From a virus (Duplodnaviria > Heunggongvirae > Uroviricota > Caudoviricetes): a stretch of 64,000 nucleotides of DNA. The DNA is taken from IMG/VR virus record IMGVR_UViG_3300010369_000001; one strand, written 5' to 3'. The stretch's first letter is position 1, and each line of letters starts with the position of its first letter. The position numbers were made by a program, and so were the translations under genes. The notes under the pieces were generated by a model that saw only the letters and a program-made list of their open reading frames with translations, searched no databases and had not been told where the DNA came from. Shown piece after piece: positions 1 to 64,000 of the stretch.

Positions 1-346
1 AATACGGTGCATGAAGGGCAATTCCAGCTGCCTTCTTGACCTGCGATAATTGCCTAATGGCCTGCTCTGCATATTCTGCACGCCAACCTAAGACAGCACA
101 AAAAGGAAGCCAATTGGGCAATTCTTCAGCTAATTTATCAATACACCCAATAGGGGCAAAATCAATTATGGCATCACTATTGCCTAGCTGGCTATAACCT
201 AGCTTAATTCCTTCCTCCTCTCTAGGTGCAGCCTGCTGCTTCCAAATAATTAACTGCGTAGCCCACTCTAAAAAAGAACGATCTTCACAAATAATGGGCG
301 ATCCAATTTGACTTAAATTAAGATGTGCGTGCGCGTTGAAGTACAT
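1..346 (-). CDS. Amidohydrolase-family metal-dependent deaminase/hydrolase (runs off the window edge; not in the supplied ORF track)
   Basis: Manual translation from ATG at 346: MYFNAHAHLNLSQIGSP...GIALHAPY; N-terminal HxH metal motif and later 'GIxxHAPY' motif; start overlaps pnuC stop. Confidence 0.7.
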   Translation of the reverse strand, partial: MYFNAHAHLNLSQIGSPIICEDRSFLEWATQLIIWKQQAAPREEEGIKLGYSQLGNSDAIIDFAPIGCIDKLAEELPNWLPFCAVLGWRAEYAEQAIRQLSQVKKAAGIALHAPY

Positions 347-965
347 AAAGTCTGATCCAATTAATTAATCCGGCAGCTGCAATCATGAATAGTACCCCAT
401 AAAGAATTGCCGTAAATGTAATCCCAACCAATATACATACAATTATCGCCACAATATTAGCCAGCATAAAGCAAGCAAAGGCCTCTAAATACCTTTGAGA
501 TAAAAGCATTACGCCAATTATGTTCAGCGACATAATAAATGTGTCAGCGTACGGGTAATTAGCTGGGACTGGGAATAAATAAGGGAACAGCTGATGGCTT
601 ACTGAATTTAAATGCCCAAATATCGCCATAGCTAACATCACAATAAATATTCCTTGAGCTAACAAATAGCCGTCTAAACGTTTTATTAAAACTCGCTCAT
701 CTTTTCTTTTCCAATACCAAATTGCATAAAGTGCCACGCCAAAAAAGAATAGCTGAATTATTACACTAGCGTACAGCTGGACTTGATAAAAAAGAGCAAA
801 GAATAATAGGCCTTGAATTATGCAATAATACCAAGTCCAAATACTATTTCTGACAGAATAATAGGCAGAAAGGATGCCGACTAGAATGGCGCTGGCCTCA
901 ATGTAGCTAAGCTCATACCCAAATATGGTCGCCATTATGTTTTCAATACTAAAAAATTCAATCAT
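318..965 (-). CDS. pnuC: Nicotinamide riboside transporter PnuC-family membrane protein
   Basis: Multi-TM protein with PnuC-like segments (SYIEASAILVGILSAYYSVRNSIWTW; PYADTF...RYLE...ANIVAI); start reassigned to ATG 965 (ATGA overlap with upstream stop). Confidence 0.8.
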   Translation of the reverse strand: MIEFFSIENIMATIFGYELSYIEASAILVGILSAYYSVRNSIWTWYYCIIQGLLFFALFYQVQLYASVIIQLFFFGVALYAIWYWKRKDERVLIKRLDGYLLAQGIFIVMLAMAIFGHLNSVSHQLFPYLFPVPANYPYADTFIMSLNIIGVMLLSQRYLEAFACFMLANIVAIIVCILVGITFTAILYGVLFMIAAAGLINWIRLYVLQRARTS

Positions 966-3340
966 TTTAAAATTAATAATCCTTCGATCCAAAGGCCATC
1001 TATGTTGTTATTTTTAAAGGTATTTACTGCGTTGTCAATGCTTTCAATAATTGGCTCCTGTACATTGAAGGACGTATTGCACAGCATGGGAATATCTGTC
1101 AGGTTATTAAATTCCTCCAAAACCTCTTTAAAGCGTCTAGGATGCTCTCTTATTGACTGCAGCCTAGCTGTGCCGTTGTGATGCAGGATAGCTGGCACCT
1201 TGCTCTTCTGCGCTTCTTTAACCGGAAAAGCTTCAGTCATAAATGGAGAATAAACATAACCCTCAAACCAATTATGCCCTTCTCGGTCAAGAACTGCTGG
1301 GGCAACTGGTCGAAAATGCTGGCGTTTTTTAATTTCATTAAGCCTGTCTCGACTAATAATTGTCCTGGGGTCAGCTGTTATAGTACGATTACCTAAAGCT
1401 CGCGGCCCGAATTCACTGCGTCCGTCAAAAATAGCGATAATCTTGCCGTCTATTAATAATTTAGCTATTTCAGCTGGGGACGCTTCCCAGTAATTTAATT
1501 CCAATTCTGTTAGCTTTTGCCTTACTTCTCCCTGCGAGTAACTTGTACCCCAGGATGCGTGCGGCATACGGAATTTACTGGGATCTTCAAGGGCTAAGCA
1601 CGCAGCGCCTAAAGCTAGTCCGCAGTCACTTGCCGCTGGCGGCACGAAAATATTATCCCACCTACCTGTCTGCCTGATTTTATTAACTAATTGGCAGCTC
1701 ATTGCACAACCACCAGCAAAACATAAATTACGAATTGATTGATCAGCGCATAAAGTCAGAATATCCAAATGACGTAGCTCAAAATAAGTCTGGATGGTGT
1801 GGGCGACATTAGCTTGCTCCTCTTCTGTATGAGCAGCTGCAGTGTAGCTCATAAATTCCTTTAAAACATCAGTATTTGGGATTAACTCATTATTCTCCCA
1901 GCTAAATAATTCTCCAGTTAAGATTTTTGTACCATATGCTGACAGCGCCATTAGCGCTCCTTCGCTGCCCAATCCCATTCGATGTGATGTTCGTGTGTAC
2001 CAGAAGCCCATCGTATTATAGGAATCACGATCAGGCTCTTCTACCTCTTGTACCCATTCAGGGCCTAAATGTCGGCACCTATGCTGCCAAACGGGCGTAA
2101 TATTGTGTCCTTGCTGAATAGATAATGTAATCGAGAGATTATCATCCCCAGCGTGATCAGACGTCAGGACGTAAGCTAGGTCAAAGCCAGAAGGGTAATA
2201 TGCACTAGCTGCATGACAGGCGTGATGCCCGTACATGTTTTCTTGTTCAGCTAGTTCCCGGGTATTTTCAATAAATAGTCGTAAAGAACAATTTTCAGAT
2301 AATCTAGTTAAAGGGACAGAATTACAATGTGCGACCTTTGAATATTTAGTATTATTTATTCGCTTATAACCCTGTATTGGGAGCCGCTTCCCTTCTGTTG
2401 TGAAATTAGACGAATGCCCTACGCCATCTGCCTTCTTTTTACGATTAAATCGTTCTTCCTCTAATAGCAGCTCCGGGCCAGCTTCCTTAATCACAGCTAA
2501 CCCAATGTCATGTGTGATAACATGTGCGCCTAATATCTTTTTCGAGTCTTTAGCTACCTGCCTGTACTGCTGAAGAATATTGGTTTTATCTAATTCAGCT
2601 CGTTGTGGGCCCATATATGCGTAGTGCGCAAATAATTTCCCGCCTACTACTAAATTATGCCGACCCATTATTTTAGGTAAATAATCGCCAAGAAGATGCT
2701 CATCATTTCTGTCTCCCTTAAAAATATCGGGGCCTAATTGCGCCATATCATGCCCAAAATAGGCAATAACATTAATCACACAATAATCATCCAGTACTCT
2801 AGTTGACGGAAAGCGTAAACTGTCCAAAGCATCATTAGCCCAGCAATCCAGCAATATTTCATGCCATTTTTCAGCGCCATTCCCGCGATTAAGTATTTCA
2901 TTAGCTACCTTATTGCCCTTTTGAGCTAATGTCTCTAAATATTCAGCTCGCTTTTTTGTAGCTATATGGTCATTTACTACATTTGGTAGAACTATAAGGG
3001 GTTCAGGATTACGCACACGATAGCCCACTAATTCAGCTATTGCGCCATCTTCTACAAAAACAATATCATCATCTATCTTTATATAGACAGTATTCTCTTC
3101 ACAAGTAGTCTGATAAAACCTAGCTACGCCGCAGCTATTTAAATTATCATTGGGCGGATTAACAAGAATTACGTCTTTTTGAAGGCTAATCCAATCTAAA
3201 TCATCATTATTTTTCGTATTTATCCATAGGCGTATTTCATCTATTACGGTGCAGCGCTGCAGATACGGAAGCAATATTTCAAGATATTTCCGCCGACCAC
3301 TTGGTACACAAGCTACAATTTTATAATTTTCAAAGCTCAT
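962..3340 (-). CDS. NodU/CmcH-family carbamoyltransferase with N-terminal GT-A-like domain
   Basis: HDIGLA...EEERFNRKK, HHACHAASAY, FAGGCAM, PAASDCGLALGAA, SEFGPRALGNR, KKRQHFRPVAP, NTSFN; first ~260 aa carry 'YIKIDDDIVF' DxD motif. Confidence 0.9.
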   Translation of the reverse strand: MSFENYKIVACVPSGRRKYLEILLPYLQRCTVIDEIRLWINTKNNDDLDWISLQKDVILVNPPNDNLNSCGVARFYQTTCEENTVYIKIDDDIVFVEDGAIAELVGYRVRNPEPLIVLPNVVNDHIATKKRAEYLETLAQKGNKVANEILNRGNGAEKWHEILLDCWANDALDSLRFPSTRVLDDYCVINVIAYFGHDMAQLGPDIFKGDRNDEHLLGDYLPKIMGRHNLVVGGKLFAHYAYMGPQRAELDKTNILQQYRQVAKDSKKILGAHVITHDIGLAVIKEAGPELLLEEERFNRKKKADGVGHSSNFTTEGKRLPIQGYKRINNTKYSKVAHCNSVPLTRLSENCSLRLFIENTRELAEQENMYGHHACHAASAYYPSGFDLAYVLTSDHAGDDNLSITLSIQQGHNITPVWQHRCRHLGPEWVQEVEEPDRDSYNTMGFWYTRTSHRMGLGSEGALMALSAYGTKILTGELFSWENNELIPNTDVLKEFMSYTAAAHTEEEQANVAHTIQTYFELRHLDILTLCADQSIRNLCFAGGCAMSCQLVNKIRQTGRWDNIFVPPAASDCGLALGAACLALEDPSKFRMPHASWGTSYSQGEVRQKLTELELNYWEASPAEIAKLLIDGKIIAIFDGRSEFGPRALGNRTITADPRTIISRDRLNEIKKRQHFRPVAPAVLDREGHNWFEGYVYSPFMTEAFPVKEAQKSKVPAILHHNGTARLQSIREHPRRFKEVLEEFNNLTDIPMLCNTSFNVQEPIIESIDNAVNTFKNNNIDGLWIEGLLILK

Positions 3341-3343
3341 TTA

Positions 3344-3952
3344 TTACAATGCCCAGGTATGTTCCCAATGATGCACGCTGAATGATTCCGGCTTAATATA
3401 ATCTTCCCAGTTTTTATCTCTATCGGAAAAAGGAAAGGGATAAAAATAATCTAAAGGATATATTGTTACAGCTTTAGGAAAAAAAGGCTTAATATGTTCA
3501 CCAAATATCGAGGGAAGCGTAGCGTAGCTAAATTTTGCCCTCAAGTAATACCTGCACATAGCGTGCATTAATGGGTGCTCTTTTTCTGCCCCGATAATAC
3601 CGCAACCTACGGCAAAATCATCTTCTTTCTCGTATTCCTTACCAACAAAACATTTATTAATTAATAATTCATCCAGCGGTTTTAATATTCGCGTATCAGT
3701 ATCTAGCCAAATACCTCCAAAGTCAGCTAACACCTGGAATCTTACATAATCTGCAACAAATGCCCATTTTTTCCTTTTAGCAGCCTCTCTAATATAAGGA
3801 CACCAATTTAAATCAAAATTATCCTCATTCCATAGCTTCAGCTCATAATTTGGCAATAACCTTTCCCAAGACTCTAGGCACTCTACTCTTAGTGAGCTAG
3901 AGGTTAGCTCGCTAGCCCCAAACCAGGCATAATGTATTATTTTAGGAATCAT
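3344..3952 (-). CDS. Glycosyltransferase, GT32 / DXD sugar-binding family
   Basis: MIPKIIHYAWFG, WAFVADYVR, GGIWLDTD, HHWEHTW. Confidence 0.9.
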   Translation of the reverse strand: MIPKIIHYAWFGASELTSSSLRVECLESWERLLPNYELKLWNEDNFDLNWCPYIREAAKRKKWAFVADYVRFQVLADFGGIWLDTDTRILKPLDELLINKCFVGKEYEKEDDFAVGCGIIGAEKEHPLMHAMCRYYLRAKFSYATLPSIFGEHIKPFFPKAVTIYPLDYFYPFPFSDRDKNWEDYIKPESFSVHHWEHTWAL

Positions 3953-4848
3953 ATTAAATTATTCTCTTTGCACCATTTAGCCCAATAAGCAACGCCAGCA
4001 TATTTCACAGTAACACTTGAATGTAAAATGCTTGCGTTATTAGGTTTACCTGAAACATTTCCATATTCCCTCATTTTAGCTAGCGGCTCGTCATGTTCCT
4101 GTGTCCAGGCAAATAAATATCTTTTATCGTCTGTCTCAATTAAATTAGGATAATACAGAGAAGCTAGCTGCAATAATAATTGATCATCGTTAATCCACTG
4201 ATGTAATTGCCCATAAAACATTGGGTCTCTCATGCAATATTCAGCTACGCCCTGGCGAGGTTGATCGGCCATTAATTCTCGCTGTATTTCAATTACTCTA
4301 ATAAACAGCTCTTTTATCGCACTAATTGACCCAAATAATGCCCCGGCATTTAAATGCTTTCCTTCAGCTAAAATCCAGCTCTTATACTCAGCATTCTGAT
4401 ATGGATAAATATGATTATCTAATTCTCTATTAAATAATACTGTCCCTGGTTTATAAATATCAAGGGCTTTTTGTATTATTGTGGGAAAATTATCAGTAAA
4501 TACAATATCAGCTGAATCCAAAATAAATGTGTGAGTAATTCCTTGAGCTTGTAAGTAGCTAGCTTGCCGGAGGAATTGCTGTATTTTATGGTAGGTGAAG
4601 CCTTTCCATTGTTCTCTGAAACTGAGCCATTTAAGTGGAATTTGAAACTTCCTAGCTGATCTAATGAAAGTATCTATCTTTTGATAAGTGCTATTTTCAT
4701 AGGCTGCGACAGAAAGAATAGCTGTATTTGAGCCAAAGCCACTAGCTTCAAAGAATTGATCTGGTAGTGCATTTGTGAAGCCATTAATATTACTTACAAG
4801 AGGAGTACCATATTCCTGTATGGCCTGTGTAAATCTAGTGCTGTGCAT
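3949..4848 (-). CDS. PLOD/LH3-like glycosyltransferase domain protein
   Basis: FILDSADIVF, HLNAGALFG, DDQLLL, ILHSS pattern; paralogous to 33553-34365. Confidence 0.6.
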   Translation of the reverse strand: MHSTRFTQAIQEYGTPLVSNINGFTNALPDQFFEASGFGSNTAILSVAAYENSTYQKIDTFIRSARKFQIPLKWLSFREQWKGFTYHKIQQFLRQASYLQAQGITHTFILDSADIVFTDNFPTIIQKALDIYKPGTVLFNRELDNHIYPYQNAEYKSWILAEGKHLNAGALFGSISAIKELFIRVIEIQRELMADQPRQGVAEYCMRDPMFYGQLHQWINDDQLLLQLASLYYPNLIETDDKRYLFAWTQEHDEPLAKMREYGNVSGKPNNASILHSSVTVKYAGVAYWAKWCKENNLI

Positions 4849-5087
4849 TATTTGTTAGAGCCGCAGCTACTGCAGCTACGACGCTGCTGTATTGTGTAGC
4901 GTTGTACCTGTATTATAGTGTTTTTTAAGCTGGCGGGTTCTCGCGCGAGAATGTCGCTATGAAATACACATGATTCTTTGTTGCAATTAGTCGAGCAGTT
5001 AGCTGGTTGTCCTTTTTTACACTGTACTTGCCAGCCTCCTTCACACTTAATTGGCCGTATTCTAGCCCAAATACATGGGAGTCTCAT
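4848..5087 (-). CDS. Small Cys-rich hypothetical protein
   Basis: 79 aa, 9 Cys incl. C-terminal CSSC; strong SD (AGGAGG) upstream; TAATG coupling to next gene. Confidence 0.6.
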   Translation of the reverse strand: MRLPCIWARIRPIKCEGGWQVQCKKGQPANCSTNCNKESCVFHSDILAREPASLKNTIIQVQRYTIQQRRSCSSCGSNK

Positions 5088-5134
5088 GGCTATTGCCTCC
5101 TAAGGCTTGAGGCCTTTAGGAGGCCTCTATTAAT

Positions 5135-5218
5135 TTAAGCTACCTTCTTACTCTGTTGGTATTCTTTTATATTACGGAACAATATCGTAGGCTTTTTAAT
5201 TAAGCTACCTTCTTACTC
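5135..5218. repeat. 19-bp perfect direct repeat (ttaagctaccttcttactc) x2, 46 bp apart
   Basis: Copies at 5135-5153 and 5200-5218 in AT-rich intergenic DNA. Confidence 0.9.
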
Positions 5219-5377
5219 ATATTGTTTTATTAGCCCTCAAGGTACAGGCCTTTAATGGTTCTCTAGAACTATCGCTTTATTTATTTAATTGCCCGTTGTT
5301 TTGTATTGGGCTTTTATAGTTGCCTACAACTATCGGAAAGAACGATTAATCTTTATGTCCTTACTATTATTATATCT

Positions 5378-5405
5378 AAAAAAAAAGGAGCCTAGGCTCC
5401 TTTTT
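5378..5405 (-). terminator. Intrinsic terminator (possibly bidirectional)
   Basis: ggagc-ctag-gctcc hairpin flanked by A9 and T5 tracts. Confidence 0.85.
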
Positions 5406-5409
5406 CAAT

Positions 5410-5688
5410 TTAGCTCTTTGGTTTCTTTGGTATTGGGTAATTTTCAAAGAGTTTATTCCAAAGTTCTTTTCTTTCTTTGGCAAAGGCTGCTAGTTCGGCA
5501 TCAAGCTCTTTCAAACGAGTTTCGATTTCATTCCGCCTAGTTTTCAGTTCTTTCGATGACATTGCGTTTATTTCAGCAGCGGTCATTGGGGTCAATTTCT
5601 TTGGCCCAGGTTTAATTTCCGCGGTTGTTGCGGCGATTACGGCTGGGTCTTTGGCTGTACCTTTTTTAGGTTTTCTTGGTGTTGACAT
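5410..5688 (-). CDS. Small basic coiled-coil hypothetical protein
   Basis: 92 aa Lys-rich, own SD (GAAAGGAG), promoter motif and terminator. Confidence 0.75.
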   Translation of the reverse strand: MSTPRKPKKGTAKDPAVIAATTAEIKPGPKKLTPMTAAEINAMSSKELKTRRNEIETRLKELDAELAAFAKERKELWNKLFENYPIPKKPKS

Positions 5689-5705
5689 TTTAATCTCCTT
5701 TCATT

Positions 5706-5731
5706 GTTAAAGTATGTCAAGGTTTTATGCC
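5706..5731 (-). promoter_or_regulatory. Class-1 phage promoter-like motif
   Basis: Minus: GGCATAAAACCTTGA CATACT TTAAC. Confidence 0.55.
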
Positions 5732-5756
5732 AGCTAAACTGTAGCTTTTTAATAGT

Positions 5757-5782
5757 AAAAAAAGGAGCAGCCTAAGCTGCTC
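5757..5782 (-). terminator. Intrinsic terminator
   Basis: GAGCAGC-TTAG-GCTGCTC followed by U-tract on minus strand. Confidence 0.85.
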
Positions 5783-5786
5783 ATTA

Positions 5787-6233
5787 TTAAGTGAAGGATT
5801 TACTGCTGCGGATAATACGGCAGTCAAAGCTAGCGGCTTGTCGAGCATGCGCCAGGCGTTCTTCACACGCTTGTTCTGCTGCTTCTGCGACTGTTATGCC
5901 CTTTATTTTTTGGGCTGCCATGGCCGCTGCTTGTTGTGGGTTCTTTATGACGCTATTAACGTTATAGCGGAAGTCACAGAGGCTTTCACCGGGTTTTCCC
6001 AACTGAAGGTCTCTATCACTTTCTATGTCTCTTTTGAAGACGATGAAAAACACTGCGACGGACTTTGCGTCCATTTCCAGTGCTGTTGGTAGCAAACTTA
6101 CTATTTCAGCCACGACTGAAACAGTAAGTTTGCAGCTTGCTGTTTCCAGAACTTGCTTAATTGTAGCGAGTTCTGCTTCTTCCACTGCGTCTATAGGCGC
6201 ATACAGAAAAGTTTTCTTAGCCTTTTTAGGCAT
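5787..6233 (-). CDS. Hypothetical protein
   Basis: ORF 5787-6248; start moved to ATG 6233 behind SD GAAAGGAG. Confidence 0.7.
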   Translation of the reverse strand: MPKKAKKTFLYAPIDAVEEAELATIKQVLETASCKLTVSVVAEIVSLLPTALEMDAKSVAVFFIVFKRDIESDRDLQLGKPGESLCDFRYNVNSVIKNPQQAAAMAAQKIKGITVAEAAEQACEERLAHARQAASFDCRIIRSSKSFT

Positions 6234-6256
6234 ACTGACTCCTTTCATAAATAGGG

Positions 6257-6282
6257 GTTAAAGAATATCAAAATTATTTACC
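6257..6282 (-). promoter_or_regulatory. Class-1 phage promoter-like motif
   Basis: Minus: GGTAAATAATTTTGA TATTCT TTAAC. Confidence 0.65.
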
Positions 6283-6305
6283 TTAGAAGGGGCTACCTTT
6301 TAGCT

Positions 6306-6332
6306 AAAAAAAGGAGGGAGCTAAGCTCCCTT
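6306..6332 (-). terminator. Intrinsic terminator
   Basis: AGGGAGC-TTA-GCTCCCT plus U-tract. Confidence 0.85.
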
Positions 6333-6336
6333 GTTT

Positions 6337-6681
6337 TTAGCCATAGCCTCGGTTCCGTCTTTTACCTCCGGGCTTCTTAGGGCACGGCGGGCTAAGAGGT
6401 GGTACAGAGGGATTAAGAATAGCTTCAAGCTTATTCTTAAATCGGTAAATTTCGGAGCGGTGCGTACTCTCTAGAAATAATCCTATTTCTACTCTGAGTG
6501 ATTCCGTCTTCTTTGGCTCACCAAGTTTCTTGATGTCGTGGAGCAGGCGTAAGCTGGCGATTAACGTTTTCTTATCCTCTGCTCCAAGTTCGGGATTATC
6601 TGCGGCACGTTCAGCAATATTACTGAGATGCAGATAACAATGCGATTCTAGTTCCTTTATTCGTAAAGAATCCATCCACAT
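6337..6681 (-). CDS. Hypothetical protein with basic C-terminal tail
   Basis: 114 aa ORF bounded by promoter motif and terminator. Confidence 0.7.
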   Translation of the reverse strand: MWMDSLRIKELESHCYLHLSNIAERAADNPELGAEDKKTLIASLRLLHDIKKLGEPKKTESLRVEIGLFLESTHRSEIYRFKNKLEAILNPSVPPLSPPCPKKPGGKRRNRGYG

Positions 6682-6688
6682 AAGGGGG

Positions 6689-6717
6689 GTTAAAGTGATA
6701 CTACATAAATACTTACC
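6689..6717 (-). promoter_or_regulatory. Class-1 phage promoter-like motif
   Basis: Minus: GGTAAGTATTTATGT AGTATCACT TTAAC. Confidence 0.55.
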
Positions 6718-6741
6718 TTATTTAAATAATTCTTTTAAGCT

Positions 6742-6777
6742 AAAAAAGGGAGAGAAGGTTGTTACACCTTATCTCCC
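6742..6777 (-). terminator. Intrinsic terminator
   Basis: GGGAGA..AAGGT / ACCTT..TCTCCC hairpin plus U6; second hairpin TAGAGC-TTA-GCTCTA just upstream. Confidence 0.75.
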
Positions 6778-6808
6778 GTAGAGCTAAGCTCTAGCACGGC
6801 TGCTATTT

Positions 6809-7099
6809 TTAGGCAGCAGACTCGTATGCATCTAACACCATATCAATAGCCTCTATTTCTGCATTGAGTGCTGCTATGATCGCTTTTTGCTTTAGCGCTC
6901 TTTCCCGATAATCTTTTTTGTCTTTTTTATGGCCGTTAGGGTCTTTGCTTAGATCGCCATATAAGCTAGCGGATTTATCTAGCTCAACAATAGCTTCCAG
7001 TAATACGCTACGGGCATAGACTGTTGCACGATATGCAGACTCTACGCTGTGCGGGCCATCTTCGAGGTAGCACGCTGCTACGACTCTTTTCTTCGTCAT
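6809..7099 (-). CDS. Hypothetical coiled-coil protein
   Basis: 96 aa, SD GAAAGGA, own promoter motif and terminator. Confidence 0.7.
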   Translation of the reverse strand: MTKKRVVAACYLEDGPHSVESAYRATVYARSVLLEAIVELDKSASLYGDLSKDPNGHKKDKKDYRERALKQKAIIAALNAEIEAIDMVLDAYESAA

Positions 7100-7118
7100 A
7101 ATTTCCTTTCATAAAAGG

Positions 7119-7144
7119 GTTAAAGAATATCAACTTTATTTACC
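7119..7144 (-). promoter_or_regulatory. Class-1 phage promoter-like motif
   Basis: Minus: GGTAAATAAAGTTGA TATTCT TTAAC. Confidence 0.65.
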
Positions 7145-7167
7145 CGTAAATTAGCTACCTTTTAGCT

Positions 7168-7197
7168 AAAAAAGAGGGAGCTAAGCTCCCTCTTTTT
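7168..7197 (-). terminator. Intrinsic terminator
   Basis: GAGGGAGC-TTA-GCTCCCTC flanked by A/T tracts. Confidence 0.85.
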
Positions 7198-7486
7198 ATT
7201 TCCTTTTAGGTTTCAGCAAGTTTTGCCAATTGACTAAACTTTCGTTGTAGCAGTCAAGTGCATAATCACGAGCCACCACTAACCCTGCCCGTTGGTTATT
7301 TACGGACATTGTCATTATTTGTTCTGCCAATGCTCGGTATTCCCACCACTTTAACACTGCATCCGCTAAGGCGCAGCTTATCAAACCTTTTTTCAGGTTC
7401 CGAATCAGCTGCATATCAGCTTCTTCGGAAACGCCAAAACCTTGGGCGAGCAAAATCGCCGCCATACTAACTCTCGATACATTCAT
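7196..7486 (-). CDS. Hypothetical protein
   Basis: 96 aa ORF in co-directional run. Confidence 0.65.
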   Translation of the reverse strand: MNVSRVSMAAILLAQGFGVSEEADMQLIRNLKKGLISCALADAVLKWWEYRALAEQIMTMSVNNQRAGLVVARDYALDCYNESLVNWQNLLKPKRK

Positions 7487-7512
7487 AAGCTCTCAGTACA
7501 AATCCTTTCGTG

Positions 7513-7869
7513 TTACGAGCAGCCGCCGCAGCAACCATGCTCTACGTTAATATTCACCACTTTGAGCAACAGCGCCCTAGCAGCCGGACCAAATTGATCC
7601 ATTTCCTTCTGAATATGCTCATCACCATACTCCTCTTGCCAATCTATCGTCCAAGGGCCTTCGCCCTGGCTGATGTCCGAGGTGGTATAGTCATATGTAC
7701 AATACCCTCCAGACGTAAGACATCTTTTCCAAGAATATCTTGTTTTAGTATTATTTCTATCAACAGTATCAAAGACTAATGTGCCCGAACATAAATTTGG
7801 CCATTTACCGCTATATGATACAAATTTAATATCTTGAATATCTACGAATTTAGCTGCTTTCTTAGGCAT
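7513..7869 (-). CDS. Hypothetical phage protein with C-terminal HGCCGGC motif
   Basis: 118 aa; WPNLCSG...SGG...GPW...NVEHGCCGGCS. Confidence 0.7.
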   Translation of the reverse strand: MPKKAAKFVDIQDIKFVSYSGKWPNLCSGTLVFDTVDRNNTKTRYSWKRCLTSGGYCTYDYTTSDISQGEGPWTIDWQEEYGDEHIQKEMDQFGPAARALLLKVVNINVEHGCCGGCS

Positions 7870-7894
7870 TAGCGTGTTGCGCCGTAAGGTTTTA

Positions 7895-8893
7895 TTAAGT
7901 TACATCTTTTACTCTTTGCGTATTATTTACCAGAAGTCTCGAGGTCGTACAGCCGGCCGCTCCAACGTGACCTCCACCGTTCTTACCGATTTTAGAGCCA
8001 TCAGCTGCCTTCTCGCTCCCCCAGAACTTACAAAATTCAGCACAATCATAGTGTCCGTTTGAATATAAGCTGTAATTGTAGTCCTCTCCGTCCCAGAAAT
8101 ATAAGACGCATACAACAGCTTCTTTATAGTATCTCCCAAAAATATCGGAATTAAATCCGAAAGTATTGATAGCATAGCACCAAGTCCCATCAGGTAGCTG
8201 CGCTCTCATTAGTCCACGCTTTCTGCGACCCCAGTGCTTAGCTTTCTCTTTACGCCATAACTCCTTACCGCGAGCTAGGTATCCTTCGAGCAATTCATCA
8301 TTACCTAGTATTGCCGCCATAAAATTAGCGTCATCTATTGGGTAGCTCATTTCATACGCTGTACAATTTAAGTGCCGTGAATCCTCATCACTATGAACCC
8401 AACGATCATAGTCATCAGTAAGCATGATACCCCGAGGAGCTGGGCCGCCCATTAGCTCATCCCAGGTAATTAGGGCACCGCAACGGCCGCCAGAAATAAC
8501 TACATAGTCATCCTGAAGCCAGGGCAGATTGAGCTTGATTACATCCTCAGAAACAATGTGGTGATCGAACCAAATCAAACCACCTGGCTCAATTGCGTCA
8601 TGAACATATTGAAGAATGTCTACGGTCTCTTCTGTAAAAGAATGATCAAGAATAAATCCAAGATCAAATTTCCCAGGAGGCAGCTTGGTTTCAGCTGGCG
8701 TTTTGGGGTAGTTCATTAAAACTACAGTAATATTCAGCGTGAGCTGACTAAAATGTTCTGTTAAAGCTTTATGGCACGCAAAGAGACTAGCTTCTCCATC
8801 TAGGTCGGTATGTGTGCAAATTAAGACATTAATAGATTGTCGTCCTTGGAATTTCTTGACAAATTTAGATAAGATATTTGTTTTTGGTTTCAT
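7895..8893 (-). CDS. DHH-family phosphoesterase (DHH + DHHA1)
   Basis: HTDLDG, ILDH, FDHH, GGGHVGAAG motifs. Confidence 0.9.
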   Translation of the reverse strand: MKPKTNILSKFVKKFQGRQSINVLICTHTDLDGEASLFACHKALTEHFSQLTLNITVVLMNYPKTPAETKLPPGKFDLGFILDHSFTEETVDILQYVHDAIEPGGLIWFDHHIVSEDVIKLNLPWLQDDYVVISGGRCGALITWDELMGGPAPRGIMLTDDYDRWVHSDEDSRHLNCTAYEMSYPIDDANFMAAILGNDELLEGYLARGKELWRKEKAKHWGRRKRGLMRAQLPDGTWCYAINTFGFNSDIFGRYYKEAVVCVLYFWDGEDYNYSLYSNGHYDCAEFCKFWGSEKAADGSKIGKNGGGHVGAAGCTTSRLLVNNTQRVKDVT

Positions 8894-9156
8894 CTAGTTA
8901 AATTTAATAAGATTACATGTATATATACCACAATAGAAAAGCACTTTCTATTGAAAACTAAAAAAAGAGAGTCAGTACCAGTAAAGTTTACTTTGCTAGC
9001 TATATACTGCTCTCTCCCAGCAACCCTTAACCGGTACACGAAGGTATCGCTGTGATTACGCAAATAATCATCATTGCCATAGCTGTGATAATTATTGTGG
9101 TTCCGATTAAACCGATCCATTTTGTAATAGTGTCTTCCATGACAAGCTCCTTTCAT
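8890..9156 (-). CDS. Hypothetical protein
   Basis: 88 aa, ATGA-coupled on both sides. Confidence 0.45.
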   Translation of the reverse strand: MKGACHGRHYYKMDRFNRNHNNYHSYGNDDYLRNHSDTFVYRLRVAGREQYIASKVNFTGTDSLFLVFNRKCFSIVVYIHVILLNLTR

Positions 9157-9341
9157 TTGGTTATGGATGCGCTTATTCGCGCAATCCCGTGATTGGCGTG
9201 AATCTGCGGAGAAGAATACTCCACGGATATTGTTTGCTTAATACCAGAAGAACAGCATCCGGTAAATAAGGCGATACACCACAAAAGTGCAACAACTGCA
9301 CATAATGTGATAAACATACTGCTTGAAGGTCTCATTTTCAA
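9153..9341 (-). CDS. Small putative lipoprotein
   Basis: Basic N-terminus, hydrophobic stretch, lipobox-like LFTGC. Confidence 0.55.
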   Translation of the reverse strand: MKMRPSSSMFITLCAVVALLWCIALFTGCCSSGIKQTISVEYSSPQIHANHGIARISASITK

Positions 9342-9346
9342 TCCTT

Positions 9347-9377
9347 GTTAAAGTGATTATCTTCAAGATTAACTACC
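9347..9377 (-). promoter_or_regulatory. Class-1 phage promoter-like motif
   Basis: Minus: GGTAGTTAATCTTGA AGATAATCACT TTAAC. Confidence 0.55.
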
Positions 9378-9401
9378 AAGATAGTGGCTAATTTTAAAGG
9401 T

Positions 9402-9424
9402 AAAAAAAGGGCGCTAATGCGCCC
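9402..9424 (-). terminator. Intrinsic terminator
   Basis: GGGCGC-ATTA-GCGCCC plus U7. Confidence 0.85.
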
Positions 9425-9441
9425 GCGCCAAAGGCGCTGAA

Positions 9442-10308
9442 TCATCTTTTGTATCGACGCATTAGCGTTTCAACTTCTTCACGAAATGTTACCCCGCCTA
9501 GCGCTACTTCTTTATTTTCCCATTTTTCATATTCTTTTCTAAATGGGCCAAAAGTTAGCTGAGCTACCTTGCTGTCCGACACTAATAATTGCTCATTCAT
9601 CCTGTTTAAGAATTTTAAAGCAGCTTTAGGGTCGTCCTTTAGGGCAATTAAGCGATCATCAATGAAAGCTTCGACGTGAGAACGTCTAAGCCTAGCAACA
9701 TCGCGGCGAATTTTAGCCGCTATAAGGCTCGATGAGCTTTCAACTTCAATGTTCACGGGTACGGTGCAAGCTTTGTCTAGATTACACTCGTGGCACACGA
9801 GCTGCTCATTATACGGAGAATCTTCTCCCTTATTTGCATGAGGGTTGTTATGATCTAAAGAAAACCTTCGATCTTCTTCAGCATAAACTCCAATTCCATA
9901 TTTAACGTGCAACACTTCGCCGCCAGGATCTAATGACACTTGTTTTTCTAACCAGTAAGATTTAACCTTTCTTTTACAAAGGGGGCACCTCTTAATACCT
10001 TTGAGCACAAGTTGACGATACATTGCTTTATAGTAGTTTAATAAGCAATTAATCCGTTTATCGTCGATAACAAAAGAAAACTGAGTTCGTGATACTTTGT
10101 CACTGTAACTAGGCAATAATTCAGCTTGCAATTCAGGCGGGTATTGCTTTTTTATCGCCTGGAATTCTTCTTCGCCATAGCAGTAAATGACATTAATATG
10201 CTTACGAACTTTGCTAGTAAACTTCATTAGTTCTATTGTGGTTAGCTCGCGGAGCTTAACAACTTCTCTAATTACGTTCTTTCTAGCTTTCTTCCCTTTC
10301 CTTCCCAT
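9442..10308 (-). CDS. HNH endonuclease domain protein with helical C-terminal extension
   Basis: CPLC ... SLDHNNPHANKG ... LVCHECNLDK. Confidence 0.75.
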   Translation of the reverse strand: MGRKGKKARKNVIREVVKLRELTTIELMKFTSKVRKHINVIYCYGEEEFQAIKKQYPPELQAELLPSYSDKVSRTQFSFVIDDKRINCLLNYYKAMYRQLVLKGIKRCPLCKRKVKSYWLEKQVSLDPGGEVLHVKYGIGVYAEEDRRFSLDHNNPHANKGEDSPYNEQLVCHECNLDKACTVPVNIEVESSSSLIAAKIRRDVARLRRSHVEAFIDDRLIALKDDPKAALKFLNRMNEQLLVSDSKVAQLTFGPFRKEYEKWENKEVALGGVTFREEVETLMRRYKR

Positions 10309-10329
10309 AATAACCTCCTTTCTATCTGG

Positions 10330-10364
10330 TGTAATAACATCGCGTTATTACAATTTTATGTACC
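10330..10364 (-). promoter_or_regulatory. Class-1 promoter-like motif overlapping a 9-bp inverted repeat (operator-like)
   Basis: Minus GGTACATAAAATTGT; tgtaataac-atcgc-gttattaca at 10330-10352. Confidence 0.55.
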
Positions 10365-10366
10365 AT

Positions 10367-10396
10367 AAAAAAAGGAGGATATGATAATATATCCTC
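10367..10396 (-). terminator. Intrinsic terminator
   Basis: GAGGATAT / ATATCCTC hairpin plus U7. Confidence 0.8.
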
Positions 10397-10404
10397 ACGG
10401 GTAA

Positions 10405-11265
10405 TTAAGACATAAGAACCTTTAATTGACGCTCAACCTCAGTTAAACGCCTATCAAAATCTTCTGATGATGACTGAAGAACTGTTTCAACCATGGCTTT
10501 CTGTTGTAACGTTTTCTCCCATTTATTAAAGAAATTGGCGCCAACTGCACCCATTTCTTTAAACGCAGCTTTTAATGCTGCTCGACGACCGCCATCATGG
10601 ATTAACATTGCCTCTAACTGCTCTTCAGCTAAGGAAACACGCCGCTTAACTACAGCAATCAAGGATAAGATCTCATCCCTGGATTCTTGAAGTTTAAGTT
10701 CTTTTTTGAGTAAGAGAGCCGCTTCTCGTTCCTTTTCCTGGCGTATTTGTTCAGCCCTTATGGCCTGAAGTAAGTCATCACTCGATTTAACCGAAGCATC
10801 AATGACAAGCGCTCCCTTTGCCTGATTGCATGTTGCGCACATCGGCTGGTAATTGCTCATTTCATTTAGGCCGCCTGCTGCCTTAGGACGTATATGATCC
10901 TTTGTCAACAAAACTTCGTCTGTGCCTACAACAGCATAGACATTAACGGACAACTTATCCATATCCGCCACGCTAAGAGGTCGCTCAATTGCCCAAAGCG
11001 ATCCTTCGACCCCACAAGCTACACAACGAGCACCGTCTCGCAGAAATACACGATGTCTGTCGGATAAGCACACAATAGAATGCCCTTCGATCTTACAGGT
11101 GTATCGTCCTGGATCCACGTCTTTGTAGTGTATCAGCGATAAGCCCTGCTTCTCAATAATCCCCTTTGAGCGACGGGTTATCTGAATATTGTCTAGGTAG
11201 CACTGCCGTAACCAACGCTTCTGCTCGTCAGTTAGAATGTGCAGCCTTTTCACTCCTTCTATCAT
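10405..11265 (-). CDS. HNH endonuclease with C-terminal coiled coil
   Basis: CVACG ... TKDHIRPKAAGG ... NYQPMCATCNQAKG. Confidence 0.85.
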   Translation of the reverse strand: MIEGVKRLHILTDEQKRWLRQCYLDNIQITRRSKGIIEKQGLSLIHYKDVDPGRYTCKIEGHSIVCLSDRHRVFLRDGARCVACGVEGSLWAIERPLSVADMDKLSVNVYAVVGTDEVLLTKDHIRPKAAGGLNEMSNYQPMCATCNQAKGALVIDASVKSSDDLLQAIRAEQIRQEKEREAALLLKKELKLQESRDEILSLIAVVKRRVSLAEEQLEAMLIHDGGRRAALKAAFKEMGAVGANFFNKWEKTLQQKAMVETVLQSSSEDFDRRLTEVERQLKVLMS

Positions 11266-11320
11266 AACACTCCTTTCAAGCTACGACTCCTTCGTAGTAG
11301 GATAGTAACCTCATGTCACT

Positions 11321-11335
11321 ACACGGTTATATGCC
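11321..11335 (-). promoter_or_regulatory. Class-1 phage promoter-like motif
   Basis: Minus: GGCATATAACCGTGT upstream of HNH gene. Confidence 0.4.
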
Positions 11336-11352
11336 AGTTAACCTATAACTAT

Positions 11353-14300
11353 TTAACCGTCATGCGCGAACCAATTGGCATCTTCTTCATTTATAAAAGG
11401 ACTTATTGGCGGCCTGTGCGGCGCGTCATTTGGAAGATTAGGCAATACTGATTTAATAATCGGATTTGGCTGCCCTGGCTTTTGCTTAGTAAAATCAGTA
11501 CGCCCAACAACAGCTGGATAAAATGAAGGCCCAAACGGATCAGCTGTCAGTCCCTTCTGTGTAGCCTCTAAAATAGACTGCTTTTGATATGATCCGCCCA
11601 TTCGAGTTAACCAATCATTACTATATCTAGTATTGGCCATAGCTCGTACCATATTAGATTGAAATTTAGCTGGATTAGGATTTGCTGTAATTTTATCTAT
11701 TCCATATTTCTTTAGGTTAGCTAACACGCTGGGCCGTAGCTTAGTTCCAATCGTATAATGCAATACAGGTTCTTCTAAATATTGATTTGCAAAGTATTCA
11801 GGGCGACCAATTTGGGAATCTTCACGAGGCTCATAGTCAGCTTCATACTGGGAATATGATACTGTCTCATCTGGCAAATAATTACCGTGTTCTTCACTAA
11901 TTCTTACATGGTCTATCAATCCTTTAGCTAGCAACTCAATATTCCGTTTATTAGCTCGTGTGCCAGCTGCTCCTAAGGTATCACTAAATGCCTGTACAAA
12001 ATACCTTCGCCCTTCTCCAATGCCTTTATGGTGCACGACTTCAGCCGGATTTGGCAGCCCGTCAGAAAGAGTGTCGCCGGCTTCAATAACATCACCAACT
12101 TTTACCGTTGGCTTATTTGTATGCGGGATAATATGTTGCTGATTATTTATCGTAACTATTTGATTACCTAGCTCATCTGGCTCTATTTTTGTGACTTTCC
12201 CATCCTCTTGTGAATGAATAGCTCCCTCATAGACCGACGGAACTTGTAGCATCTGATTTAAACTTTTAAACCCTGATACCGCCTTAGCTGTCCCGCCCGC
12301 CACGCCGCCAGAATTATGTGTTATTAGGCCGTTGGCCAGTAGGTAGAGATGAGTTCGATTTGCAATCTCTAAATCATATACTTGTTGTACGCCTATGCCT
12401 TTTGAACTAATTAACGTATATTTTTTATCTTTTTCCTGTGTTTTTAAACTGATGTTATCTAAATTATTTTTTAATTTAGATCGTTTTACACCGTATAAAG
12501 GTATTTCCGTATAAAACAATTTAATATCTTTTCGTCTTAAAATATTAAAAGAATAAAGTGTTCGTTTTCGTCCCGAAGTTGTTTTATAAACTCTGGTGCT
12601 ATGAATCCCAAAACGCACCTCTAATAAATTACGTAATTCACGTACCATTTGCTCAGAAGTAGAGCCAAAGCTCAGCGCTAGCGTGTTTTTCTTAGTCACG
12701 TATATACTGCCATCCGTTATCCACAACCCTCCAATTAATGCAGCTATGGACGTTTTATCCCAGGCTTTAACTACCTCAGGAATAAATTTTTGGTGAGATT
12801 TAGCCCCGTATAAATTCAACTCTTTTAACCATTGCTTCAATGGATTGCGCTCAGATGAAGTCACTCGACCTAAGTTATCGCGTGCAGTTATTTTATTTTT
12901 TAAGCGAGAAATACGATAGTAGCCGTAATGATCTGTTAATTCAGTTATTTTTAAGTTAAACAAATACATGTATGCCTGTAATTGCGGCACTAAAGTATCG
13001 TCATGGCATGACAAGAATACGCCATTAACACTTTTAACAAAACAACCATCACCTAATAAAAGACCTAGTAATAATGCTCTAGACTCCCTGATTCCTTCAA
13101 AATCATAAGTACTTCTTACAGATAGCGCATCATAACTATCACAATTTAGGCCTATTCGTAATGATTTATTTTTTGTATAATTTTTATTGGTTTTTTTCGA
13201 AAATCTTGAAATGGTTGCAAAAAATCGATGCTGATCAGTACACGTAACTGTTATATATTCTTCTGTTTTTCCTATTTGAAAAGTATATTCACTACACTCT
13301 TGCAAACCATTATTAAATATATTACTAACCTGCGCTGGTTTAGCCACTTGATCTTTATCTACGCCTAATACATAATCCCCTATTTTAATTTCTTCGATTT
13401 TTTTAGTGGAAAAATCTGCCATACGAATCAGTGTACCTTCGGCTAAGCAGTGCTTCGAGCTCAAGGAGCCCTGTGTAATTTGCTCAGAAATGGCTTGACC
13501 GGCAGTGATACTAGGATTTTCCCCTGACACACTTAATCTATTTTTAGCTGTCTGGCCTACATCATAAGCGTATAAACTACCATCGCCGGGCCCGCCCACT
13601 ATTGGCGATCTAACAAGAATATCATTTATTTTCTTGTTTTGTAAATCTTTAAGAACTGCATCCGTGATTAATGTATTTCTTTTGTAACCCCCAATGGGGC
13701 TGGCTAAATATCTACCAACGTTACCATTATCATCTGCCGTGGCTGGCAGGCCAGTATTAGGTTTAAATCCTCCGGCCGTTGCATCTTGTGCAGAAATAAC
13801 CCCTTTATGAGCTACCTGGGAAAGCTGTTTCGCCAAAAATCCAGCATCGGCGACTTGGAGCTTCGTATCGACTACTCCTTTTCTAGCCCCAAAACTGCCC
13901 GCCCAATATTCAAATAGATTTAATCCTTCACCGTAATTATGCATTACTGGATACGGAATTGGATTATCGCTCGAGCCTGTATATAATCCATCAAACCCTA
14001 CTCCGGCAGAAACAGCGAATGGATTTCCTTTAGCGCCACTAGCCCGTAATAAAGCGAGCGGTGATTCATCCGCCTCTAATGTTTCAATAAGCTCTTTACG
14101 TAAAGCTTCTCCGCCCTCCAACATTGTCTGATTAACTAACTCGTCTTTTTGCCGTGAAGTTAAATTATCGTTCTCATAAATCTTCTTCAGCTTAGCATTA
14201 ATTCTTTCCCTGTGCTTTTTTGTTACCTCTGGCGTAGTAACTAAATCCGAAGCTAAACTATAGCCTCCTGACCGTTGCGCAAAGGTAGCGCCCAAACGAC

Positions 14301-14454
14301 CTAGCTTACCAACTATCTCGGAATATTTCTCTGGATTTTTAGTTGCAATATCTTTAAGAAGTTTTTGCATGCCTTTTTTATCCAAGACACGGGTATTGTC
14401 ACGGTATTCTGGCGGCAAAATTTCATTGATTAATAATTGTCCTGCTGTTGCCAT
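11353..14454 (-). CDS. rpoC: Phage multi-subunit RNA polymerase, beta' C-terminal half (bridge helix and trigger loop), intein-containing
   Basis: SGAKGN, EGLNLFEYWAGSFGARKGVVDTKLQVADAGFLAKQL (bridge helix), AGQAISEQITQGSLSSKH|SGG (trigger loop), GDTLSDG, NIELLAKG, RMGGSYQKQSILEATQKG. Confidence 0.9.
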   Translation of the reverse strand: MATAGQLLINEILPPEYRDNTRVLDKKGMQKLLKDIATKNPEKYSEIVGKLGRLGATFAQRSGGYSLASDLVTTPEVTKKHRERINAKLKKIYENDNLTSRQKDELVNQTMLEGGEALRKELIETLEADESPLALLRASGAKGNPFAVSAGVGFDGLYTGSSDNPIPYPVMHNYGEGLNLFEYWAGSFGARKGVVDTKLQVADAGFLAKQLSQVAHKGVISAQDATAGGFKPNTGLPATADDNGNVGRYLASPIGGYKRNTLITDAVLKDLQNKKINDILVRSPIVGGPGDGSLYAYDVGQTAKNRLSVSGENPSITAGQAISEQITQGSLSSKHCLAEGTLIRMADFSTKKIEEIKIGDYVLGVDKDQVAKPAQVSNIFNNGLQECSEYTFQIGKTEEYITVTCTDQHRFFATISRFSKKTNKNYTKNKSLRIGLNCDSYDALSVRSTYDFEGIRESRALLLGLLLGDGCFVKSVNGVFLSCHDDTLVPQLQAYMYLFNLKITELTDHYGYYRISRLKNKITARDNLGRVTSSERNPLKQWLKELNLYGAKSHQKFIPEVVKAWDKTSIAALIGGLWITDGSIYVTKKNTLALSFGSTSEQMVRELRNLLEVRFGIHSTRVYKTTSGRKRTLYSFNILRRKDIKLFYTEIPLYGVKRSKLKNNLDNISLKTQEKDKKYTLISSKGIGVQQVYDLEIANRTHLYLLANGLITHNSGGVAGGTAKAVSGFKSLNQMLQVPSVYEGAIHSQEDGKVTKIEPDELGNQIVTINNQQHIIPHTNKPTVKVGDVIEAGDTLSDGLPNPAEVVHHKGIGEGRRYFVQAFSDTLGAAGTRANKRNIELLAKGLIDHVRISEEHGNYLPDETVSYSQYEADYEPREDSQIGRPEYFANQYLEEPVLHYTIGTKLRPSVLANLKKYGIDKITANPNPAKFQSNMVRAMANTRYSNDWLTRMGGSYQKQSILEATQKGLTADPFGPSFYPAVVGRTDFTKQKPGQPNPIIKSVLPNLPNDAPHRPPISPFINEEDANWFAHDG
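12313..13449 (-). mobile_element. Intein with LAGLIDADG homing endonuclease (379 aa)
   Basis: Starts CLAEGT (codon at 13449), ends LANGLITHN then Ser+1; LLGLLLGDGCF and LIGGLWITDGSI blocks; visibly more AT-rich than the extein. Confidence 0.93.
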
Positions 14455-14457
14455 AAT

Positions 14458-15678
14458 TTAATTACGGTAAAGGTATATTAATTGTTCAAGTAAATCTTCG
14501 TCTTTTGTCTGATTTGTTAAATAATTTAACGACTCTGCAGACGGTTTCAAGTTTTCATAAGTTAAGGTAGTAGCTCCGGCAGTCGGTGCTGCCATAGTAC
14601 TGTAATCATTAACTGGGCAAGTAACACATAAATTCCATGTCTTTTCGCACATAGTCTGGCCGCCAACTGACCAACGACCTCTTACTTCAAAACATTCTTT
14701 TAACGTATCATAACAACGATAACCATCTGGCGCAAATACCGGAACAAACTGCCCGCCGCCCGTCAAACGCACGGATGAGGGAGAAACCTCCCAGCTGCCA
14801 CAGTCCGTGTACGGCACGATGTTTAAATAAATAAGCCCTAAGTCATAACCTCCATATGCATTGGCCGCACACGGATTATACATGCTGGAAAAATCATAAT
14901 CATCGTATTCATCGCTGGGCGGAATAGGCCCTCCTTGAATTGGCGGGCAACTTGACCACCGCAAATCCGCCTGACACATATCACAAATATCTACGGCTAC
15001 ATTGTGATGTCTTCTTGAGTTTTCTATAATGCTTGTGTCATTACTATAAATGAAAGTTTGATTTCTAAAGTTATTTGAAATTTCACTAGCTAAATAGTGC
15101 CTTAATGGCATCTCAAACGTAAATCCGCCTTCACGTATTTGTGTAACTTTATTATTAGGTACGTCGATGATATACCTAATAATTTTTTGAGCTAACACGC
15201 TGCCATCTCGCCTATGTGCGGTTAAGGTAAAATCTTGTATTTTTGCCGGCCCTTGAATAGGTATTTTTACGCTAGGCGGAGAAATACCATAATAACCGCC
15301 ATTCATCTCACAATTACAAGCGCCTGCTGTATCGGCCACCCTATCCTCCGGCACGGGATAAGCAGTAAGCTCGCAGTCCCCTTGCGGACATTCTAAGAGA
15401 AGGGTAATTGGTGGAATTAAATCATCAACAGGAATACAAGGTATTTCTGCATCAGGTACCAGCGGCATATTAGCTGGTGGAAATTGAAATGTATCCGTAG
15501 GTGCAGGAAATTCACAGCAAGGCACAGGTACCAGCTGCTGCACATAAGGCATTATATTGCCTGACCCATAGCATTCTCGGTCTAAACCATGTGGATTACG
15601 CACCATCCCTGACGAAAGGTAGCTTAAAGCACCGCTCGACAGGCCAGAACTATAATATGCCGCTAATCCACTTGACAT
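14458..15678 (-). CDS. Cys/Pro-rich hypothetical protein, putative virion component
   Basis: 406 aa; N-terminal SSG repeats, many Cys; in coupled run with three paralogous genes. Confidence 0.7.
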   Translation of the reverse strand: MSSGLAAYYSSGLSSGALSYLSSGMVRNPHGLDRECYGSGNIMPYVQQLVPVPCCEFPAPTDTFQFPPANMPLVPDAEIPCIPVDDLIPPITLLLECPQGDCELTAYPVPEDRVADTAGACNCEMNGGYYGISPPSVKIPIQGPAKIQDFTLTAHRRDGSVLAQKIIRYIIDVPNNKVTQIREGGFTFEMPLRHYLASEISNNFRNQTFIYSNDTSIIENSRRHHNVAVDICDMCQADLRWSSCPPIQGGPIPPSDEYDDYDFSSMYNPCAANAYGGYDLGLIYLNIVPYTDCGSWEVSPSSVRLTGGGQFVPVFAPDGYRCYDTLKECFEVRGRWSVGGQTMCEKTWNLCVTCPVNDYSTMAAPTAGATTLTYENLKPSAESLNYLTNQTKDEDLLEQLIYLYRN

Positions 15679-15680
15679 AA

Positions 15681-16622
15681 TTATTCACAAGGAGGAACCG
15701 GAGGAACCGGCGGCTCCTCACATTCGCCGCGTATGTCACCAATACATGTAATTGTTAAAGTTTGTGGCTCACATTGATCAAGAGGCGTTACCTCCGCAAT
15801 AAAATTATTATCATGCGTTAATACAATATGATTACCGTACGCCCCAGCTACGGTTTTTGCAAAAATTTTACCGGCCTCAATGCCGTCAAATCTATTAGAG
15901 TCCGGAGGATTAAACGGTTCAAAATTACCGTCAAAGTAGCCTTTACCTATTGGTGTTTTAACCTGCCCTAAACCGGCCCCAGCTAGCGGCATTAATACTA
16001 TTCTATTTTCTAAAGGTAAAAAAGTTATTAAACAATTGTAACCTTCTTTAAAAATAACGTCCCCTAAAGTTATGGAACCATAAGACCAGAAAGACGGTCG
16101 ATTTTCAGTCGGATCGGGTAAGCACTTATTACTGGGTAAAAACCTATCTTGATTAAGAATCTCAATAGAGTTTATTTTGCGTTTATTTAGTATTTTGACA
16201 CAGCCAATGTATACTGGAATATCCGTAAATTCAGGTGTTTGGCTGCCCTCAATTGGAAGACAACCTAATAATGCTGCGTGGCCTATCGTTATAAACCCGT
16301 ATAAGTCACTACCCGCTACGCTTTTTATTGTTGTAAAGTCAAGAGTATTTTTAGGAATAATAAACTCTAGCGGATGAAACTCCTCTCCTTCAGAAATAAT
16401 GACAGTTACTTTATAGCCGTCACTTACCTGCCTTAACGAAGCCATTACCTCAGCTGGGCTAATGTCATCGTTGCTAGTGTAAAGAACAATACCTAAATCT
16501 ACAATACCTTTTTGCAGTACATTTATTTCAATTTCACTAAAACTCGAGCGGTTTGACTGAACCTGCTCTTCGTCAAAAGGATAAAAACGTAATGTATTTT
16601 GTGAATAAAAACTAGTTTCCAC
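15681..16622 (-). CDS. Hypothetical protein (paralogue family of 16612-19081), putative structural
   Basis: FYSQNTLRFYPF N-terminal motif; LGDVIFKEGYN. Confidence 0.75.
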   Translation of the reverse strand: METSFYSQNTLRFYPFDEEQVQSNRSSFSEIEINVLQKGIVDLGIVLYTSNDDISPAEVMASLRQVSDGYKVTVIISEGEEFHPLEFIIPKNTLDFTTIKSVAGSDLYGFITIGHAALLGCLPIEGSQTPEFTDIPVYIGCVKILNKRKINSIEILNQDRFLPSNKCLPDPTENRPSFWSYGSITLGDVIFKEGYNCLITFLPLENRIVLMPLAGAGLGQVKTPIGKGYFDGNFEPFNPPDSNRFDGIEAGKIFAKTVAGAYGNHIVLTHDNNFIAEVTPLDQCEPQTLTITCIGDIRGECEEPPVPPVPPCE

Positions 16623-17406
16623 GAGCTGCCAATCGTATGTCTAAACTATTTCGTCTGCCTGTAAGACGTAGCGCATCGCCATAAAGTACTAAACTATTTG
16701 TATATATAGGTATATTGCCATTTATGTCCGGTAACAATGTAAATGATTTACTAATTAAATTAGCCGGATCTCGATTATTAATTACAGTTAAGTCGATACT
16801 TGCTACATACCTATTAAAAAACTCTTCTTCAAATACTTCTTGTCGCCAAATTGCATAATAAGGTTCGCCAGTAAAGTGAAAAAAAACTGCATTATCTTTT
16901 CTTTCTAATGTTATTCCCTGTGTACCAACAAATTCAACATCGCCAGTCACTAGCTGCCCATCTACAATAAAGCCCACTAATCTATCTTCGACTATGGGTA
17001 CATGACACGCTACCTCAAACATGGCCGTACCTCGTAATAACGAATAATCACCATCAGGTACAAATAGAATCGATTCTAAGGACTTAACAACCAATAATCC
17101 AGCTCGCCGACCCCATGTATCGATTAGCTCAATCGTCTTTTTTGTGAACTCATTTATATTTTCCGCTTCAATTCTATAGTGCCCTTCAATAAGTTCTTGA
17201 GTGACTATCGTACCTATGTAAATAGTAATTTGTCCGCGTCGCTTTACCAGTCGAGTTATTTCATATCTATTCTGCCCAGTGACATAAATATGCGCATCAG
17301 CAATAAAGTCTGCAGGAAAATATATCGTGTCCGTCAGCTGAAATGAAGACATTTCGCTGAACGGGTAATTAGCTGCCTCATGATAAGGGAATGCTCTTGG
17401 ATACAT
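16612..17406 (-). CDS. Hypothetical protein (paralogue family), putative structural
   Basis: FPYHEAANYPF; VTGDVEFVGTQGI; LLPDINGNI. Confidence 0.75.
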   Translation of the reverse strand: MYPRAFPYHEAANYPFSEMSSFQLTDTIYFPADFIADAHIYVTGQNRYEITRLVKRRGQITIYIGTIVTQELIEGHYRIEAENINEFTKKTIELIDTWGRRAGLLVVKSLESILFVPDGDYSLLRGTAMFEVACHVPIVEDRLVGFIVDGQLVTGDVEFVGTQGITLERKDNAVFFHFTGEPYYAIWRQEVFEEEFFNRYVASIDLTVINNRDPANLISKSFTLLPDINGNIPIYTNSLVLYGDALRLTGRRNSLDIRLAARGN

Positions 17407-17410
17407 TTAA

Positions 17411-19081
17411 TTAATATGCTTGCAATACGCCAAAACCTGCCCAAAAACGTGGCCTTCCACTGGTGCTAGGCTGGCCGTTAGCTACTCTCCGCCAAGGCAT
17501 AAACCAGGGATTATCTAGCTGAGGCCAGGGTAAATTAGTGGTATCAACTAATACTTCGCCGGTACTTTGTCGATGTAATCTCATTTTTAGTATATATTCT
17601 CCATTAAAATCCATTGGATGCGGTAGCGGCTTCATAAAAAGCCCTAATACTCTATTGCCGGGCAAACTATGATTAAGCTGATCATAATTTGAATCCGGGT
17701 GTCCAGGAGTGTGGTTGTAGAATCTAAAATTCCAAATAACGTCCGGCTCAAACCATGTTCGACGCACTTCTATATTACGAGAATAAGCCCAACTACCACA
17801 GGTTCCTCGAGAACAGAATGTCCCAAATGGGATATAATACCAGTCCCATGCGCTATTGCGTAAGGTAAGTCTTGAATTTGTATCTCTTACACACAAGCCA
17901 CCTGAGCTATGAAAACCGGCTAAACAATTGATTGGCGGCCCTGGCGTACTATTATCGACACATACGCCACCCACTAATATATGTCCTGGAGGGCATTGAA
18001 TTACTTCCTCATCTCTAACGCAAACTCCATTAATAAGAGTAAAACCTTCAGGGCAGGTGAGCACAGGCGGCGGCTCAAATCTGTCTGGTGTACAAATACC
18101 ATTTATTAACGTAAAACCTTCAGGGCAGCTACCGGGCGGATCATTATTACCTCCAGAAACTCTAACGCAAACATCCCCTACCAGCCGAAAACCTTCTGGA
18201 CAAGTTAGCTCCGGTAAAATCAATTCCTCACACTCTGGAAAATATGGGGCAGTAGTTACACAATCAGCTTCAGGCGTTGGGATAGTAGTGATATGATAGT
18301 CTGGATCTGGACACAGAGCTTGCAAATCAAAATCTATACCTAAATGAGCACCAACTGTTTTATCCGGTTGCTCAGGTAGTCGCTCAATAATTGGGGCAAC
18401 TGTAAATGGCCCAATAAACCTTACAGCCAAACTTCCATCAGCCCCAGCAGCAGCGCCATTTATATGCCCGACATTGTGCATCGGCGTTTCTTGATACTGT
18501 GTAAAGTAATTTATGCCATTAGCTAAGTCTTTTTTTAGTTCATCCTCCAGTACAAAAAATATTTTATTGTCTTTAGCCGTAATAGTCAGTCCGTTATCAC
18601 CTATTAATTCCACCAACCCATTAAAACGTATATGCGTTTTATCGCAGGTCGCGGCTAAAAATAAATGCTCTGACCTAAATAAACAACGCTCAGCTATTTT
18701 TGACTGAGCTGCCGAACTGTATCTATGAATTACTGGAAGATCTAAAATATTTAAACGCCCAGGAGTTAACCAGCCAGAATAGCCTTCGGTTATCTGCTCA
18801 AGAAAAACCGGACGACCATAAATCCAGTCACTTTTCAACACAGTAGCTGATAAAATGGGTGTTTCAGCAGTCGCAATAATAACACTTACTAACTCTCGGC
18901 CAATATTTATGCTGCTAATATAAGGCTCATCAGTTAAGCTACAGGATAAAAATATATCCGCAATAAAATCAAGTGGACGGATGTTCCCTTTATCATCTAT
19001 TCCTGTGGCTACAGGATCAAGAATGAAGCTCCTCGCCTCATTGTGAGGCAGAAAATTAAGGTAATTTCTATCTAATGACAC
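17411..19081 (-). CDS. Hypothetical protein (paralogue family) with Cys-rich CPxG repeats, putative tail/adhesin
   Basis: FLPHNEARSFIL; NGLVELIGDNGL; INGAAAGADGS; five CPxGFxLxxGxC repeats; GTG start. Confidence 0.75.
   Translation of the reverse strand: MSLDRNYLNFLPHNEARSFILDPVATGIDDKGNIRPLDFIADIFLSCSLTDEPYISSINIGRELVSVIIATAETPILSATVLKSDWIYGRPVFLEQITEGYSGWLTPGRLNILDLPVIHRYSSAAQSKIAERCLFRSEHLFLAATCDKTHIRFNGLVELIGDNGLTITAKDNKIFFVLEDELKKDLANGINYFTQYQETPMHNVGHINGAAAGADGSLAVRFIGPFTVAPIIERLPEQPDKTVGAHLGIDFDLQALCPDPDYHITTIPTPEADCVTTAPYFPECEELILPELTCPEGFRLVGDVCVRVSGGNNDPPGSCPEGFTLINGICTPDRFEPPPVLTCPEGFTLINGVCVRDEEVIQCPPGHILVGGVCVDNSTPGPPINCLAGFHSSGGLCVRDTNSRLTLRNSAWDWYYIPFGTFCSRGTCGSWAYSRNIEVRRTWFEPDVIWNFRFYNHTPGHPDSNYDQLNHSLPGNRVLGLFMKPLPHPMDFNGEYILKMRLHRQSTGEVLVDTTNLPWPQLDNPWFMPWRRVANGQPSTSGRPRFWAGFGVLQAY
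17887..18202 (-). repeat. Five intragenic CPxG(F/H)xLxxGxCV repeats
   Basis: CPEGFRLVGDVCV, CPEGFTLINGICT, CPEGFTLINGVCV, CPPGHILVGGVCV, CLAGFHSSGGLCV; two copies share gtaaaaccttcagggcag at DNA level. Confidence 0.9.
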
Positions 19082-19097
19082 AATCTAATTATAACTT

Positions 19098-19421
19098 ATG
19101 CAAGAAAAGCTAGAGACGGAGCGAGAATGGCGTGAACAACAACTTAACTACGCTTTTAATAGCCTTATTAAGGTACCACAAGTGTTCAAATTTAGGTCAA
19201 TTAATACTGCGCTTAACTGGGTGAGAAAATACAGCCCTACGTTAATAGGGCTGTTAATTGAGAAGAAATTTACGTTTATTTTGTTTAAGATTAAGAGAAA
19301 AGCTGAAAGCTGCGGTCTTGAAGTCGAACAACAGTGCACAATTTGGATTAAAATCCCAACTACTCAACGAAAGAGTAACATTGCATTTTTAAATTACAAA
19401 AATAATCCCACATTCTCATAA
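19098..19421 (+). CDS. Hypothetical protein; the only credible plus-strand gene
   Basis: Fills a 280-bp gap in the minus-strand gene run; charged, protein-like composition; the minus-strand alternative looks like a shadow ORF. Confidence 0.55.
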   Translation: MQEKLETEREWREQQLNYAFNSLIKVPQVFKFRSINTALNWVRKYSPTLIGLLIEKKFTFILFKIKRKAESCGLEVEQQCTIWIKIPTTQRKSNIAFLNYKNNPTFS

Positions 19422-20505
19422 AGGTGTCCAAACGTTGCTCCAGCGTAGCTTGAAAATAAGGCACATTGTTGCGTCTTTCCATAAAAGTCACTAAATTACG
19501 GCGATTAAATAACTTCTTATTTACTAAATTAAATAACCTATCCCAATTTGGCACTACTCTATCAAAACCATACCCAAATTCCTTCATTTGCCCCTTAAAA
19601 AGTACGCCAAATTTACCATTATCAAGTATGTCTCTATAAATTGGTTGGTCAAAACCCGCAACAAGCAAACCTTGATGTAAGGCAGCTGACAAAAAATAAC
19701 CTACATGATTCATTGGATTAAGATCAATAAATAAATCATGCTGTTCAACAATATTTAGATACTCAAAGTCAGAAAAACAATTTATGACTAAACATTTATC
19801 CGAGCACTCTAACCCCATTTTCTCCACAAACTGAGCTTCTTCACGATAGGATTTACCGTCCATCAATAAGGTAATAAAAACATCAGTACGTTCTTCAAGA
19901 GTTTTAACGATATTCTTAAGAATAGCTAACCTATTGGACGGGTTTTTAATCCCGCACATTGAAATTGTTACTTTTATTTGTTCTGGATTAATTAGATCGC
20001 ACCGAGTAGGTTTAAGAGTTCTAAATGAGCCCGGGTAGCAAGCCTGCGCACCATAGGGGCTTCCCATTAAACAGTTATTAAAGCGATTGTCTAGCTGCTT
20101 TGTAGGTAAAATAATAGATTGATATTTTTTAGAGCTGCACATTTGCTCCCAATCCCACTTAACATAGTCAGCAAACAAATAATTTTGACAACCCTTTGAT
20201 TTGTCGATATAATCTCTGCGATAGTCAAACCAATACACTGCTTTAGCTTGAACTTTGTCGCCTTGAGCAGTATAGCCTCTCAAGCGACGTGCAAAATCAT
20301 TAGGACTGACTATCCTGCGCACACAGTGATCTATTAGCGGGGAACAGTAGCTAGAGATTGGGTCTAATGTAACATATTCAAAATTATATTTTCGAATATC
20401 TACAGTTTTTTTTACGATAAAAGAAGCCATTGCAGAAGCATAAACAGCAGCTTCACTCTGTTTATACGGAGCAAAGAAAATAACGCGCCTTTTTGGTGTT
20501 GACAT
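19360..20505 (-). CDS. Divergent GT-B (GT4-like) glycosyltransferase
   Basis: C-terminal DLFIDLNPMNHVGYFLSAALHQGLLVAGFDQPIYRDILDNGKFGVLF resembles the GT4 donor-binding segment, but the canonical E-x7-E is not retained. Confidence 0.5.
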   Translation of the reverse strand: MSTPKRRVIFFAPYKQSEAAVYASAMASFIVKKTVDIRKYNFEYVTLDPISSYCSPLIDHCVRRIVSPNDFARRLRGYTAQGDKVQAKAVYWFDYRRDYIDKSKGCQNYLFADYVKWDWEQMCSSKKYQSIILPTKQLDNRFNNCLMGSPYGAQACYPGSFRTLKPTRCDLINPEQIKVTISMCGIKNPSNRLAILKNIVKTLEERTDVFITLLMDGKSYREEAQFVEKMGLECSDKCLVINCFSDFEYLNIVEQHDLFIDLNPMNHVGYFLSAALHQGLLVAGFDQPIYRDILDNGKFGVLFKGQMKEFGYGFDRVVPNWDRLFNLVNKKLFNRRNLVTFMERRNNVPYFQATLEQRLDTFMRMWDYFCNLKMQCYSFVE

Positions 20506-20573
20506 AGGGGTATGAGTTTAGAATTAGGGGTAATTATAAGAGTAGGCGTAATATACCCCAGCTAGAATAATTG

Positions 20574-21149
20574 TCAAGTGCCCCCTCTTGCGCGGCGCAC
20601 ATTCTGTGGCTGGCGTTGCTCCAGCACTGGTGCAGCTTGACTCCGCGCCTCATAATCTTCCTTTACGAACTGTAACGCCTCTTGCATTGTGACAAAACCA
20701 TCACCATTTAAATCCAGCATCACAAATTCTGCCACTGCTGCCCCAATAGGTAAGGTACTGGCAGCAATGTATTCAACCATTGAAATTTGACCATCTTGGT
20801 TTGCATCAAACTCAAAAAACCAACTAAATGAGCTAGACTTTAGCTCCGCTGAGACATTATCGTATACGCCAGAAATAGTGACAGTCTGCTGTTGAGTAGC
20901 TGCTATGGGCGCTGGCGGCTGCCTCAGGCTAGGAGGCGCTGGTAGCGTAGGCGGGCGCATACCAAATTGGAGTATCGGCTCCCATAAGGTAATTTGAGGC
21001 TCGCCAAATGGTCGCACCAGTGGCGAATTATCAACTACCGGAGCTGCTACCTCAGCTGGCTGCTCTGGCGTTCTCTGTCCTCGCTGAGGAGCCTGAGCAT
21101 AAAGATTAAACGTAAAAAAAAGAAGTAGGAGAATTAATAATACTCTCAT
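20574..21149 (-). CDS. Secreted EF-hand protein
   Basis: Signal peptide; two EF loops FDANQDGQISMVE and LDLNGDGFVTMQE. Confidence 0.8.
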   Translation of the reverse strand: MRVLLILLLLFFTFNLYAQAPQRGQRTPEQPAEVAAPVVDNSPLVRPFGEPQITLWEPILQFGMRPPTLPAPPSLRQPPAPIAATQQQTVTISGVYDNVSAELKSSSFSWFFEFDANQDGQISMVEYIAASTLPIGAAVAEFVMLDLNGDGFVTMQEALQFVKEDYEARSQAAPVLEQRQPQNVRRARGGT

Positions 21150-21185
21150 ACTTCTTTAAACCCCGCAAGGTTACAAAAGTTCTTC

Positions 21186-21197
21186 TCTCGCGCGAGA
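21186..21197. repeat. 12-bp palindrome TCTCGCGCGAGA (also at 4939-4950 and 49607-49618)
   Basis: Direct reading; the 21181 and 49606 copies share 18 bp in inverted orientation. Confidence 0.8.
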
Positions 21198-21201
21198 AAA
21201 A

Positions 21202-21705
21202 TTACCATCTAAACGGCGGCCGTTGTTGCGGATGTCCAAACTGTGTGGGGAAGGATTGATTCCACCCATGCTGCTGAGTGAAATTTTGATTCCATCCGGG
21301 CCCGGGCCGAGACTGATGGATGTTAATCTGGGTTGGTCTTGTCATGTTGTGCATAACAATACCGTGAAATACGCGATCAACAATATGCGGTGCAGCTGCC
21401 GCCAATACTGCGCCTGGGCGCGGTTGGTAATGGTGCTGTACCATCACCATTCTTTGTCCCGTTATCCCGCAAATGAAGATTTGCTGCGGCTGAGGAGGTG
21501 CCATGACCGCGTGTACCTGCACATTAACAGGCTGCTGTGCTTGTATAGGCTGTGGCACCTGTAAATGTGCTCGCAAGGCTTGCTCTCGCTTTAACGCCTC
21601 AATTTGGGCGTTAATTTGAGCATCTGATAGCTGCTCAACAACTTGCCCTAGGGCAGCTGTTGCAAGCAATAATGTAGCAACACAAAAAATAATGAGATGT
21701 TTCAT
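21202..21705 (-). CDS. Secreted Gln/Pro-rich low-complexity protein
   Basis: Signal peptide, SD AGGAGA, QHGWNQ-type repeats at C-terminus. Confidence 0.7.
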   Translation of the reverse strand: MKHLIIFCVATLLLATAALGQVVEQLSDAQINAQIEALKREQALRAHLQVPQPIQAQQPVNVQVHAVMAPPQPQQIFICGITGQRMVMVQHHYQPRPGAVLAAAAPHIVDRVFHGIVMHNMTRPTQINIHQSRPGPGWNQNFTQQHGWNQSFPTQFGHPQQRPPFRW

Positions 21706-21726
21706 TGTTAGTCTCCTATTGTTAGA

Positions 21727-21753
21727 GGTTAAATTATCCCAAAATCATGTACC
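21727..21753 (-). promoter_or_regulatory. Class-1 phage promoter-like motif
   Basis: Minus: GGTACATGATTTTGG GATAAT TTAACC, same spacing as the 6257 and 7119 copies. Confidence 0.6.
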
Positions 21754-21769
21754 AGAATAGTCACCATAT

Positions 21770-22204
21770 TTAACGCCTAAATGAGCCGTCCGGATTTGCC
21801 CCGATATTCTGATTTACGCTGCGAGTCATAGGCGTAAAGCTAGGCTGTAGTCCTCCTGGATTTTGAGGAGAAAAGGGCGGCGCAGAATGCCACTGCGTAT
21901 AAAGATTCGCCAGTCCTAGCCCTGATGTACCAAGAGTGGAGCCTAAGCCAGTTCCCACTGATAACAACTTCCGCTGCATAGGAAATGAGACATTATTGGA
22001 AAACCATCCTTTTAAGTTCTCTCCAATATTGCCTAAAAAGGCCTGCTTACTAAAAGGAACATACTTAGCTTCTTTTACTTTTTCCGGTAGTGTTTTCATA
22101 TTCGGTGTCTCCTGTGCCCATCTGTGTGCGGTACCTTCGGGTAACTCCCCGTCAGCTTCAGCTGCAAAAAAGAATCTTTGTTGTGCTTTAGACTTGAATG
22201 GCAT
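21770..22204 (-). CDS. Hypothetical phage protein
   Basis: MPFKSKAQQRFFFAAEADGELP N-terminus; Gly-rich hydrophobic segment; TAATG-coupled. Confidence 0.7.
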   Translation of the reverse strand: MPFKSKAQQRFFFAAEADGELPEGTAHRWAQETPNMKTLPEKVKEAKYVPFSKQAFLGNIGENLKGWFSNNVSFPMQRKLLSVGTGLGSTLGTSGLGLANLYTQWHSAPPFSPQNPGGLQPSFTPMTRSVNQNIGANPDGSFRR

Positions 22205-22992
22205 TAGCGTATCCCCCTTCTTCGTCTTTCTTCTTCCTCTCTAGCGCGCTGCTCTCGCTGCCTTGACAACATGTAAAGCCCGCCAATACCTAAAGCCCCA
22301 ACTCCACCTGCGGCAGCAACCCAAGGAGCCCAGTCACCAATAGTCTTCCACATATTCTGACCCTGCCTCTGTAAACCGCTCGCGTTTTGATTCAGTTCAG
22401 CTATGTGCGGCATACTGTCGTCCAGCGCACCAGCTAAATTGTGCATTCCCTCAGCAGCCTGCTGTCCTCCGCGATTTATTCCTCGACCAATAAAATAACC
22501 GCCGCCACCTAAGCCGCCTAGTAATCCGCCGCCTACAGCTAAATTCTGACCTGTATTACCGCCTCGCGCAGCTGTCGCCGTATTTACGGCATTAGCTGCC
22601 GACGTACCGCCGCCGCCAATGTTATATCCGGGCCCCGCAGGGTATGGGTAACTTGCAGTGGGCGTTGCTGTCATTCTAGGTGCTGCCGAAGCCGACGGCG
22701 TAGTAAATGTCCAAGGAGCATTGGGGTTAAATCGTTGTACGTTACGCCCTACAGTATCCCAATCATTTCTACTCATTGCGTGTAGCGTATGCCTTAACTG
22801 ATCATATTTAGCTCCATGAGCTGCCATATCAAACAAATGATCACTGTTCTGGGCAGTTAGTCGACCAAACCCAGGTAATGCTCGAATAGCATCATCTGAT
22901 AATGTTGTAGAAACTGCCTTAACCGCACCGCCGGACGCCAGCTTCAAAATACCATCGACATTAATTTCTACAATTTTTAATATGCCTTGCAT
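22204..22992 (-). CDS. Gly/Ala-rich protein with glycine-zipper segments and charged tail
   Basis: GGGLLGGLGGGG and AAGGVGALGIGGLYML followed by RQREQRAREEEERRRR. Confidence 0.7.
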   Translation of the reverse strand: MQGILKIVEINVDGILKLASGGAVKAVSTTLSDDAIRALPGFGRLTAQNSDHLFDMAAHGAKYDQLRHTLHAMSRNDWDTVGRNVQRFNPNAPWTFTTPSASAAPRMTATPTASYPYPAGPGYNIGGGGTSAANAVNTATAARGGNTGQNLAVGGGLLGGLGGGGYFIGRGINRGGQQAAEGMHNLAGALDDSMPHIAELNQNASGLQRQGQNMWKTIGDWAPWVAAAGGVGALGIGGLYMLSRQREQRAREEEERRRRGIR

Positions 22993-23004
22993 AATATCTT
23001 TAAT

Positions 23005-24552
23005 TTAAAATATAGCCCCAAAAGTGTCTACAAAAGCCTTATTTAATGTTTTAGGGTATTCAATAATTTGACCCCTATAAAAATCAGCATTTTGTGCGAC
23101 ACCCGCCGCTTCTTGCCCTAAACGACTGACACCATCAGCGGATATACGGCGCGCATCCTGAGGCTGAAGCGCCCTACCTGCTACTAAATCACCCATGCCT
23201 CGAAGACCTGCACGATACCATGCAGTACTCCTATCTAATCCTTCTCTCCATACATTTCTTGAACCGCCTGACAAATTACTTAAACTGCTACTCAACGCAC
23301 CAACAGTGTTGGGCTTACCTGTAAGTTTGTTATGAGCTAAATACCCAGCTAAGCCACCAATACCCAAACCACCTATCCCTAAAGCTGCCGGAAGAATGTA
23401 ATCAGAAAAACGTAATCTACCGCGACGCTTAGTCTCTCTCTCTATATTATCCTGCAAGCTAAAAAATCGATCGTCAGAAATATTTCTTCTGGTTAAATCA
23501 TCCTGCGCCCTAAGCTGATACCTTTCCGCATCCCTACGGCGCGCATTACTCTTATCTCTTAACACATTATAGGCACCCACCAAACCAAGAGCCCCTATTC
23601 CAGTACCAATACCTGCCGCGCCTAATAAATTTACAGCATTACTTGCATTTTGAGCTGGTTCTTTGTAAGAACGTAAAAGCTCATTTGTAGTATTTAGATT
23701 TTGCACCAAGGCACTATCTGGAGAAGTTAAACTTTCCTTCACCGCATCTTGTATATTATTCCCCATGAGCGCGCCGCCTGCGCCAAGACCCCCTGCAAAA
23801 CCTGCACCAATCGGGACAGAAATTGCTAAACGGCCCATAACGTTTCCTTTTTTAACAGTTTCACCCTCTAATGCCCTGTTAAAAATGTTGGGCATAATAT
23901 TTTTTATCCCACTGTAAGTAAGGTAGCCTAGTCCAGCACCGGCCCCTAACGTAGCTAAAGGCCCTAAATAATCACTAAACTGTAAACGACTGCGCTTAGC
24001 CGCCTGATCCTCTAGCTCTAATTGCCTAGCTAAATATTCGTGCTTATCTAGCCCAGCTCGTACTAAATTTTTCTCCGCATGCCATAGTCGTCGCTCCGCA
24101 TCTCGTCTACGTCTATCTTTATTACGATTTAACCAAGAATACGCGCCTAAGGCGCCAAGCGAACCCATTGAACCTGCACCTAAATAGGCAGCTAAGTTCC
24201 CGCTAACATTACCAAAACCTTCAACTCCTTTATTTAGCTTATCGCTAAAACTAACTACCGCAGCATTAAAAGTATCGTCTAAACTTCGCTCACGAGTTGA
24301 ATTTATCAAATGCTGCGTAGGCCTGTCAATCAAAGCCTCAGCTGCTCCTTGCGCAGGATTGCCAGCTGCAGCAGCTTCTGCGTTAGGCAGTATAAAACCT
24401 TTATCTAAAGCATTTACACCTGCCATGCCCGTCACGCCTAGCATGCCAGTTCCAAGCAAGCCGTTTAGTGCACGCCCTATCCACGCCAATTTGAGAACTT
24501 GTTTATCATCCACACTATAATTATAAGGCCGCTCTCTTTTAAGAATCTCCAC
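23005..24552 (-). CDS. Gly/Ala-rich glycine-zipper protein with internal duplication, putative internal virion/ejection protein
   Basis: Two copies of GALG..AY...RRRDAER...RL(Q/R)FSDY...G.G.GYL. Confidence 0.7.
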   Translation of the reverse strand: MEILKRERPYNYSVDDKQVLKLAWIGRALNGLLGTGMLGVTGMAGVNALDKGFILPNAEAAAAGNPAQGAAEALIDRPTQHLINSTRERSLDDTFNAAVVSFSDKLNKGVEGFGNVSGNLAAYLGAGSMGSLGALGAYSWLNRNKDRRRRDAERRLWHAEKNLVRAGLDKHEYLARQLELEDQAAKRSRLQFSDYLGPLATLGAGAGLGYLTYSGIKNIMPNIFNRALEGETVKKGNVMGRLAISVPIGAGFAGGLGAGGALMGNNIQDAVKESLTSPDSALVQNLNTTNELLRSYKEPAQNASNAVNLLGAAGIGTGIGALGLVGAYNVLRDKSNARRRDAERYQLRAQDDLTRRNISDDRFFSLQDNIERETKRRGRLRFSDYILPAALGIGGLGIGGLAGYLAHNKLTGKPNTVGALSSSLSNLSGGSRNVWREGLDRSTAWYRAGLRGMGDLVAGRALQPQDARRISADGVSRLGQEAAGVAQNADFYRGQIIEYPKTLNKAFVDTFGAIF

Positions 24553-24569
24553 CTTGACCCTTAACTAGC

Positions 24570-27500
24570 TCATCGCCGCAGGATCTCAACTTCATCGGAC
24601 AACTGAACTTCGCCTCTTACCCATGCTTGCTTAAAATCAGCCATTGTTGCGAAGACCTTTGGGCGGCTTTTCTTTTTTCTAGATCTAGTAGCTTCATAAA
24701 GCCCAGCTATGTAGTCCTCTTGTGGCGTAAAGTTAGGAGACCCATCAGTCATATTTAGTAAATTTTGTGAAGGCAGCATCAATCTTATTGCATCTTGAAC
24801 TGCGTCATCGCTGATAGGTAATTGAAAATTCATAGCATCGCCGTCGAGGTCAGCACCAAAGCCTCCCATGGTATATTGATTCATTTGGATGCTATTTCCT
24901 TTAACTAGCTTAGGCCAAAAAGCCATAATTCCATATTGGTGCAAAATAGGAGATCGATCAAGAACTACTGGACGCTCTTGCACTGACTGTAAAAGTGCAG
25001 CTTTAGCTCGCTTGTCTTTATTATCGTACATGTCCTGAGCTGTCGTAAGCGGAACACCGCTTTGAGCTAGCTTCCTGATAATTACTGGTTTATAGATTTC
25101 ATAAGCTGAATTAATGGGTAGCCCAACTTCATCTAAATCAAGATTGGGCGACATGGTAATTACGTTACGGGAAACAACGTCAACGCCTCCACCCAATAAA
25201 TTACGTTGTACCATTCCATATTTACTGCTCCCCTCCCCAAAGACATGTCGCAATAACCCTGTTACCCGTTTTTGCTGTAGCTTGGGATGGGACGGATCCA
25301 TTAATCCAGTTATTTGTTTAAAATAGTTGTAAGACTGCAAATACTCTTCACCTGCGTCACCAATTTGACCTTCTAGCTCCTTAACTGTTTTATCGTGATC
25401 AATCATTTGCTTATACAAATAATTAACATCGGCAATTAAAGCAGTTTTTGTCCCGCCCATCTCAGACACGGGCCGGAACTTAGGCGGTATAACTGGAATA
25501 CGATCCAGCATCCAATCAGCTGGCGTTAAATCATTATCTTTAGCTGCCTTTAAGAACTGCAGCTTCTTTACTGCTTCATCTCTTTTTGTGCCTCTTGTAC
25601 TGGCTATAGTTTCACGAGCACGAGACATTTCATGGTCAACATTTAGCTTGCCTAAAGCTTTTCTAATAGCTTGTGGCCCAGTTCCAAACTCATTTAATTG
25701 TGCCCGACCAGCTATGACATCATTTAATTTAGCCTGTGTCAAACCTAGCATTCTTCTAGCTGGCTCTTCCATTACCGGATTAAGCATAGGCTGAGCTGGT
25801 TTAATAAAGCCCCATTTCTCGCCATACTCACCAAAAATAGCTGGATCAAATAATCCGCCTTTAATACCCTTTTTATCGCCTTCCCACTTAATTGTTTCAG
25901 AAGAAGTGACTTCCCTATTACCAACTAATTGCTTGACATCATTATTAGTAAGGGCCAAGATTTTCAGCTTGTTAGCTGTTGGCGTTACATTAATTCCCGA
26001 TCCTTGAAGGTGAGCCATAAACTTATGATACATTTGAGGCATTTCTGGCTCAGGCGGCTGATAACCTCTCATAAAAGCTGCCCAATAGTCATCATTTTTC
26101 TGCCCACGAATTCGCCTCGCATCAGCTAACATGTTATAAGCTCCATGACTTATAAGGGCGTTTGTGTGCATAAGAGCTACTCTTTTGGCCCCTTCACTGC
26201 CTCCGCTTGCAGGTTGTTCATCAGCTGTGTAATGACCAAAAGAACGGTCACTTGTCTTTCCCTCAGCTGAATGATGGAGTTTTTGAACGTAGCTGTAGCC
26301 CCACCCAATACCCTTTCCGTCCGTCCCGGTTATTAATTTACCTGTTTCAGGATCTAATACTGGATCCCGTGGATTAATTCCATGTTCTTTTGCCAAGCGC
26401 AAAACATATGCCGCCGTGTCAGGCTCCTTGGGATCAAATGATTCAATCTTAATTGGCTTACCAGTTTTCTTAGCAATTCGGCCTAATAAATGCTCATGCA
26501 GCATCGAATAATTTACTCTACCGATATTTCCTATTGGAGAATATACAATTTCAGCTGGGCCATCAGGAGTTTGTGGCATCTGATCATCAGGGACTATCTC
26601 AGCAATAACGCCTTTTGCCCCATATCTGTTCGCGAGCTTATCTGCCAAACGTGTTGGCGACAAAGAACTTACGACTACATTAACACCATTCTTATCATTA
26701 AACACCTCAACCACCTGACCTGGGTCTTCATGATCCCATTCCAGCGCACTATTAGTTAATGACTGTGCGCCTTTACGATGGATGCGATCAACCGGTTTTG
26801 TATTTACATCAGCTTTAAGCACCATTGGGTCGCCTTGATTTAAGACTGTCCCAATACGTACAACACCGTCATCGTCGATAGTGTCTAGCTGAGCTGCATC
26901 ATAGACTGATGGAAATGCGCCCATAAAGGTTTTCTTACCCTGCTTAATATTCTCAGCCCAATCTACTTTATGCTGATAGGCATGCTGAGACTTCATACGA
27001 TCAGCCATCGATTTGCTGATAATAATTGCATCCATAGTATTACTGCCTCTCCACGGCATTACAACCGCCCTAGCATTAAACCCCTGTGCCATTGCGCCAG
27101 TATCATCCGTAAAATTAGATTTAGCTAACAGCTGGCCTTTTGTAATCTGCTGACCGGGTTGAACTACTGGAGTTTGAGTAGTATAAGTATTGTGCACAAC
27201 TAACCCACCGCCTACACAAAAACAATGCGAATTAGCTACCGTCAAATCATATACATCAGTAACGAACTCTGTTAGTTTTATTTCTGTGATTAAATCCCAT
27301 TCAATATCCGAAGCTGCCCACAATCCAAAATTACCAGAAATATCTTTTAGTAATTTTTTAGGTATTGCGCCTTTTGTACCGTACCTGTATAATTCTCGCC
27401 ATTTTTTTAATTCCCAAAATTTCTTAGGTCTTAAATTTTTTAATAATTTAATTGAAGCTTTACTAACTGGTACTTTTTCAGTACAGCCCGTTATTTGTCG

Positions 27501-30386
27501 TTTATTTTTTTGACAATTTAAAAGATCATCTAATAATTTTTGACGATCTTCATAAATAAACCATGTTTTTAATTTTTTAATACTTTCCGTTCTAACACGA
27601 AAACCATATGCATCCGCCCATTTATCATTTATTAATTTTCTAGGAGAAAATAAAATAGTCGTTGAAACGTTTAAAGAAGCTAAAATATCAACTAAATCAT
27701 CACGTAAACGTTCGGAAGTAACAAACACACACAATTGAATAGCGCCGTTTATGTCCGTATGTAAGCAAGCATCGCCGCTAAAAAATCCAGCAATAAGTCC
27801 TTGCCTAAAAGCTTTAGACTCACCTAACAGTTCATCAGCTATATATTTAGTACCAGAATATCTTCCACAATAATTAAATAAATCGCAAGCCAATGCCGCA
27901 TTTGCTATTCTTACTCCACCTTTTATCGGCAATGCCTTATTTTCTGCCGACCAATCTTGTAAATAAGTCAGGACTTGTTGCTTACGAGACTGACCCTCAA
28001 CAGCAAAATTAACCTCACTATAAATATTGCCATCATTAGCTTTAAATTTTTCCAATTTTTTACGACCGGCATCTCCCTTTTTCGGAAATTTTGATTGTGC
28101 TTGATGTACTGAAGTATGTGCAACAGCCCGTTTTAAATAGCCTTCAGCAAGATAAAGCCCAGTAACCGCTCCTCGAACATATTCTGCCCTGTAATCGTAT
28201 TCCCTTTTTTCACTAAGCGCTAATGATGCAATAGGTATTCGTGTTTTACCGACGATACATTCCGATGGAAATAACGGTACAAGCGCACCAATATCATTTA
28301 AAGTTACTAAACTATGATCTTCAGTTACCTGCACTTTTCGTCCAGATTTTGTAACTATTTCAAGTATTTGTTTATCTTTATTAGTTACTTTTTGTACCGC
28401 TGTTACGGCTTCCCAACCGGTATTATAATTATTTTGTTGAATAGTTCGTGTCTTATCTCCGGGTTGCCAGCTATAGTCTTTTATTTTTCCTCGCCAAATT
28501 TTTCCAGTTTCCCGTAATATGTAAATCTTAGTGTCACCTACAACACACTTTCTATTGCTTGCTGCGTTCTTGACAAAAGGAAATTTCTTTTGTCCTTCTG
28601 GAGTGTCAATAATAATTTCTCGATCAGTTACTTTTCTAACCATGCCCTCTACATCAGAATTAACAGTAGAAAAGAGACCTATTTTGTCTTCATATGACTC
28701 ATCTTTAGCTCCTGGCATACGTGATTGAACTAAAGGGGATTCGCCGCCTTCTAAAGGCAGTGCTTGAGTAATCATACGAGCTGCCATCGATACTCGCTGT
28801 CCTTTTACATTCCCCAGCATGGGAATTAAATTAGAAAGATTGTTGTAGCCTGACTGCGCATTGGGAAAAATATAATCAATTTGATCTTTTTTAATTCCCA
28901 TTCTGGGTTGCCTATCTCTGTCGAAGGCAGAAATACGATCATCCCCTTTGGCCCACTCTGATTGAAGCGTGACCGTAGCTTCCATCAAATCTACTGGATT
29001 TTTATATTCTTCCTTACCTGTTCGGGCATTTATTACTGGAATATATAAATTACCGTCGGATCCTTTTTTAGCTGACGAGCTAATATAAAGGTCAACTCCT
29101 GCCCTTAAAGATTCTGGTGTTTGTAGCGGATCAATAAACCCATATTGACTATTGTTTACCTCGCGAGCTGAGTCTGGGATAGCGTTTGAGTCATTGATTG
29201 CTCCCGCACCCATTCTTGTCACGCTAAATAACTTAGAATACTGCTCATATGGGTTTACTTCCTCAGCTGGGCTAGCTAACCCACTTTGAGTAATAACCGC
29301 CCCAATTTGTTTCGATAATGCACCAGTTGGTATTTTATCTAAATTGGGATTATTATTTGACAAGAATGTCAGTTTATTTAATAGTTGCCTTCTTACTCTA
29401 CCGTCATCTAATCTAAGTCGCTCAGCAAATAAATCTTCTGGCCCGTGAAAGGATTGAAAAGCCATATTATCTCGACTATCACTTTCAACTTCTCCACGAG
29501 CTAATTGAACTAATTTTTTAGATGCACTTAACACAGCGTCCTTATCTAAATGATCCTTTTCTGTCCCAAGTGTTGATCGAGTTACTTCCTTAGCAAATTT
29601 AATCGCAGCAGCTTGCTCTTGAATACGCTCACGCATTTTAGCGTCACTGTCTTTATCTCCTGGTTGCTGATATTTCTTCCTTACAAAACGATCATACAGC
29701 TTACGAGTATTTACTTCTCTTGCGTGTGCTTTATTTGTTTCAAATAATTTATCACCCCAAGCTTCCTTTAACTCATCGTCGGACGCGCCCATTGCATGCA
29801 AAAAAGTATACAACGGCACATTATTTTTACTGACTTCCATATCAAATCTACCGGTAGTTGGGTCAAACTTATAAGAATGTGTCGGCCCTTCATGGTCAGC
29901 TGCATTTACATTAGCCACCAGCTCATTATTCTCCTTTTGTCTAACATAAATTCCATGCTTAAGTCTTTGCTGATTACGGATGTAATAGAGATTACCAGAG
30001 TCCATGACCCCACCATTGTCCAAAATATACGGGACATTAGCTAAAGTCTTGCGCTGTTTCTGTAGAAGCCTTCCTGTTTGAGTGTCTATTAAATTCCAAG
30101 TACCTCTAAGCCTGCGATTGAGTGACCGTTGCTGGATTCTAGCTTGGTGAACATCGTGCGCATTGTATGCAGGATTGTCAGCCCAATCTACATCAGAAAT
30201 GGACAGCGTGTAGCGATTATTAGACACAGGCTGCAAATTACTTGCGGCTTGATGTACGGAATCAAATACCGCACTTCTAAGAGCTGCAGGATCGTCAAAG
30301 GCTCTCATCCGAACAGCTGGTTTTTCGTCCTCTTTCTTTTGCTGCGGAGGCCGTAAAGTATTCTGAAAAAGCGGCGGTGTAGTCAT
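24570..30386 (-). CDS. rpoB: Phage multi-subunit RNA polymerase, beta fused to N-terminal half of beta', intein-containing
   Basis: Beta motifs GFIDPLQTPES..AG, RVSMAARMITQALPL, DKLANRYGAKGVI, KLHHSAEGK..RS, GAKRVALM; beta' motifs GLFDPAIFG, WMLDRIPVIPPKFRP, RNLLGGGVDVVSRNVI, VVLDRSPILH, GADLDGDAM. Confidence 0.93.
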   Translation of the reverse strand: MTTPPLFQNTLRPPQQKKEDEKPAVRMRAFDDPAALRSAVFDSVHQAASNLQPVSNNRYTLSISDVDWADNPAYNAHDVHQARIQQRSLNRRLRGTWNLIDTQTGRLLQKQRKTLANVPYILDNGGVMDSGNLYYIRNQQRLKHGIYVRQKENNELVANVNAADHEGPTHSYKFDPTTGRFDMEVSKNNVPLYTFLHAMGASDDELKEAWGDKLFETNKAHAREVNTRKLYDRFVRKKYQQPGDKDSDAKMRERIQEQAAAIKFAKEVTRSTLGTEKDHLDKDAVLSASKKLVQLARGEVESDSRDNMAFQSFHGPEDLFAERLRLDDGRVRRQLLNKLTFLSNNNPNLDKIPTGALSKQIGAVITQSGLASPAEEVNPYEQYSKLFSVTRMGAGAINDSNAIPDSAREVNNSQYGFIDPLQTPESLRAGVDLYISSSAKKGSDGNLYIPVINARTGKEEYKNPVDLMEATVTLQSEWAKGDDRISAFDRDRQPRMGIKKDQIDYIFPNAQSGYNNLSNLIPMLGNVKGQRVSMAARMITQALPLEGGESPLVQSRMPGAKDESYEDKIGLFSTVNSDVEGMVRKVTDREIIIDTPEGQKKFPFVKNAASNRKCVVGDTKIYILRETGKIWRGKIKDYSWQPGDKTRTIQQNNYNTGWEAVTAVQKVTNKDKQILEIVTKSGRKVQVTEDHSLVTLNDIGALVPLFPSECIVGKTRIPIASLALSEKREYDYRAEYVRGAVTGLYLAEGYLKRAVAHTSVHQAQSKFPKKGDAGRKKLEKFKANDGNIYSEVNFAVEGQSRKQQVLTYLQDWSAENKALPIKGGVRIANAALACDLFNYCGRYSGTKYIADELLGESKAFRQGLIAGFFSGDACLHTDINGAIQLCVFVTSERLRDDLVDILASLNVSTTILFSPRKLINDKWADAYGFRVRTESIKKLKTWFIYEDRQKLLDDLLNCQKNKRQITGCTEKVPVSKASIKLLKNLRPKKFWELKKWRELYRYGTKGAIPKKLLKDISGNFGLWAASDIEWDLITEIKLTEFVTDVYDLTVANSHCFCVGGGLVVHNTYTTQTPVVQPGQQITKGQLLAKSNFTDDTGAMAQGFNARAVVMPWRGSNTMDAIIISKSMADRMKSQHAYQHKVDWAENIKQGKKTFMGAFPSVYDAAQLDTIDDDGVVRIGTVLNQGDPMVLKADVNTKPVDRIHRKGAQSLTNSALEWDHEDPGQVVEVFNDKNGVNVVVSSLSPTRLADKLANRYGAKGVIAEIVPDDQMPQTPDGPAEIVYSPIGNIGRVNYSMLHEHLLGRIAKKTGKPIKIESFDPKEPDTAAYVLRLAKEHGINPRDPVLDPETGKLITGTDGKGIGWGYSYVQKLHHSAEGKTSDRSFGHYTADEQPASGGSEGAKRVALMHTNALISHGAYNMLADARRIRGQKNDDYWAAFMRGYQPPEPEMPQMYHKFMAHLQGSGINVTPTANKLKILALTNNDVKQLVGNREVTSSETIKWEGDKKGIKGGLFDPAIFGEYGEKWGFIKPAQPMLNPVMEEPARRMLGLTQAKLNDVIAGRAQLNEFGTGPQAIRKALGKLNVDHEMSRARETIASTRGTKRDEAVKKLQFLKAAKDNDLTPADWMLDRIPVIPPKFRPVSEMGGTKTALIADVNYLYKQMIDHDKTVKELEGQIGDAGEEYLQSYNYFKQITGLMDPSHPKLQQKRVTGLLRHVFGEGSSKYGMVQRNLLGGGVDVVSRNVITMSPNLDLDEVGLPINSAYEIYKPVIIRKLAQSGVPLTTAQDMYDNKDKRAKAALLQSVQERPVVLDRSPILHQYGIMAFWPKLVKGNSIQMNQYTMGGFGADLDGDAMNFQLPISDDAVQDAIRLMLPSQNLLNMTDGSPNFTPQEDYIAGLYEATRSRKKKSRPKVFATMADFKQAWVRGEVQLSDEVEILRR
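27189..28547 (-). mobile_element. Intein with LAGLIDADG homing endonuclease (453 aa)
   Basis: Starts CVVGDT (codon at 28547), ends GGGLVVHN then Thr+1; VTGLYLAEGY and LIAGFFSGDAC blocks; AT-rich. Confidence 0.93.
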
Positions 30387-30416
30387 GCTTTAATTATACT
30401 TGAGCATGTCGAAGCT

Positions 30417-30485
30417 AAAAAAAAGAGCGGACAGCGATTATAGGCTCCTTCCTGACCAGGAAAGGCTACCTATAACGCTTTGCTC
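30417..30485 (-). terminator. Long interrupted hairpin with U8 tract (terminator)
   Basis: gagc/gctc, agcg/cgct, ttatagg/cctataa and ttcctg/caggaa nested pairs next to an A8 run. Confidence 0.75.
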
Positions 30486-30489
30486 ACAA

Positions 30490-30880
30490 AATACCTCCTG
30501 TACCAATAGAAGTATATGCATTCGGGAAGTGAGCGCACCCCTACATTGCTCATCTCGCTGAGCAATTTGCTAGTCATCGCCAGCGGCGTCATCCTGTCTC
30601 CTGAGCGGGCGATAACTCACGTTGCCCCAGGACAAGCACATTTTTTTACGCTACTAACGTTACGAGTATATGGTAATGTGCGCCGCAGCTCCACCATACA
30701 TTGTCGTCAAGGATTCTTTATCATTGCAGCTTGTACCTTGAATAGGGCTGCAACGTGTGGTTCTCCTTATAGGATTATGTCACTGAACAGTTCACAGAGG
30801 CCACAGCTCTCCCTGTCTCCGAGTTTCCCCGGACTAACCGCGTTGTCTTTGCGGCGGACGTTCCTTTTTGTTGCATGAAA
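30490..30880 (-). ncRNA. Candidate large structured non-coding RNA of unassigned family
   Basis: GC-richer gap with no minus-strand ORF; multiple helices whose G-U wobbles and GAAA tetraloop work only on the minus strand. Confidence 0.6.
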
Positions 30881-30881
30881 A

Positions 30882-30920
30882 TATTTTATAAAAATCTTCA
30901 TTATTTATAAATATCTTCAC
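30882..30920. repeat. Tandem 19-bp near-perfect repeat (20-bp period)
   Basis: tattttataaaaatcttca / tattttataaatatcttca directly upstream of the candidate ncRNA. Confidence 0.8.
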
Positions 30921-30962
30921 TATTTAATAACACAAATAACGCTGTTTTTTAATTCTTTTTAG

Positions 30963-32015
30963 CTACCTTGTAAGTCCACTATTTACAGCTTTTACAATAG
31001 GCTCAAATGAATCATAAACAACGGGAATACTTTCAGAAAGAACAACGCCTAGTCTTCCATACCTGCCTGCCGTAGAAAGAAATCTCGATGCAATAGCTTT
31101 CGTCATCCAGGCGCCATCAGCTGGCGAACCCAGAATGTCAGCTGCTGTATAGCGACGGCCGTGACTGTTTAGCCAGTAGACATATTCTTCGCCGCCCACA
31201 GTGACCCAACTATTAATGCTGGTTGCATGATTCCAGCTGCCCGATAGCGTAGCTACTCTCACGCCATTTCTATCCGTTGAACTGCCGCCCACTTTTATTG
31301 TATTCCCTAAGAAAATACCAAACCCGGCCTTAGCTGCCTCGAAAACCCTATCAACAAGATTATCCGTAGGCATCCAGCAAAGACCTGATTGGTAATTAAG
31401 AGCGACATTTGCATGTGTCCTTGTGTCCGGCTGACGAGTTACATTATCGCCAGCTACTTCAATTGGGAAATTACCGTGTCGATTAACAGCCGCACCAATT
31501 GCAGCTATGCTCTGGCCGCCCCGCATACTGCCGCCTTTAGAAATAACCCAAGTCACTAATGGATTATACGGGTTATACAGCATTGGCTGCCCTAAAGCAA
31601 TATCAGTAAGTGTTGAAGCATGCTTTGCGAACGCAGCTGCAAATCCGGCGCAGCTGGGCACAGACTGTTGGCTAAATGCAAATTGGTTACCTCGCCGGAA
31701 GTTAGATGGAAGAGCTGGAATAATATCCCAAGGAAACCAGCTAAACCCTGAGTCTACAATACGTTGCAAGGCTACCTGCCGAGACCGCATGTAACGCTCG
31801 AAGGTACTATCCCAAGCTATGATTGGCATATCCCCACCACGCTCCCAGCCAGAAATACTGACAGCTGCTGCGGACATTGCCTCTAATAACTCTTCATCAT
31901 AATCATCCGCTGGCAAACAGCCATCTTCCGCAGCATTAGCAATATTTGCCTCGCGCCTCAGCCTAGCTCGTTCGGACATCCGAACATCTGAAATTCTAAA
32001 TCTGCTTCTAAACAT
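30963..32015 (-). CDS. Papain-like (C1) cysteine peptidase
   Basis: QQSVPSCAGFA (Gln/Cys), WNHATSI (His), YWLNSHG (Asn). Confidence 0.8.
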   Translation of the reverse strand: MFRSRFRISDVRMSERARLRREANIANAAEDGCLPADDYDEELLEAMSAAAVSISGWERGGDMPIIAWDSTFERYMRSRQVALQRIVDSGFSWFPWDIIPALPSNFRRGNQFAFSQQSVPSCAGFAAAFAKHASTLTDIALGQPMLYNPYNPLVTWVISKGGSMRGGQSIAAIGAAVNRHGNFPIEVAGDNVTRQPDTRTHANVALNYQSGLCWMPTDNLVDRVFEAAKAGFGIFLGNTIKVGGSSTDRNGVRVATLSGSWNHATSINSWVTVGGEEYVYWLNSHGRRYTAADILGSPADGAWMTKAIASRFLSTAGRYGRLGVVLSESIPVVYDSFEPIVKAVNSGLTR

Positions 32016-32017
32016 TG

Positions 32018-32242
32018 TTATCTCCTAAATAGCCCTCGTGTAAGTCGCGGTTGAACTACTGGCGCCGGTGTTGGCTCTTCTTCTTCTTCTTTAACTTCCT
32101 CCTCAGTCTCTTCTGCTTCAGCTACCGGCAAATTACCGAAGTCCTGCAACAATTTCTCTAATAATTTCTGAGGGTCTTCTGCCAGCTTGATGTTCTCGCT
32201 GAAAGGCAGAACCCAGTGCCTCCCGCCACTGGGGTGCTTCAA
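32018..32242 (-). CDS. Small acidic hypothetical protein (true start uncertain)
   Basis: Glu-rich C-terminal part fills the gap between 32133 and 32015; 5' part overlaps the neighbouring ORF. Confidence 0.4.
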   Translation of the reverse strand: MKHPSGGRHWVLPFSENIKLAEDPQKLLEKLLQDFGNLPVAEAEETEEEVKEEEEEPTPAPVVQPRLTRGLFRR

Positions 32243-32750
32243 ACTGAATCAACGGGCGCAACTCGTTGGTAGGGTTAAAGGAATCATCTATCGTCCCGAC
32301 CAAAGTGTCCAAGCTGTTAGCTAGCCTAGCGGGATTTTCTAAAAACGGAGCATACTTACGACTTAGTTCAGTAAGTGTCAACCTAGAATCATCTTGATTA
32401 TTATTATTCTGATTCTGCTGCTGATTCTGATTGTTATTAACATTCACATTCCTCATGAACTCAGAGTTCAAAAAGAAATAAGCGCCAAGCAGAATAAGGG
32501 CGACCATAGCTAGTCGTTGAACAATGTCAGCTACTTGAGTTTTAAAATCAGGCCACCTAAACTTGTCCCGCTTTTCTGCACAAAGTCGCTGCACTTCACC
32601 GCCCATGTGCTCAGTCAACTGCTCGAGGTCAGCTAACCTCTGGGTCATTCGGTTATACCTGTCATCGCTGTCAAGAGCCAAATTATTTATCTCTTGACTC
32701 AACTCTTCTATCGTAGCTCGATTAGAAGCCACCGTCGGTCTTGTATTCAT
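32133..32750 (-). CDS. Single-pass membrane protein with N-terminal coiled coil and Asn/Gln linker
   Basis: LAMVALILLGAYFFL TM segment; NNNQNQQQNQNNNNQ. Confidence 0.7.
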   Translation of the reverse strand: MNTRPTVASNRATIEELSQEINNLALDSDDRYNRMTQRLADLEQLTEHMGGEVQRLCAEKRDKFRWPDFKTQVADIVQRLAMVALILLGAYFFLNSEFMRNVNVNNNQNQQQNQNNNNQDDSRLTLTELSRKYAPFLENPARLANSLDTLVGTIDDSFNPTNELRPLIQFEAPQWREALGSAFQREHQAGRRPSEIIREIVAGLR

Positions 32751-32752
32751 AT

Positions 32753-33553
32753 TTATTCCTCAATTACTTGAAATGCCCAAATTGTATGTGCGCCATTATT
32801 ACTGTTACCGTTTAACACAACTTCCAATAAATGTTCGTCCGGCCAGAGAATAAAATCACCCCACTCATCACTAGTTGACTTATTAATGGTGTTAATTTCT
32901 CCGATTAAATTACCGCTTGCATAAAATGTCACAGGATTTCCTAAGACTGCATCATGGTTTACAAAACCAGCTAATTTAATTGGCTTTGTATTTCGGAGCA
33001 AAATAGCTGACGGAGCGTGTGCACTAATAAAATTCCAGCCATTTAAGCTAGCTGGCGGCACCACATTCCCCCCATAACCTGTCACTCCATTTAATCCTAT
33101 TCTACCGTACCCTACCGTGTGCCAGAGGATATTGATGCTGTCATTTATCGGAAGATCAGCTAAAGCCGTTACTTCAGGCGTAGCCGGTAGCTGAGGTGCT
33201 GCATATATAGTCGCCATCACCTCATTATTTGACGTAGTGGCCGGCGGATAAAATTGAGGAACTTGTGCCGGCTTATAGGTCGCCCGCTTATTTTCAGCGC
33301 AGTCAGTACATGGCTCGCTTGTGACTGTTGCTGTAATTTGCGGCGTAAAAGGCGCTATTACTGGATTTCCGCCAGCATCAGTACCCACAAATACCGGGGC
33401 AGGCGCGGGCAAAGCTACTGCATTAGACTGCTTCACAAAATATCGGGCATTCAATTGCTGGCCAGTAGTCGGTCTTTGCACCGACGGCACTTGAGAAAAT
33501 TGCGCTGCAGCTACAGCGTCAGGAACTAATCTAATTGGCTTAACCATGTGCAT
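32753..33553 (-). CDS. Hypothetical protein (Pro/Ala-rich N-half, globular beta-rich C-half)
   Basis: 266 aa, TAATG-coupled. Confidence 0.7.
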   Translation of the reverse strand: MHMVKPIRLVPDAVAAAQFSQVPSVQRPTTGQQLNARYFVKQSNAVALPAPAPVFVGTDAGGNPVIAPFTPQITATVTSEPCTDCAENKRATYKPAQVPQFYPPATTSNNEVMATIYAAPQLPATPEVTALADLPINDSINILWHTVGYGRIGLNGVTGYGGNVVPPASLNGWNFISAHAPSAILLRNTKPIKLAGFVNHDAVLGNPVTFYASGNLIGEINTINKSTSDEWGDFILWPDEHLLEVVLNGNSNNGAHTIWAFQVIEE

Positions 33554-34365
33554 TAAAGTATATTTATAAAATTATCTAATGGATTCCCCAGACGAAAGGC
33601 AGGCGAGCCATGTAAAATACACGCCTCACCTATGTTTAAATGCTGCTCTTTAGCTACACGCATTTCTGGCAGCGTAACTAATCGCTGCCCAACATAATTA
33701 GCTAATAACCTACACATTATGTCGGGTACGGCAGCCATTTTATTTTTCATTAAAACTATGTTAGTTAAAGTTTGATCACAGCCTCGGTCAAGAGCTTGCG
33801 CGGTTAGCTGACTAAGATGTGTCACCTTCAAATCTTGAATAAAACTTACTTTATCGGTTCTCCACCTATCATGAGCTAATTTTAGTGCAGCATAATGAGC
33901 TTTATAAGCGTCAATATGCCCAACCATTAGCCCCATACAGCAATATCCGGGCGATAATCCGTCACTTAATTTATGCCCCAATGCTTGGAAGGCGGGCTCA
34001 TCGTTTGCAACTCCCACACTATAAGGATAATTCCAGTCAGTGGCAGTTAAAAGAGTTTCTTGCGGAGGATATACTTGCTGTGCCTGCCTAATAAAATCAC
34101 TAAAAGGCTTAACGCATACTGTGTCCGCCGCATCACACCATACAAGATATTCAATGCCTTGCTGCTGAAAATAATCTAGCTTGTCTATAACCGCCTTAAA
34201 CTTTACGTCAAGAAAGCTAGTCCAATTATTTTTGTAATTTAAAAAATGAATCGGATAGCCAAATTTTCTTGCCGATTTAACAAACTGACCAATAACCGCA
34301 AATAAACCCGTATGCGGATACGACGCAGCTGAAAATAATACTGTGTTCTTTTCTGTACAGTTCAT
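33553..34365 (-). CDS. PLOD/LH3-like glycosyltransferase domain protein
   Basis: FVKSARKFG, LVWCDAADTV, CMGLMVG, CDQTL, ILHGS; paralogue of 3949-4848. Confidence 0.6.
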   Translation of the reverse strand: MNCTEKNTVLFSAASYPHTGLFAVIGQFVKSARKFGYPIHFLNYKNNWTSFLDVKFKAVIDKLDYFQQQGIEYLVWCDAADTVCVKPFSDFIRQAQQVYPPQETLLTATDWNYPYSVGVANDEPAFQALGHKLSDGLSPGYCCMGLMVGHIDAYKAHYAALKLAHDRWRTDKVSFIQDLKVTHLSQLTAQALDRGCDQTLTNIVLMKNKMAAVPDIMCRLLANYVGQRLVTLPEMRVAKEQHLNIGEACILHGSPAFRLGNPLDNFINIL

Positions 34366-34367
34366 AT

Positions 34368-35270
34368 TTAATAATTGTTTTGGTCTTCAGGCTCCTCTAC
34401 TATTATTGATTTAATAAACGGGAGTATTTCAATAACTCCAACTTCCATTTTTGCAGCCGGCCACAAAGAACCAGTATATTCTTGTTCGCCAATAAACATC
34501 TTAACTAATCCTCCGTGTAATTTAGGCATAAATCTACCCGCCCTGCATCGCTTATCATAACAAAGATATACGATAGCCTCGCTTTCAATAACGTGATGAT
34601 AATACGTGGAAAATTCACCAATTTCCGATACAAACTCTACGGCTATTTCTGGATCTTTTGGGCCGCTATTAAGCCAGCTCAATTTAATCGAGCTAAAGTC
34701 TGGCACCTTTCGCTCTTTAACAGCCGTAGCTGCCTTTTTTCTTCCTCGACCTGCTGCTACTTCTTCGTAATATTCTGTTTCTTCCGCAAACTGAGCCACA
34801 GGAATATCAGCAACATGCTCTGCTCGTCCATTCTGTAAGGAATATAACGCCTGAGCTGGCGGGGCCGGATATTCAGGTTCTTTGGGTGCCGGAGCGGGCT
34901 TATTGCTATTGAGCCTAGCTAAGATCTCAGGCTCAACACTGCCCGGTCGCAACATATTATGTCGCAACATTAGTGCTTGAATATCTTCATGTGAACCAAT
35001 AGCGCCTAAACTTCTAAGAAACTGACCGCCTGCGCCCATCACATGAACTTCTTGCGGCTCACTTGCTCTTCTACCAAAAAAATCTTCAGCTGAAATATCA
35101 AATACATTAGACGCAGCAGCTATTTTAGCTAAAGCCGCTTCCATCTCATCTTCTGTCTCAATTTCAACCATTCCACCAGCTGACGTAAGATTCAACTCTT
35201 GCGCCGGCAAGTGATCAAACTCTGGCGATATAAGTGAAGTAGTTGGTAATGCTTTCTTTCGTTTAGCCAT
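34368..35270 (-). CDS. Hypothetical protein
   Basis: 300 aa, acidic N-half, coupled run. Confidence 0.7.
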   Translation of the reverse strand: MAKRKKALPTTSLISPEFDHLPAQELNLTSAGGMVEIETEDEMEAALAKIAAASNVFDISAEDFFGRRASEPQEVHVMGAGGQFLRSLGAIGSHEDIQALMLRHNMLRPGSVEPEILARLNSNKPAPAPKEPEYPAPPAQALYSLQNGRAEHVADIPVAQFAEETEYYEEVAAGRGRKKAATAVKERKVPDFSSIKLSWLNSGPKDPEIAVEFVSEIGEFSTYYHHVIESEAIVYLCYDKRCRAGRFMPKLHGGLVKMFIGEQEYTGSLWPAAKMEVGVIEILPFIKSIIVEEPEDQNNY

Positions 35271-35712
35271 TTTCTTTTTTGTCTCTTAATTTTTCAATAT
35301 CAATTGGCGCATATTCATGTCCTAAAACAAACTCAACTGCAATTTGATCTTTTTTAATAAAGCCAGCATTAAACATTAGCTTAGCTATATCTTCAATAGA
35401 CGCAGCGCTGCCTAAGTCTTTATATAGTTTAAAAGAGGCATCAAGGACGTTAACTCTAAGCGGTCTTGCTTTTAAATATTCAGTGTAATCTGCGTCCCAA
35501 ATATTTACTTGTTGACTAGCATATTTCTCAAAAACTTCCTTAAACCTATCAGACGAATTATCAAATAACTCGCTTACAGGCATCTTAGCCAAAGCTTCAC
35601 TAAGTTCACCTCTAGCTTTTTCATTAGTCATTATTGCCCTATCTACCGCTACTGTGCTATTATGCGGATTAGCATATAAAGCATTACCGCTACTTACATG
35701 TTTTACTGTCAT
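35263..35712 (-). CDS. Hypothetical protein
   Basis: 149 aa coupled ORF. Confidence 0.7.
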   Translation of the reverse strand: MTVKHVSSGNALYANPHNSTVAVDRAIMTNEKARGELSEALAKMPVSELFDNSSDRFKEVFEKYASQQVNIWDADYTEYLKARPLRVNVLDASFKLYKDLGSAASIEDIAKLMFNAGFIKKDQIAVEFVLGHEYAPIDIEKLRDKKENG

Positions 35713-36110
35713 ATTAACTGCTCCAACTTTAATTTTTCTTGCTTTATTCCTATGTCACCATCATTTATCGGCGTACGACTGTTATAACCTTCTGTGATAG
35801 GTACTTCCTGTCCTTCTAAATTCACCACAAATAAATTTTGCCCTGAACCGTCCTTAGTTACTGGTAGGCTATAGCCGTAGTATATGAATATTTTGCCTAG
35901 TGTCAACAATTTTACAACTTTAGTTAACTCTCGGCGCATTGAATCAAAATCATCAAAACTGTAATTCTTCATTCCCAAAAGAGGCGACGTAATACAAACA
36001 TGCCACTTCATGGTTGGCGTAGGCCGCTCTGTAAACATTTTTGCCTGCGCAAGTAAAGCATTTACAGTATCTGCTGATAAATTCTGAAGTAGTTCTAATT
36101 CTTCTGACAT
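35709..36110 (-). CDS. Hypothetical protein
   Basis: 133 aa coupled ORF. Confidence 0.7.
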   Translation of the reverse strand: MSEELELLQNLSADTVNALLAQAKMFTERPTPTMKWHVCITSPLLGMKNYSFDDFDSMRRELTKVVKLLTLGKIFIYYGYSLPVTKDGSGQNLFVVNLEGQEVPITEGYNSRTPINDGDIGIKQEKLKLEQLI

Positions 36111-36895
36111 TATTCTTCTGGAGTAGATTCTCTATTATCTATTATTGTGCTATATATTTTAGAAAGCTCCTTAAAAGTTTTCCTAGCCGATCTAGTCAAA
36201 TCCTCAAAACCAGCCGTAACTGGCTCTTTTACCGGCTGTCGCTGCTTATTATTTCGAGGTAGCTCCGCAACTGCAGAACTATCTGCATTAAAGAATTTTG
36301 CAGCAAACGCTTGAATTTGTGGATCAGCTTTAATGCGCGCAATTGACAACATCGTAGTATCAATACTTTCGCTCATCACTAAACTGCCATCAGAAAAATG
36401 TGCATCAATATGCGCAACAGTAATCCAGCCTGTTTGCTGTTTACCCTTGAGCTTAGCTAAAATATCCTCAATCTGACATAAACCTAAGCTAAAAAATGCT
36501 ACATTTTTTCTGACAGTGTCAAAATAAGCTTTACCGGCCACAAACTGGCAAAAACCTACCCATAAATGAGACGGAATTGTCCAAAGAGTTTTGTTCCAAA
36601 ATGCCTGGTTACCATAAAAACCATCAACTATATCAGCTGGCAGTAAGCTCAGCTTATTAATGCTCTTCCTATACTTATCGGGTAAGTCAGAAAATAATGG
36701 GTCAAAATCAAGCTGATTTTCATGTGCCCATGCGTACACAATGCCCGGGGTGAAATAAATTAGCTGGTGCTTTTCCTGAAAATCCTTTAAAGTATCTATC
36801 TTCCCAACAGGAATTGTCTCAGGCGTATATTTTTTTACGATCTCAAACTCTGCACTGACAACGCCTGGCGTTAGAAATTTAGTTTTCTGTTTCAT
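36110..36895 (-). CDS. Hypothetical protein
   Basis: ORF 36110-36949; start moved to ATG 36895 to reduce overlap. Confidence 0.7.
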   Translation of the reverse strand: MKQKTKFLTPGVVSAEFEIVKKYTPETIPVGKIDTLKDFQEKHQLIYFTPGIVYAWAHENQLDFDPLFSDLPDKYRKSINKLSLLPADIVDGFYGNQAFWNKTLWTIPSHLWVGFCQFVAGKAYFDTVRKNVAFFSLGLCQIEDILAKLKGKQQTGWITVAHIDAHFSDGSLVMSESIDTTMLSIARIKADPQIQAFAAKFFNADSSAVAELPRNNKQRQPVKEPVTAGFEDLTRSARKTFKELSKIYSTIIDNRESTPEE

Positions 36896-37922
36896 TATTT
36901 TCTTTACTTCTTGCGGTCTTAAATTCCTCAAGAAGAAACTTAGTTTCACTGGGTAACTCTTGTCCCAAATGTAGTCGCATTTGGTCTATTGTACGTAATT
37001 CTGCTGCGGACACTAGTATAGCCGCTGCATCACTATTTTGGTCAGCAAATTTTGTCATGTGCTCTTTAACGTCTTCACCAACCAGCGGAGCTACCGCTGA
37101 TAACGCTCTTGCCACATTTTGGATTATTTCTTGGTTTCCGGCAGCTTTAGCCTCTGATGCCAGTTTCAACGCCATCGCAAGAAACTCACCTTCTGTTTTA
37201 TTTAAAAAACGTTTTGATGAAGCCATTAAAGCACCTTCATTACTAATATTTGTTTCTAAGAAACGCTGGATAAATACGGACGCTAAATCGCGATTATCCG
37301 GCTTAGTGTCATTATAGAACCCGGTATAAAAAAGCTCCAATACAATTGTGCCCGCATAATAACCCATTTTGCGAATTGCACAAGCTCTGTCCCAATCTGG
37401 GGAGCGTTTAAAGTCATTATGCCCTACATATTTATTTGGAGATACAACATTATTTTCTACCCAGAAAGTTGACTCTCTACGATCCCACACGTCTAGGAAA
37501 AGTTGGTCATACCAGCATAAGGTAAGCGGATGTAAGCTGAATTTATTACATATCCACTCTAACGGAGAATCAGTTAAAAGAAATCCTTCTAAAACCCCTA
37601 GCTTAGATAACGAGGTATATTTTCTAAGAGTAAGAGCTTCATAAATACCGGGATATTTTTTCTTAACTAAAAAAATCTCTTCGGGTTCCTTGGCTTTAGC
37701 TAGCTCTTGGCAAAATAAAAAAAAGAACCTAATAGCACGGTCATCGTCATCAATTAACGCAAAGCTATCTTCATCTTTATTAAGAAGATACTGAACCCGT
37801 TCATATCTCCAAGAAGGAGGCCTAGATGGGTCTTCAGCCGTATAAAGAATATACGGCTCTTTCTTTACTTGTTTTTCTGGTTTTTCAATTGTCTCTTCGG
37901 ACATATTTTTTACCGGTATCAC
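36879..37922 (-). CDS. Hypothetical protein
   Basis: 347 aa; RPPSWRYERVQYL motif; no family recognised. Confidence 0.75.
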   Translation of the reverse strand: MIPVKNMSEETIEKPEKQVKKEPYILYTAEDPSRPPSWRYERVQYLLNKDEDSFALIDDDDRAIRFFFLFCQELAKAKEPEEIFLVKKKYPGIYEALTLRKYTSLSKLGVLEGFLLTDSPLEWICNKFSLHPLTLCWYDQLFLDVWDRRESTFWVENNVVSPNKYVGHNDFKRSPDWDRACAIRKMGYYAGTIVLELFYTGFYNDTKPDNRDLASVFIQRFLETNISNEGALMASSKRFLNKTEGEFLAMALKLASEAKAAGNQEIIQNVARALSAVAPLVGEDVKEHMTKFADQNSDAAAILVSAAELRTIDQMRLHLGQELPSETKFLLEEFKTARSKENNETEN

Positions 37923-38004
37923 GAAGCACTGTTAGGTAAGTAAACTGCTCACCTACTAAATTTAATTTACTCATAATTAAGCTATTTATAAAAAGTAATA
38001 TCTT

Positions 38005-38019
38005 TCATAAATACTTACC
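38005..38019 (-). promoter_or_regulatory. Class-1 phage promoter-like motif
   Basis: Minus: GGTAAGTATTTATGA, 14/15 identical to the 6703-6717 copy. Confidence 0.5.
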
Positions 38020-38035
38020 GTAGGATTAACTGTTA

Positions 38036-38452
38036 TTAATTTATTTCATGAAGTAATGCTGTGCAGATCCCTTTGAATAACATATCCTTACGTTGTTGGA
38101 ACTCAGGAAGTTCTTCAAACTTAACCATACACGGATGTTCCTTCTTAGCTGGGTCTTTAATCGGCCCATAAGTCCATCCATCAGCTTCCTTATATTTATA
38201 CCAGGCTTCGTGCGAAGCGCTAGCTGCCGATCCTGGATTTTCTAGATGAAACTTAACCCCCGCAACAGCACTTTCTTGCTGCCACTCGGGCGCATTTACC
38301 CAATCCGACTGACTGTTATCCCCATTAAATTCACACCAAAGTTTATTTGCTTCATGACAAAGCTTAGCTACAAACCGGTAATATAGCTCCCTTTGCGCAG
38401 CTACCTCTTTTTCTAATTGTGCGTCCATTGTTCTCTTTCTTTTGTTAAACAT
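38036..38452 (-). CDS. RyR (ryanodine receptor repeat) domain protein
   Basis: SHEAWYKYKEADGWTYGPIKDPAKKEHPCMVKFEELPEFQQRKD. Confidence 0.85.
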   Translation of the reverse strand: MFNKRKRTMDAQLEKEVAAQRELYYRFVAKLCHEANKLWCEFNGDNSQSDWVNAPEWQQESAVAGVKFHLENPGSAASASHEAWYKYKEADGWTYGPIKDPAKKEHPCMVKFEELPEFQQRKDMLFKGICTALLHEIN

Positions 38453-38657
38453 TTTCTATGGCGCTTTGAATGTCTTCCACCGCGCCATTCTTCTGAAGCA
38501 GCTTACTTACTACCTCAACATTTTCTATTAAAGCAGAAATAACAGCCATTGCAACGGCCTGTTCTTCCTCACTGCACACCGTCTCATGCCATCCACTATC
38601 CAATCGATCTTGAATTGCGTGAAGGGTATTATCTAATATTTTTGTAAATTTTGCCAT
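38445..38657 (-). CDS. Hypothetical protein
   Basis: 70 aa coupled ORF. Confidence 0.6.
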   Translation of the reverse strand: MAKFTKILDNTLHAIQDRLDSGWHETVCSEEEQAVAMAVISALIENVEVVSKLLQKNGAVEDIQSAIENV

Positions 38658-38670
38658 AGTCTTATATAGG

Positions 38671-39093
38671 TTATTTCCTTCTACGGAAAATTAATCTAGG
38701 TATCGATTTTAATAATAACCTCACTCTACGACAAAAATAGACAAGAATTGATGGTTGGGGTGGCTCTATTTTTTCACAAATTATTGCTGAGTGTATATTG
38801 CCATATCTTGTTATATACACTAAAGCCGCGCCGCCTCTACCATATAAATGCGGAAAATATGGCTGTACTTTTTCCCAGTCATCTTTAACATGCTCCCATA
38901 AAGCTGGAAACCAAATATCTTGGGAAGCCAAAAGGAGCTTAATGTTTGCCACATTATGATTGACCCGCTCATGTCCTAATGGCTGCTTATGCCCTACGTG
39001 TCGGTACCAGTCTACCAAGTCAGCCTCTGTGCGATATAGCACGTCCCGCATAACATTCTCAAATACTGCCCTTTTATTTACAGCTACAGTCAT
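38671..39093 (-). CDS. Hypothetical protein
   Basis: 140 aa ORF. Confidence 0.65.
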   Translation of the reverse strand: MTVAVNKRAVFENVMRDVLYRTEADLVDWYRHVGHKQPLGHERVNHNVANIKLLLASQDIWFPALWEHVKDDWEKVQPYFPHLYGRGGAALVYITRYGNIHSAIICEKIEPPQPSILVYFCRRVRLLLKSIPRLIFRRRK

Positions 39094-39487
39094 ATACGTA
39101 CTCCGTTGACCACCAAATATCTTTAAAACCTAAATCTTCTAAGAGCTTCTCACAAAATTTACAAGGTTTTGCCATTCCCACTGAACCATCTGCCATTATT
39201 CTAAAATTAGCTACAGTGCAGCTATTAAATAACGCAGCTACGTTTTGCATGTGATATTTCTTATTCTCGCCCCTAATCTGCACCTTAAGTATGGCATCAA
39301 GCTCACTGTGAATACGACGAAAACTATGCTCGCTCTTTACATGCGTCTTCTGCGTATAATTAACGCCCATACTTATAATCTTAGCTCCATCCAAGATAAA
39401 AGTGAAATGTGTTATTTTACGCGGACGATGTTTTAACTGCCACCCCGCACATATTTTCCTTAGCCTCTCAAAGAGTTTTTTGTTCAT
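39074..39487 (-). CDS. Zinc-dependent cytidine/dCMP-deaminase-like protein
   Basis: IHSELDAI ... MAKPCKFC (HxE...PCxxC); start moved to ATG 39487 (ATGA overlap). Confidence 0.8.
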   Translation of the reverse strand: MNKKLFERLRKICAGWQLKHRPRKITHFTFILDGAKIISMGVNYTQKTHVKSEHSFRRIHSELDAILKVQIRGENKKYHMQNVAALFNSCTVANFRIMADGSVGMAKPCKFCEKLLEDLGFKDIWWSTEYVYDCSCK

Positions 39488-39894
39488 GTAACATATTTCC
39501 TTGTTAAGTGCTCCACTACGTCGTCTAACCAACGTGCAGGGGTTCCATGAGATAATAGCGCGTCTCTGCAAATAAGAATGTGATTGCTGGTAACTGTAAA
39601 CCCATGAGCCTCCATCAGCTCAAAACCTTTACACCACGGATTTACTTCGGCATCTATAGCCCATACATAAACTTCAGTATCCAAACAATGAGCTAACTCG
39701 TGGAAAAATAGCGCTATTAGTTCTTCTGGGTGCCCAGAGTCCTCTAAGTCAATATGTCGAACAATCGTCTCGCCATCAATTTTAGTGCGCGCTGCCCAGC
39801 CATTAGCTTTTTTTTTAGTTTTCCAGAAATAACAGCACACTCCGTGCCTATTAGCAATCTTTCTAAGCTTCTCCTTCAATCTTTCTGTCTTCAT
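39484..39894 (-). CDS. HExxH metallopeptidase-like (ImmA/IrrE-like) protein
   Basis: LFFHELAHCL ... EVNPW. Confidence 0.55.
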   Translation of the reverse strand: MKTERLKEKLRKIANRHGVCCYFWKTKKKANGWAARTKIDGETIVRHIDLEDSGHPEELIALFFHELAHCLDTEVYVWAIDAEVNPWCKGFELMEAHGFTVTSNHILICRDALLSHGTPARWLDDVVEHLTRKYVT

Positions 39895-40664
39895 TAATTA
39901 GCCTCTGGGGATAAATCCTGCAGCCATTTTTGTAACTCAGGGTAATGGTTAATGATCTGATTTATGTATAACGAAATATGATCCCTAACTTGATTTTGTC
40001 GCCACAGCGAAGTACCGCCGGCAGTGTTTATTTCACATATTGAAATTGGGCGAGAATGATTAAACGGAACACAACAACACTTTGTACGCTGTAATAACAT
40101 CATTGCCCAAAACCAAGCGTCACTTGATCCCCGACTCAATTTCTTTATTAGAGCTAAATTAGTTGCGTCAGGGTGTAAACTACCTGGCGGATATAGTATT
40201 CCAGTATCTCCGTGTGGAAAGATTATAAATGACTCATGCTCCGACTGCGCCTGCTCACCGCGCCAAGCGCCTGTGGTTATTCCTAGCTTTTTAACCCATT
40301 TCGCATGATAAGCAACAACACAACTTGGATGACGATTAGCCGTTGAAATTAGGCGCATATACCAGTTCCTTGGATAATACATGTCATCATCTGCTGTAAT
40401 GATTGTGTGTTCAGGATATTCCTTTAACGCCCACACCAGCTTAGATAATGGGCCCAAATCTTCAGGCGCCTGCCTAATTTCAAAACGCTTAAAAACTTGA
40501 CTCAATGTTTTAAGACGCCAAGGCACTTCCGCCTCACCATTTACCCACAAAATTATTTTTTCAAGCCCGGTATCAATATTTTGATCTAAAAGCGTATTAA
40601 CCGAGCGATACGCAGACTCGGTTAATCTGGCGCCAAACGACGCTAAAGAAATAATTACTTTCAT
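39894..40664 (-). CDS. GT-A (family 2-like) glycosyltransferase
   Basis: DLGPLSKL, IITADDDMYYP, GDTGILYPPGS, DAWFW. Confidence 0.8.
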   Translation of the reverse strand: MKVIISLASFGARLTESAYRSVNTLLDQNIDTGLEKIILWVNGEAEVPWRLKTLSQVFKRFEIRQAPEDLGPLSKLVWALKEYPEHTIITADDDMYYPRNWYMRLISTANRHPSCVVAYHAKWVKKLGITTGAWRGEQAQSEHESFIIFPHGDTGILYPPGSLHPDATNLALIKKLSRGSSDAWFWAMMLLQRTKCCCVPFNHSRPISICEINTAGGTSLWRQNQVRDHISLYINQIINHYPELQKWLQDLSPEAN

Positions 40665-40668
40665 GACA

Positions 40669-40941
40669 CTATTGTAACGAAATGAACCTAGCTAGCGTCC
40701 AGCTCCGAAAGCCGTCTAGATCATAAGGCGTGGGCCATTTCGGATAATTTACCGGCTCTTTTGGTCTAATGCGGCGCCAGGCCTTATTTCCTGGCGGACT
40801 ATTAGGAGAGTCTTCGGTATAAACCTCAACAGTTACATCGTGCCACCAGTCTGAAGTAAAATGAGAAATTAATTTATAGGTGCCATCTGGCAAAACATGC
40901 CAGGGCTCAAATACCTTTAATACCTTCTTTCCGCAATCCAT
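40669..40941 (-). CDS. Hypothetical protein
   Basis: 90 aa Trp/Pro-rich ORF. Confidence 0.55.
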   Translation of the reverse strand: MDCGKKVLKVFEPWHVLPDGTYKLISHFTSDWWHDVTVEVYTEDSPNSPPGNKAWRRIRPKEPVNYPKWPTPYDLDGFRSWTLARFISLQ

Positions 40942-41638
40942 TTTGTTTCCTTCTAGCTAATCCCAAGCCCGCAAGCCCTACACCTAAAATAGCTAACGTA
41001 GCTGGCGCAGGAACCACTGGCCCCGCTGGCATATCAACAGCTAGCTCATCGCCAACTATTACTCTATATCCGTTATTTGGCGTACCTATTGAACGAAAAT
41101 TAATCTCAGAAATAAAAGCGCCATCATCAACTAAGATACCAAAGAAGTGACTGTTTATGTCTAATAAATAAGTCTCAGTTGAAAACTGCTGACCGCCTAC
41201 TGAGTATAAGGCGGAAACCTCGAATTGGATTGCAGCACTCCAGCTAGAGTGAGGCGTCACAGTCATGTAGAAGGAATTAATAAAATCCGCCGTACCGAAG
41301 GTAATGTCAAATTGATTTGCACTATTGTGCCAAAAACTGAGCGGATTTGTACCCGTAGGTGCCTGCATAAGCCCGCCACCGCCATTAAAATCGGACATAG
41401 TCAAATGACCAATAGCAAATTGATTATTCTCTCCTTCGATACCAAAACTCCAAACACGAGGAGCTTGATTATTACCTTCTTGTGTGAACGCCGTAAAAAG
41501 CCAATTAGGTTCATTGACCATTCGGGCATAATCACTCTGAGCATCAAACCAAGTATATTTTGTTAAGATGTCAGCTTGAATATTAGTGCTGATTAAAAAG
41601 GCAGTAGATAAAATTAATGTAAGAAAATACTTTTTCAT
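40907..41638 (-). CDS. Secreted protein with PEP-CTERM-like sorting tail
   Basis: Signal peptide; VPAPATLAILGVGLAGLGLARRK; SD AGGAGA. Confidence 0.85.
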   Translation of the reverse strand: MKKYFLTLILSTAFLISTNIQADILTKYTWFDAQSDYARMVNEPNWLFTAFTQEGNNQAPRVWSFGIEGENNQFAIGHLTMSDFNGGGGLMQAPTGTNPLSFWHNSANQFDITFGTADFINSFYMTVTPHSSWSAAIQFEVSALYSVGGQQFSTETYLLDINSHFFGILVDDGAFISEINFRSIGTPNNGYRVIVGDELAVDMPAGPVVPAPATLAILGVGLAGLGLARRKQNGLRKEGIKGI

Positions 41639-41767
41639 GTTATGTCTCCTAAATGTAAAGGGCGAGAATATGGCCTCCTATTAGAATATAAAGCAAATTC
41701 CGTGCCAATCAATGAAAAACTTTAATGCCTTATTTTCTAGGGTCTTTTAATAAGGCTCTTTTAGACG

Positions 41768-41925
41768 GTGCATCAAAATGCAGCAGCTCCCTTGCATTTT
41801 GATACACTAAAATCCGTTGTTCTAATTTCTTCGTCCTTACCCACGTTTGCCCTGTATACTCAGGCAGCTTATACCTTGGGAGATAGGATACTGGTAATCC
41901 CAGTTCTTTGGCACATCAACGGATA
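41768..41925 (-). ncRNA. Candidate structured RNA immediately 3' of tRNA-Pro
   Basis: ATCCGTTG/CAACGGAT-closed multi-stem domain followed by a 15-bp hairpin with a minus-strand U-G wobble. Confidence 0.45.
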
Positions 41926-41930
41926 CAAAG

Positions 41931-42005
41931 TCAGGGTAGTTGGGATCGAACCAACGGCCCCGTCGGCCCAAGCGACGTGCTCGTACCTTGCTGAGCTATA
42001 CCCTG
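41931..42005 (-). tRNA. tRNA-Pro (TGG)
   Basis: CAGGGTA/TACCCTG acceptor, CGTCG-CTTGGGC-CGACG anticodon arm, GTTCGAT T-loop; no encoded CCA. Confidence 0.93.
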
Positions 42006-42011
42006 ATTAAT

Positions 42012-42236
42012 CTAATAAACACCGTCACCTGGTATTTCACCAGCTTCATCTCCAATCGTGATATTAATTACCGGCGGAGCCGGTACCGGACAATTACACG
42101 GCCTATCACAAATTGGGGTTGGTGTATCGGGCGCAAAAAAGGCAGGCTGAATACACACAACCCATGTACCTATTGCGATGCACGAAATTACAATAACTTT
42201 GGCTAACTCAACTAAAATTTGGTCTCGAAGTGTCAT
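42012..42236 (-). CDS. Small membrane protein
   Basis: One TM segment then Pro/Cys-rich tail; TATAAT 7 nt before ATG. Confidence 0.6.
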   Translation of the reverse strand: MTLRDQILVELAKVIVISCIAIGTWVVCIQPAFFAPDTPTPICDRPCNCPVPAPPVINITIGDEAGEIPGDGVY

Positions 42237-42265
42237 AATACTTATTATACAAAAAGTATCTAGAC

Positions 42266-42298
42266 AAAAAAGTATATAGGTAAATTTACCTATATACT
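42266..42298 (-). terminator. Perfect 28-bp palindrome with U-tract (terminator)
   Basis: agtatataggtaaatttacctatatact preceded by an A run. Confidence 0.75.
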
Positions 42299-42309
42299 AA
42301 ATCCAATTG

Positions 42310-42960
42310 TTATGTACGAGAAACAGCCCCTATAAGAGCACTATCAAGAAAATCAGGTTTAATTGTAAGATGAGACTGGTCAGCTTCATTTTTTAGCTGC
42401 GCTATAGTTGGCGTTGGCGGAATTACTTCTTGTAAATTCGCCTTCTTTGAACTAGCTGTGCGACCCCATTTTTCAGGAACATCCATTAACGTTACGCCAG
42501 CTAAACTTTTGTCCATTAGTTCTCGCGCGATGGCTGGAGTACCTCGTTTAAGATATTCTTCAAACTTTGAATCACCTCTACTACTAAATTTTCTGTACCA
42601 TTCAATTCCTTGGTTACAACTATTACAAAGAATCCCTCTAAAAACCCCGGTATCATGACAATGATCTAAGAAAAAATCTTTTTCCGTCTTAACTGTGTCA
42701 AACTCATCCAACGCTCTATTGCAGATGTCGCAACGAGTAGTTATCGCATGTCGAGTACGCAATTCATCACGATGAAATCCATACTGCACTTTCTTATTGC
42801 GCTTTTTCTGCTCCTTTTGTAACTTATCAGCTAACGAAATGGGCTCTTTTTTCTTTTTCTCTTTAAGGGGGCCGACAGTACGTGTTCTCGTAGTTGTTTT
42901 AATTACTGTTTCCGTAAAACCGTACTTCTCACACAATTGTTTAAATAATTTCTTCAACAT
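42310..42960 (-). CDS. Endonuclease VII-domain (His-Me finger) protein
   Basis: CDICN ... LDHCHDTGVFRGILCNSCNQGI. Confidence 0.85.
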   Translation of the reverse strand: MLKKLFKQLCEKYGFTETVIKTTTRTRTVGPLKEKKKKEPISLADKLQKEQKKRNKKVQYGFHRDELRTRHAITTRCDICNRALDEFDTVKTEKDFFLDHCHDTGVFRGILCNSCNQGIEWYRKFSSRGDSKFEEYLKRGTPAIARELMDKSLAGVTLMDVPEKWGRTASSKKANLQEVIPPTPTIAQLKNEADQSHLTIKPDFLDSALIGAVSRT

Positions 42961-43013
42961 AAATAAAGTGGGTTAAAAGACTAACACATAAAAGAAGTTT
43001 AATATTAAGAAAG

Positions 43014-43155
43014 AAGGTTATATCGATAGTGATTGTAACCCGATATATCCAGCTGTAGGCAGCCGTCAGGTTCCAAATCGATCATCACTTCAATGCCTCG
43101 CCATTAGGGATTTCCTACATTTCTAATAGTTAGCTGGCAACCCGAACATAACCTT
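43014..43155 (-). ncRNA. Candidate structured RNA immediately 3' of tRNA(CAT)
   Basis: Closing helix AAGGTTATGT/ATATAACCTT, inner CCAGC/GCTGG and TGTAGG/CCTACA helices, possible pseudoknot. Confidence 0.5.
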
Positions 43156-43157
43156 AT

Positions 43158-43229
43158 TTGCGGCAGGTAGAATCGAACTACCGAAAAAGAGCTTATGAGA
43201 CTCCTGAGATACCACTTCTCAATGCCGCA
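43158..43229 (-). tRNA. tRNA with CAT anticodon (elongator Met or lysidine-type Ile2)
   Basis: TGCGGCA/TGCCGCA acceptor, GGAGT-CTCATAA-GCTCT, GTTCGAT T-loop; lacks initiator hallmarks. Confidence 0.9.
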
Positions 43230-43622
43230 TCATTCATTAAATATGAAATATATTTTGATAGCTACTTCCTTGGGCATAATACCTTCTTGTTTTGCCTCTT
43301 TCTTAACTCGCAACAATTCAGCTCGAGGAACACCTCCGCCATCACCGCCCGCAGTTAAATTGTATAAGGGGGCATTGATGCTACGATAATAAGCTATCCA
43401 GTAGCGTTCTCGTTGAGCTAACTCCTCGCGAGTTGTAAACACTTGCTCAATCATCCTCACAGAAAAATTGAGCCGCCCGTGTTTGTTAATTGCATGATTT
43501 ATATATGTTCCTGACCCAAGATATTCTGGAACAAATACTGGTGAAACTTTCTTACCAATATACCGTTTACCCGTAATTAAATTTCGAGTTTCGTACACAT
43601 AGCCTGCCATTTTTTCACTCAT
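43230..43622 (-). CDS. GIY-YIG homing endonuclease (Seg-like)
   Basis: GYVYETRNLITGKRYIG ... YLGSG ... ERYWI ... YNLTAGGDG. Confidence 0.88.
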   Translation of the reverse strand: MSEKMAGYVYETRNLITGKRYIGKKVSPVFVPEYLGSGTYINHAINKHGRLNFSVRMIEQVFTTREELAQRERYWIAYYRSINAPLYNLTAGGDGGGVPRAELLRVKKEAKQEGIMPKEVAIKIYFIFNE

Positions 43623-43624
43623 AT

Positions 43625-44134
43625 TTAAACATACCGAAACTCCAAATTTTCTGTTTGTAGCATTTTACCGCGACAACATCGGCTAATATTACTTTGATGT
43701 AAATTTAACTTTCTTGCAGCTTCGTGCGTAGAATAAAAAGTTTGATTTAAAGTCACACAATAAACTAATTTACCACGTGCCTTAGCTTTTCTAATAATTC
43801 CAGTCCCGTGGTGAACATTTTCCATGGGTGTACACCATTCTAAATTTGTAGCCCAATTATTTAATTTACATTCATCTATATGATTTACATGTGGCTTATT
43901 ATTTATGTTTGGCACAAATGCCTCTGCAACCAACCTATGAATGTAATGATAAACTTTTTGACCCTCTTTGCATAGAACAACTTGACAATAACCGCCAGGC
44001 GTTAATTTGGGCTTTAAAATACGTTCTTTAATTAAACGCACTCCAATATTGCGCGCCAAACTTTTTACCTGACCTAAATTTGATACTTTGTAAAAATTTT
44101 CATATCCTTTAATTTCTTGCCAAACTTCATTCAT
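43625..44134 (-). CDS. NUMOD4-HNH homing endonuclease
   Basis: EVWQEIKGYENFYKVSNLGQVKS; HRLVAEAF...VNHIDECKLNN...NLEWCT; NUMOD1-like tail. Confidence 0.92.
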   Translation of the reverse strand: MNEVWQEIKGYENFYKVSNLGQVKSLARNIGVRLIKERILKPKLTPGGYCQVVLCKEGQKVYHYIHRLVAEAFVPNINNKPHVNHIDECKLNNWATNLEWCTPMENVHHGTGIIRKAKARGKLVYCVTLNQTFYSTHEAARKLNLHQSNISRCCRGKMLQTENLEFRYV

Positions 44135-44160
44135 GATAGTTTATTATACTCTGGAAAAAC

Positions 44161-44244
44161 AGGCGCACTAAGAATCGAACTCACACGCCTATGAAAGCTT
44201 CGGAACCACAATCCGACGCGTCTACCAATTTCGCCACATTCAAC
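44161..44244 (-). pseudogene. Pseudo-tRNA, GTG (His) anticodon, Leu-like long variable arm, non-pairing acceptor stem
   Basis: D arm GGCGAAATTGGTAGACGC, TCGGA-TTGTGGT-TCCGA, GTTCGAT present; 5' TTGAATG cannot pair with 3' TGCGCCT. Confidence 0.75.
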
Positions 44245-44259
44245 ATATATTAAACGCGC

Positions 44260-44676
44260 TCATCCACTAACCAGCGATACTTGTCGCTTAAGATACGCTA
44301 GCTTACTGAGTATTCGACATCCTACACTAATTTGCGCTCTTACTAAAGCTGGCTCGTAGGGAACGTGAATTAATGCATCCGCCCCGCAATCTAATAGATC
44401 AATTTCTAAGGATTGTTCCCGACCAGGGCATAGGATAATGCAATAAATATAATTCTGGTTTTTGCGTAAAGTTTTAAGTAATTCTTTACCGCCCATTTCC
44501 GGCATATTTAAGTCCGTAACCACCAAACAACAATCAGGATTCTTTTCTAAAACATCCAAAGCTTCCTTGCCGTTAGCTGCCGTCAAGACTTTAAAGCCAC
44601 AAGAATTTAGTAGCGTAAATAATGTACTTAGTTTCAACTTGCCATCAATGACAAGTAAAATTTCGATTGGATTCAT
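44260..44676 (-). CDS. Stand-alone response-regulator receiver domain (degenerate)
   Basis: AANGKEALDVL, VVTDLNMPEMGG, GADALIHVPY. Confidence 0.88.
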   Translation of the reverse strand: MNPIEILLVIDGKLKLSTLFTLLNSCGFKVLTAANGKEALDVLEKNPDCCLVVTDLNMPEMGGKELLKTLRKNQNYIYCIILCPGREQSLEIDLLDCGADALIHVPYEPALVRAQISVGCRILSKLAYLKRQVSLVSG

Positions 44677-45227
44677 TAGTGATTCTGTACGTAAACGATG
44701 CCGCGCATATAAATTTCAAGGTGAATAGCGTCTTTCTCTGTTAGTCCTTCTGGCATGTCGTCTGATCGGAAAATAAGATACATTCCGCCTGTTTCAATAC
44801 GACCGCAGCTAAAAGCTATCCCAGCTGCCTGCGGCGGCATACTATAAACTTTGCACCCATTAATAAACGGGAAGTCATTAAATACATCATCATATTTCGC
44901 GCGACGCAGCAGCCCAATATGGTTAGGAACTAGCTTTTCTATGACTGGGAACGGATTCAGCGCTTCTTTTGAATCCAGAAGCCACATCAATGTATTTTCT
45001 TTAAGTCTGTCATCCGGGGCTACTGTCAGAACAGTGAACTGCTGAGCCAGTCCACTGACAGGTTCGTTTCTATTATGATGTCCTTCAAGAACACCAAAAG
45101 CTTGCTTGTTATCAAGAAATGCTCGATAATAACAAAGCTTTTGTTCAGTCTCCGGGTCGATAACGATTTCGTAAGGATACGCCTTGACACTCCATTTTGC
45201 AACGAGCGTTTTTGTGAAAGAATACAT
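44676..45227 (-). CDS. Hypothetical protein
   Basis: 183 aa, TAATG-coupled. Confidence 0.7.
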   Translation of the reverse strand: MYSFTKTLVAKWSVKAYPYEIVIDPETEQKLCYYRAFLDNKQAFGVLEGHHNRNEPVSGLAQQFTVLTVAPDDRLKENTLMWLLDSKEALNPFPVIEKLVPNHIGLLRRAKYDDVFNDFPFINGCKVYSMPPQAAGIAFSCGRIETGGMYLIFRSDDMPEGLTEKDAIHLEIYMRGIVYVQNH

Positions 45228-45241
45228 AGCTTGTTCTTTTG

Positions 45242-45691
45242 TTAATTGTTTATATAAATGTTATAGATAATTATTGGCCTGTCAACGCGCCTAGGACGAG
45301 GAATAAACTGAGGTTCTTGTAGCCAGCTAGGTTCTTCCACGACCATAATGTTAGGCCCAAATGGAGTTTGATGAAAAACTATTCTGCTGTTCCGAACGTT
45401 AGCTAACCGCTGTAGCTGAGTTTCTAGTGCCTCTGGTCTAATTGTACTGGGATCAATCCAATCAAACGAATTAATATATTGACTAGTCAACCTACCATCT
45501 TGCTGTGCTTGCAGCAAGTTAGCTACTGCGGCGCGTTGAGCGTCTGTGCGTAAATGAATCGTAGCGCGTGCCTCTGTAACAATTTGCCCAAAAGCTGATT
45601 GCAGAAAATTCAGGCATAGGAACACAACTATAATTAGTGCGCCCCAACCTATACGTTTCATTAAATTAGTCCCATCTATTAAATTATTCAT
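45242..45691 (-). CDS. Secreted/membrane-anchored hypothetical protein
   Basis: Signal-like hydrophobic segment; start moved to ATG 45691 (ATGA overlap). Confidence 0.65.
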   Translation of the reverse strand: MNNLIDGTNLMKRIGWGALIIVVFLCLNFLQSAFGQIVTEARATIHLRTDAQRAAVANLLQAQQDGRLTSQYINSFDWIDPSTIRPEALETQLQRLANVRNSRIVFHQTPFGPNIMVVEEPSWLQEPQFIPRPRRVDRPIIIYNIYINN

Positions 45692-45828
45692 ACAAATACT
45701 TTCCAAAGAAATTGCTGAACCCGTTTACATGCTGGTATAAAAACAAAACCAGCAGCAAACCCTCCAATTACTGCAAGAAATACGGGCAATAAATTACTTT
45801 GAGCAACTTCAACACATGCAAATAACAT
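45688..45828 (-). CDS. Small membrane peptide, 46 aa (not in ORF track)
   Basis: MLFACVEVAQSNLLPVFLAVIGGFAAGFVFIPACKRVQQFLWKVFV; SD AGGAGA; coupled to next gene. Confidence 0.6.
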   Translation of the reverse strand: MLFACVEVAQSNLLPVFLAVIGGFAAGFVFIPACKRVQQFLWKVFV

Positions 45829-45837
45829 TATTTTCTC

Positions 45838-46779
45838 CTAATCTACTGGAATATCTGTTTCTTTAAGCCACTGATCAAGACGCTCTTCCCATTCGGGCGG
45901 CTGAACTGTAAACTCCATAGAAGCTGGCGTAAAGGTCATTTCACTAAACTTAATATCTCCGTTCTCAAGCGCATATAAATCGCAGCGCACAAATTTAAAC
46001 TGAGCGCATAACGCTTCCGCCACCTCTATTAATCGCTGCCAATTAGCTGGTTTCTCGATAGGGTAGCTAGCTCGTTTAGCATGATTATAGGTTATTGGCA
46101 GCTCATTAAACTCCCTATCAAAATTGTATTCTCCAACAGATGTGTCCGGGATATTTACAATTGTGACCGTTTTTACTTTACCATTAAAACATTTAATAAA
46201 GTAGCTGAGTAACTTACCCTTATACTCCTCAGCAATAATGCAACGAGGAATTAAGGAATAATGAATCTCCTCTGTCTTTCTGGAGAAATCACTTTGCAGC
46301 ATGTGATTAAATACTCGCCTGACGTGATCTAACGTCATTACTTTATCCTCCCGATCTAGTGGATCTGGATTAAAAATCAAGTTCATTCCACTGCCATGAT
46401 TACATTTCAGAATAAATGGTCGAGGTAACTTATCAAAATCAATTTCATCAGCATTATTCCACCTGCCAAGCAACGGCATTAAAAAATCATGGCCGCGCTG
46501 CTGCTTACCAAAATATTTAGGATGCCCTTTTCTATTTATGTAATAAGAAAGTGTGTCAGCTACGTAATTACGGACAGCATATTTATCCGCTAGTTTGGCT
46601 TTTAGCTCAATTTGATCATATAGTTTTAGCCATTCCAATTTCTTACGAAACTTTGATACCTGCGTATGATACTTAATGTGCGCCTGGCAGTATTTTTCTG
46701 GATTAGCTTTAACATGTTCAAAGTATTCTTCAAACTGTTCAGGCGTTAAATTATGTAAGTCTACTTTTGTGAGATCCAT
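45838..46779 (-). CDS. TupA-like ATP-grasp protein (polysaccharide amino-acid ligase family)
   Basis: LADKYAVRNYV, FILKCNHGSG, CFNGK, FVRCDLY, FSEMTFTP. Confidence 0.88.
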   Translation of the reverse strand: MDLTKVDLHNLTPEQFEEYFEHVKANPEKYCQAHIKYHTQVSKFRKKLEWLKLYDQIELKAKLADKYAVRNYVADTLSYYINRKGHPKYFGKQQRGHDFLMPLLGRWNNADEIDFDKLPRPFILKCNHGSGMNLIFNPDPLDREDKVMTLDHVRRVFNHMLQSDFSRKTEEIHYSLIPRCIIAEEYKGKLLSYFIKCFNGKVKTVTIVNIPDTSVGEYNFDREFNELPITYNHAKRASYPIEKPANWQRLIEVAEALCAQFKFVRCDLYALENGDIKFSEMTFTPASMEFTVQPPEWEERLDQWLKETDIPVD

Positions 46780-47273
46780 TGTCGTCTTTTTAAGAAAAAT
46801 AACCCGGCTAATCCTGGAGCTAAAATCAATAATGTTGAAGGTGCCGGAATTATATGTCCGGAGGGTTGATCATCAGGTGGCGGCATTGACACCTCGGGCT
46901 CAGGAGTAGTACCAGGATCTCGAATACCTCGAAAAGACGGGATATTTGCCCTATATGGTGCAGTTACAGCTGCAGCTAATGAAGTATTTGGCGCCAAATC
47001 GAGTCGAGTCTCTGGTAACACATTATAGGTAATTGGATTCTCTAGTAATAGTGATATATTGCTACCACCAGGCGTCATCATACAGGTTGCTTGCGCTTCT
47101 TCTCCGCCAAAGGAATCTACGTCGCAGAACGAGAAAGCTGGCAAAATAAGACTTCCATCGTCAGTACTTAGCTCAAACATAATCGGCTGCACACTACTGC
47201 GTAATTCTGCATTAGCTACGCTGCAAAAAAGCAAAAAGCATACCAAAACCATTGAAAATCTAATTAGTTTCAT
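46761..47273 (-). CDS. Secreted protein with PEP-CTERM-like sorting tail
   Basis: Signal peptide; Pro-rich linker; IPAPSTLLILAPGLAGLFFLKRR. Confidence 0.8.
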   Translation of the reverse strand: MKLIRFSMVLVCFLLFCSVANAELRSSVQPIMFELSTDDGSLILPAFSFCDVDSFGGEEAQATCMMTPGGSNISLLLENPITYNVLPETRLDLAPNTSLAAAVTAPYRANIPSFRGIRDPGTTPEPEVSMPPPDDQPSGHIIPAPSTLLILAPGLAGLFFLKRRQWISQK

Positions 47274-47550
47274 TTCTGCTCCTCTTACCTTTCTTACCTA
47301 TTTTTTCACTACTATCGTAATTAATCGGTATTCGATTTAATACACAAAACTCTCTGGCATCCATGCAATGCGAAAGCGGATACACTTTTGGATGAAAATG
47401 TAGTTCCTGCTCAAGCGCCTCAATAATAGGTCGCTTGCCGCTGTCCACACAGATCCATGTGACATTATTGGTTCCATCTTTCCAAATTAAAACGCCTTGC
47501 TGCCTTGCCTTATCTACATCAAATACGTGCTTATCAGTTGCTGATGGCAT
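47260..47550 (-). CDS. Hypothetical protein
   Basis: 96 aa; TATAGT 5 nt before ATG. Confidence 0.65.
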   Translation of the reverse strand: MPSATDKHVFDVDKARQQGVLIWKDGTNNVTWICVDSGKRPIIEALEQELHFHPKVYPLSHCMDAREFCVLNRIPINYDSSEKIGKKGKRSRNETN

Positions 47551-47556
47551 TTTTTA

Positions 47557-48195
47557 CTATACTGTTTGTAAGGTTTTTGTTTTTGATTTCTTTTCTGCTT
47601 GTGATTTTTGTGCTGGCGGAACAGATGGCTTGACGAGCTTTTCTGCGCTTAATTCAACCTGACTTAGTGGTGCCATTTCAATCTTGGCATTTACTAGATT
47701 GAATCTCTCCGCTAGCTCGAGCAGTACCTTTAAGTCTTGTTTCGCATCTATGCCCGGTTCCCACGTCGATAAAACATTTATTCCACACTGTTTACACAAA
47801 TCCTGAGCAGTAATACTAAAATCATTAGCCGTTAAATATTTAACAATATCAAATACTCTAGTTGATGGCCCGCAATAATATACGGCCGGAATAAACTTGA
47901 CTTTTCTTTTAATACAATGAGCAGCTAACCTGCGGACAACATGCAAAGCTGAAAATGTCAAAATAATCGGCGGCTGTTCTTCTGCAAAACACATTGCATT
48001 TATAGCAGAGCAAAAATCCTCCGTATCTTCCTGTGTCGCAAGTATAAAATGCTTTACTGTCAAAAATTCGTCTTTTGGGGCTCCTAATCTTAGATGACAT
48101 ATCGATACGGCACGCACGTCATCAATGAGTAACGGCTGGTCAGCCTCTAGCTCATGTGAGTGCGAAGTCATCGAAAGGAATAATAAATGCGTCAT
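47557..48195 (-). CDS. Hypothetical protein
   Basis: 212 aa, SD AAGGAG. Confidence 0.7.
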   Translation of the reverse strand: MTHLLFLSMTSHSHELEADQPLLIDDVRAVSICHLRLGAPKDEFLTVKHFILATQEDTEDFCSAINAMCFAEEQPPIILTFSALHVVRRLAAHCIKRKVKFIPAVYYCGPSTRVFDIVKYLTANDFSITAQDLCKQCGINVLSTWEPGIDAKQDLKVLLELAERFNLVNAKIEMAPLSQVELSAEKLVKPSVPPAQKSQAEKKSKTKTLQTV

Positions 48196-48229
48196 AATTC
48201 TGGCTATTCTCCTTAATTTCTATTATATC

Positions 48230-48748
48230 CTAACTATATTCAAGAACGTTATCGCCGGTATACTCCTGCAAAAGATCATTAAAAAAGTTCATTTTACACA
48301 GCTCCAGTGGACGAATGCGTTTAATAATGTCGCAAACTGGAATCAATTTCAATGCCTCTATTGCGCCCTGCGGACAAACAAATTTACGATCAGCTAAATA
48401 TATAGCGCGTGGATGTCTCACATTAGTTAAATAATGTGCCGCACAGTCCCGGTAACTCTGTGTCTTTATCAGCGGCGCCTCATACAAATACAACTGGTGA
48501 AACCTAATATACCCTAATATTCGGAAATAAAAGCTAGGATCTGGCACGTCCGACAACAAAACATACATGCTCGTCGTCTGAAATCGCCAATTTTTATTAT
48601 CTGGCGACACACAATCCTCTATCCAAAGCCCTGTTTTCACATCAAGCGTAAAAACGCACAACACCGGAAACTCTAATAGACTTTTCGTGGCATCCTTATA
48701 AACATCTGCAGGTATGATAAATTTCAATTTTTTGAAATTAGGGGTCAT
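48230..48748 (-). CDS. Hypothetical protein (paralogue of 48738-49277)
   Basis: YVLLSDVPDPSFYFRILGYIR. Confidence 0.7.
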   Translation of the reverse strand: MTPNFKKLKFIIPADVYKDATKSLLEFPVLCVFTLDVKTGLWIEDCVSPDNKNWRFQTTSMYVLLSDVPDPSFYFRILGYIRFHQLYLYEAPLIKTQSYRDCAAHYLTNVRHPRAIYLADRKFVCPQGAIEALKLIPVCDIIKRIRPLELCKMNFFNDLLQEYTGDNVLEYS

Positions 48749-49277
48749 TGACTGTTTTAATTTTGAAAAGAGGTTTTTCGGGATGCGCTAAATATTCCGT
48801 TAAAGAATTTAGATATGGCGTTGAGTTTTGATAAATCTCGTTATAGGTTAGCTTACTTACAATGGCATCATAAATACCAGACTCACTGATAGGCCAAGAA
48901 TTTAGTTCCTCCGTGCGCCTAGCTACCTCCACAGGGTCACGACTAATCCAGCGCATTTGGTCTTTACGCGACTTAGCTAACTGCTGTAAATGTTCAGATG
49001 CGTCAATTAATTCCTTACCTTTGTGATAAAGTAATATTTTTTCTGGACGGATGTACCCCAATAAACGCGCATAATATTGATAGCTCGGAATATCCGAAAG
49101 GAGAACCCACACTCCCACGGCCTTTGTCCACGCCGTCCCAGCCCAAGGCTCATGGCGGAGCTTGGTCTTGGTTGAATTATTATACAACGTAACAAACCAA
49201 TTTCTTCGATTACAAAGCGGATACGGCGGTGTCGAAATTAGCTTTGGAATTAATACATTTAATCTCTGTTCTTTCAT
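48738..49277 (-). CDS. Hypothetical protein (paralogue of 48230-48748)
   Basis: WVLLSDIPSYQYYARLLGYIR. Confidence 0.7.
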   Translation of the reverse strand: MKEQRLNVLIPKLISTPPYPLCNRRNWFVTLYNNSTKTKLRHEPWAGTAWTKAVGVWVLLSDIPSYQYYARLLGYIRPEKILLYHKGKELIDASEHLQQLAKSRKDQMRWISRDPVEVARRTEELNSWPISESGIYDAIVSKLTYNEIYQNSTPYLNSLTEYLAHPEKPLFKIKTVNDP

Positions 49278-49290
49278 TTTATTGAGTACG

Positions 49291-49328
49291 AAAAAAAGAG
49301 ACGCCTAGTATTAGATACTAGACGCCTC
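49291..49328 (-). terminator. Intrinsic terminator
   Basis: GAGGCGTCTAGTAT/ATACTAGGCGTCTC plus U7. Confidence 0.85.
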
Positions 49329-49526
49329 ACGGTTTTCGGCTTTAAAAGCCGGCCCTTAATAGCTTCGGATCGTTTGATTGACCTTATCGGTCATTTTCTC
49401 TGTCAATTTCATTGTTACCTCGATGTTTTGTATACCGTGTCAGTTCGATTAACTATATCGACTTTATACACAGTAATTGTTTTATGAATAGTATTTGTCA
49501 TTTGTCTCCTTATGTGAACGCCCTAG

Positions 49527-49553
49527 AAAAAACGGGGCTACCAATGCCCCGTT
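49527..49553 (-). terminator. Intrinsic terminator
   Basis: AACGGGGC/GCCCCGTT plus U-tract. Confidence 0.8.
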
Positions 49554-49623
49554 CACAAATCATCACTCTTTTCACCCTCATCTCACAAGAATTATTTTAC
49601 CATAATTCTCGCGCGAGAGAAGA

Positions 49624-50244
49624 TCATTCTGGAAACAACGCATCAAGCGCAATTTGTGACCAGGTTTCTAATTCATATTTAATCTGCCTAAGAAGAGACA
49701 AAGAAATGAAGCCAGCTTGGTCGACTTCCGACTCATCAGCTGTTTCTACTTCCGGCATAGCTACTTTCATCACATGAACAACACCTAAATGAACTTTACC
49801 TACCGGCATAGAGTCGTCGTTAATCAAGCCAACACATTTTTCTTCCAAAACAGTTGTTTTGATTTTAACTTCCTCATTTAGCTCCCGTATCATCCCTTTC
49901 TGGTACAGCTCATTTAATGGAGCATTGTCATCGTCAACCATATCCACATGCCCGCCTATTCCAATACTTAGCTGCCCTGTTAATCTCGTTTCTCCCGTGC
50001 CCTTGCCACGACGATACTTAAAGATTAAAATATCCCCATTGGCAGCTTCACATATGATAATGACATAAGGAATTAACTGCTTGAACTCAGGCTCCTGCTC
50101 TGAAGGCTCTCTTCTGCGAAAGAAAGCTTGCTTATTTACAACGTCCAGATATTTATCTGGCTCACTGCAAAAGCCCTGAAAATAACCTCTACCTTCGTCC
50201 CATAAAGATTGCGTAGGCACGACTAAAATATAAGAATCACTCAT
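49624..50244 (-). CDS. NUDIX-family phosphoesterase (YmaB/COG4112-like)
   Basis: KQLIPYVII, SIGIGGHVD, RELNEEV, VGKVHLGVV. Confidence 0.85.
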   Translation of the reverse strand: MSDSYILVVPTQSLWDEGRGYFQGFCSEPDKYLDVVNKQAFFRRREPSEQEPEFKQLIPYVIIICEAANGDILIFKYRRGKGTGETRLTGQLSIGIGGHVDMVDDDNAPLNELYQKGMIRELNEEVKIKTTVLEEKCVGLINDDSMPVGKVHLGVVHVMKVAMPEVETADESEVDQAGFISLSLLRQIKYELETWSQIALDALFPE

Positions 50245-50902
50245 GCTTCCCCCGTTCTTTTAACTGCCTTACAGACTTAACCTTAAGTGATTTTACGCAG
50301 CCAATTATGTCCTTAGGCTTTACACTTGCAAAGAAATCAGCTAACGGCATACAAACAATATGCCGTTCGGTCTCATCATCTCCGTCCGGTTCAGGGCATA
50401 AAATATTAGCTAAAATCATATAAGGAAACTGCGTTGGCCTTACAAAGCCAGTAGCTAACATATAATCCAGAAGCGGTAGAAATACCACTGTCTTAGCTCG
50501 ATTCTTTTTAGCAATAATAAGCCAAGAATGCGCTCCAGAATCTTGTTGTGACCTAACTGCCTGCTTAATCCAATCTTCAAGAATGCTGGCTTTCGATCCA
50601 GGAAGTCGCTCAAGTACAGTTTGTGCATTACAGGTTGAATAGCCTCTCTTGATTTCAATAGAGCACCAGGAGATAAGTGGTTCGCCTAATGAATCAAGAA
50701 AGGATATGTCCCCGCCGGAGTTAGCTGTTGTTTTTCCTGCCGCCATACGGCTTGTGCTTCTGGCTCCGCTACTGGCGGATCTATAAAAGATGTCATCTCT
50801 AATTCCTTCTGTCCACCAAAGAGACAGCTCAGTAGCGATCTGTCGCTCAAAAGCATTTCCCTTATTTTTACTATTTACGCGCTTCTTCGTTGTTTTTGGC
50901 AT
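50237..50902 (-). CDS. PD-(D/E)xK Holliday-junction resolvase-like nuclease
   Basis: NSKNKGNAFERQIA, GDI, IEIKRGY, WKQA-like WIKQA. Confidence 0.8.
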   Translation of the reverse strand: MPKTTKKRVNSKNKGNAFERQIATELSLWWTEGIRDDIFYRSASSGARSTSRMAAGKTTANSGGDISFLDSLGEPLISWCSIEIKRGYSTCNAQTVLERLPGSKASILEDWIKQAVRSQQDSGAHSWLIIAKKNRAKTVVFLPLLDYMLATGFVRPTQFPYMILANILCPEPDGDDETERHIVCMPLADFFASVKPKDIIGCVKSLKVKSVRQLKERGKHE

Positions 50903-50905
50903 AGA

Positions 50906-51163
50906 CTATAAGATTGGTCGAAAATCAGCTGGGCAGTGTTTACAACTAAGATATTTACATTTAAAAGGCACCGCAAAGCGGAGCACAAAAATTAAATGTA
51001 TTATGCTGCCGGAGATTCTATAAAGACCGTTATTCCAGTAATGTATTTCTATTCCGTTACTTCGGTCATGATAACTAATTCCTTTTGATTTAAGATAATT
51101 TTGAATACGTCTATAGTTGGTGCTGTCCAATAGCCCTTGAAAGGATTCTATTGATTTCATCAT
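50906..51163 (-). CDS. Hypothetical protein
   Basis: 85 aa with C-terminal Cys cluster; ATGA-coupled. Confidence 0.5.
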   Translation of the reverse strand: MMKSIESFQGLLDSTNYRRIQNYLKSKGISYHDRSNGIEIHYWNNGLYRISGSIIHLIFVLRFAVPFKCKYLSCKHCPADFRPIL

Positions 51164-51597
51164 GCTATAGGCGCTGGCTCTTTGTTATTTAATTTGTTAA
51201 TCATTGATGTGTAGGCATCTATTACAGGTATTTTTCTATGTCGTTCTAATACCTCTAAATAAACTGTCATTGTTTTTTTTTCTTTATCAAATATTCGCTC
51301 TCGATATATTAACTGATACCATTGACATGCCAGAGCATTTAATATAACTTGATACGCTTGCAAATCTTCTGTATTACTTAAATCAAAAGTAAACGCAAAA
51401 GCAGTGGTTGAAATTGGAATATTAGGCACATCTTCAGGTGAAATTGCAGCTTCACCTCCCGGAGGTACTACATAAGGCACTGTATCAGAATATCTGCTAC
51501 CAAAAACAAATCTACCGCCCGGTGAATTATATATTACCCCGGGCGGCATATTTTGAGCAAATTGTGTAAGGTCTAATGGACGTTTTGATGATAACAT
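51160..51597 (-). CDS. Hypothetical protein
   Basis: 145 aa ORF. Confidence 0.7.
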   Translation of the reverse strand: MLSSKRPLDLTQFAQNMPPGVIYNSPGGRFVFGSRYSDTVPYVVPPGGEAAISPEDVPNIPISTTAFAFTFDLSNTEDLQAYQVILNALACQWYQLIYRERIFDKEKKTMTVYLEVLERHRKIPVIDAYTSMINKLNNKEPAPIA

Positions 51598-51602
51598 AAT
51601 TC

Positions 51603-52229
51603 TTAAGCATATTTAAATTTAAAGCCTTTAGTCTGACTGCGCATACCACTTGCAACTCTACTAACCATTCCCGAGGTAGAAGCAATATATTTTGCGGCGG
51701 CAGTTACGGTATCAAAAGATCGTAACTGATTACCTTCCAAGTCAAATTGGATCACTTTTCGCTCTTGACTTGGACGTTTAATTAAATACTGCTTAATACG
51801 ATCAATTGCATACTGCTCACCTTCTTTACGCAACCAACCTGATAATGTACCTTGACCAACATTTATCTCACGACTCCATTCTGTGACTGTTTTTGTAACA
51901 TTGTTAACTGTTAATCGTCTATTGTTACTGCGATTATTACAATTTACTTTTCGTGTTACAAATCTACAATTATCTGGAGTATAAGAGCCATTATTATCTA
52001 TTCGATCACACTGTAATCCAATTTCATGTTTTTCTTCCGCTTCATAAAGTGCCCAATTAATAAATGCTGCTCGGCTATTCCTCCATTCTTCACAAACTGT
52101 AACTCCTTTACCGCCATAACGAGGATAATTACTGTCAGCTGGATCATAACAACGACTGATCATTAAACGATATACATTTAATAAAGTCGCTAATTTATCA
52201 ATTAAGCTATCATCTAATTTATTTTTCAT
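51603..52229 (-). CDS. HNH-type homing endonuclease with NUMOD1 DNA-binding tail
   Basis: MISRCYDP...YGGKGVTVCEEW ... DRIDNNGSYTPDNCRF; QFDLEGNQLRSF. Confidence 0.85.
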   Translation of the reverse strand: MKNKLDDSLIDKLATLLNVYRLMISRCYDPADSNYPRYGGKGVTVCEEWRNSRAAFINWALYEAEEKHEIGLQCDRIDNNGSYTPDNCRFVTRKVNCNNRSNNRRLTVNNVTKTVTEWSREINVGQGTLSGWLRKEGEQYAIDRIKQYLIKRPSQERKVIQFDLEGNQLRSFDTVTAAAKYIASTSGMVSRVASGMRSQTKGFKFKYA

Positions 52230-52234
52230 AATTT

Positions 52235-52528
52235 TTATTCGTTGTATGTATATTCTTGAATGTCGGCCGGTTCAGGTATTTTTGCCCATCTCAGCAACTT
52301 ATAACCGTTTACTTTACTATTATCGCTACAAAGAGAGCAATAAAAGCCTACAAAACCTAACCTCATAATTTTTAATTCACTACCTATTTGAGACATCGTA
52401 CCAATAAATACTTGTCGACATATATAAGCTGGATTTTGCCCATATTTGTGCCGATCAATCACATCAAACCAACACGGCGTCTGCTCTGGCGGCTCTTCAT
52501 ACTCAGCATCAGTCCACTCTAATTTCAT
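52235..52528 (-). CDS. Hypothetical protein
   Basis: 97 aa ORF. Confidence 0.6.
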   Translation of the reverse strand: MKLEWTDAEYEEPPEQTPCWFDVIDRHKYGQNPAYICRQVFIGTMSQIGSELKIMRLGFVGFYCSLCSDNSKVNGYKLLRWAKIPEPADIQEYTYNE

Positions 52529-53670
52529 TTAAATCCAAAGAATTTAGCTAATTCAGGTATATCAACGTTACCAATTTTAGCTAATCCGTTGAGCGTTTGC
52601 ATATTTGGTTTAATTCCCCCTAAGCCCACAAACACCCTCAAGCTATCAACGCCGCGTGCTGAGGTATTCTCATAAATACCCGGATGCAACATCATAGATG
52701 CGTGTTTAGAGCTATTTCTTAGCATCTCCAACCCATTCATCAATTCTTCATTCGAGAATGCGTTAAGAACATTTGTGCCGGCCAAAATAATACACGCAGC
52801 TTGCGACGCATGTGAAATATCCGCGTCAGATAAAGTGGCGCTCTGATACGTGGCCATAATAGCCTTTGACAATACATCGCTACCTTCTTGCCAATTTGGA
52901 ATGCCGGACATGCCCAAAGTTACCATGCCGCTGCTCAACAATTGCGAGAAGTCAGCTTTATCAAAGGATTGAATAGCTGGCGTAGCTGAAAGGACATTAA
53001 GCGTATGCAGCATAGTAACTACATCTTTATTAGCGTCTTTATGTAGCGAACCTACCGTCGATTTCCTAATTCTAGCTACTCGTGCATTATCTATAATCAA
53101 CAACGGTGCCGGATTTAATCTAGCAAATGCTTCATACGCGCCCAGCGCATTAGCTGCCACTCGGCTACCTTCGGCATTCTGCGGCAGGGAAAGTATCGCA
53201 CCGACTTTAGCGTTTATAGCATTGATTTCGATATACTCTTTCAACGCTTTAACAAGTTCTGGGCCACCACCGCTTCCAGTCCCGCCACCTAAACCAGCAC
53301 AAACCATTACAAAGTCAAATTCAGTACCAAGGATTTCCTTGAAATAGTTCATAAACTGAACTTTGTTTTGCGGCTTACTCATCAAATCTTTTGATACCGC
53401 CGGATTCTTACCTGATCCGCCTATATTAAGATTTACAAATTCAAGGTCTTCATTTAACCCAGCACGGTCTTGAAGGCACGTATTTATAGCTAAACACCGA
53501 CGGTAGCCGCGCTCATAAAATTCATTAACAATCCTACCACCAGCAGCGCCAACACCGACAAAAGCTAGCTTAAGGGCAACTGGCTCTGAATGCTGGTCTT
53601 TTTCTGGGCCACTTTCGGGATTTACTGCAATTACCTCTTGAATTTCTTCATCAAAAATACTGTTACTCAT
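52525..53670 (-). CDS. Tubulin/FtsZ-family GTPase (PhuZ/TubZ-like)
   Basis: FVGVGAAGGRIV, AINT, AGLGGGTGSGG signature, IIDN, FDKADF. Confidence 0.9.
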   Translation of the reverse strand: MSNSIFDEEIQEVIAVNPESGPEKDQHSEPVALKLAFVGVGAAGGRIVNEFYERGYRRCLAINTCLQDRAGLNEDLEFVNLNIGGSGKNPAVSKDLMSKPQNKVQFMNYFKEILGTEFDFVMVCAGLGGGTGSGGGPELVKALKEYIEINAINAKVGAILSLPQNAEGSRVAANALGAYEAFARLNPAPLLIIDNARVARIRKSTVGSLHKDANKDVVTMLHTLNVLSATPAIQSFDKADFSQLLSSGMVTLGMSGIPNWQEGSDVLSKAIMATYQSATLSDADISHASQAACIILAGTNVLNAFSNEELMNGLEMLRNSSKHASMMLHPGIYENTSARGVDSLRVFVGLGGIKPNMQTLNGLAKIGNVDIPELAKFFGFK

Positions 53671-53673
53671 GTT

Positions 53674-54090
53674 TTATTTATCTTGTTTAGCTACTAGCTT
53701 ACTTACGCCGTCTGTAAATACTACCTCAACGTCTTTTAATGACGCATTGTGGGCCGCCAGCGTCTTAGCGATTACAGATAAAGTGTACTGCCCGCAGCCA
53801 GGTATGTCAAGCACCTGCTGTTGAGTCATAGCCATTAATTCCCCGACTTTCGCAATACCCGCTCGCGCCAATACGGCCCTGACACGACCACTAAACGCAA
53901 AGAAGCTACTCACCGGAACGTCAATAAGTAGCATATTCGAGCCAGGCTGCTCAAACTCCATTAAGTCTAAACGCTGACCAGTCAAGGCTATGCACAAATA
54001 GTCAAGAACATTTATAATTTTATCTAATTTAACATTGGTTTCATTACGAAACTCTTTAATCTTACACTCTAAATAAGTGGCATCTGACAT
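53674..54090 (-). CDS. Stand-alone RNA polymerase alpha C-terminal domain-like protein
   Basis: FSGRVRAVLARAGIAKVGELMAMTQQQVLDIPGCGQYTL matches the alpha-CTD HhH pattern. Confidence 0.75.
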   Translation of the reverse strand: MSDATYLECKIKEFRNETNVKLDKIINVLDYLCIALTGQRLDLMEFEQPGSNMLLIDVPVSSFFAFSGRVRAVLARAGIAKVGELMAMTQQQVLDIPGCGQYTLSVIAKTLAAHNASLKDVEVVFTDGVSKLVAKQDK

Positions 54091-55187
54091 TTAAATTTCT
54101 CCAAATAATTAGCTAACCTCCAGCTCTGCATCTTCTCAATCCAATCTGCCAAGGATCTACCCGTTTTGCGCCACTCAAAGAAATATGGCGCAGCCAGTAA
54201 TTCAGAAACAGTAAGGGCGAAGTCTTTTTGAGACCATTCTTCTGATTTTCTCTCTCTTAACGATCTACGTTGTGCATAAATTGATTGCTCAAACTCATAT
54301 AATACCGTTTCTACTTTCTCAAACTCTTCCTTATACTCTGGGAAATAAGCTAGAAACTCCTCACTTTCACCTGACCGTATTTGATCAAGTATTCGCTCAA
54401 CAGTGAGAACACCGTTGTTCTTTAGATAAGACGCACTCAACCAAGCTGGGCCTTTGATTTTTACTCTGTTATAGTTCTTATCTACTACAACATAGCCTTC
54501 TTTATTAAAACCTAGCTTAGCTGCACTAGCCACACACTCATCAAGATTCGACAATCTATGATGTGGAGCCCAAGGAAAGCCCTCTATCATGGCCGCCACT
54601 TCCTTTAATGTTGTCATATCTCGTGTACCAATATGATAAAGAAAGACTTCTTTATATGGAACTACGACCCTATTAAGTGGGCCGCACAGCTCAAACATAT
54701 AGCAATAATTCTTATTTAGCCTGTCGAAATTTCCTCCCTGATTATTCCACGCTTCCATAAAATAGGCGTAGAAAGAAATGCCATTAGCCTGATCAAGAAG
54801 CGCATCTCTTGCGTCTATGCAATTATTAGTAGAGATATGCCAACCGCAATCATACCAAACTTTCATTAGTGAGCCATCAAGCTTCTCCAAAACTCTAGCT
54901 GAGTTCCAGTCAATTTTAGCCGCATGTCCTTCACCGTAATTGAAAAACTTATTGAAAGCTTGGCAAACTACTTTATAATCTTTACTGCCGTCAATTCGTC
55001 TTAGTATAATTCCTCTAGCTTCTTGTACAATCGGCAAAGAGAAATTGGACTCAACCATGTTGTACGAGAAAAGCACATAATCATCATTTATTTTAATATT
55101 TAAAGAATACGGAGGGGCGAGCAACTCATCAACCCACTCCTTTTGTGTACTCTTTGAATTAACAAATTTTACCAATTCTAGTTCCAT
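54069..55187 (-). CDS. RNA ligase, T4 Rnl1-like
   Basis: QEARGIIL, FNKFFNYGE, EKLDGSL, FELCGP, EGYVV, RVKIK. Confidence 0.9.
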   Translation of the reverse strand: MELELVKFVNSKSTQKEWVDELLAPPYSLNIKINDDYVLFSYNMVESNFSLPIVQEARGIILRRIDGSKDYKVVCQAFNKFFNYGEGHAAKIDWNSARVLEKLDGSLMKVWYDCGWHISTNNCIDARDALLDQANGISFYAYFMEAWNNQGGNFDRLNKNYCYMFELCGPLNRVVVPYKEVFLYHIGTRDMTTLKEVAAMIEGFPWAPHHRLSNLDECVASAAKLGFNKEGYVVVDKNYNRVKIKGPAWLSASYLKNNGVLTVERILDQIRSGESEEFLAYFPEYKEEFEKVETVLYEFEQSIYAQRRSLRERKSEEWSQKDFALTVSELLAAPYFFEWRKTGRSLADWIEKMQSWRLANYLEKFKCQMPLI

Positions 55188-55504
55188 TTATGCCCTTTCT
55201 CTCTTGGAGTAGCCGCTGAATGATACATACCATCCAAACCATCTATAATACGACCATCTTTATCTTTACCGTATGATGAAATCGCTAAACCTCCATAGTC
55301 TCTAGAAGTTATGAGGCCTAGCCTAATCGTAGCTAACTCGCGCTCTGCTGCTATTGCCGCCCATTTTTTACGTAATTTTTTACGTCGTTTTCTATTCCGC
55401 AGTTTTTCACTCACCGTAAATTCCCTCATGCTTAAATCCGTTCCATTTATGCTCGCACCAAGGACGCGCCCACTCACAGCGACGACAAATAATTTCATCA
55501 TCAT
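55178..55504 (-). CDS. Hypothetical protein (true start probably near 55414-55429)
   Basis: Basic ORF filling the gap between rSAM and ligase genes. Confidence 0.45.
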   Translation of the reverse strand: MMMKLFVVAVSGRVLGASINGTDLSMREFTVSEKLRNRKRRKKLRKKWAAIAAERELATIRLGLITSRDYGGLAISSYGKDKDGRIIDGLDGMYHSAATPREKGHKWN

Positions 55505-56321
55505 TTTTAGCCATCATAGCCGCCTCAAAGCGCATACGGATTTTTCCATTAATAATTTCATCATAAGTTTGATAGTAAAGATTACCTAGCGGATGCGCTA
55601 GTTCAAAATCCATACAACAAGGAATCACAGTACCGTCAGGCAATACAATTGTGGCTTCTGCACATGTCGGTCTCGGTTCAAGAGCATTATTACTAAACCG
55701 CCTATTACAAAGAATCGGGGTTTCTTTAGGCCAGCTAACTGGTGCGTCAGTTGAAAATTTAAGCTCTTTTAATGCGTCTCGATCAATGAGTTCCAGTCTT
55801 GCTGAAATTTTCTCATCACGAATATATTCCGCATCTATAATTTCTTTAACTTTTTCATGCGGCTCGCCGACACACATATACTGTGTGCCGGATTTATTTA
55901 TTGCTGCATAGAGTGCTAAGTTTTGAAGATATTGTTTAGTTATCTTGATTTTAGTAAATCCCTCAGCATCAGGTAAATGAATTACTGTAACATCTGAAGG
56001 CGTATACGCAATTTTAGTAACTAGCTCTTCAGTTATCTCAGATAATGTGGTGAATAGGTATATTTTTCTACCGTCCTCTACCGCATAATCTAACATGTGC
56101 GTAAAATCTGGATTATGACATGGTTCGCTAAACCCGGCAAAATCTATAATTACATCTTTTGGTATATTTTTGAGAAGAGCCTTAAAATTACGCAAATTTA
56201 TAGTGGCTCTTCTATTTTTATCGTGTTTATAATACTCTCGCAATAATACCTGTTGCGGACAGTAAACACAATTATTTTTACACCCTATGTCGAGCGTAAA
56301 TTCAACCCACCTATGACTCAT
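55407..56321 (-). CDS. Radical SAM protein with SPASM/twitch domain
   Basis: GCKNNCVYC, FAGFSEP, VIPCCMDF, ICRRC. Confidence 0.9.
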   Translation of the reverse strand: MSHRWVEFTLDIGCKNNCVYCPQQVLLREYYKHDKNRRATINLRNFKALLKNIPKDVIIDFAGFSEPCHNPDFTHMLDYAVEDGRKIYLFTTLSEITEELVTKIAYTPSDVTVIHLPDAEGFTKIKITKQYLQNLALYAAINKSGTQYMCVGEPHEKVKEIIDAEYIRDEKISARLELIDRDALKELKFSTDAPVSWPKETPILCNRRFSNNALEPRPTCAEATIVLPDGTVIPCCMDFELAHPLGNLYYQTYDEIINGKIRMRFEAAMMAKNDDEIICRRCEWARPWCEHKWNGFKHEGIYGE

Positions 56322-58140
56322 TATTTTTTTCTAAATTAAGGTTATGGGTGCCGAAAGTAGAAAAAGCACGTTCAACTATTGTACTAAAATATGAAACATC
56401 GCGCACCAACGACCTATACTGAATTTCTCGCTGATCCTCAGAAATAGTGACATCGCCGCGCAAAAACTTGACAACTTTTTCAGGTATTGGGCGTTCAAAT
56501 AGGATATAAGGATACTTGGCGTGCCCATCCGCATCTGCCTCACAGGTTGAGGTAGAACCCTGACAACAACCTTTAGTCGCGTAACCCCATTTATTTAGCT
56601 TAGCTATAAGGCCGCGCAATTCAATATCTATCTCTTCACTGCATAACGGAAGAGTATCATAATAGACATTCTTACTGCCTTTTTCAAAGAATTGCTGAAT
56701 TGATTTAGCATAGACAGGTTTAACCCAATATCGCCAACTTGAGTAACTATCCCGCTTACCCTCTCTAACTAATCGAACATGCTGGGACTCTGGCGCATAA
56801 CTTGACGGAGCCATTGTCATTTTAACAGCGTCTATAGCCATTGAAAAATGACCTTCATAAGGCGTATATAGTAGCTCAGGAATGTTTAGCGCTTCAATCT
56901 CTTCTCGATGATCCTCAAGAAATTTGGTATCAACACCAATATTTACTTGATTTAAACTAGATAAAGCGCTGCCGTTTTTAAGCTTTTTACTTTCTATGCT
57001 CTTTAACGTACGCTCATCACAATTAGCTCCTCGACCTACTGCCTTATAACCTAAGAGAACATACTTAACGCCGTAATAAGACTCAAGACAGCTAAGAATC
57101 TTCTCAATATCCGACACTCCGTCCACCATCTGAACTGCGTACTTAAAGCTTGAAATATCGTGATAATGCACAATACTCTGTATTTTCTTTGCGTCACTAT
57201 AAGCATTTTGAGCTGAGAAAGCTACTCTGCCGACATATTTTTTTAGAAATTTAACATTTTCTTCCGTAAACCACGCATAATTCTTTGTGGTAAAGTTAAC
57301 TGAAAGATCGTACTTGTACGCTTGTTTAATTATTTCCTTGAAATCCGGATGCTTAGTTGGCTCGCCGCCACCGAGTACAACCTCGGGAACACCTAGCTGA
57401 GCTAGTGACCTCAAAATAGTAATAACATCTTCCGTCTTTGCATGACGCCCCTTCTCCGTAGAATTCGCGTAACAAAACTCACATTCTTGCTCACAATAAT
57501 CAGTAATCTTGAGATCAACTAATTCTGGTATTGAGGCATACGTAATCGGAGCGTCATCAAATCTGATCCGAAGCTTATTACCAGTATGCTTGTCAAATAA
57601 TAACCAATAACCAGTCACGGGATCTTTACGACATCTAGTAAAGTTGTTATGCTGTAGCCTTCCAATAAGGCTTTTACCTTCGTATTTCAGCGATAACTCA
57701 CGAAACGCTTCTGTGAAATTATTATTGTCTCCAAACAAAATAACATTTTCTTGAAGCAGCCACTCTTTAAACTCCTTAAAGAACTCTTCGCAAGGCAGCT
57801 TACCTCCTACTGGAATAGGAAGATCGATAGGGTCACTTCCGCTTAGGCTCCTAGACACAAATTCACGCGGGTTATCCATTTCCAACCACTCTCGTGCGTA
57901 ATATTCCCAAATGTATTTAGGAAGACCTTTGTAACACAAAGAATGCGACAAGAAAGTACCGATATAATCTAGCTTCTTGCGACGATCAACAACCATAAAT
58001 GCTTCAGAATTAAAGTCATCTATTGTTAAATGCCCACACTCTTCTGAGCTAGGGTCTGGTTTATCCTTTGGAAATAATATAAATGAATGAGTACTACTCG
58101 AATTACACGCAAAGCCCAATCTGATGTTATGAATTTTCAT
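56311..58140 (-). CDS. Radical SAM protein with N-terminal 'NSSSTHS' domain and C-terminal extension
   Basis: IRLGFACNSSSTHS; DLKITDYCEQECEFCY, LGGGEPT, NFTT. Confidence 0.9.
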   Translation of the reverse strand: MKIHNIRLGFACNSSSTHSFILFPKDKPDPSSEECGHLTIDDFNSEAFMVVDRRKKLDYIGTFLSHSLCYKGLPKYIWEYYAREWLEMDNPREFVSRSLSGSDPIDLPIPVGGKLPCEEFFKEFKEWLLQENVILFGDNNNFTEAFRELSLKYEGKSLIGRLQHNNFTRCRKDPVTGYWLLFDKHTGNKLRIRFDDAPITYASIPELVDLKITDYCEQECEFCYANSTEKGRHAKTEDVITILRSLAQLGVPEVVLGGGEPTKHPDFKEIIKQAYKYDLSVNFTTKNYAWFTEENVKFLKKYVGRVAFSAQNAYSDAKKIQSIVHYHDISSFKYAVQMVDGVSDIEKILSCLESYYGVKYVLLGYKAVGRGANCDERTLKSIESKKLKNGSALSSLNQVNIGVDTKFLEDHREEIEALNIPELLYTPYEGHFSMAIDAVKMTMAPSSYAPESQHVRLVREGKRDSYSSWRYWVKPVYAKSIQQFFEKGSKNVYYDTLPLCSEEIDIELRGLIAKLNKWGYATKGCCQGSTSTCEADADGHAKYPYILFERPIPEKVVKFLRGDVTISEDQREIQYRSLVRDVSYFSTIVERAFSTFGTHNLNLEKNNES

Positions 58141-58828
58141 TGTGAACTGTAACTGTTATTATTCCCTGAGGATTAAACCTCATATCTTCAGTATGACAAG
58201 CTGCATTAATTATTGTAGCTCCATTATTTAATCGTCCAATATACCCCGCTCCCTGGTGGTTATGCCCAAAAATGAATAATTTTAATTGTGGTAAACTCTC
58301 GGCCACCACTGTTAGTTCTTCACTGCCTATGTCTCTATTGTCACTAGTAATACTGCCGTTAAAGAAAGCTGGCGGGCTATGAGTAATTAAAACGTCCGTG
58401 TCTATGGACGGGTTAAACTTCAGCTTATCTACCGGAAGTTGGTAATTCCAATTTCCATAAACTGAAGTATACGGAGACCCCCAAAATTTTAAACCTTTAT
58501 AGGTAATTTCCTGTTCGTGCAAAAAGATAACCGATTTCTTTGTTATCTTTTTTGTACCAGCGACATAAGCAGCATTATCAGGAAAATGTTTAGCTATTTT
58601 CCAGAAATCGTGATTCCCGGCGACCCCAATAATTGGGCACCGAGCATGCTTTGCGGCAGCATGAAGTAAATCAATAAAACCGTTGTAAATTTGATGGAGA
58701 ACAATGTCGCCAGCTAAGATAATTAAATCAGCGTTTGCTTCACGAGCTACGCCGCTTACCCTAGCTAGCACCAAGCTGGAACCGTGTATATCTGCTGCGC
58801 AGACTATTTTAAATTGTTTCATAAGCAT
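58127..58828 (-). CDS. Calcineurin-like metallophosphoesterase
   Basis: ADIHG, AGDI, GNHD, THSPP, GHNH. Confidence 0.9.
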   Translation of the reverse strand: MLMKQFKIVCAADIHGSSLVLARVSGVAREANADLIILAGDIVLHQIYNGFIDLLHAAAKHARCPIIGVAGNHDFWKIAKHFPDNAAYVAGTKKITKKSVIFLHEQEITYKGLKFWGSPYTSVYGNWNYQLPVDKLKFNPSIDTDVLITHSPPAFFNGSITSDNRDIGSEELTVVAESLPQLKLFIFGHNHQGAGYIGRLNNGATIINAACHTEDMRFNPQGIITVTVHNENS

Positions 58829-58864
58829 AAATTGGCCATTTCACCCATTTTAACTTTGGTAATT

Positions 58865-59404
58865 TCATAGCGGCAAAACATCCTCCAGATGAAAGATCAC
58901 CACATTACGCCCTGGCAGCGTCTCATGAATTAGTTTCTCAATTAATGTCCATTTACCGCCAGCTAACCCCGCACCAAATAGGGGTGCAATAATCCGCACG
59001 TCGTTAGGTATTCTTTCAGCTACTTTTTGAAGGCAGCTTTTAATGGCCTCGTAATCAATAGGTGTTGGATTATCTGGGCCAATTACGCCATTTTGCCCGA
59101 TCATATTAACAATCTTAATGTCAACACCGTCAGGACTGCTGTTGTCAGCGTAATAAAAATGCTCAACTACCTGAATCTGCCCTAGCCCAAAAATACCTGA
59201 AGCAACAGCTCGAATATTTTTAGGGTAGCAATCTCCTGGGTTATTAAACCAGCACTTATAAGCTATCTTACTTATTGGAGCAAAATGCTCTAAAGGCACA
59301 ACAAAGCCACTACCCCAACCGCCGATGTTATTACAGCAGTGAATAATTACATCCCTATCCTGGACGTGCTCGAATAAGTTTCCTTTTATATACTCTATTG
59401 GCAT
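58865..59404 (-). CDS. Macrodomain (Appr-1''-p / ADP-ribose processing, Poa1p-like)
   Basis: KGNLF, IHCCNNIGGWGSGF, NMIGQ, APLFGAGLAGGKW. Confidence 0.9.
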   Translation of the reverse strand: MPIEYIKGNLFEHVQDRDVIIHCCNNIGGWGSGFVVPLEHFAPISKIAYKCWFNNPGDCYPKNIRAVASGIFGLGQIQVVEHFYYADNSSPDGVDIKIVNMIGQNGVIGPDNPTPIDYEAIKSCLQKVAERIPNDVRIIAPLFGAGLAGGKWTLIEKLIHETLPGRNVVIFHLEDVLPL

Positions 59405-59407
59405 GGC

Positions 59408-59479
59408 TTATGCGTTGTAAATGAGAATGAAAACTAACACTAATAAGATTAAAAATAGCAGAAAAAATATTGCAGCCAT
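59408..59479 (-). CDS. 23-aa hydrophobic peptide (not in ORF track)
   Basis: MAAIFFLLFLILLVLVFILIYNA; ATG directly follows ligase stop and fills the gap. Confidence 0.45.
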   Translation of the reverse strand: MAAIFFLLFLILLVLVFILIYNA

Positions 59480-61090
59480 TTATTTTTCTTTTAACGAAAA
59501 CAAGAATTTATTCGATATTGTCTTCCAACTAATCATAGCATCTTTATGACATTTCCAAACTAATCCTTCACGTTCCTGTTCCGGACATAGAACACTCGCT
59601 CCCTCAGCATAAGTGAGTGCGTCAGAGACAACAAATTCCTTTAGCTTTGTCATAAAATACGTCCAGTATTGATCCTGCTCAATTGACATGTCGTTAACAA
59701 AGGACATGGCCGCATTGATCTGATTTGATGACGGCGCAAAAGTAAGCCACTCCGCTATAACCGGTACTTCAAGAATTGGCGGCGCGTCAGGTTCGTAAGT
59801 ATTTAGCTCGGCGATTAAATTCCTCCGGTCAATTGGGCTCAGATATCGGCTCATCTCAACATCATAAACATCAAAGACCCTCATTTCTGTCTCAGTCAGT
59901 CGATATTTATTTTTCTGAATACCCGGCCCAATAATTTCTGAAGAAATAGCGTACATAACCCCGTTAGTTTTACAATACGCACCTAACCTCTCTTCCAGCT
60001 TATACTTACGTGCCATGTCCCAGTAAACTGAGTTATAACATACTGTTTTTGTAAAAACTGTACCGTCATCATTACGGAACGTTTTCTCTTCTGGAATTGG
60101 TTCTTTTAGTTCTAAGTTACGAGAACATACGTGAAATTGCCAGTCTATAAATCTCTCGTGAGGAGCTAACACGCGGCCTCCACGACCACCTATTACAAAA
60201 TTACTATTGGCAGTAAAGCCACACGTAAAGCTAGTGCCATCTAATTTCTCCTCAACTGTGACAGTATGCCCATACAGCTGCATCAATTTACCAATACCAA
60301 ATGACTGAAGATTTTCTTGGTCTGTTTTACGGAAACGTCCAATAAAATTGCCTTTACGTTGCCCGATGTTAAAACCAAAACCGCCAAATACGGGCGCCAT
60401 ATATTTCTTAATCCCCAATTGCTGACCCACGTCGGTACCGTCAGGGATGCTCTGATTCAGCTCAGGGAACTCTGTCAAAGCTACGGCATAACCTTGTGAA
60501 ATTTGTCCACGAAGCTTGATGCTTTTAATACGATAACCTTCTTTACCCCTTAAAGCCTTATTGCTTCTGCCTTCCAGTATGGAATAGCGCTCTTCTTTAG
60601 GGAGCCAAGCATCCAGCTCGAAGAACACGCAACGATCTCCAACTTTACAAGAATTACGACCCATAACTACTTCCCAACCATTTGTTGTAAAAGTAACAAC
60701 ATCCAAATTATCCGAATCTGGTACTTTTCGTACTGAATTAATGGTCGTTACAGTAGCTAAATTTGCTATTTTATCTTCATTAAATGCTTGCTCTTGATCG
60801 GCCGCTTTATCTATTTCATCTGCCACCGGAGTATACGGTGCAATTTTTACATTATCTGTATACATTTCTTTCCTTTCAAAGGTGCAAATATTATCCCCTA
60901 CCTGTAAAACACGAGTAAACGCTGGCAACGGATCACTTAATTTGAGGTAATTATCATCAGCTTCGTTCTTATGTGCCCATAATTTTTTACCATTAATATA
61001 AATAGAGCCCCGCAGGGCTGCCCGACGCATTTCTGCGCCGGTACGTACCAGCCCTGAACTCAAAATCACATCTGCAATTGTTTGTGTCAT
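59480..61090 (-). CDS. RNA ligase, DRB0094 family, with N-terminal S4-like domain
   Basis: OB module (DSDNLDVV, GWEVV, FFELDAWLP, IKLRGQISQG), KTDQENLQ, EEKLDGTS, EREGLV, KTISNKFL. Confidence 0.88.
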   Translation of the reverse strand: MTQTIADVILSSGLVRTGAEMRRAALRGSIYINGKKLWAHKNEADDNYLKLSDPLPAFTRVLQVGDNICTFERKEMYTDNVKIAPYTPVADEIDKAADQEQAFNEDKIANLATVTTINSVRKVPDSDNLDVVTFTTNGWEVVMGRNSCKVGDRCVFFELDAWLPKEERYSILEGRSNKALRGKEGYRIKSIKLRGQISQGYAVALTEFPELNQSIPDGTDVGQQLGIKKYMAPVFGGFGFNIGQRKGNFIGRFRKTDQENLQSFGIGKLMQLYGHTVTVEEKLDGTSFTCGFTANSNFVIGGRGGRVLAPHERFIDWQFHVCSRNLELKEPIPEEKTFRNDDGTVFTKTVCYNSVYWDMARKYKLEERLGAYCKTNGVMYAISSEIIGPGIQKNKYRLTETEMRVFDVYDVEMSRYLSPIDRRNLIAELNTYEPDAPPILEVPVIAEWLTFAPSSNQINAAMSFVNDMSIEQDQYWTYFMTKLKEFVVSDALTYAEGASVLCPEQEREGLVWKCHKDAMISWKTISNKFLFSLKEK

Positions 61091-61461
61091 GCTTTGAAAC
61101 TGTCTTTAACATAGTTATTAAGTTGTGCCGGAACTTTAACATAGTCTATTTCTTTAGACCACACTATCTCATCTCCATCTAAATGTGGATACATTGAAGC
61201 CGATGGCTGCCAGCGCCCAGTCCATTTCAGAATAGTAATTTCCCAGCCGTCTTTATCTGTTTCATGTGCAGCCAGCGTTAATAACGCATTCTCAACCTCG
61301 TAACGATTTAAGAAAATACCAAACTGTACTGTCTCATCACGAACTTGAAGCTCTAGTGTCCAAACGCCTACAGTACAACTAGAGGGCAGCTTCAGCTTAC
61401 GCATTATCGTATCCAAAATATTCTTAGTATTGGCTTTAGTTGCTGTAGCTATTACACTCAT
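61087..61461 (-). CDS. Hypothetical protein
   Basis: 124 aa coupled ORF. Confidence 0.65.
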   Translation of the reverse strand: MSVIATATKANTKNILDTIMRKLKLPSSCTVGVWTLELQVRDETVQFGIFLNRYEVENALLTLAAHETDKDGWEITILKWTGRWQPSASMYPHLDGDEIVWSKEIDYVKVPAQLNNYVKDSFKA

Positions 61462-61725
61462 TTAACTGTGCCCGCAAATTGCTGACATGATGCCCTTTAA
61501 ACCATCGTGTACAGTTTCTGCTAAATGGTTAAAACCTCTTTCTATTACGTCAGCTATTTTATCCGTGTCGCACTCCGACAGGCAGGCTACAATATCCGCT
61601 AACTCCTTTCTAATTGGGTCAGCGATCTCGTCTTCATTTATTGCGCTTTGATTATTGGCCTGAGCTAACTCATTTTTAATATCTTCAAGCATGGAAACCA
61701 ATCTCGAATCGTCAAACATCAACAC
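61462..61725 (-). CDS. Acidic helical hypothetical protein
   Basis: 87 aa coupled ORF. Confidence 0.6.
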   Translation of the reverse strand: MLMFDDSRLVSMLEDIKNELAQANNQSAINEDEIADPIRKELADIVACLSECDTDKIADVIERGFNHLAETVHDGLKGIMSAICGHS

Positions 61726-62035
61726 CTCCCATTAAACACTGCAATTTGAACCTTGCATAATCCATTTTTAATTCATCACTCCTTGCGCATTTCTTGAAGA
61801 ATGTACAGGTTTCTTCCCCCAGTATCTCCAAGCAAATATGGCGCACACAATATTCGGCATATTCGTCACTATTATTAACTGTTTTACCTAGTGCGTCAGT
61901 TAACACTTTGACCGCTGCTTTAAACTTTTCTTCTGTAATGACTTTTGGAGTGTCACCAAAAATCATAGGGTTATCCGCAAATGGGTGTAACGTTGTAATC
62001 TTTAGTTTTTTTTGTCTTTTTTTTTTCTTAGTCAC
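61712..62035 (-). CDS. Hypothetical protein
   Basis: 107 aa, basic N-terminus. Confidence 0.65.
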   Translation of the reverse strand: MTKKKKRQKKLKITTLHPFADNPMIFGDTPKVITEEKFKAAVKVLTDALGKTVNNSDEYAEYCVRHICLEILGEETCTFFKKCARSDELKMDYARFKLQCLMGGVDV

Positions 62036-62483
62036 AGGGCGAACAAATATATGAAGATTCTTCTACTATGTTTAAATAATCCTTAATATAACCTAAAGGC
62101 ATCACACAAGTTGGAAATAACCGGTTCTTACCATTAATAATTCGCTTTGAGCCTGCTCCGCCAGGGAGAGTGTATACCATGTCCAATCCCGGATAAGAAT
62201 GCCACGCTAGCGGCATGCCATGACCTACATAATTATGGCATGCTCTAATGGCTTCAGCTATGGAAAAAAATCGACAGAGTCGGCCATTTTTATATTTCTC
62301 AAAAGGAATCGGCCCAGAATGCCACGTTAGAGGCACTTCTCCAAAGAACAGCTCAAAGTTAGCTGGCTTACGGACTTCCGGAAGGTTCTTCACCCATACG
62401 GGGATCTCCTGATAATACGATAACTGGCTCGCCACTTCGTCTTGTAAATGCGAATCCCGCTTCCATTCTTGTTTTTGTTTCAT
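62028..62483 (-). CDS. Hypothetical protein (start uncertain)
   Basis: 151 aa ORF, 5' part overlaps upstream gene. Confidence 0.5.
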   Translation of the reverse strand: MKQKQEWKRDSHLQDEVASQLSYYQEIPVWVKNLPEVRKPANFELFFGEVPLTWHSGPIPFEKYKNGRLCRFFSIAEAIRACHNYVGHGMPLAWHSYPGLDMVYTLPGGAGSKRIINGKNRLFPTCVMPLGYIKDYLNIVEESSYICSPCD

Positions 62484-62676
62484 TTAAATCTTTCTCCAGC
62501 ATAACAATCCTTGCATCTAATTCACTACTAATCCTGGTTGACATATTCATAAAACCAGTTGACACTGTGCAAACTAATAGCACTACTCCGATGATCAAAA
62601 CACTATTACTAATGGTCATGACATTCAGCCACCATACCCGCTCCTTAAACCGATCCCACGTTTCATATTTACCCAT
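62368..62676 (-). CDS. Single-pass membrane protein with coiled coil
   Basis: VLIIGVVLLVCTV TM; ELDARIVMLEKDL. Confidence 0.65.
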   Translation of the reverse strand: MGKYETWDRFKERVWWLNVMTISNSVLIIGVVLLVCTVSTGFMNMSTRISSELDARIVMLEKDLNETKTRMEAGFAFTRRSGEPVIVLSGDPRMGEEPSGSP

Positions 62677-63565
62677 CTTTTTCTATTACCTCCGGATTTT
62701 GTATCACTTGAAACATTTCATCTATTGAATCACGCAAGGAATAAACTATTTTAGACGTACTATTTAAAGCAAACTCCCTGCGCACTAAATCTACATATAG
62801 TGTGTGACTTCCGTCGTCACCCTGATAGAAAGCATCCCACATAACTTCAGACAAAAGATCCTTAACTTTAAGCTGCGTTAAAGCCAAATTATCAAAGCTA
62901 CAGGCTTTGAAACTTGTCATTATTGCCGGGAGTAATTTCCACAGCCTGTGCTGTTCTTGCTCAATACTCTCAGAATAATGTTCTACGCCCCTACGGAATT
63001 TCTTGTAGCCCAGAATAAGAAGCTTTAATCCTTTATTTCGCAACTCCCAAATATCATCAACCTTAGTTGCTCCGTTAATAACATGAATTACTGCATTAGG
63101 AAATTTCTGTACCGCACCGATGAATGCTTCGCCAGGAGTCACAAGTGAAATACCTAGGCCGTAGATTAGCTTTTTAGCTACTAACTCCTCTATGAAAGGT
63201 AATTTGTTTATAAAATGATTTTGATTTACCGTTATATTAGCTATAACCTGTTTCTCTTGGAGTATCTCAAGAAATGGGACAAGATTAGGATGAGCTAACG
63301 GATTACCTCCACCAATAGCTATCTCAGTAAACGGCCTTAAAGTCTCAATGAATACAGCACCAGCTATATTAGCGTGCTTACCGTCAAGGCTAGAATTTTC
63401 ATGGCACCAAGGGCAATTCATTTCACAATAATCTGTGATCTTGCAATCTATACTTTCCGGAAATGCAGCTTTAAATTCCTCAGCGTCCGTTTCCTTTATC
63501 TTAGTACCATCTTCTGTGTTTATATGTACGGTATAGTTACCATTTTGATATGTATACCAGGTCAA
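62669..63565 (-). CDS. Radical SAM protein (paralogue of the rSAM domain of 56311-58140)
   Basis: DCKITDYCEMNCPWCHE, IGGGNP, NITVN, LGYK; TTG start behind GGAGG. Confidence 0.9.
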   Translation of the reverse strand: MTWYTYQNGNYTVHINTEDGTKIKETDAEEFKAAFPESIDCKITDYCEMNCPWCHENSSLDGKHANIAGAVFIETLRPFTEIAIGGGNPLAHPNLVPFLEILQEKQVIANITVNQNHFINKLPFIEELVAKKLIYGLGISLVTPGEAFIGAVQKFPNAVIHVINGATKVDDIWELRNKGLKLLILGYKKFRRGVEHYSESIEQEQHRLWKLLPAIMTSFKACSFDNLALTQLKVKDLLSEVMWDAFYQGDDGSHTLYVDLVRREFALNSTSKIVYSLRDSIDEMFQVIQNPEVIEKDG

Positions 63566-63611
63566 TTTTTAAACCTCCATTGATGTTTTCCTGCGGTTTT
63601 TCTATGTCCAT

Positions 63612-64000
63612 TTAGTGATTGTCATTATCCACCTTTACTACTGCTGTTTTACCCAGAATAAGTGTCTCAATAGTGCACCCCTCATCTTCCAAGAAGGCAG
63701 CTAGTGAATTATAACTTTCACACGATTGATGATCAATATAACCCGATATATCCAAATATCTTCCACCGCTACTATGTGATTTCCATTCAATATTAATTAA
63801 CTCAGTTGAAATACCTTTGTAACCAAACTTCTGTACGAACTCCTCAAGAGCTTTAAAGCCTTCAGTATTCCTGAAGTACTCCAATGGTGAGATATGATCC
63901 GGTATCTTCTCCTTTACAAGCTCTGTCATCGCCACCATAGTAAGTAGGTAAGCCAGCTTACTTAGTTGAGCGCGGAATTCTTCTGGCCCCCAACCGAACT
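63612..64000 (-). CDS. Hypothetical protein, 5' end beyond the window; resembles the 'NSSS' N-terminal domain family
   Basis: Frame is open to the window edge: FGWGPEEFRAQLSKLAYLLTMVAMTE...GYIDHQS; directly upstream of rSAM gene. Confidence 0.6.
   Translation of the reverse strand, partial: FGWGPEEFRAQLSKLAYLLTMVAMTELVKEKIPDHISPLEYFRNTEGFKALEEFVQKFGYKGISTELINIEWKSHSSGGRYLDISGYIDHQSCESYNSLAAFLEDEGCTIETLILGKTAVVKVDNDNH

Follow-up and report, generated by a model that had tools for sequence, protein, structure and literature searches.

A 64,000-nucleotide stretch of viral DNA, hereafter the window, carries two genes (Table 1) whose products, as predicted from their sequences, are the two chains of one active RNA polymerase (RNAP) of the bacterial, two-barrel type. 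Chain A joins beta to the N-terminal part of beta', and chain B supplies the C-terminal part of beta'. Both chains of the cultured orthologue from Salmonella phage Arash, whose enzyme is ~29% identical, are present in its purified particles together with the sigma factor of the family (published proteome, PMC10585845). We consider it likely that the two chains and a phage sigma form a holoenzyme that is delivered with the virion.

Table 1. Location of the RNAP genes, their parts and neighboring features in the window.
Feature	Coordinates	Strand	Details
Chain A gene: beta fused to N-terminal beta'	24570..30386	-	1938 aa ORF; 1484 aa spliced; no cysteine when spliced
Beta part	25974..30386	-	aa 1-1471, including the intein
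Beta intein with LAGLIDADG domain	27186..28547	-	Chain A aa 614-1067; Cys start, His-Asn end, Thr +1
Beta/beta' in-frame junction	25956..25976	-	~5 residues (aa 1471-1477)
N-terminal beta' part (E. coli ~18-553)	24573..25958	-	Zipper, lid, clamp helices, catalytic barrel
Catalytic loop DLDGD in GADLDGD	24837..24851	-	Three aspartates intact
Three cysteine-free genes immediately after chain A	21770..24552	-	515, 262 and 144 aa
Seven remaining spacer genes	14458..21705	-	Not RNAP parts; not conserved between the RNAP genes in relatives
Chain B gene: C-terminal beta' (E. coli ~571-1360)	11353..14454	-	1033 aa ORF; 653 aa spliced; no cysteine when spliced
Bridge helix region	13810..13923	-	Chain B aa 178-215
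Trigger loop, N-terminal half	13450..13482	-	Ends at the catalytic His (H936 equivalent, aa 335)
Trigger-loop intein with LAGLIDADG domain	12310..13449	-	Chain B aa 336-715; Ser +1
Promoter-like word GGYA-N8-TG-N6-10-TTAAC	5700..7144	-	Four copies upstream of small genes

Architecture of the two chains

The initial annotation of this DNA had described a 1938-aa ORF that runs from beta into beta' and stops soon after the catalytic DxDGD motif, with the bridge helix and trigger loop in a separate 1033-aa ORF ten genes away. Both descriptions held. Pfam domains follow one another along chain A in the order Rpb2_2, Rpb2_3, Rpb2_6, then Rpb1_1 and Rpb1_2 with no intervening stop, and the ORF ends 92 residues after its DxDGD motif (aa 1846). 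For chain B, the coordinates, the Pfam match (Rpb1_5) and the profile alignment agree. The ORF lengths were likewise correct, but the description had left out the inteins, whose removal shortens the mature chains to 1484 and 653 aa.

Intein-free sequences were aligned to RpoB/RpoC, a step that the initial annotation had recommended, and the breakpoints were mapped. Using a family profile aligned to Salmonella RpoB+RpoC, chain A was found to span beta ~22-1342 and beta' ~18-553 (E 5e-151) and chain B to start at beta' ~571, placing the split between beta' 553 and 571; the end of chain B (~1360) was set by eye, as the automatic alignment slips there. With inteins removed, the two chains cover the whole catalytic core in this profile alignment with zero overlap. 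Chain A retains the equivalents of beta residues R678, D814, K1065, K1073, R1106 and H1237, and its beta' part has those of D460/D462/D464 and R425, the signature of a two-barrel multisubunit-type RNAP. The position equivalent to E813 is Met in chain A and Glu in 38 of the 42 aligned rows, and the one equivalent to N458 is Gly. Missing from chain A are the beta insertions specific to the E. coli lineage and the beta' zinc-binding domain (66-98; deletion point at ~25821-25826), and the rifampicin pocket is changed (Q513S, D516E, H526K, R529S, S531T). In the trigger loop of chain B, Q929 and H936 are retained and R933 is replaced by Ser, while the cysteines of the second zinc site (C814, C888, C895, C898) align to A, G, Y and D. 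The structure predicted for a chain B relative that has no intein (pLDDT 77) had a bacterial beta' as its best match (E 2e-27, TM 0.56).

The chain B intein is inserted immediately after the trigger-loop histidine, so its splicing is presumably required for activity; splicing of both inteins would have to precede enzyme function. Both are more AT-rich than their exteins (G+C content of 0.35 for the beta intein and 0.33 for the chain B intein vs 0.41-0.43), and most relatives lack inteins.

Genomic context and assembly support

The window consists of phage-like DNA with nearly all genes on the minus strand, and it originates from termite-gut metagenomes in which its contigs reach up to 225 kb. 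We conclude that the virus carrying it is a jumbo phage of about 225 kb. The whole stretch was recovered in a single contig in two runs, possibly including the window's own source, with no differing letter or gap, and two more runs of low depth had one substitution and zero indels over the covered parts. We also searched for a stop between the beta and beta' parts, which the initial annotation had named as the observation that would speak against a fusion. None was present in the contigs, and chain A is one uninterrupted ORF in 78 of 80 related IMG/VR loci, the two broken loci being broken inside beta and not at the junction. An assembly or frameshift artefact, or decaying host genes on a phage, is extremely improbable given these concordant contigs, the independent homologues that number in the hundreds and share both their boundaries and their invariant catalytic residues, the peptide coverage in a cultured phage, and the position of the clade outside bacteria.

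A distance of 10,115 nt, occupied by ten ORFs on the minus strand, separates the two RNAP genes. Across loci, chain A and chain B are separated by 0.8 to more than 7 kb. Among close relatives, gaps of 3.4 and 6.3 kb contain other genes and one genome carries the pair in reversed order, suggesting that the 10-kb gap of the window is incidental. The three genes next to chain A had no family match. Those of 515 and 262 aa are Gly/Ala-rich, with glycine-rich hydrophobic segments, and an Atlas search with the 515-aa protein gave sub-threshold matches only. The products of the three genes are candidate co-ejected virion proteins. Further downstream (14458-19081, minus strand), four tightly packed genes, two of them very cysteine-rich, possibly encode tail-fibre parts; one gene in this group, of 556 aa, encodes EGF-like repeats, and its homologue in locus L266 is located next to the RNAP genes. 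Two HNH-endonuclease-like genes lie just downstream of chain B (9442-10308 and 10405-11265, minus strand). The window also contains, all on the minus strand, a gene for a glycosyltransferase fused to a Nol-like carbamoyltransferase (962-3340), with a possible role in DNA or surface modification, as well as tRNA-Pro(TGG) at 41930-42005 and tRNA-Met(CAT) at 43158-43229.

Distribution of the family

When the C-terminal part of chain A was used as the query, 553 proteins were found at E 1e-30 or better, the top ones mostly 1450-1500 aa long and carrying both beta and beta' domains. The chain B search returned 1303 proteins, the top ones mostly of 620-650 aa. Detecting the family required an alignment, as a scan of viral contigs with a single sequence found nothing. 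In 66 of the 80 IMG/VR loci, those where chain B falls within reach, it is a separate downstream gene on the same strand, usually ~1 kb off. Cultured members are Salmonella phage Arash (OQ632216; gp206, 1525 aa; gp216, 606 aa) and Vibrio phages D69, D148 and D181. The enzyme of the window has the features of this Arash-like family, namely the fusion, the split before the T-x-G motif, the deleted zinc-binding domain and membership of one clade. Hence, the layout is a distinct two-subunit one, as first proposed, but not an oddity: it is standard in a large family with cultured members.

No description of this fusion/split layout was found in the literature searched, a coverage that leaves out most subscription papers, and a 2026 review of jumbo phages mentions neither Arash nor the two-chain layout. 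As far as searched, the layout is thus undescribed, even though its proteins are publicly available and a virion proteome has been published for one member.

Several observations were made among the relatives. Loci L107 (9213-14727) and L004 (2189-8555) have a chain A that is broken inside beta, probably by a self-splicing intron; in Vibrio phage D181, a homing-endonuclease gene makes the break. Chain B carries cysteine-poor C-terminal extensions of 300-750 aa in loci L016, L019, L031 and L054, with a P-loop kinase-like domain in L019. In most relatives, two conserved and nearly cysteine-free genes flank chain A (as in L006, 9080-9934 and 14363-15088), one with glycine-rich hydrophobic segments and the other Pro/Ala-rich with a short helical core. 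These conserved neighbors were neither alpha- nor sigma-like in Pfam and PHROGs searches and had no significant match in the window. Eight of 22 metagenome-assembled genome (MAG) contigs with family members (L085-L106) were labelled Planctomycetota, a weak hint of the host. We rejected these labels as host evidence, since the contigs have the appearance of phage DNA that was binned, and an ordinary rpoC is also present in most of the MAGs. In an Acidobacteriaceae MAG (L256), what looked like a split rpoC was a frameshift artefact.

Order of events in the phage lineage

A scan for the catalytic motif revealed the whole enzyme in a single phage chain of 2048, 2291, 2153 or 2037 aa, with 0, 5, 4 and 0 cysteines, respectively. 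In these single-chain relatives, a turn of 2-4 residues connects what corresponds to the C-terminus of chain A with the N-terminus of chain B; it forms the tip of a hairpin, and the E. coli hairpin is longer. We built a tree from 941 columns and 57 rows (LG+G4), in which several outgroup rows are gappy and cyanobacteria have no row. The two-chain forms, including Arash and D181, formed one clade (100/97) nested among the single-chain forms, with support of 100/100 when three single-chain forms are considered and 96/95 with all four, and monophyly of the single-chain forms was rejected (p 9e-6). The ten bacterial rows formed their own clade (100/100), so that the two-chain family does not lie inside Bacteria, and six verified rows from mReC phages formed a separate clade (100/99), the base of the tree being unresolved. 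Because bacteria and mReC phages have a whole beta' and the two-chain forms are nested in single-chain ones, the simplest history is one beta-beta' fusion followed by one later split at the tip of a surface hairpin. The order of the two events that the initial annotation had seen combined can now be read as fusion first.

Comparison with known RNA polymerases

Closest to the enzyme of the window are those of Arash (gp206, gp216 and sigma gp10), D69, D148 and D181, which share the fusion, the split site and the deleted zinc-binding domain and belong to the same clade. Besides its low identity (~29%), the Arash enzyme differs in having no inteins, in keeping the second zinc site and in coming with a second sigma.

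The initial annotation had advised a comparison with phage clades that carry deep-branching multisubunit RNAPs before calling the enzyme new. Like the window's virus, mReC phages are tailed, and their cell-like multisubunit RNAP can be aligned to RpoB/RpoC and falls outside bacteria (PMC7481178). They are defined by beta and beta' matches of >=800 aa with NADxDGD (Weinheimer and Aylward, 2020, PMC7481178), and the enzyme of the window falls outside this definition with its GADLDGD motif and a C-terminal beta' of 653 aa once spliced. In mReC phages, beta and beta' are separate proteins in all 47 rows considered from the published table (PMC7481178). The six mReC contigs in our set, assigned to the published table by sample and length (L148, L193, L215, L226, L234, L244), encode a separate, unsplit beta' of ~900 aa with 15-21 cysteines in the parts seen. 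Moreover, mReC phages often have two RNAPs per genome, whereas the family of the window has one. The enzyme is thus not of mReC type, with separate, zinc-bearing subunits and a separate clade setting the latter apart. Neither a capsid nor a terminase gene, for both of which mReC phages share a clade, could be identified in the window. A clade of two-chain forms and mReC that leaves out the single-chain forms was rejected (p 0.002), and it is possible that the whole family is sister to mReC. Three more cultured phages with layouts of their own (loci L108, 9334-14136; L002; L109) grouped neither with the verified mReC rows nor with the two-chain family: beta' is unfused, cysteine-rich and encoded by two genes in Vibrio phage 150E35-1, and it is whole in Rhizobium phage RHph_Y65 and Cobetia phage Carin-5.

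The RNAPs of phiKZ and AR9 share the beta' split after the catalytic barrel and, with the enzyme as proposed here, the lack of alpha and omega; one of their forms is packaged in the virion (PMC7598289, PMC7824862). In contrast to the enzyme studied here, they comprise four or five core chains with beta also split and no fusion, occur as two enzymes per genome, have no recognizable sigma-70 and are far more divergent (PMC7598289, PMC7824862). Earlier, phiKZ-like enzymes had been set aside as split differently, and the split of the window enzyme had been likened to those of cyanobacteria and archaea. Both views need adjusting: beta' of the phiKZ-like enzymes is cut at about the cyanobacterial site too, leaving the split beta and the lack of fusion as the true differences, and the archaeal site is another one (PMC7598289).

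In cyanobacteria and plastids (RpoC1/RpoC2), beta' is also cut soon after the catalytic barrel, and cyanobacterial RpoC2 begins 10-17 residues after the start point of chain B. There is however no fusion in these enzymes, alpha and the zinc sites are present, and the phage split, unlike theirs, arose inside the phage clade, being nested in single-chain forms. In Helicobacter and Wolbachia, RpoB and RpoC are fused, the C-terminus of beta being joined to the N-terminus of beta'. This fusion contains a whole beta' and belongs to a cellular enzyme with alpha, and it resembles the single-chain phage relatives in layout only. The virion RNAPs of N4/DEV and of crAss-like phages are packaged and ejected, as proposed for the enzyme of the window, but that of N4 belongs to the T7 family, which is unrelated. 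The crAss-like one is a single chain with no recognizable match to RpoB/RpoC profiles (PMC7481178). The family is a variant of the phage two-barrel RNAPs and not another kind of enzyme.

Sigma factor, alpha and a promoter-like word

No alpha, omega or sigma gene had been recognized in the window by the initial annotation. This is correct for the 64 kb, where we found no family sigma, but relatives in the family have their own sigma elsewhere in the genome. Using a phage-sigma profile, a divergent sigma-70-like gene was detected in 21 of 24 related genomes, including single-chain members; in a 75%-identical relative, it lies 7.5 kb from the RNAP genes. With Pfam Sigma70_r2, a sigma had appeared in only 1 of 19 IMG/VR genomes, a false negative overturned by the phage-sigma profile. 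All 22 family sigmas analyzed are homologous to Arash gp10, contain no cysteine and pass the Sigma70_r3 cut-off. The second sigma of Arash (gp196) has cysteines.

We modelled the sigma of the 75%-identical relative in complex with a fragment of its own chain A. The model reached an ipSAE of 0.65 (best control 0.00), a mark that 58 of 80 solved pairs and 2 of 110 mismatched pairs reach; runs agreed in >=81% of contacts, with a partner pLDDT of >=77. As in bacterial holoenzymes, the modelled contacts map to the flap tip and switch region and to the zipper, lid and clamp helices, so the score may reflect resemblance to solved structures of this kind.

The window contains a promoter-like word (Table 1) with a fifth copy starting at 21753 (minus strand), which brings the count to 5 vs 0.27 expected, and a looser pattern occurs 18 times vs 6.0 +/- 2.1. 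The word, which showed no enrichment in 24 related genomes, is a candidate target of the phage sigma.

Regarding alpha, PF01193 gave nothing over its cut-off in 21 related genomes (the control matched 14 of 14). Each of these 21 genomes has one locus for the catalytic subunit (PF00623), a search that a very divergent second enzyme could escape. Across the family, positions with Asp, Met, Pro, Thr and Gly are kept in the segments equivalent to the alpha-contacting segments 1081-1091 and 1214-1219 of E. coli beta. Such partly kept motifs could mean that the same two-chain enzyme borrows the host alpha dimer, and perhaps omega, as an assembly platform and works as a hybrid, and the enzyme is indeed closer to bacterial RNAP than the phiKZ enzymes are. 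However, the motifs have structural roles too, the phiKZ/AR9 enzymes function without alpha (PMC7598289), and the hosts are diverse (Salmonella, Vibrio and probably others), with an enzyme only ~26% identical to the host RNAP. We therefore regard a hybrid enzyme as unlikely.

Cysteine content and virion proteome

The initial annotation was silent on cysteine and zinc, yet both spliced chains are without cysteine and both zinc sites are gone. The two ORFs contain 16 cysteines, all in the inteins, leaving 0 in 2137 extein residues vs 1.9% in the other proteins of the window; Salmonella RpoB+RpoC have 22. Among relatives, which are not independent samples, 78 of 96 chain A and 89 of 90 chain B proteins are cysteine-free. 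Of the two four-cysteine zinc sites of bacterial beta', the first was deleted and the second substituted, the latter being retained in Arash (4 Cys in gp216) and a few relatives. Cysteine suppression is a mark of the ejection proteins of Schitoviridae (N4-like phages), which are cysteine-free, and it has been ascribed to passage through the periplasm (PMC11445570).

In the virion proteome of Arash, gp206 ranked first by spectra (128 peptides), and gp216 and sigma gp10 were found with 40 and 24 peptides, while gp196 was not among the virion proteins (PMC10585845). The particles came from a sucrose gradient and yielded 116 proteins, and the authors allow for enzyme carry-over; the chains are named beta and beta' in that paper, the shifted boundary being unremarked (PMC10585845). 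A nearly cysteine-free superfamily-2-type helicase, also present in Arash virions (gp217), often adjoins the RNAP genes of relatives (L001, 29306-30724; right after chain A in L018, L021, L025, L028 and L034) and is not in the window. It is a candidate packaged partner of the RNAP.

The impure virion preparation (PMC10585845) leaves room for a non-virion enzyme that transcribes middle or late genes, with the Arash signal as carry-over and the lack of cysteine as zinc economy or a response to redox stress; the single RNAP per genome and the zinc site kept by some members would fit such a role. Against it stand the first rank of gp206 in the particles (PMC10585845), the presence there of only gp10, the cysteine-free and family-wide one of the two Arash sigmas, and the fact that the conserved neighbors and the virion helicase of Arash are nearly cysteine-free when other genes are not. 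We thus judge a purely intracellular enzyme to be slightly less probable still than the hybrid with host alpha.

Proposed role and significance

For the favored virion-delivered holoenzyme, we propose that the particle contains the enzyme together with the phage sigma-70-like factor and that both are ejected along with the DNA, crossing the envelope of a host that has two membranes. The cysteines, and thereby both zinc sites, would have been lost because the chains cross the oxidizing periplasm. In the cytoplasm, the three proteins would assemble without alpha or omega, the fusion tying the halves of the active site together, and the holoenzyme would transcribe early genes, probably being insensitive to rifampicin. 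As each genome has a single RNAP, later genes may also be transcribed by newly made enzyme.

Tentatively, and with slightly more doubt than confidence, we suggest that the family has the smallest known transcription system of bacterial type. It would consist of a sigma of ~240 residues and two chains, or a single chain in basal members, would be injected whole with the genome, would work without alpha, omega, zinc or cysteine in early and later transcription, and would form a separate, undescribed lineage of phage multisubunit-type RNAPs. Such a lineage would come with a cultured model, Arash, already in hand. The two-chain layout also corrects database labels, in which the chains are 'beta' and 'beta prime'. 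The models for alpha-free assembly of a cell-type RNAP, phiKZ and AR9, need five divergent chains, whereas the far more bacterial-like enzyme of this family seems to manage with one or two chains and no zinc-binding domain. It offers a simple test case for what alpha, omega and zinc are needed for. It also provides a dated natural example in which subunits fused and were then split near the cyanobacterial and phiKZ site, and possibly a compact orthogonal polymerase. With Arash available, the biology of the family is testable now.

Follow-up and report, generated by a model that had tools for sequence, protein, structure and literature searches.

The DNA analysed here, a stretch of 64,000 nt referred to as the window, comes from a jumbo phage of a termite-gut metagenome and is identical in five DNA runs from three studies. 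Contigs from four DNA runs equal the window sequence at 29400-32000, and no population variation was found in that interval. All long ORFs of the window lie on the minus strand. One of them encodes an RNA polymerase (RNAP) that belongs to a large family known only from metagenomes; its nearest relatives are 61-73% identical over the first 620 residues, and identity to the RNAPs of cultured phages is only about 27%. Upstream of it lies a gene for a 350-aa protein, with its stop at 30963. The gap between the two genes, 30387-30962 (576 nt), is the largest stretch of the window without a minus-strand ORF of at least 70 aa. The features of the gap and its downstream border are listed below (L numbers are loci of related phages; SD, Shine-Dalgarno).

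24570-30386, minus strand: ORF of a fused beta/N-terminal beta' multisubunit RNAP with an intein (Pfam)
30384-30398, minus strand: TATAAT (30393-30398), 6 nt, and the ATG of the RNAP gene (30384-30386), an arrangement common to L006 and L007
30417-30485, minus strand: predicted intrinsic terminator, an imperfect stem of about 23 bp (30425-30485) followed by U8 (30417-30424); -28.1 kcal/mol, z -2.9
30470-30601, minus strand: ORF40, 40 codons (30470-30592), its ATG directly after GGAGACAGG (30593-30601); codon score -0.125
30516-30878, plus strand: antisense ORF of 120 codons (ORF120), judged spurious; codon score -0.151
30668-30754, minus strand: hairpins GUUGCAGC/GCUGCAAU (30723-30754) and GUAUGGUG/UACCAUAU (30668-30699) in folding predictions; local window z -2.8
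30767-30901, minus strand: ORF44, 44 aa; codon score -0.109, below the coding 5th percentile; no SD
30818-30855, minus strand: adjacent hairpins GCCGC/GCGGU (30837-30855) and UCCGGG-GAAA-CUCGGA (30818-30833), in both the minimum free energy (MFE) and the centroid structure
30858-30867, minus strand: SD-like AAAGGAACGT with no ATG, GTG or TTG at the usual spacing
30873-30897, minus strand: weak AU hairpin near the transcript 5' end; MFE -4.5 kcal/mol, not above shuffles
30885-30926, no strand assigned: 19-nt tandem duplication, 2.2 copies, in the initially transcribed region; not in relatives (alignment A2)
30918-30952, minus strand: promoter-class motif, TTAAAAAAC (30952-30944), N7 and TTTGTGTTATTAAATAGTG (30936-30918), aligned with L006 (twice), L007 and L009

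A preliminary description of this locus had presented it as a GC-richer non-coding gap that gives rise to a structured RNA. The first part of that statement is borne out. The body of the gap (30420-30880) has 49% GC, at the 98th percentile of equal-size windows (mean 40.5%, sd 3.7%). By codon log-likelihood, all six frames of the gap score at most 0.04, as against 0.23 +/- 0.07 for real genes, and the period-3 signal of 1.2 amounts to none when set against a coding median of 3.05. A recoded gene was rejected, since the minus frames hold a mixture of TAA, TAG and TGA stops, and so was a pseudogene with a residual frame, since neither a codon nor a period-3 trace is present. The gap is non-coding.

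The plus-strand ORF120, whose translation would have made the gap a gene transcribed against the rest of the window, fits this result. It is stop-free over about 124 codons, an event with a chance of about 0.2% per frame (a rough estimate from base composition), and was predicted by the gene caller of one assembly. Its codon usage is nevertheless that of non-coding DNA (-0.15 versus 0.23), and its product contains no Lys, no Asp and two Glu, with Leu, Ser and Arg making up 37%. ORF120 forms a singleton cluster. A phmmer search of 1.84 billion representatives gave no convincing homologue; besides itself, it returned two weak matches to long proteins, over a short segment of about 25 residues (E 2.8e-5 and 6.3e-4). 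Searches of phages by tblastn gave no match, and degenerate six-pattern scans with ORF120 as the probe confirmed no relative in viral, metagenome and genome collections, which lack the contig of the window itself. Neither an SD nor a promoter was seen for it, and the region upstream is the minus-strand terminator. That ORF120 is a real gene is thus very improbable.

The upstream end of the gap has counterparts in other phages of the clade. Synteny was followed at the loci of homologues of the 350-aa gene (L001-L005) and of the four closest RNAP relatives (L006-L010). Over its first 40 nt the gap matches L009 and L006, and its promoter-class motif, present once in the window, matches the core of the clade motif (TTAAAAAAC-N6-7-TTTTTGTGGTAAAGAATAGTG) at 15 of 19 bases. 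The class occurs at no fewer than nine related-phage loci, namely L006 (2340-2377 and 3010-3047), L007 (745-785), L009 (2485-2522), L015, L020, L026, L032, L033 and L035. In the relatives a stereotyped leader follows the motif: a hairpin near the 5' end, then a stretch rich in A, then an SD, for example AAAGGAGA, and after 5-7 nt the ATG of a small gene (general form AAAGGAG-N5-7-ATG). All other true members of the class precede genes with an SD and an ATG. In the window the transcript is predicted to start at about 30909-30912. The weak AU hairpin occupies the site of the 5'-proximal hairpin in the mRNA leaders of relatives, and in alignment A2 AAAGGAACGT lines up with GAAAGGAACGTATC-ATG of L007 and with AAAGGAGA-N-ATG of L006 and L009. 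A cassette of the clade type would have an SD 40-60 nt downstream of the motif, followed by an ATG and an ORF; the window has the SD-like AAAGGAACGT but neither start codon nor ORF. The AT-rich tandem repeat that had been noticed upstream of the body is present at 30885-30926.

What lies between the promoter and the RNAP gene differs from phage to phage. In L007/L008, the nearest relative by synteny, the promoter motif lies at 767-785, behind a homologue of the 350-aa gene that ends at 741. The SD-ATG of a 123-aa gene comes next, and the slot as a whole holds four small genes and one reverse gene over 3.2 kb before the RNAP gene at 4001. The slot of the window ends in the same way but with only the 576-nt gap between, and L006, L009 and L010 carry still other contents. 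These differences identify the position as a variable cargo slot. Three observations concern other parts of these loci. At L007 (1-741) a longer product of 669 aa, with a faint HNH match, contains the homologue of the 350-aa protein as its C-terminal part; this may reflect a fusion or an endonuclease insertion. L006 has a non-coding stretch at 3374-3567 with a tRNA T-arm-like GGGTTCGATTCCC; it may be a tRNA fragment, and ARAGORN and Rfam are negative. Two genes downstream of a distant homologue of the 350-aa gene, 1.1 kb without called genes is found at L003 (9289-10423) and L004 (2803-3937).

No relative shares the body of the gap. By nhmmer, blastn and tblastx its only similarity to these loci is the promoter, with no resemblance to the cargos of relatives in DNA or protein. 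The gap and the surrounding 7.4 kb gave no blastn match among 50,697 phage records; an exact-pattern scan of viral contigs found no relative; promoter-pattern scans found 30 further loci, none of them with the body; and the window holds no paralogue of the gap sequence. The collection of homologues proposed in the preliminary description was undertaken, and no homologue of the body was found in any collection searched. At L009 (2520-2822, identical in L021), about 300 nt without a long ORF follow a promoter of the same class (z -5.4), with two perfect 10-bp hairpins, a terminator and two 24-codon ORFs with an SD. Homology of the window body to this unit was rejected, the best local alignment being equalled by 16% of shuffles.

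Promoters of this class normally drive genes for small proteins, and the transcript may be asked to encode one or more micro-proteins, ORF40 and/or ORF44. The geometry of ORF40 can be read from the sequence: an AGGAGA SD stands 5 nt before its ATG, behind a leader of about 320 nt, and its stop falls within the 5' arm of the terminator, where the last gene of a transcript often ends. Its codon score of -0.125 and that of ORF44 are nonetheless below the 5th percentile (0.065) of real 120-nt coding chunks. No homologue was found for either, ORF44 has no SD, and the translation of ORF40 contains no hydrophobic transmembrane stretch. An mRNA for micro-proteins is therefore an improbable reading of the gap.

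At the other end of the gap, the long terminator hairpin of the preliminary description is there, with its stem at 30425-30485 and U8, although a simple terminator scan did not call it. With a conserved-class promoter and a terminator of its own, both predicted, the region does look like a stand-alone minus-strand unit, as had been suggested. No terminator separates the end of the 350-aa gene (30963) from the promoter, and the region is thus probably the 3' end of the upstream operon as well. The terminator ends 30 nt before the ATG of the RNAP gene. In between lies a TATAAT. Its distance to the RNAP ATG is 6-7 nt in three members of the clade (window, 30384-30398; L006, 3985-4003; L007, 3985-4003) and 31 nt in L009. 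The window and L006 have a terminator T-run before the TATAAT, and share the layout of T-run, AGC(T/C)T, TATAAT and ATG. The retention of TATAAT directly before the ATG in the window, L006 and L007 marks it as the predicted -10 element of the RNAP gene itself, from which a leaderless mRNA would probably be made.

The closeness of the terminator to the RNAP gene, and the long structured region upstream of that gene, would also suit a cis-acting leader or attenuator, in which conditional read-through of the terminator sets the expression of the polymerase. Several observations speak against it: the TATAAT kept in three phages points to a promoter belonging to the RNAP gene, no anti-terminator alternative was identified, relatives carry ordinary genes in the slot, and no riboswitch or leader family of Rfam matches. 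We regard control of this kind as distinctly unlikely.

The known RNA families offer no identification of the gap. The search of Rfam with cmscan that had been proposed gave no match at the gathering score. At E <= 10, with slices of 901 and 506 nt and both strands, no RNase P or other ribozyme model was returned; the sole matches were psRNA6 (8.7 bits, in the AT-rich repeat) and Vax2os1_2, a vertebrate lncRNA model (9.5 bits), with thresholds of 60 and 55 respectively, and both are judged meaningless. Models of riboswitches, group I and group II introns, GOLLD, ROOL, HEARO, CsrB/Rsm and 6S RNA are not near threshold. ARAGORN and Rfam find no tRNA or tmRNA at the gap, in line with the earlier failure to see tmRNA ends; the only two tRNAs of the window lie elsewhere. 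No description of such an RNA was found in the literature.

The preliminary description had left room for a highly diverged ribozyme and described two segments, AAAGGAACGT and GGAGACAGG, as loose echoes of RNase P. A size of about 400-500 nt would suit an RNase P RNA. The string GGAACGUCC is loosely similar to CR-I, and a GAAA hairpin followed by ACAGGGAGAGC is present. The complementary P4 strand, already reported as missing, is indeed missing when judged against shuffles: for the CR-I-like strand (30849-30868) the best duplex, -17.5 kcal/mol with a partner at about 30688, is equalled by 31% of shuffles, and the partner, at some 270 nt from the 3' end, is misplaced for P4. Both echoes are elements of the kind found at ribosome binding sites. 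The first, CR-I-like one is the equivalent of the ribosome binding site of relatives, and the second reads GGAGACAGG-ATG-ACGCC, that is, the SD and start of ORF40. Together with the absence of any ribozyme model at E <= 10, these results leave RNase P or another ribozyme an exceedingly remote reading.

Folding was examined on its own terms. All hairpins listed in the preliminary description are present (30818-30833, 30723-30754, 30668-30699 and a further one at 30546-30564), and so is the bias of structure to the minus strand, with a z of -1.65 for the 400-nt core versus -0.08 on the plus strand. The fold of the core is within the spread of controls, and the global fold is ill-defined. Among 39 coding control windows of the same strand, the mean z is -1.1 (sd 1.6) and a third are at or below the value of the core. 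The MFE and centroid structures differ, and long-range pairs shift with the choice of ends. When 12 local windows of 120 nt were folded, only 30801-30920 (-3.8), 30641-30760 (-2.8) and the terminator (-3.1) went beyond the 5th percentile of controls (-2.5). Two of the 11 non-terminator windows are thus beyond it, and these two beat 95-99% of controls. PMC8250186 holds that the fold of a single sequence is no evidence of functional structure.

Other parts of the window also fold well. Of the 39 control windows the strongest is 5800-6199 (minus strand, 400 nt; z = -7.3), and the coding control windows 12200-12599 and 28200-28599 fold unusually well (z -4.4 and -3.1). The region 5000-7900 is an array of small-gene cassettes with repeated terminator hairpins and a T-run-AGCT-A-run junction; a second leader is conserved there, with CTTTAACCC(C) at its end, immediately ahead of the ATG.

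Short motifs are unevenly represented in the unit. GGAG occurs seven times, where local composition predicts 2.3 and the window as a whole averages 1.8 per 486 nt. Several copies stand ahead of very short ORFs (5, 10 and 40 codons), as would be expected of the ribosome binding sites of relic small genes. CAGGA occurs four times, versus 0.5 expected. GGA itself, with 11 copies versus 9.1 expected, is not enriched; a CsrB-like sponge was rejected on that count and for want of a CsrB/Rsm match. The 9-mer CCTGTCTCC does occur at both 30593 and 30812, as had been noted, but its repetition is at chance level, with a direct repeat of at least 9 nt in 26% of shuffles.

It is well supported that the gap forms a non-coding unit, from promoter to terminator, in an early slot of variable content, and that it is neither RNase P nor a member of any known family. 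No result identifies it as a conserved structured RNA or as a ribozyme. Our preferred reading, to which we give a probability of roughly 45%, is that it is an ORF-less, probably eroded or truncated, early-gene cassette whose terminator insulates the RNAP gene. The 350-aa gene and the RNAP gene would flank a hypervariable slot for early genes, with the gap in its cargo position. Transcription from the clade-type promoter would yield an RNA of about 495 nt, from roughly 30912 to 30417, with a leader of mRNA type, comprising the weak 5' hairpin, an A-rich stretch and the SD-like AAAGGAACGT. In place of the start codon and small genes of relatives, the window has about 430 nt of GC-richer sequence that lacks a coding signal in every frame. 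The working parts would be the promoter and the terminator, the latter stopping transcription both from this promoter and from the upstream operon, and the RNAP would be expressed from its own promoter. Several lines of evidence point to an eroded cassette: the mRNA-type leader with its orphan ribosome binding site, the excess of SD-like GGAG (7 versus about 2) before very short ORFs, the ordinary global folding combined with lack of conservation, and the synteny with L007/L008, together with the equivalent position of the SD and the terminator and TATAAT shared with L006.

The sequence does not argue in one direction only. In the compact genome of a phage, one would not expect 0.5 kb of useless sequence to have its promoter and terminator intact. 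In GC content the body exceeds 98% of the window, the wrong direction of drift for decay in a genome of 40% GC, and a GC excess is a classic signature of structured RNA or of foreign DNA. The asymmetry of folding favours the transcribed strand, and two sub-windows fold well. No residual similarity of the body to an early protein of any relative was found, so erosion is inferred rather than shown.

The GC excess, the asymmetric folding, the two well-folding sub-regions and the compactness of phage genomes keep in contention, as a tentative alternative, a lineage-specific, trans-acting functional ncRNA of about 0.5 kb, carried as cargo of the early slot and acting on a host or phage factor as decoy, sponge or regulator. 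No intergenic region of the window is larger or richer in GC than the gap, whose conserved promoter is intact and whose terminator is strong; its folding is biased to the minus strand with local windows at z -3.8 and -2.8, and CAGGA is in excess. The L009/L021 unit behind the same promoter is hairpin-rich without a long ORF as well, but is unrelated in sequence. No homologue of the body, and hence no covariation, came from the collections searched, the global fold is neither exceptional nor well defined, and the unit begins with a leader of mRNA type that includes a ribosome binding site. In its stricter form, that the transcript of about 495 nt is a functional, lineage-restricted ncRNA filling an early accessory slot in which relatives carry small proteins, the proposal appears slightly more doubtful still. 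One possible form of it is a decoy or sponge, rich in SD-like (C)AGGA(G) motifs, that would titrate ribosomes, a defence component or an RNA-binding factor of the host early in infection.

If the gap is an eroded cassette, it is an ordinary by-product of cassette turnover in the early region of a phage. Its value is then mainly cautionary, in that helices picked by eye, a repeated 9-mer and purine-rich strings resembling ribosome binding sites can mimic a ribozyme. The analysis has yielded three by-products: a promoter and leader class conserved across a clade of uncultured termite-gut jumbo phages, a variable cargo slot upstream of the polymerase gene of that clade, and a fused beta/beta' RNAP that is probably expressed from a leaderless mRNA. 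Were the RNA functional, it would place an RNA instead of a protein in an early accessory slot of a jumbo phage, and would merit follow-up.

Several known systems resemble the gap in part. Bacterial RNase P RNA (RF00010, RF00011) is of similar length, and the gap has a purine-rich GGAA-N-GUCC string and a GNRA hairpin; it differs in having neither a covariance-model match nor a P4 helix, and its CR-I-like string is about 45 nt from the 5' end, at the position of a ribosome binding site. GOLLD and ROOL (large phage-associated ncRNAs), HEARO, OLE and raiA are families of Rfam. The gap is like them as a large ncRNA candidate in a phage genome, and unlike them in that none of their models is returned at E <= 10 and no tRNA neighbourhood is found at the gap. 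Type I toxin mRNAs such as hok are long, folded mRNAs of about 400 nt with a small ORF. The predicted transcript recalls them in its size, about 0.5 kb, and in having a small ORF with an SD towards the 3' end; ORF40, however, has no transmembrane stretch and no family match, and no antisense RNA gene was identified.

In the approach of PMC11109978, structured ncRNA candidates are sought as long GC-rich intergenic regions of AT-rich genomes. The gap, as the longest and most GC-rich intergenic region of the window, resembles the candidates described there, but their acceptance requires homologues and covariation, of which the gap has none. The remaining comparison is with the moron-like promoter-gene-terminator cassettes that large phages carry in hypervariable early or accessory regions. 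The unit in the window differs from these in having no ORF after the ribosome binding site, its cargo being non-coding by every test run. It is like them in having its own promoter, an SD-type leader, an intrinsic terminator and a place in a variable slot, and nothing in the gap departs from known phage genome organisation.
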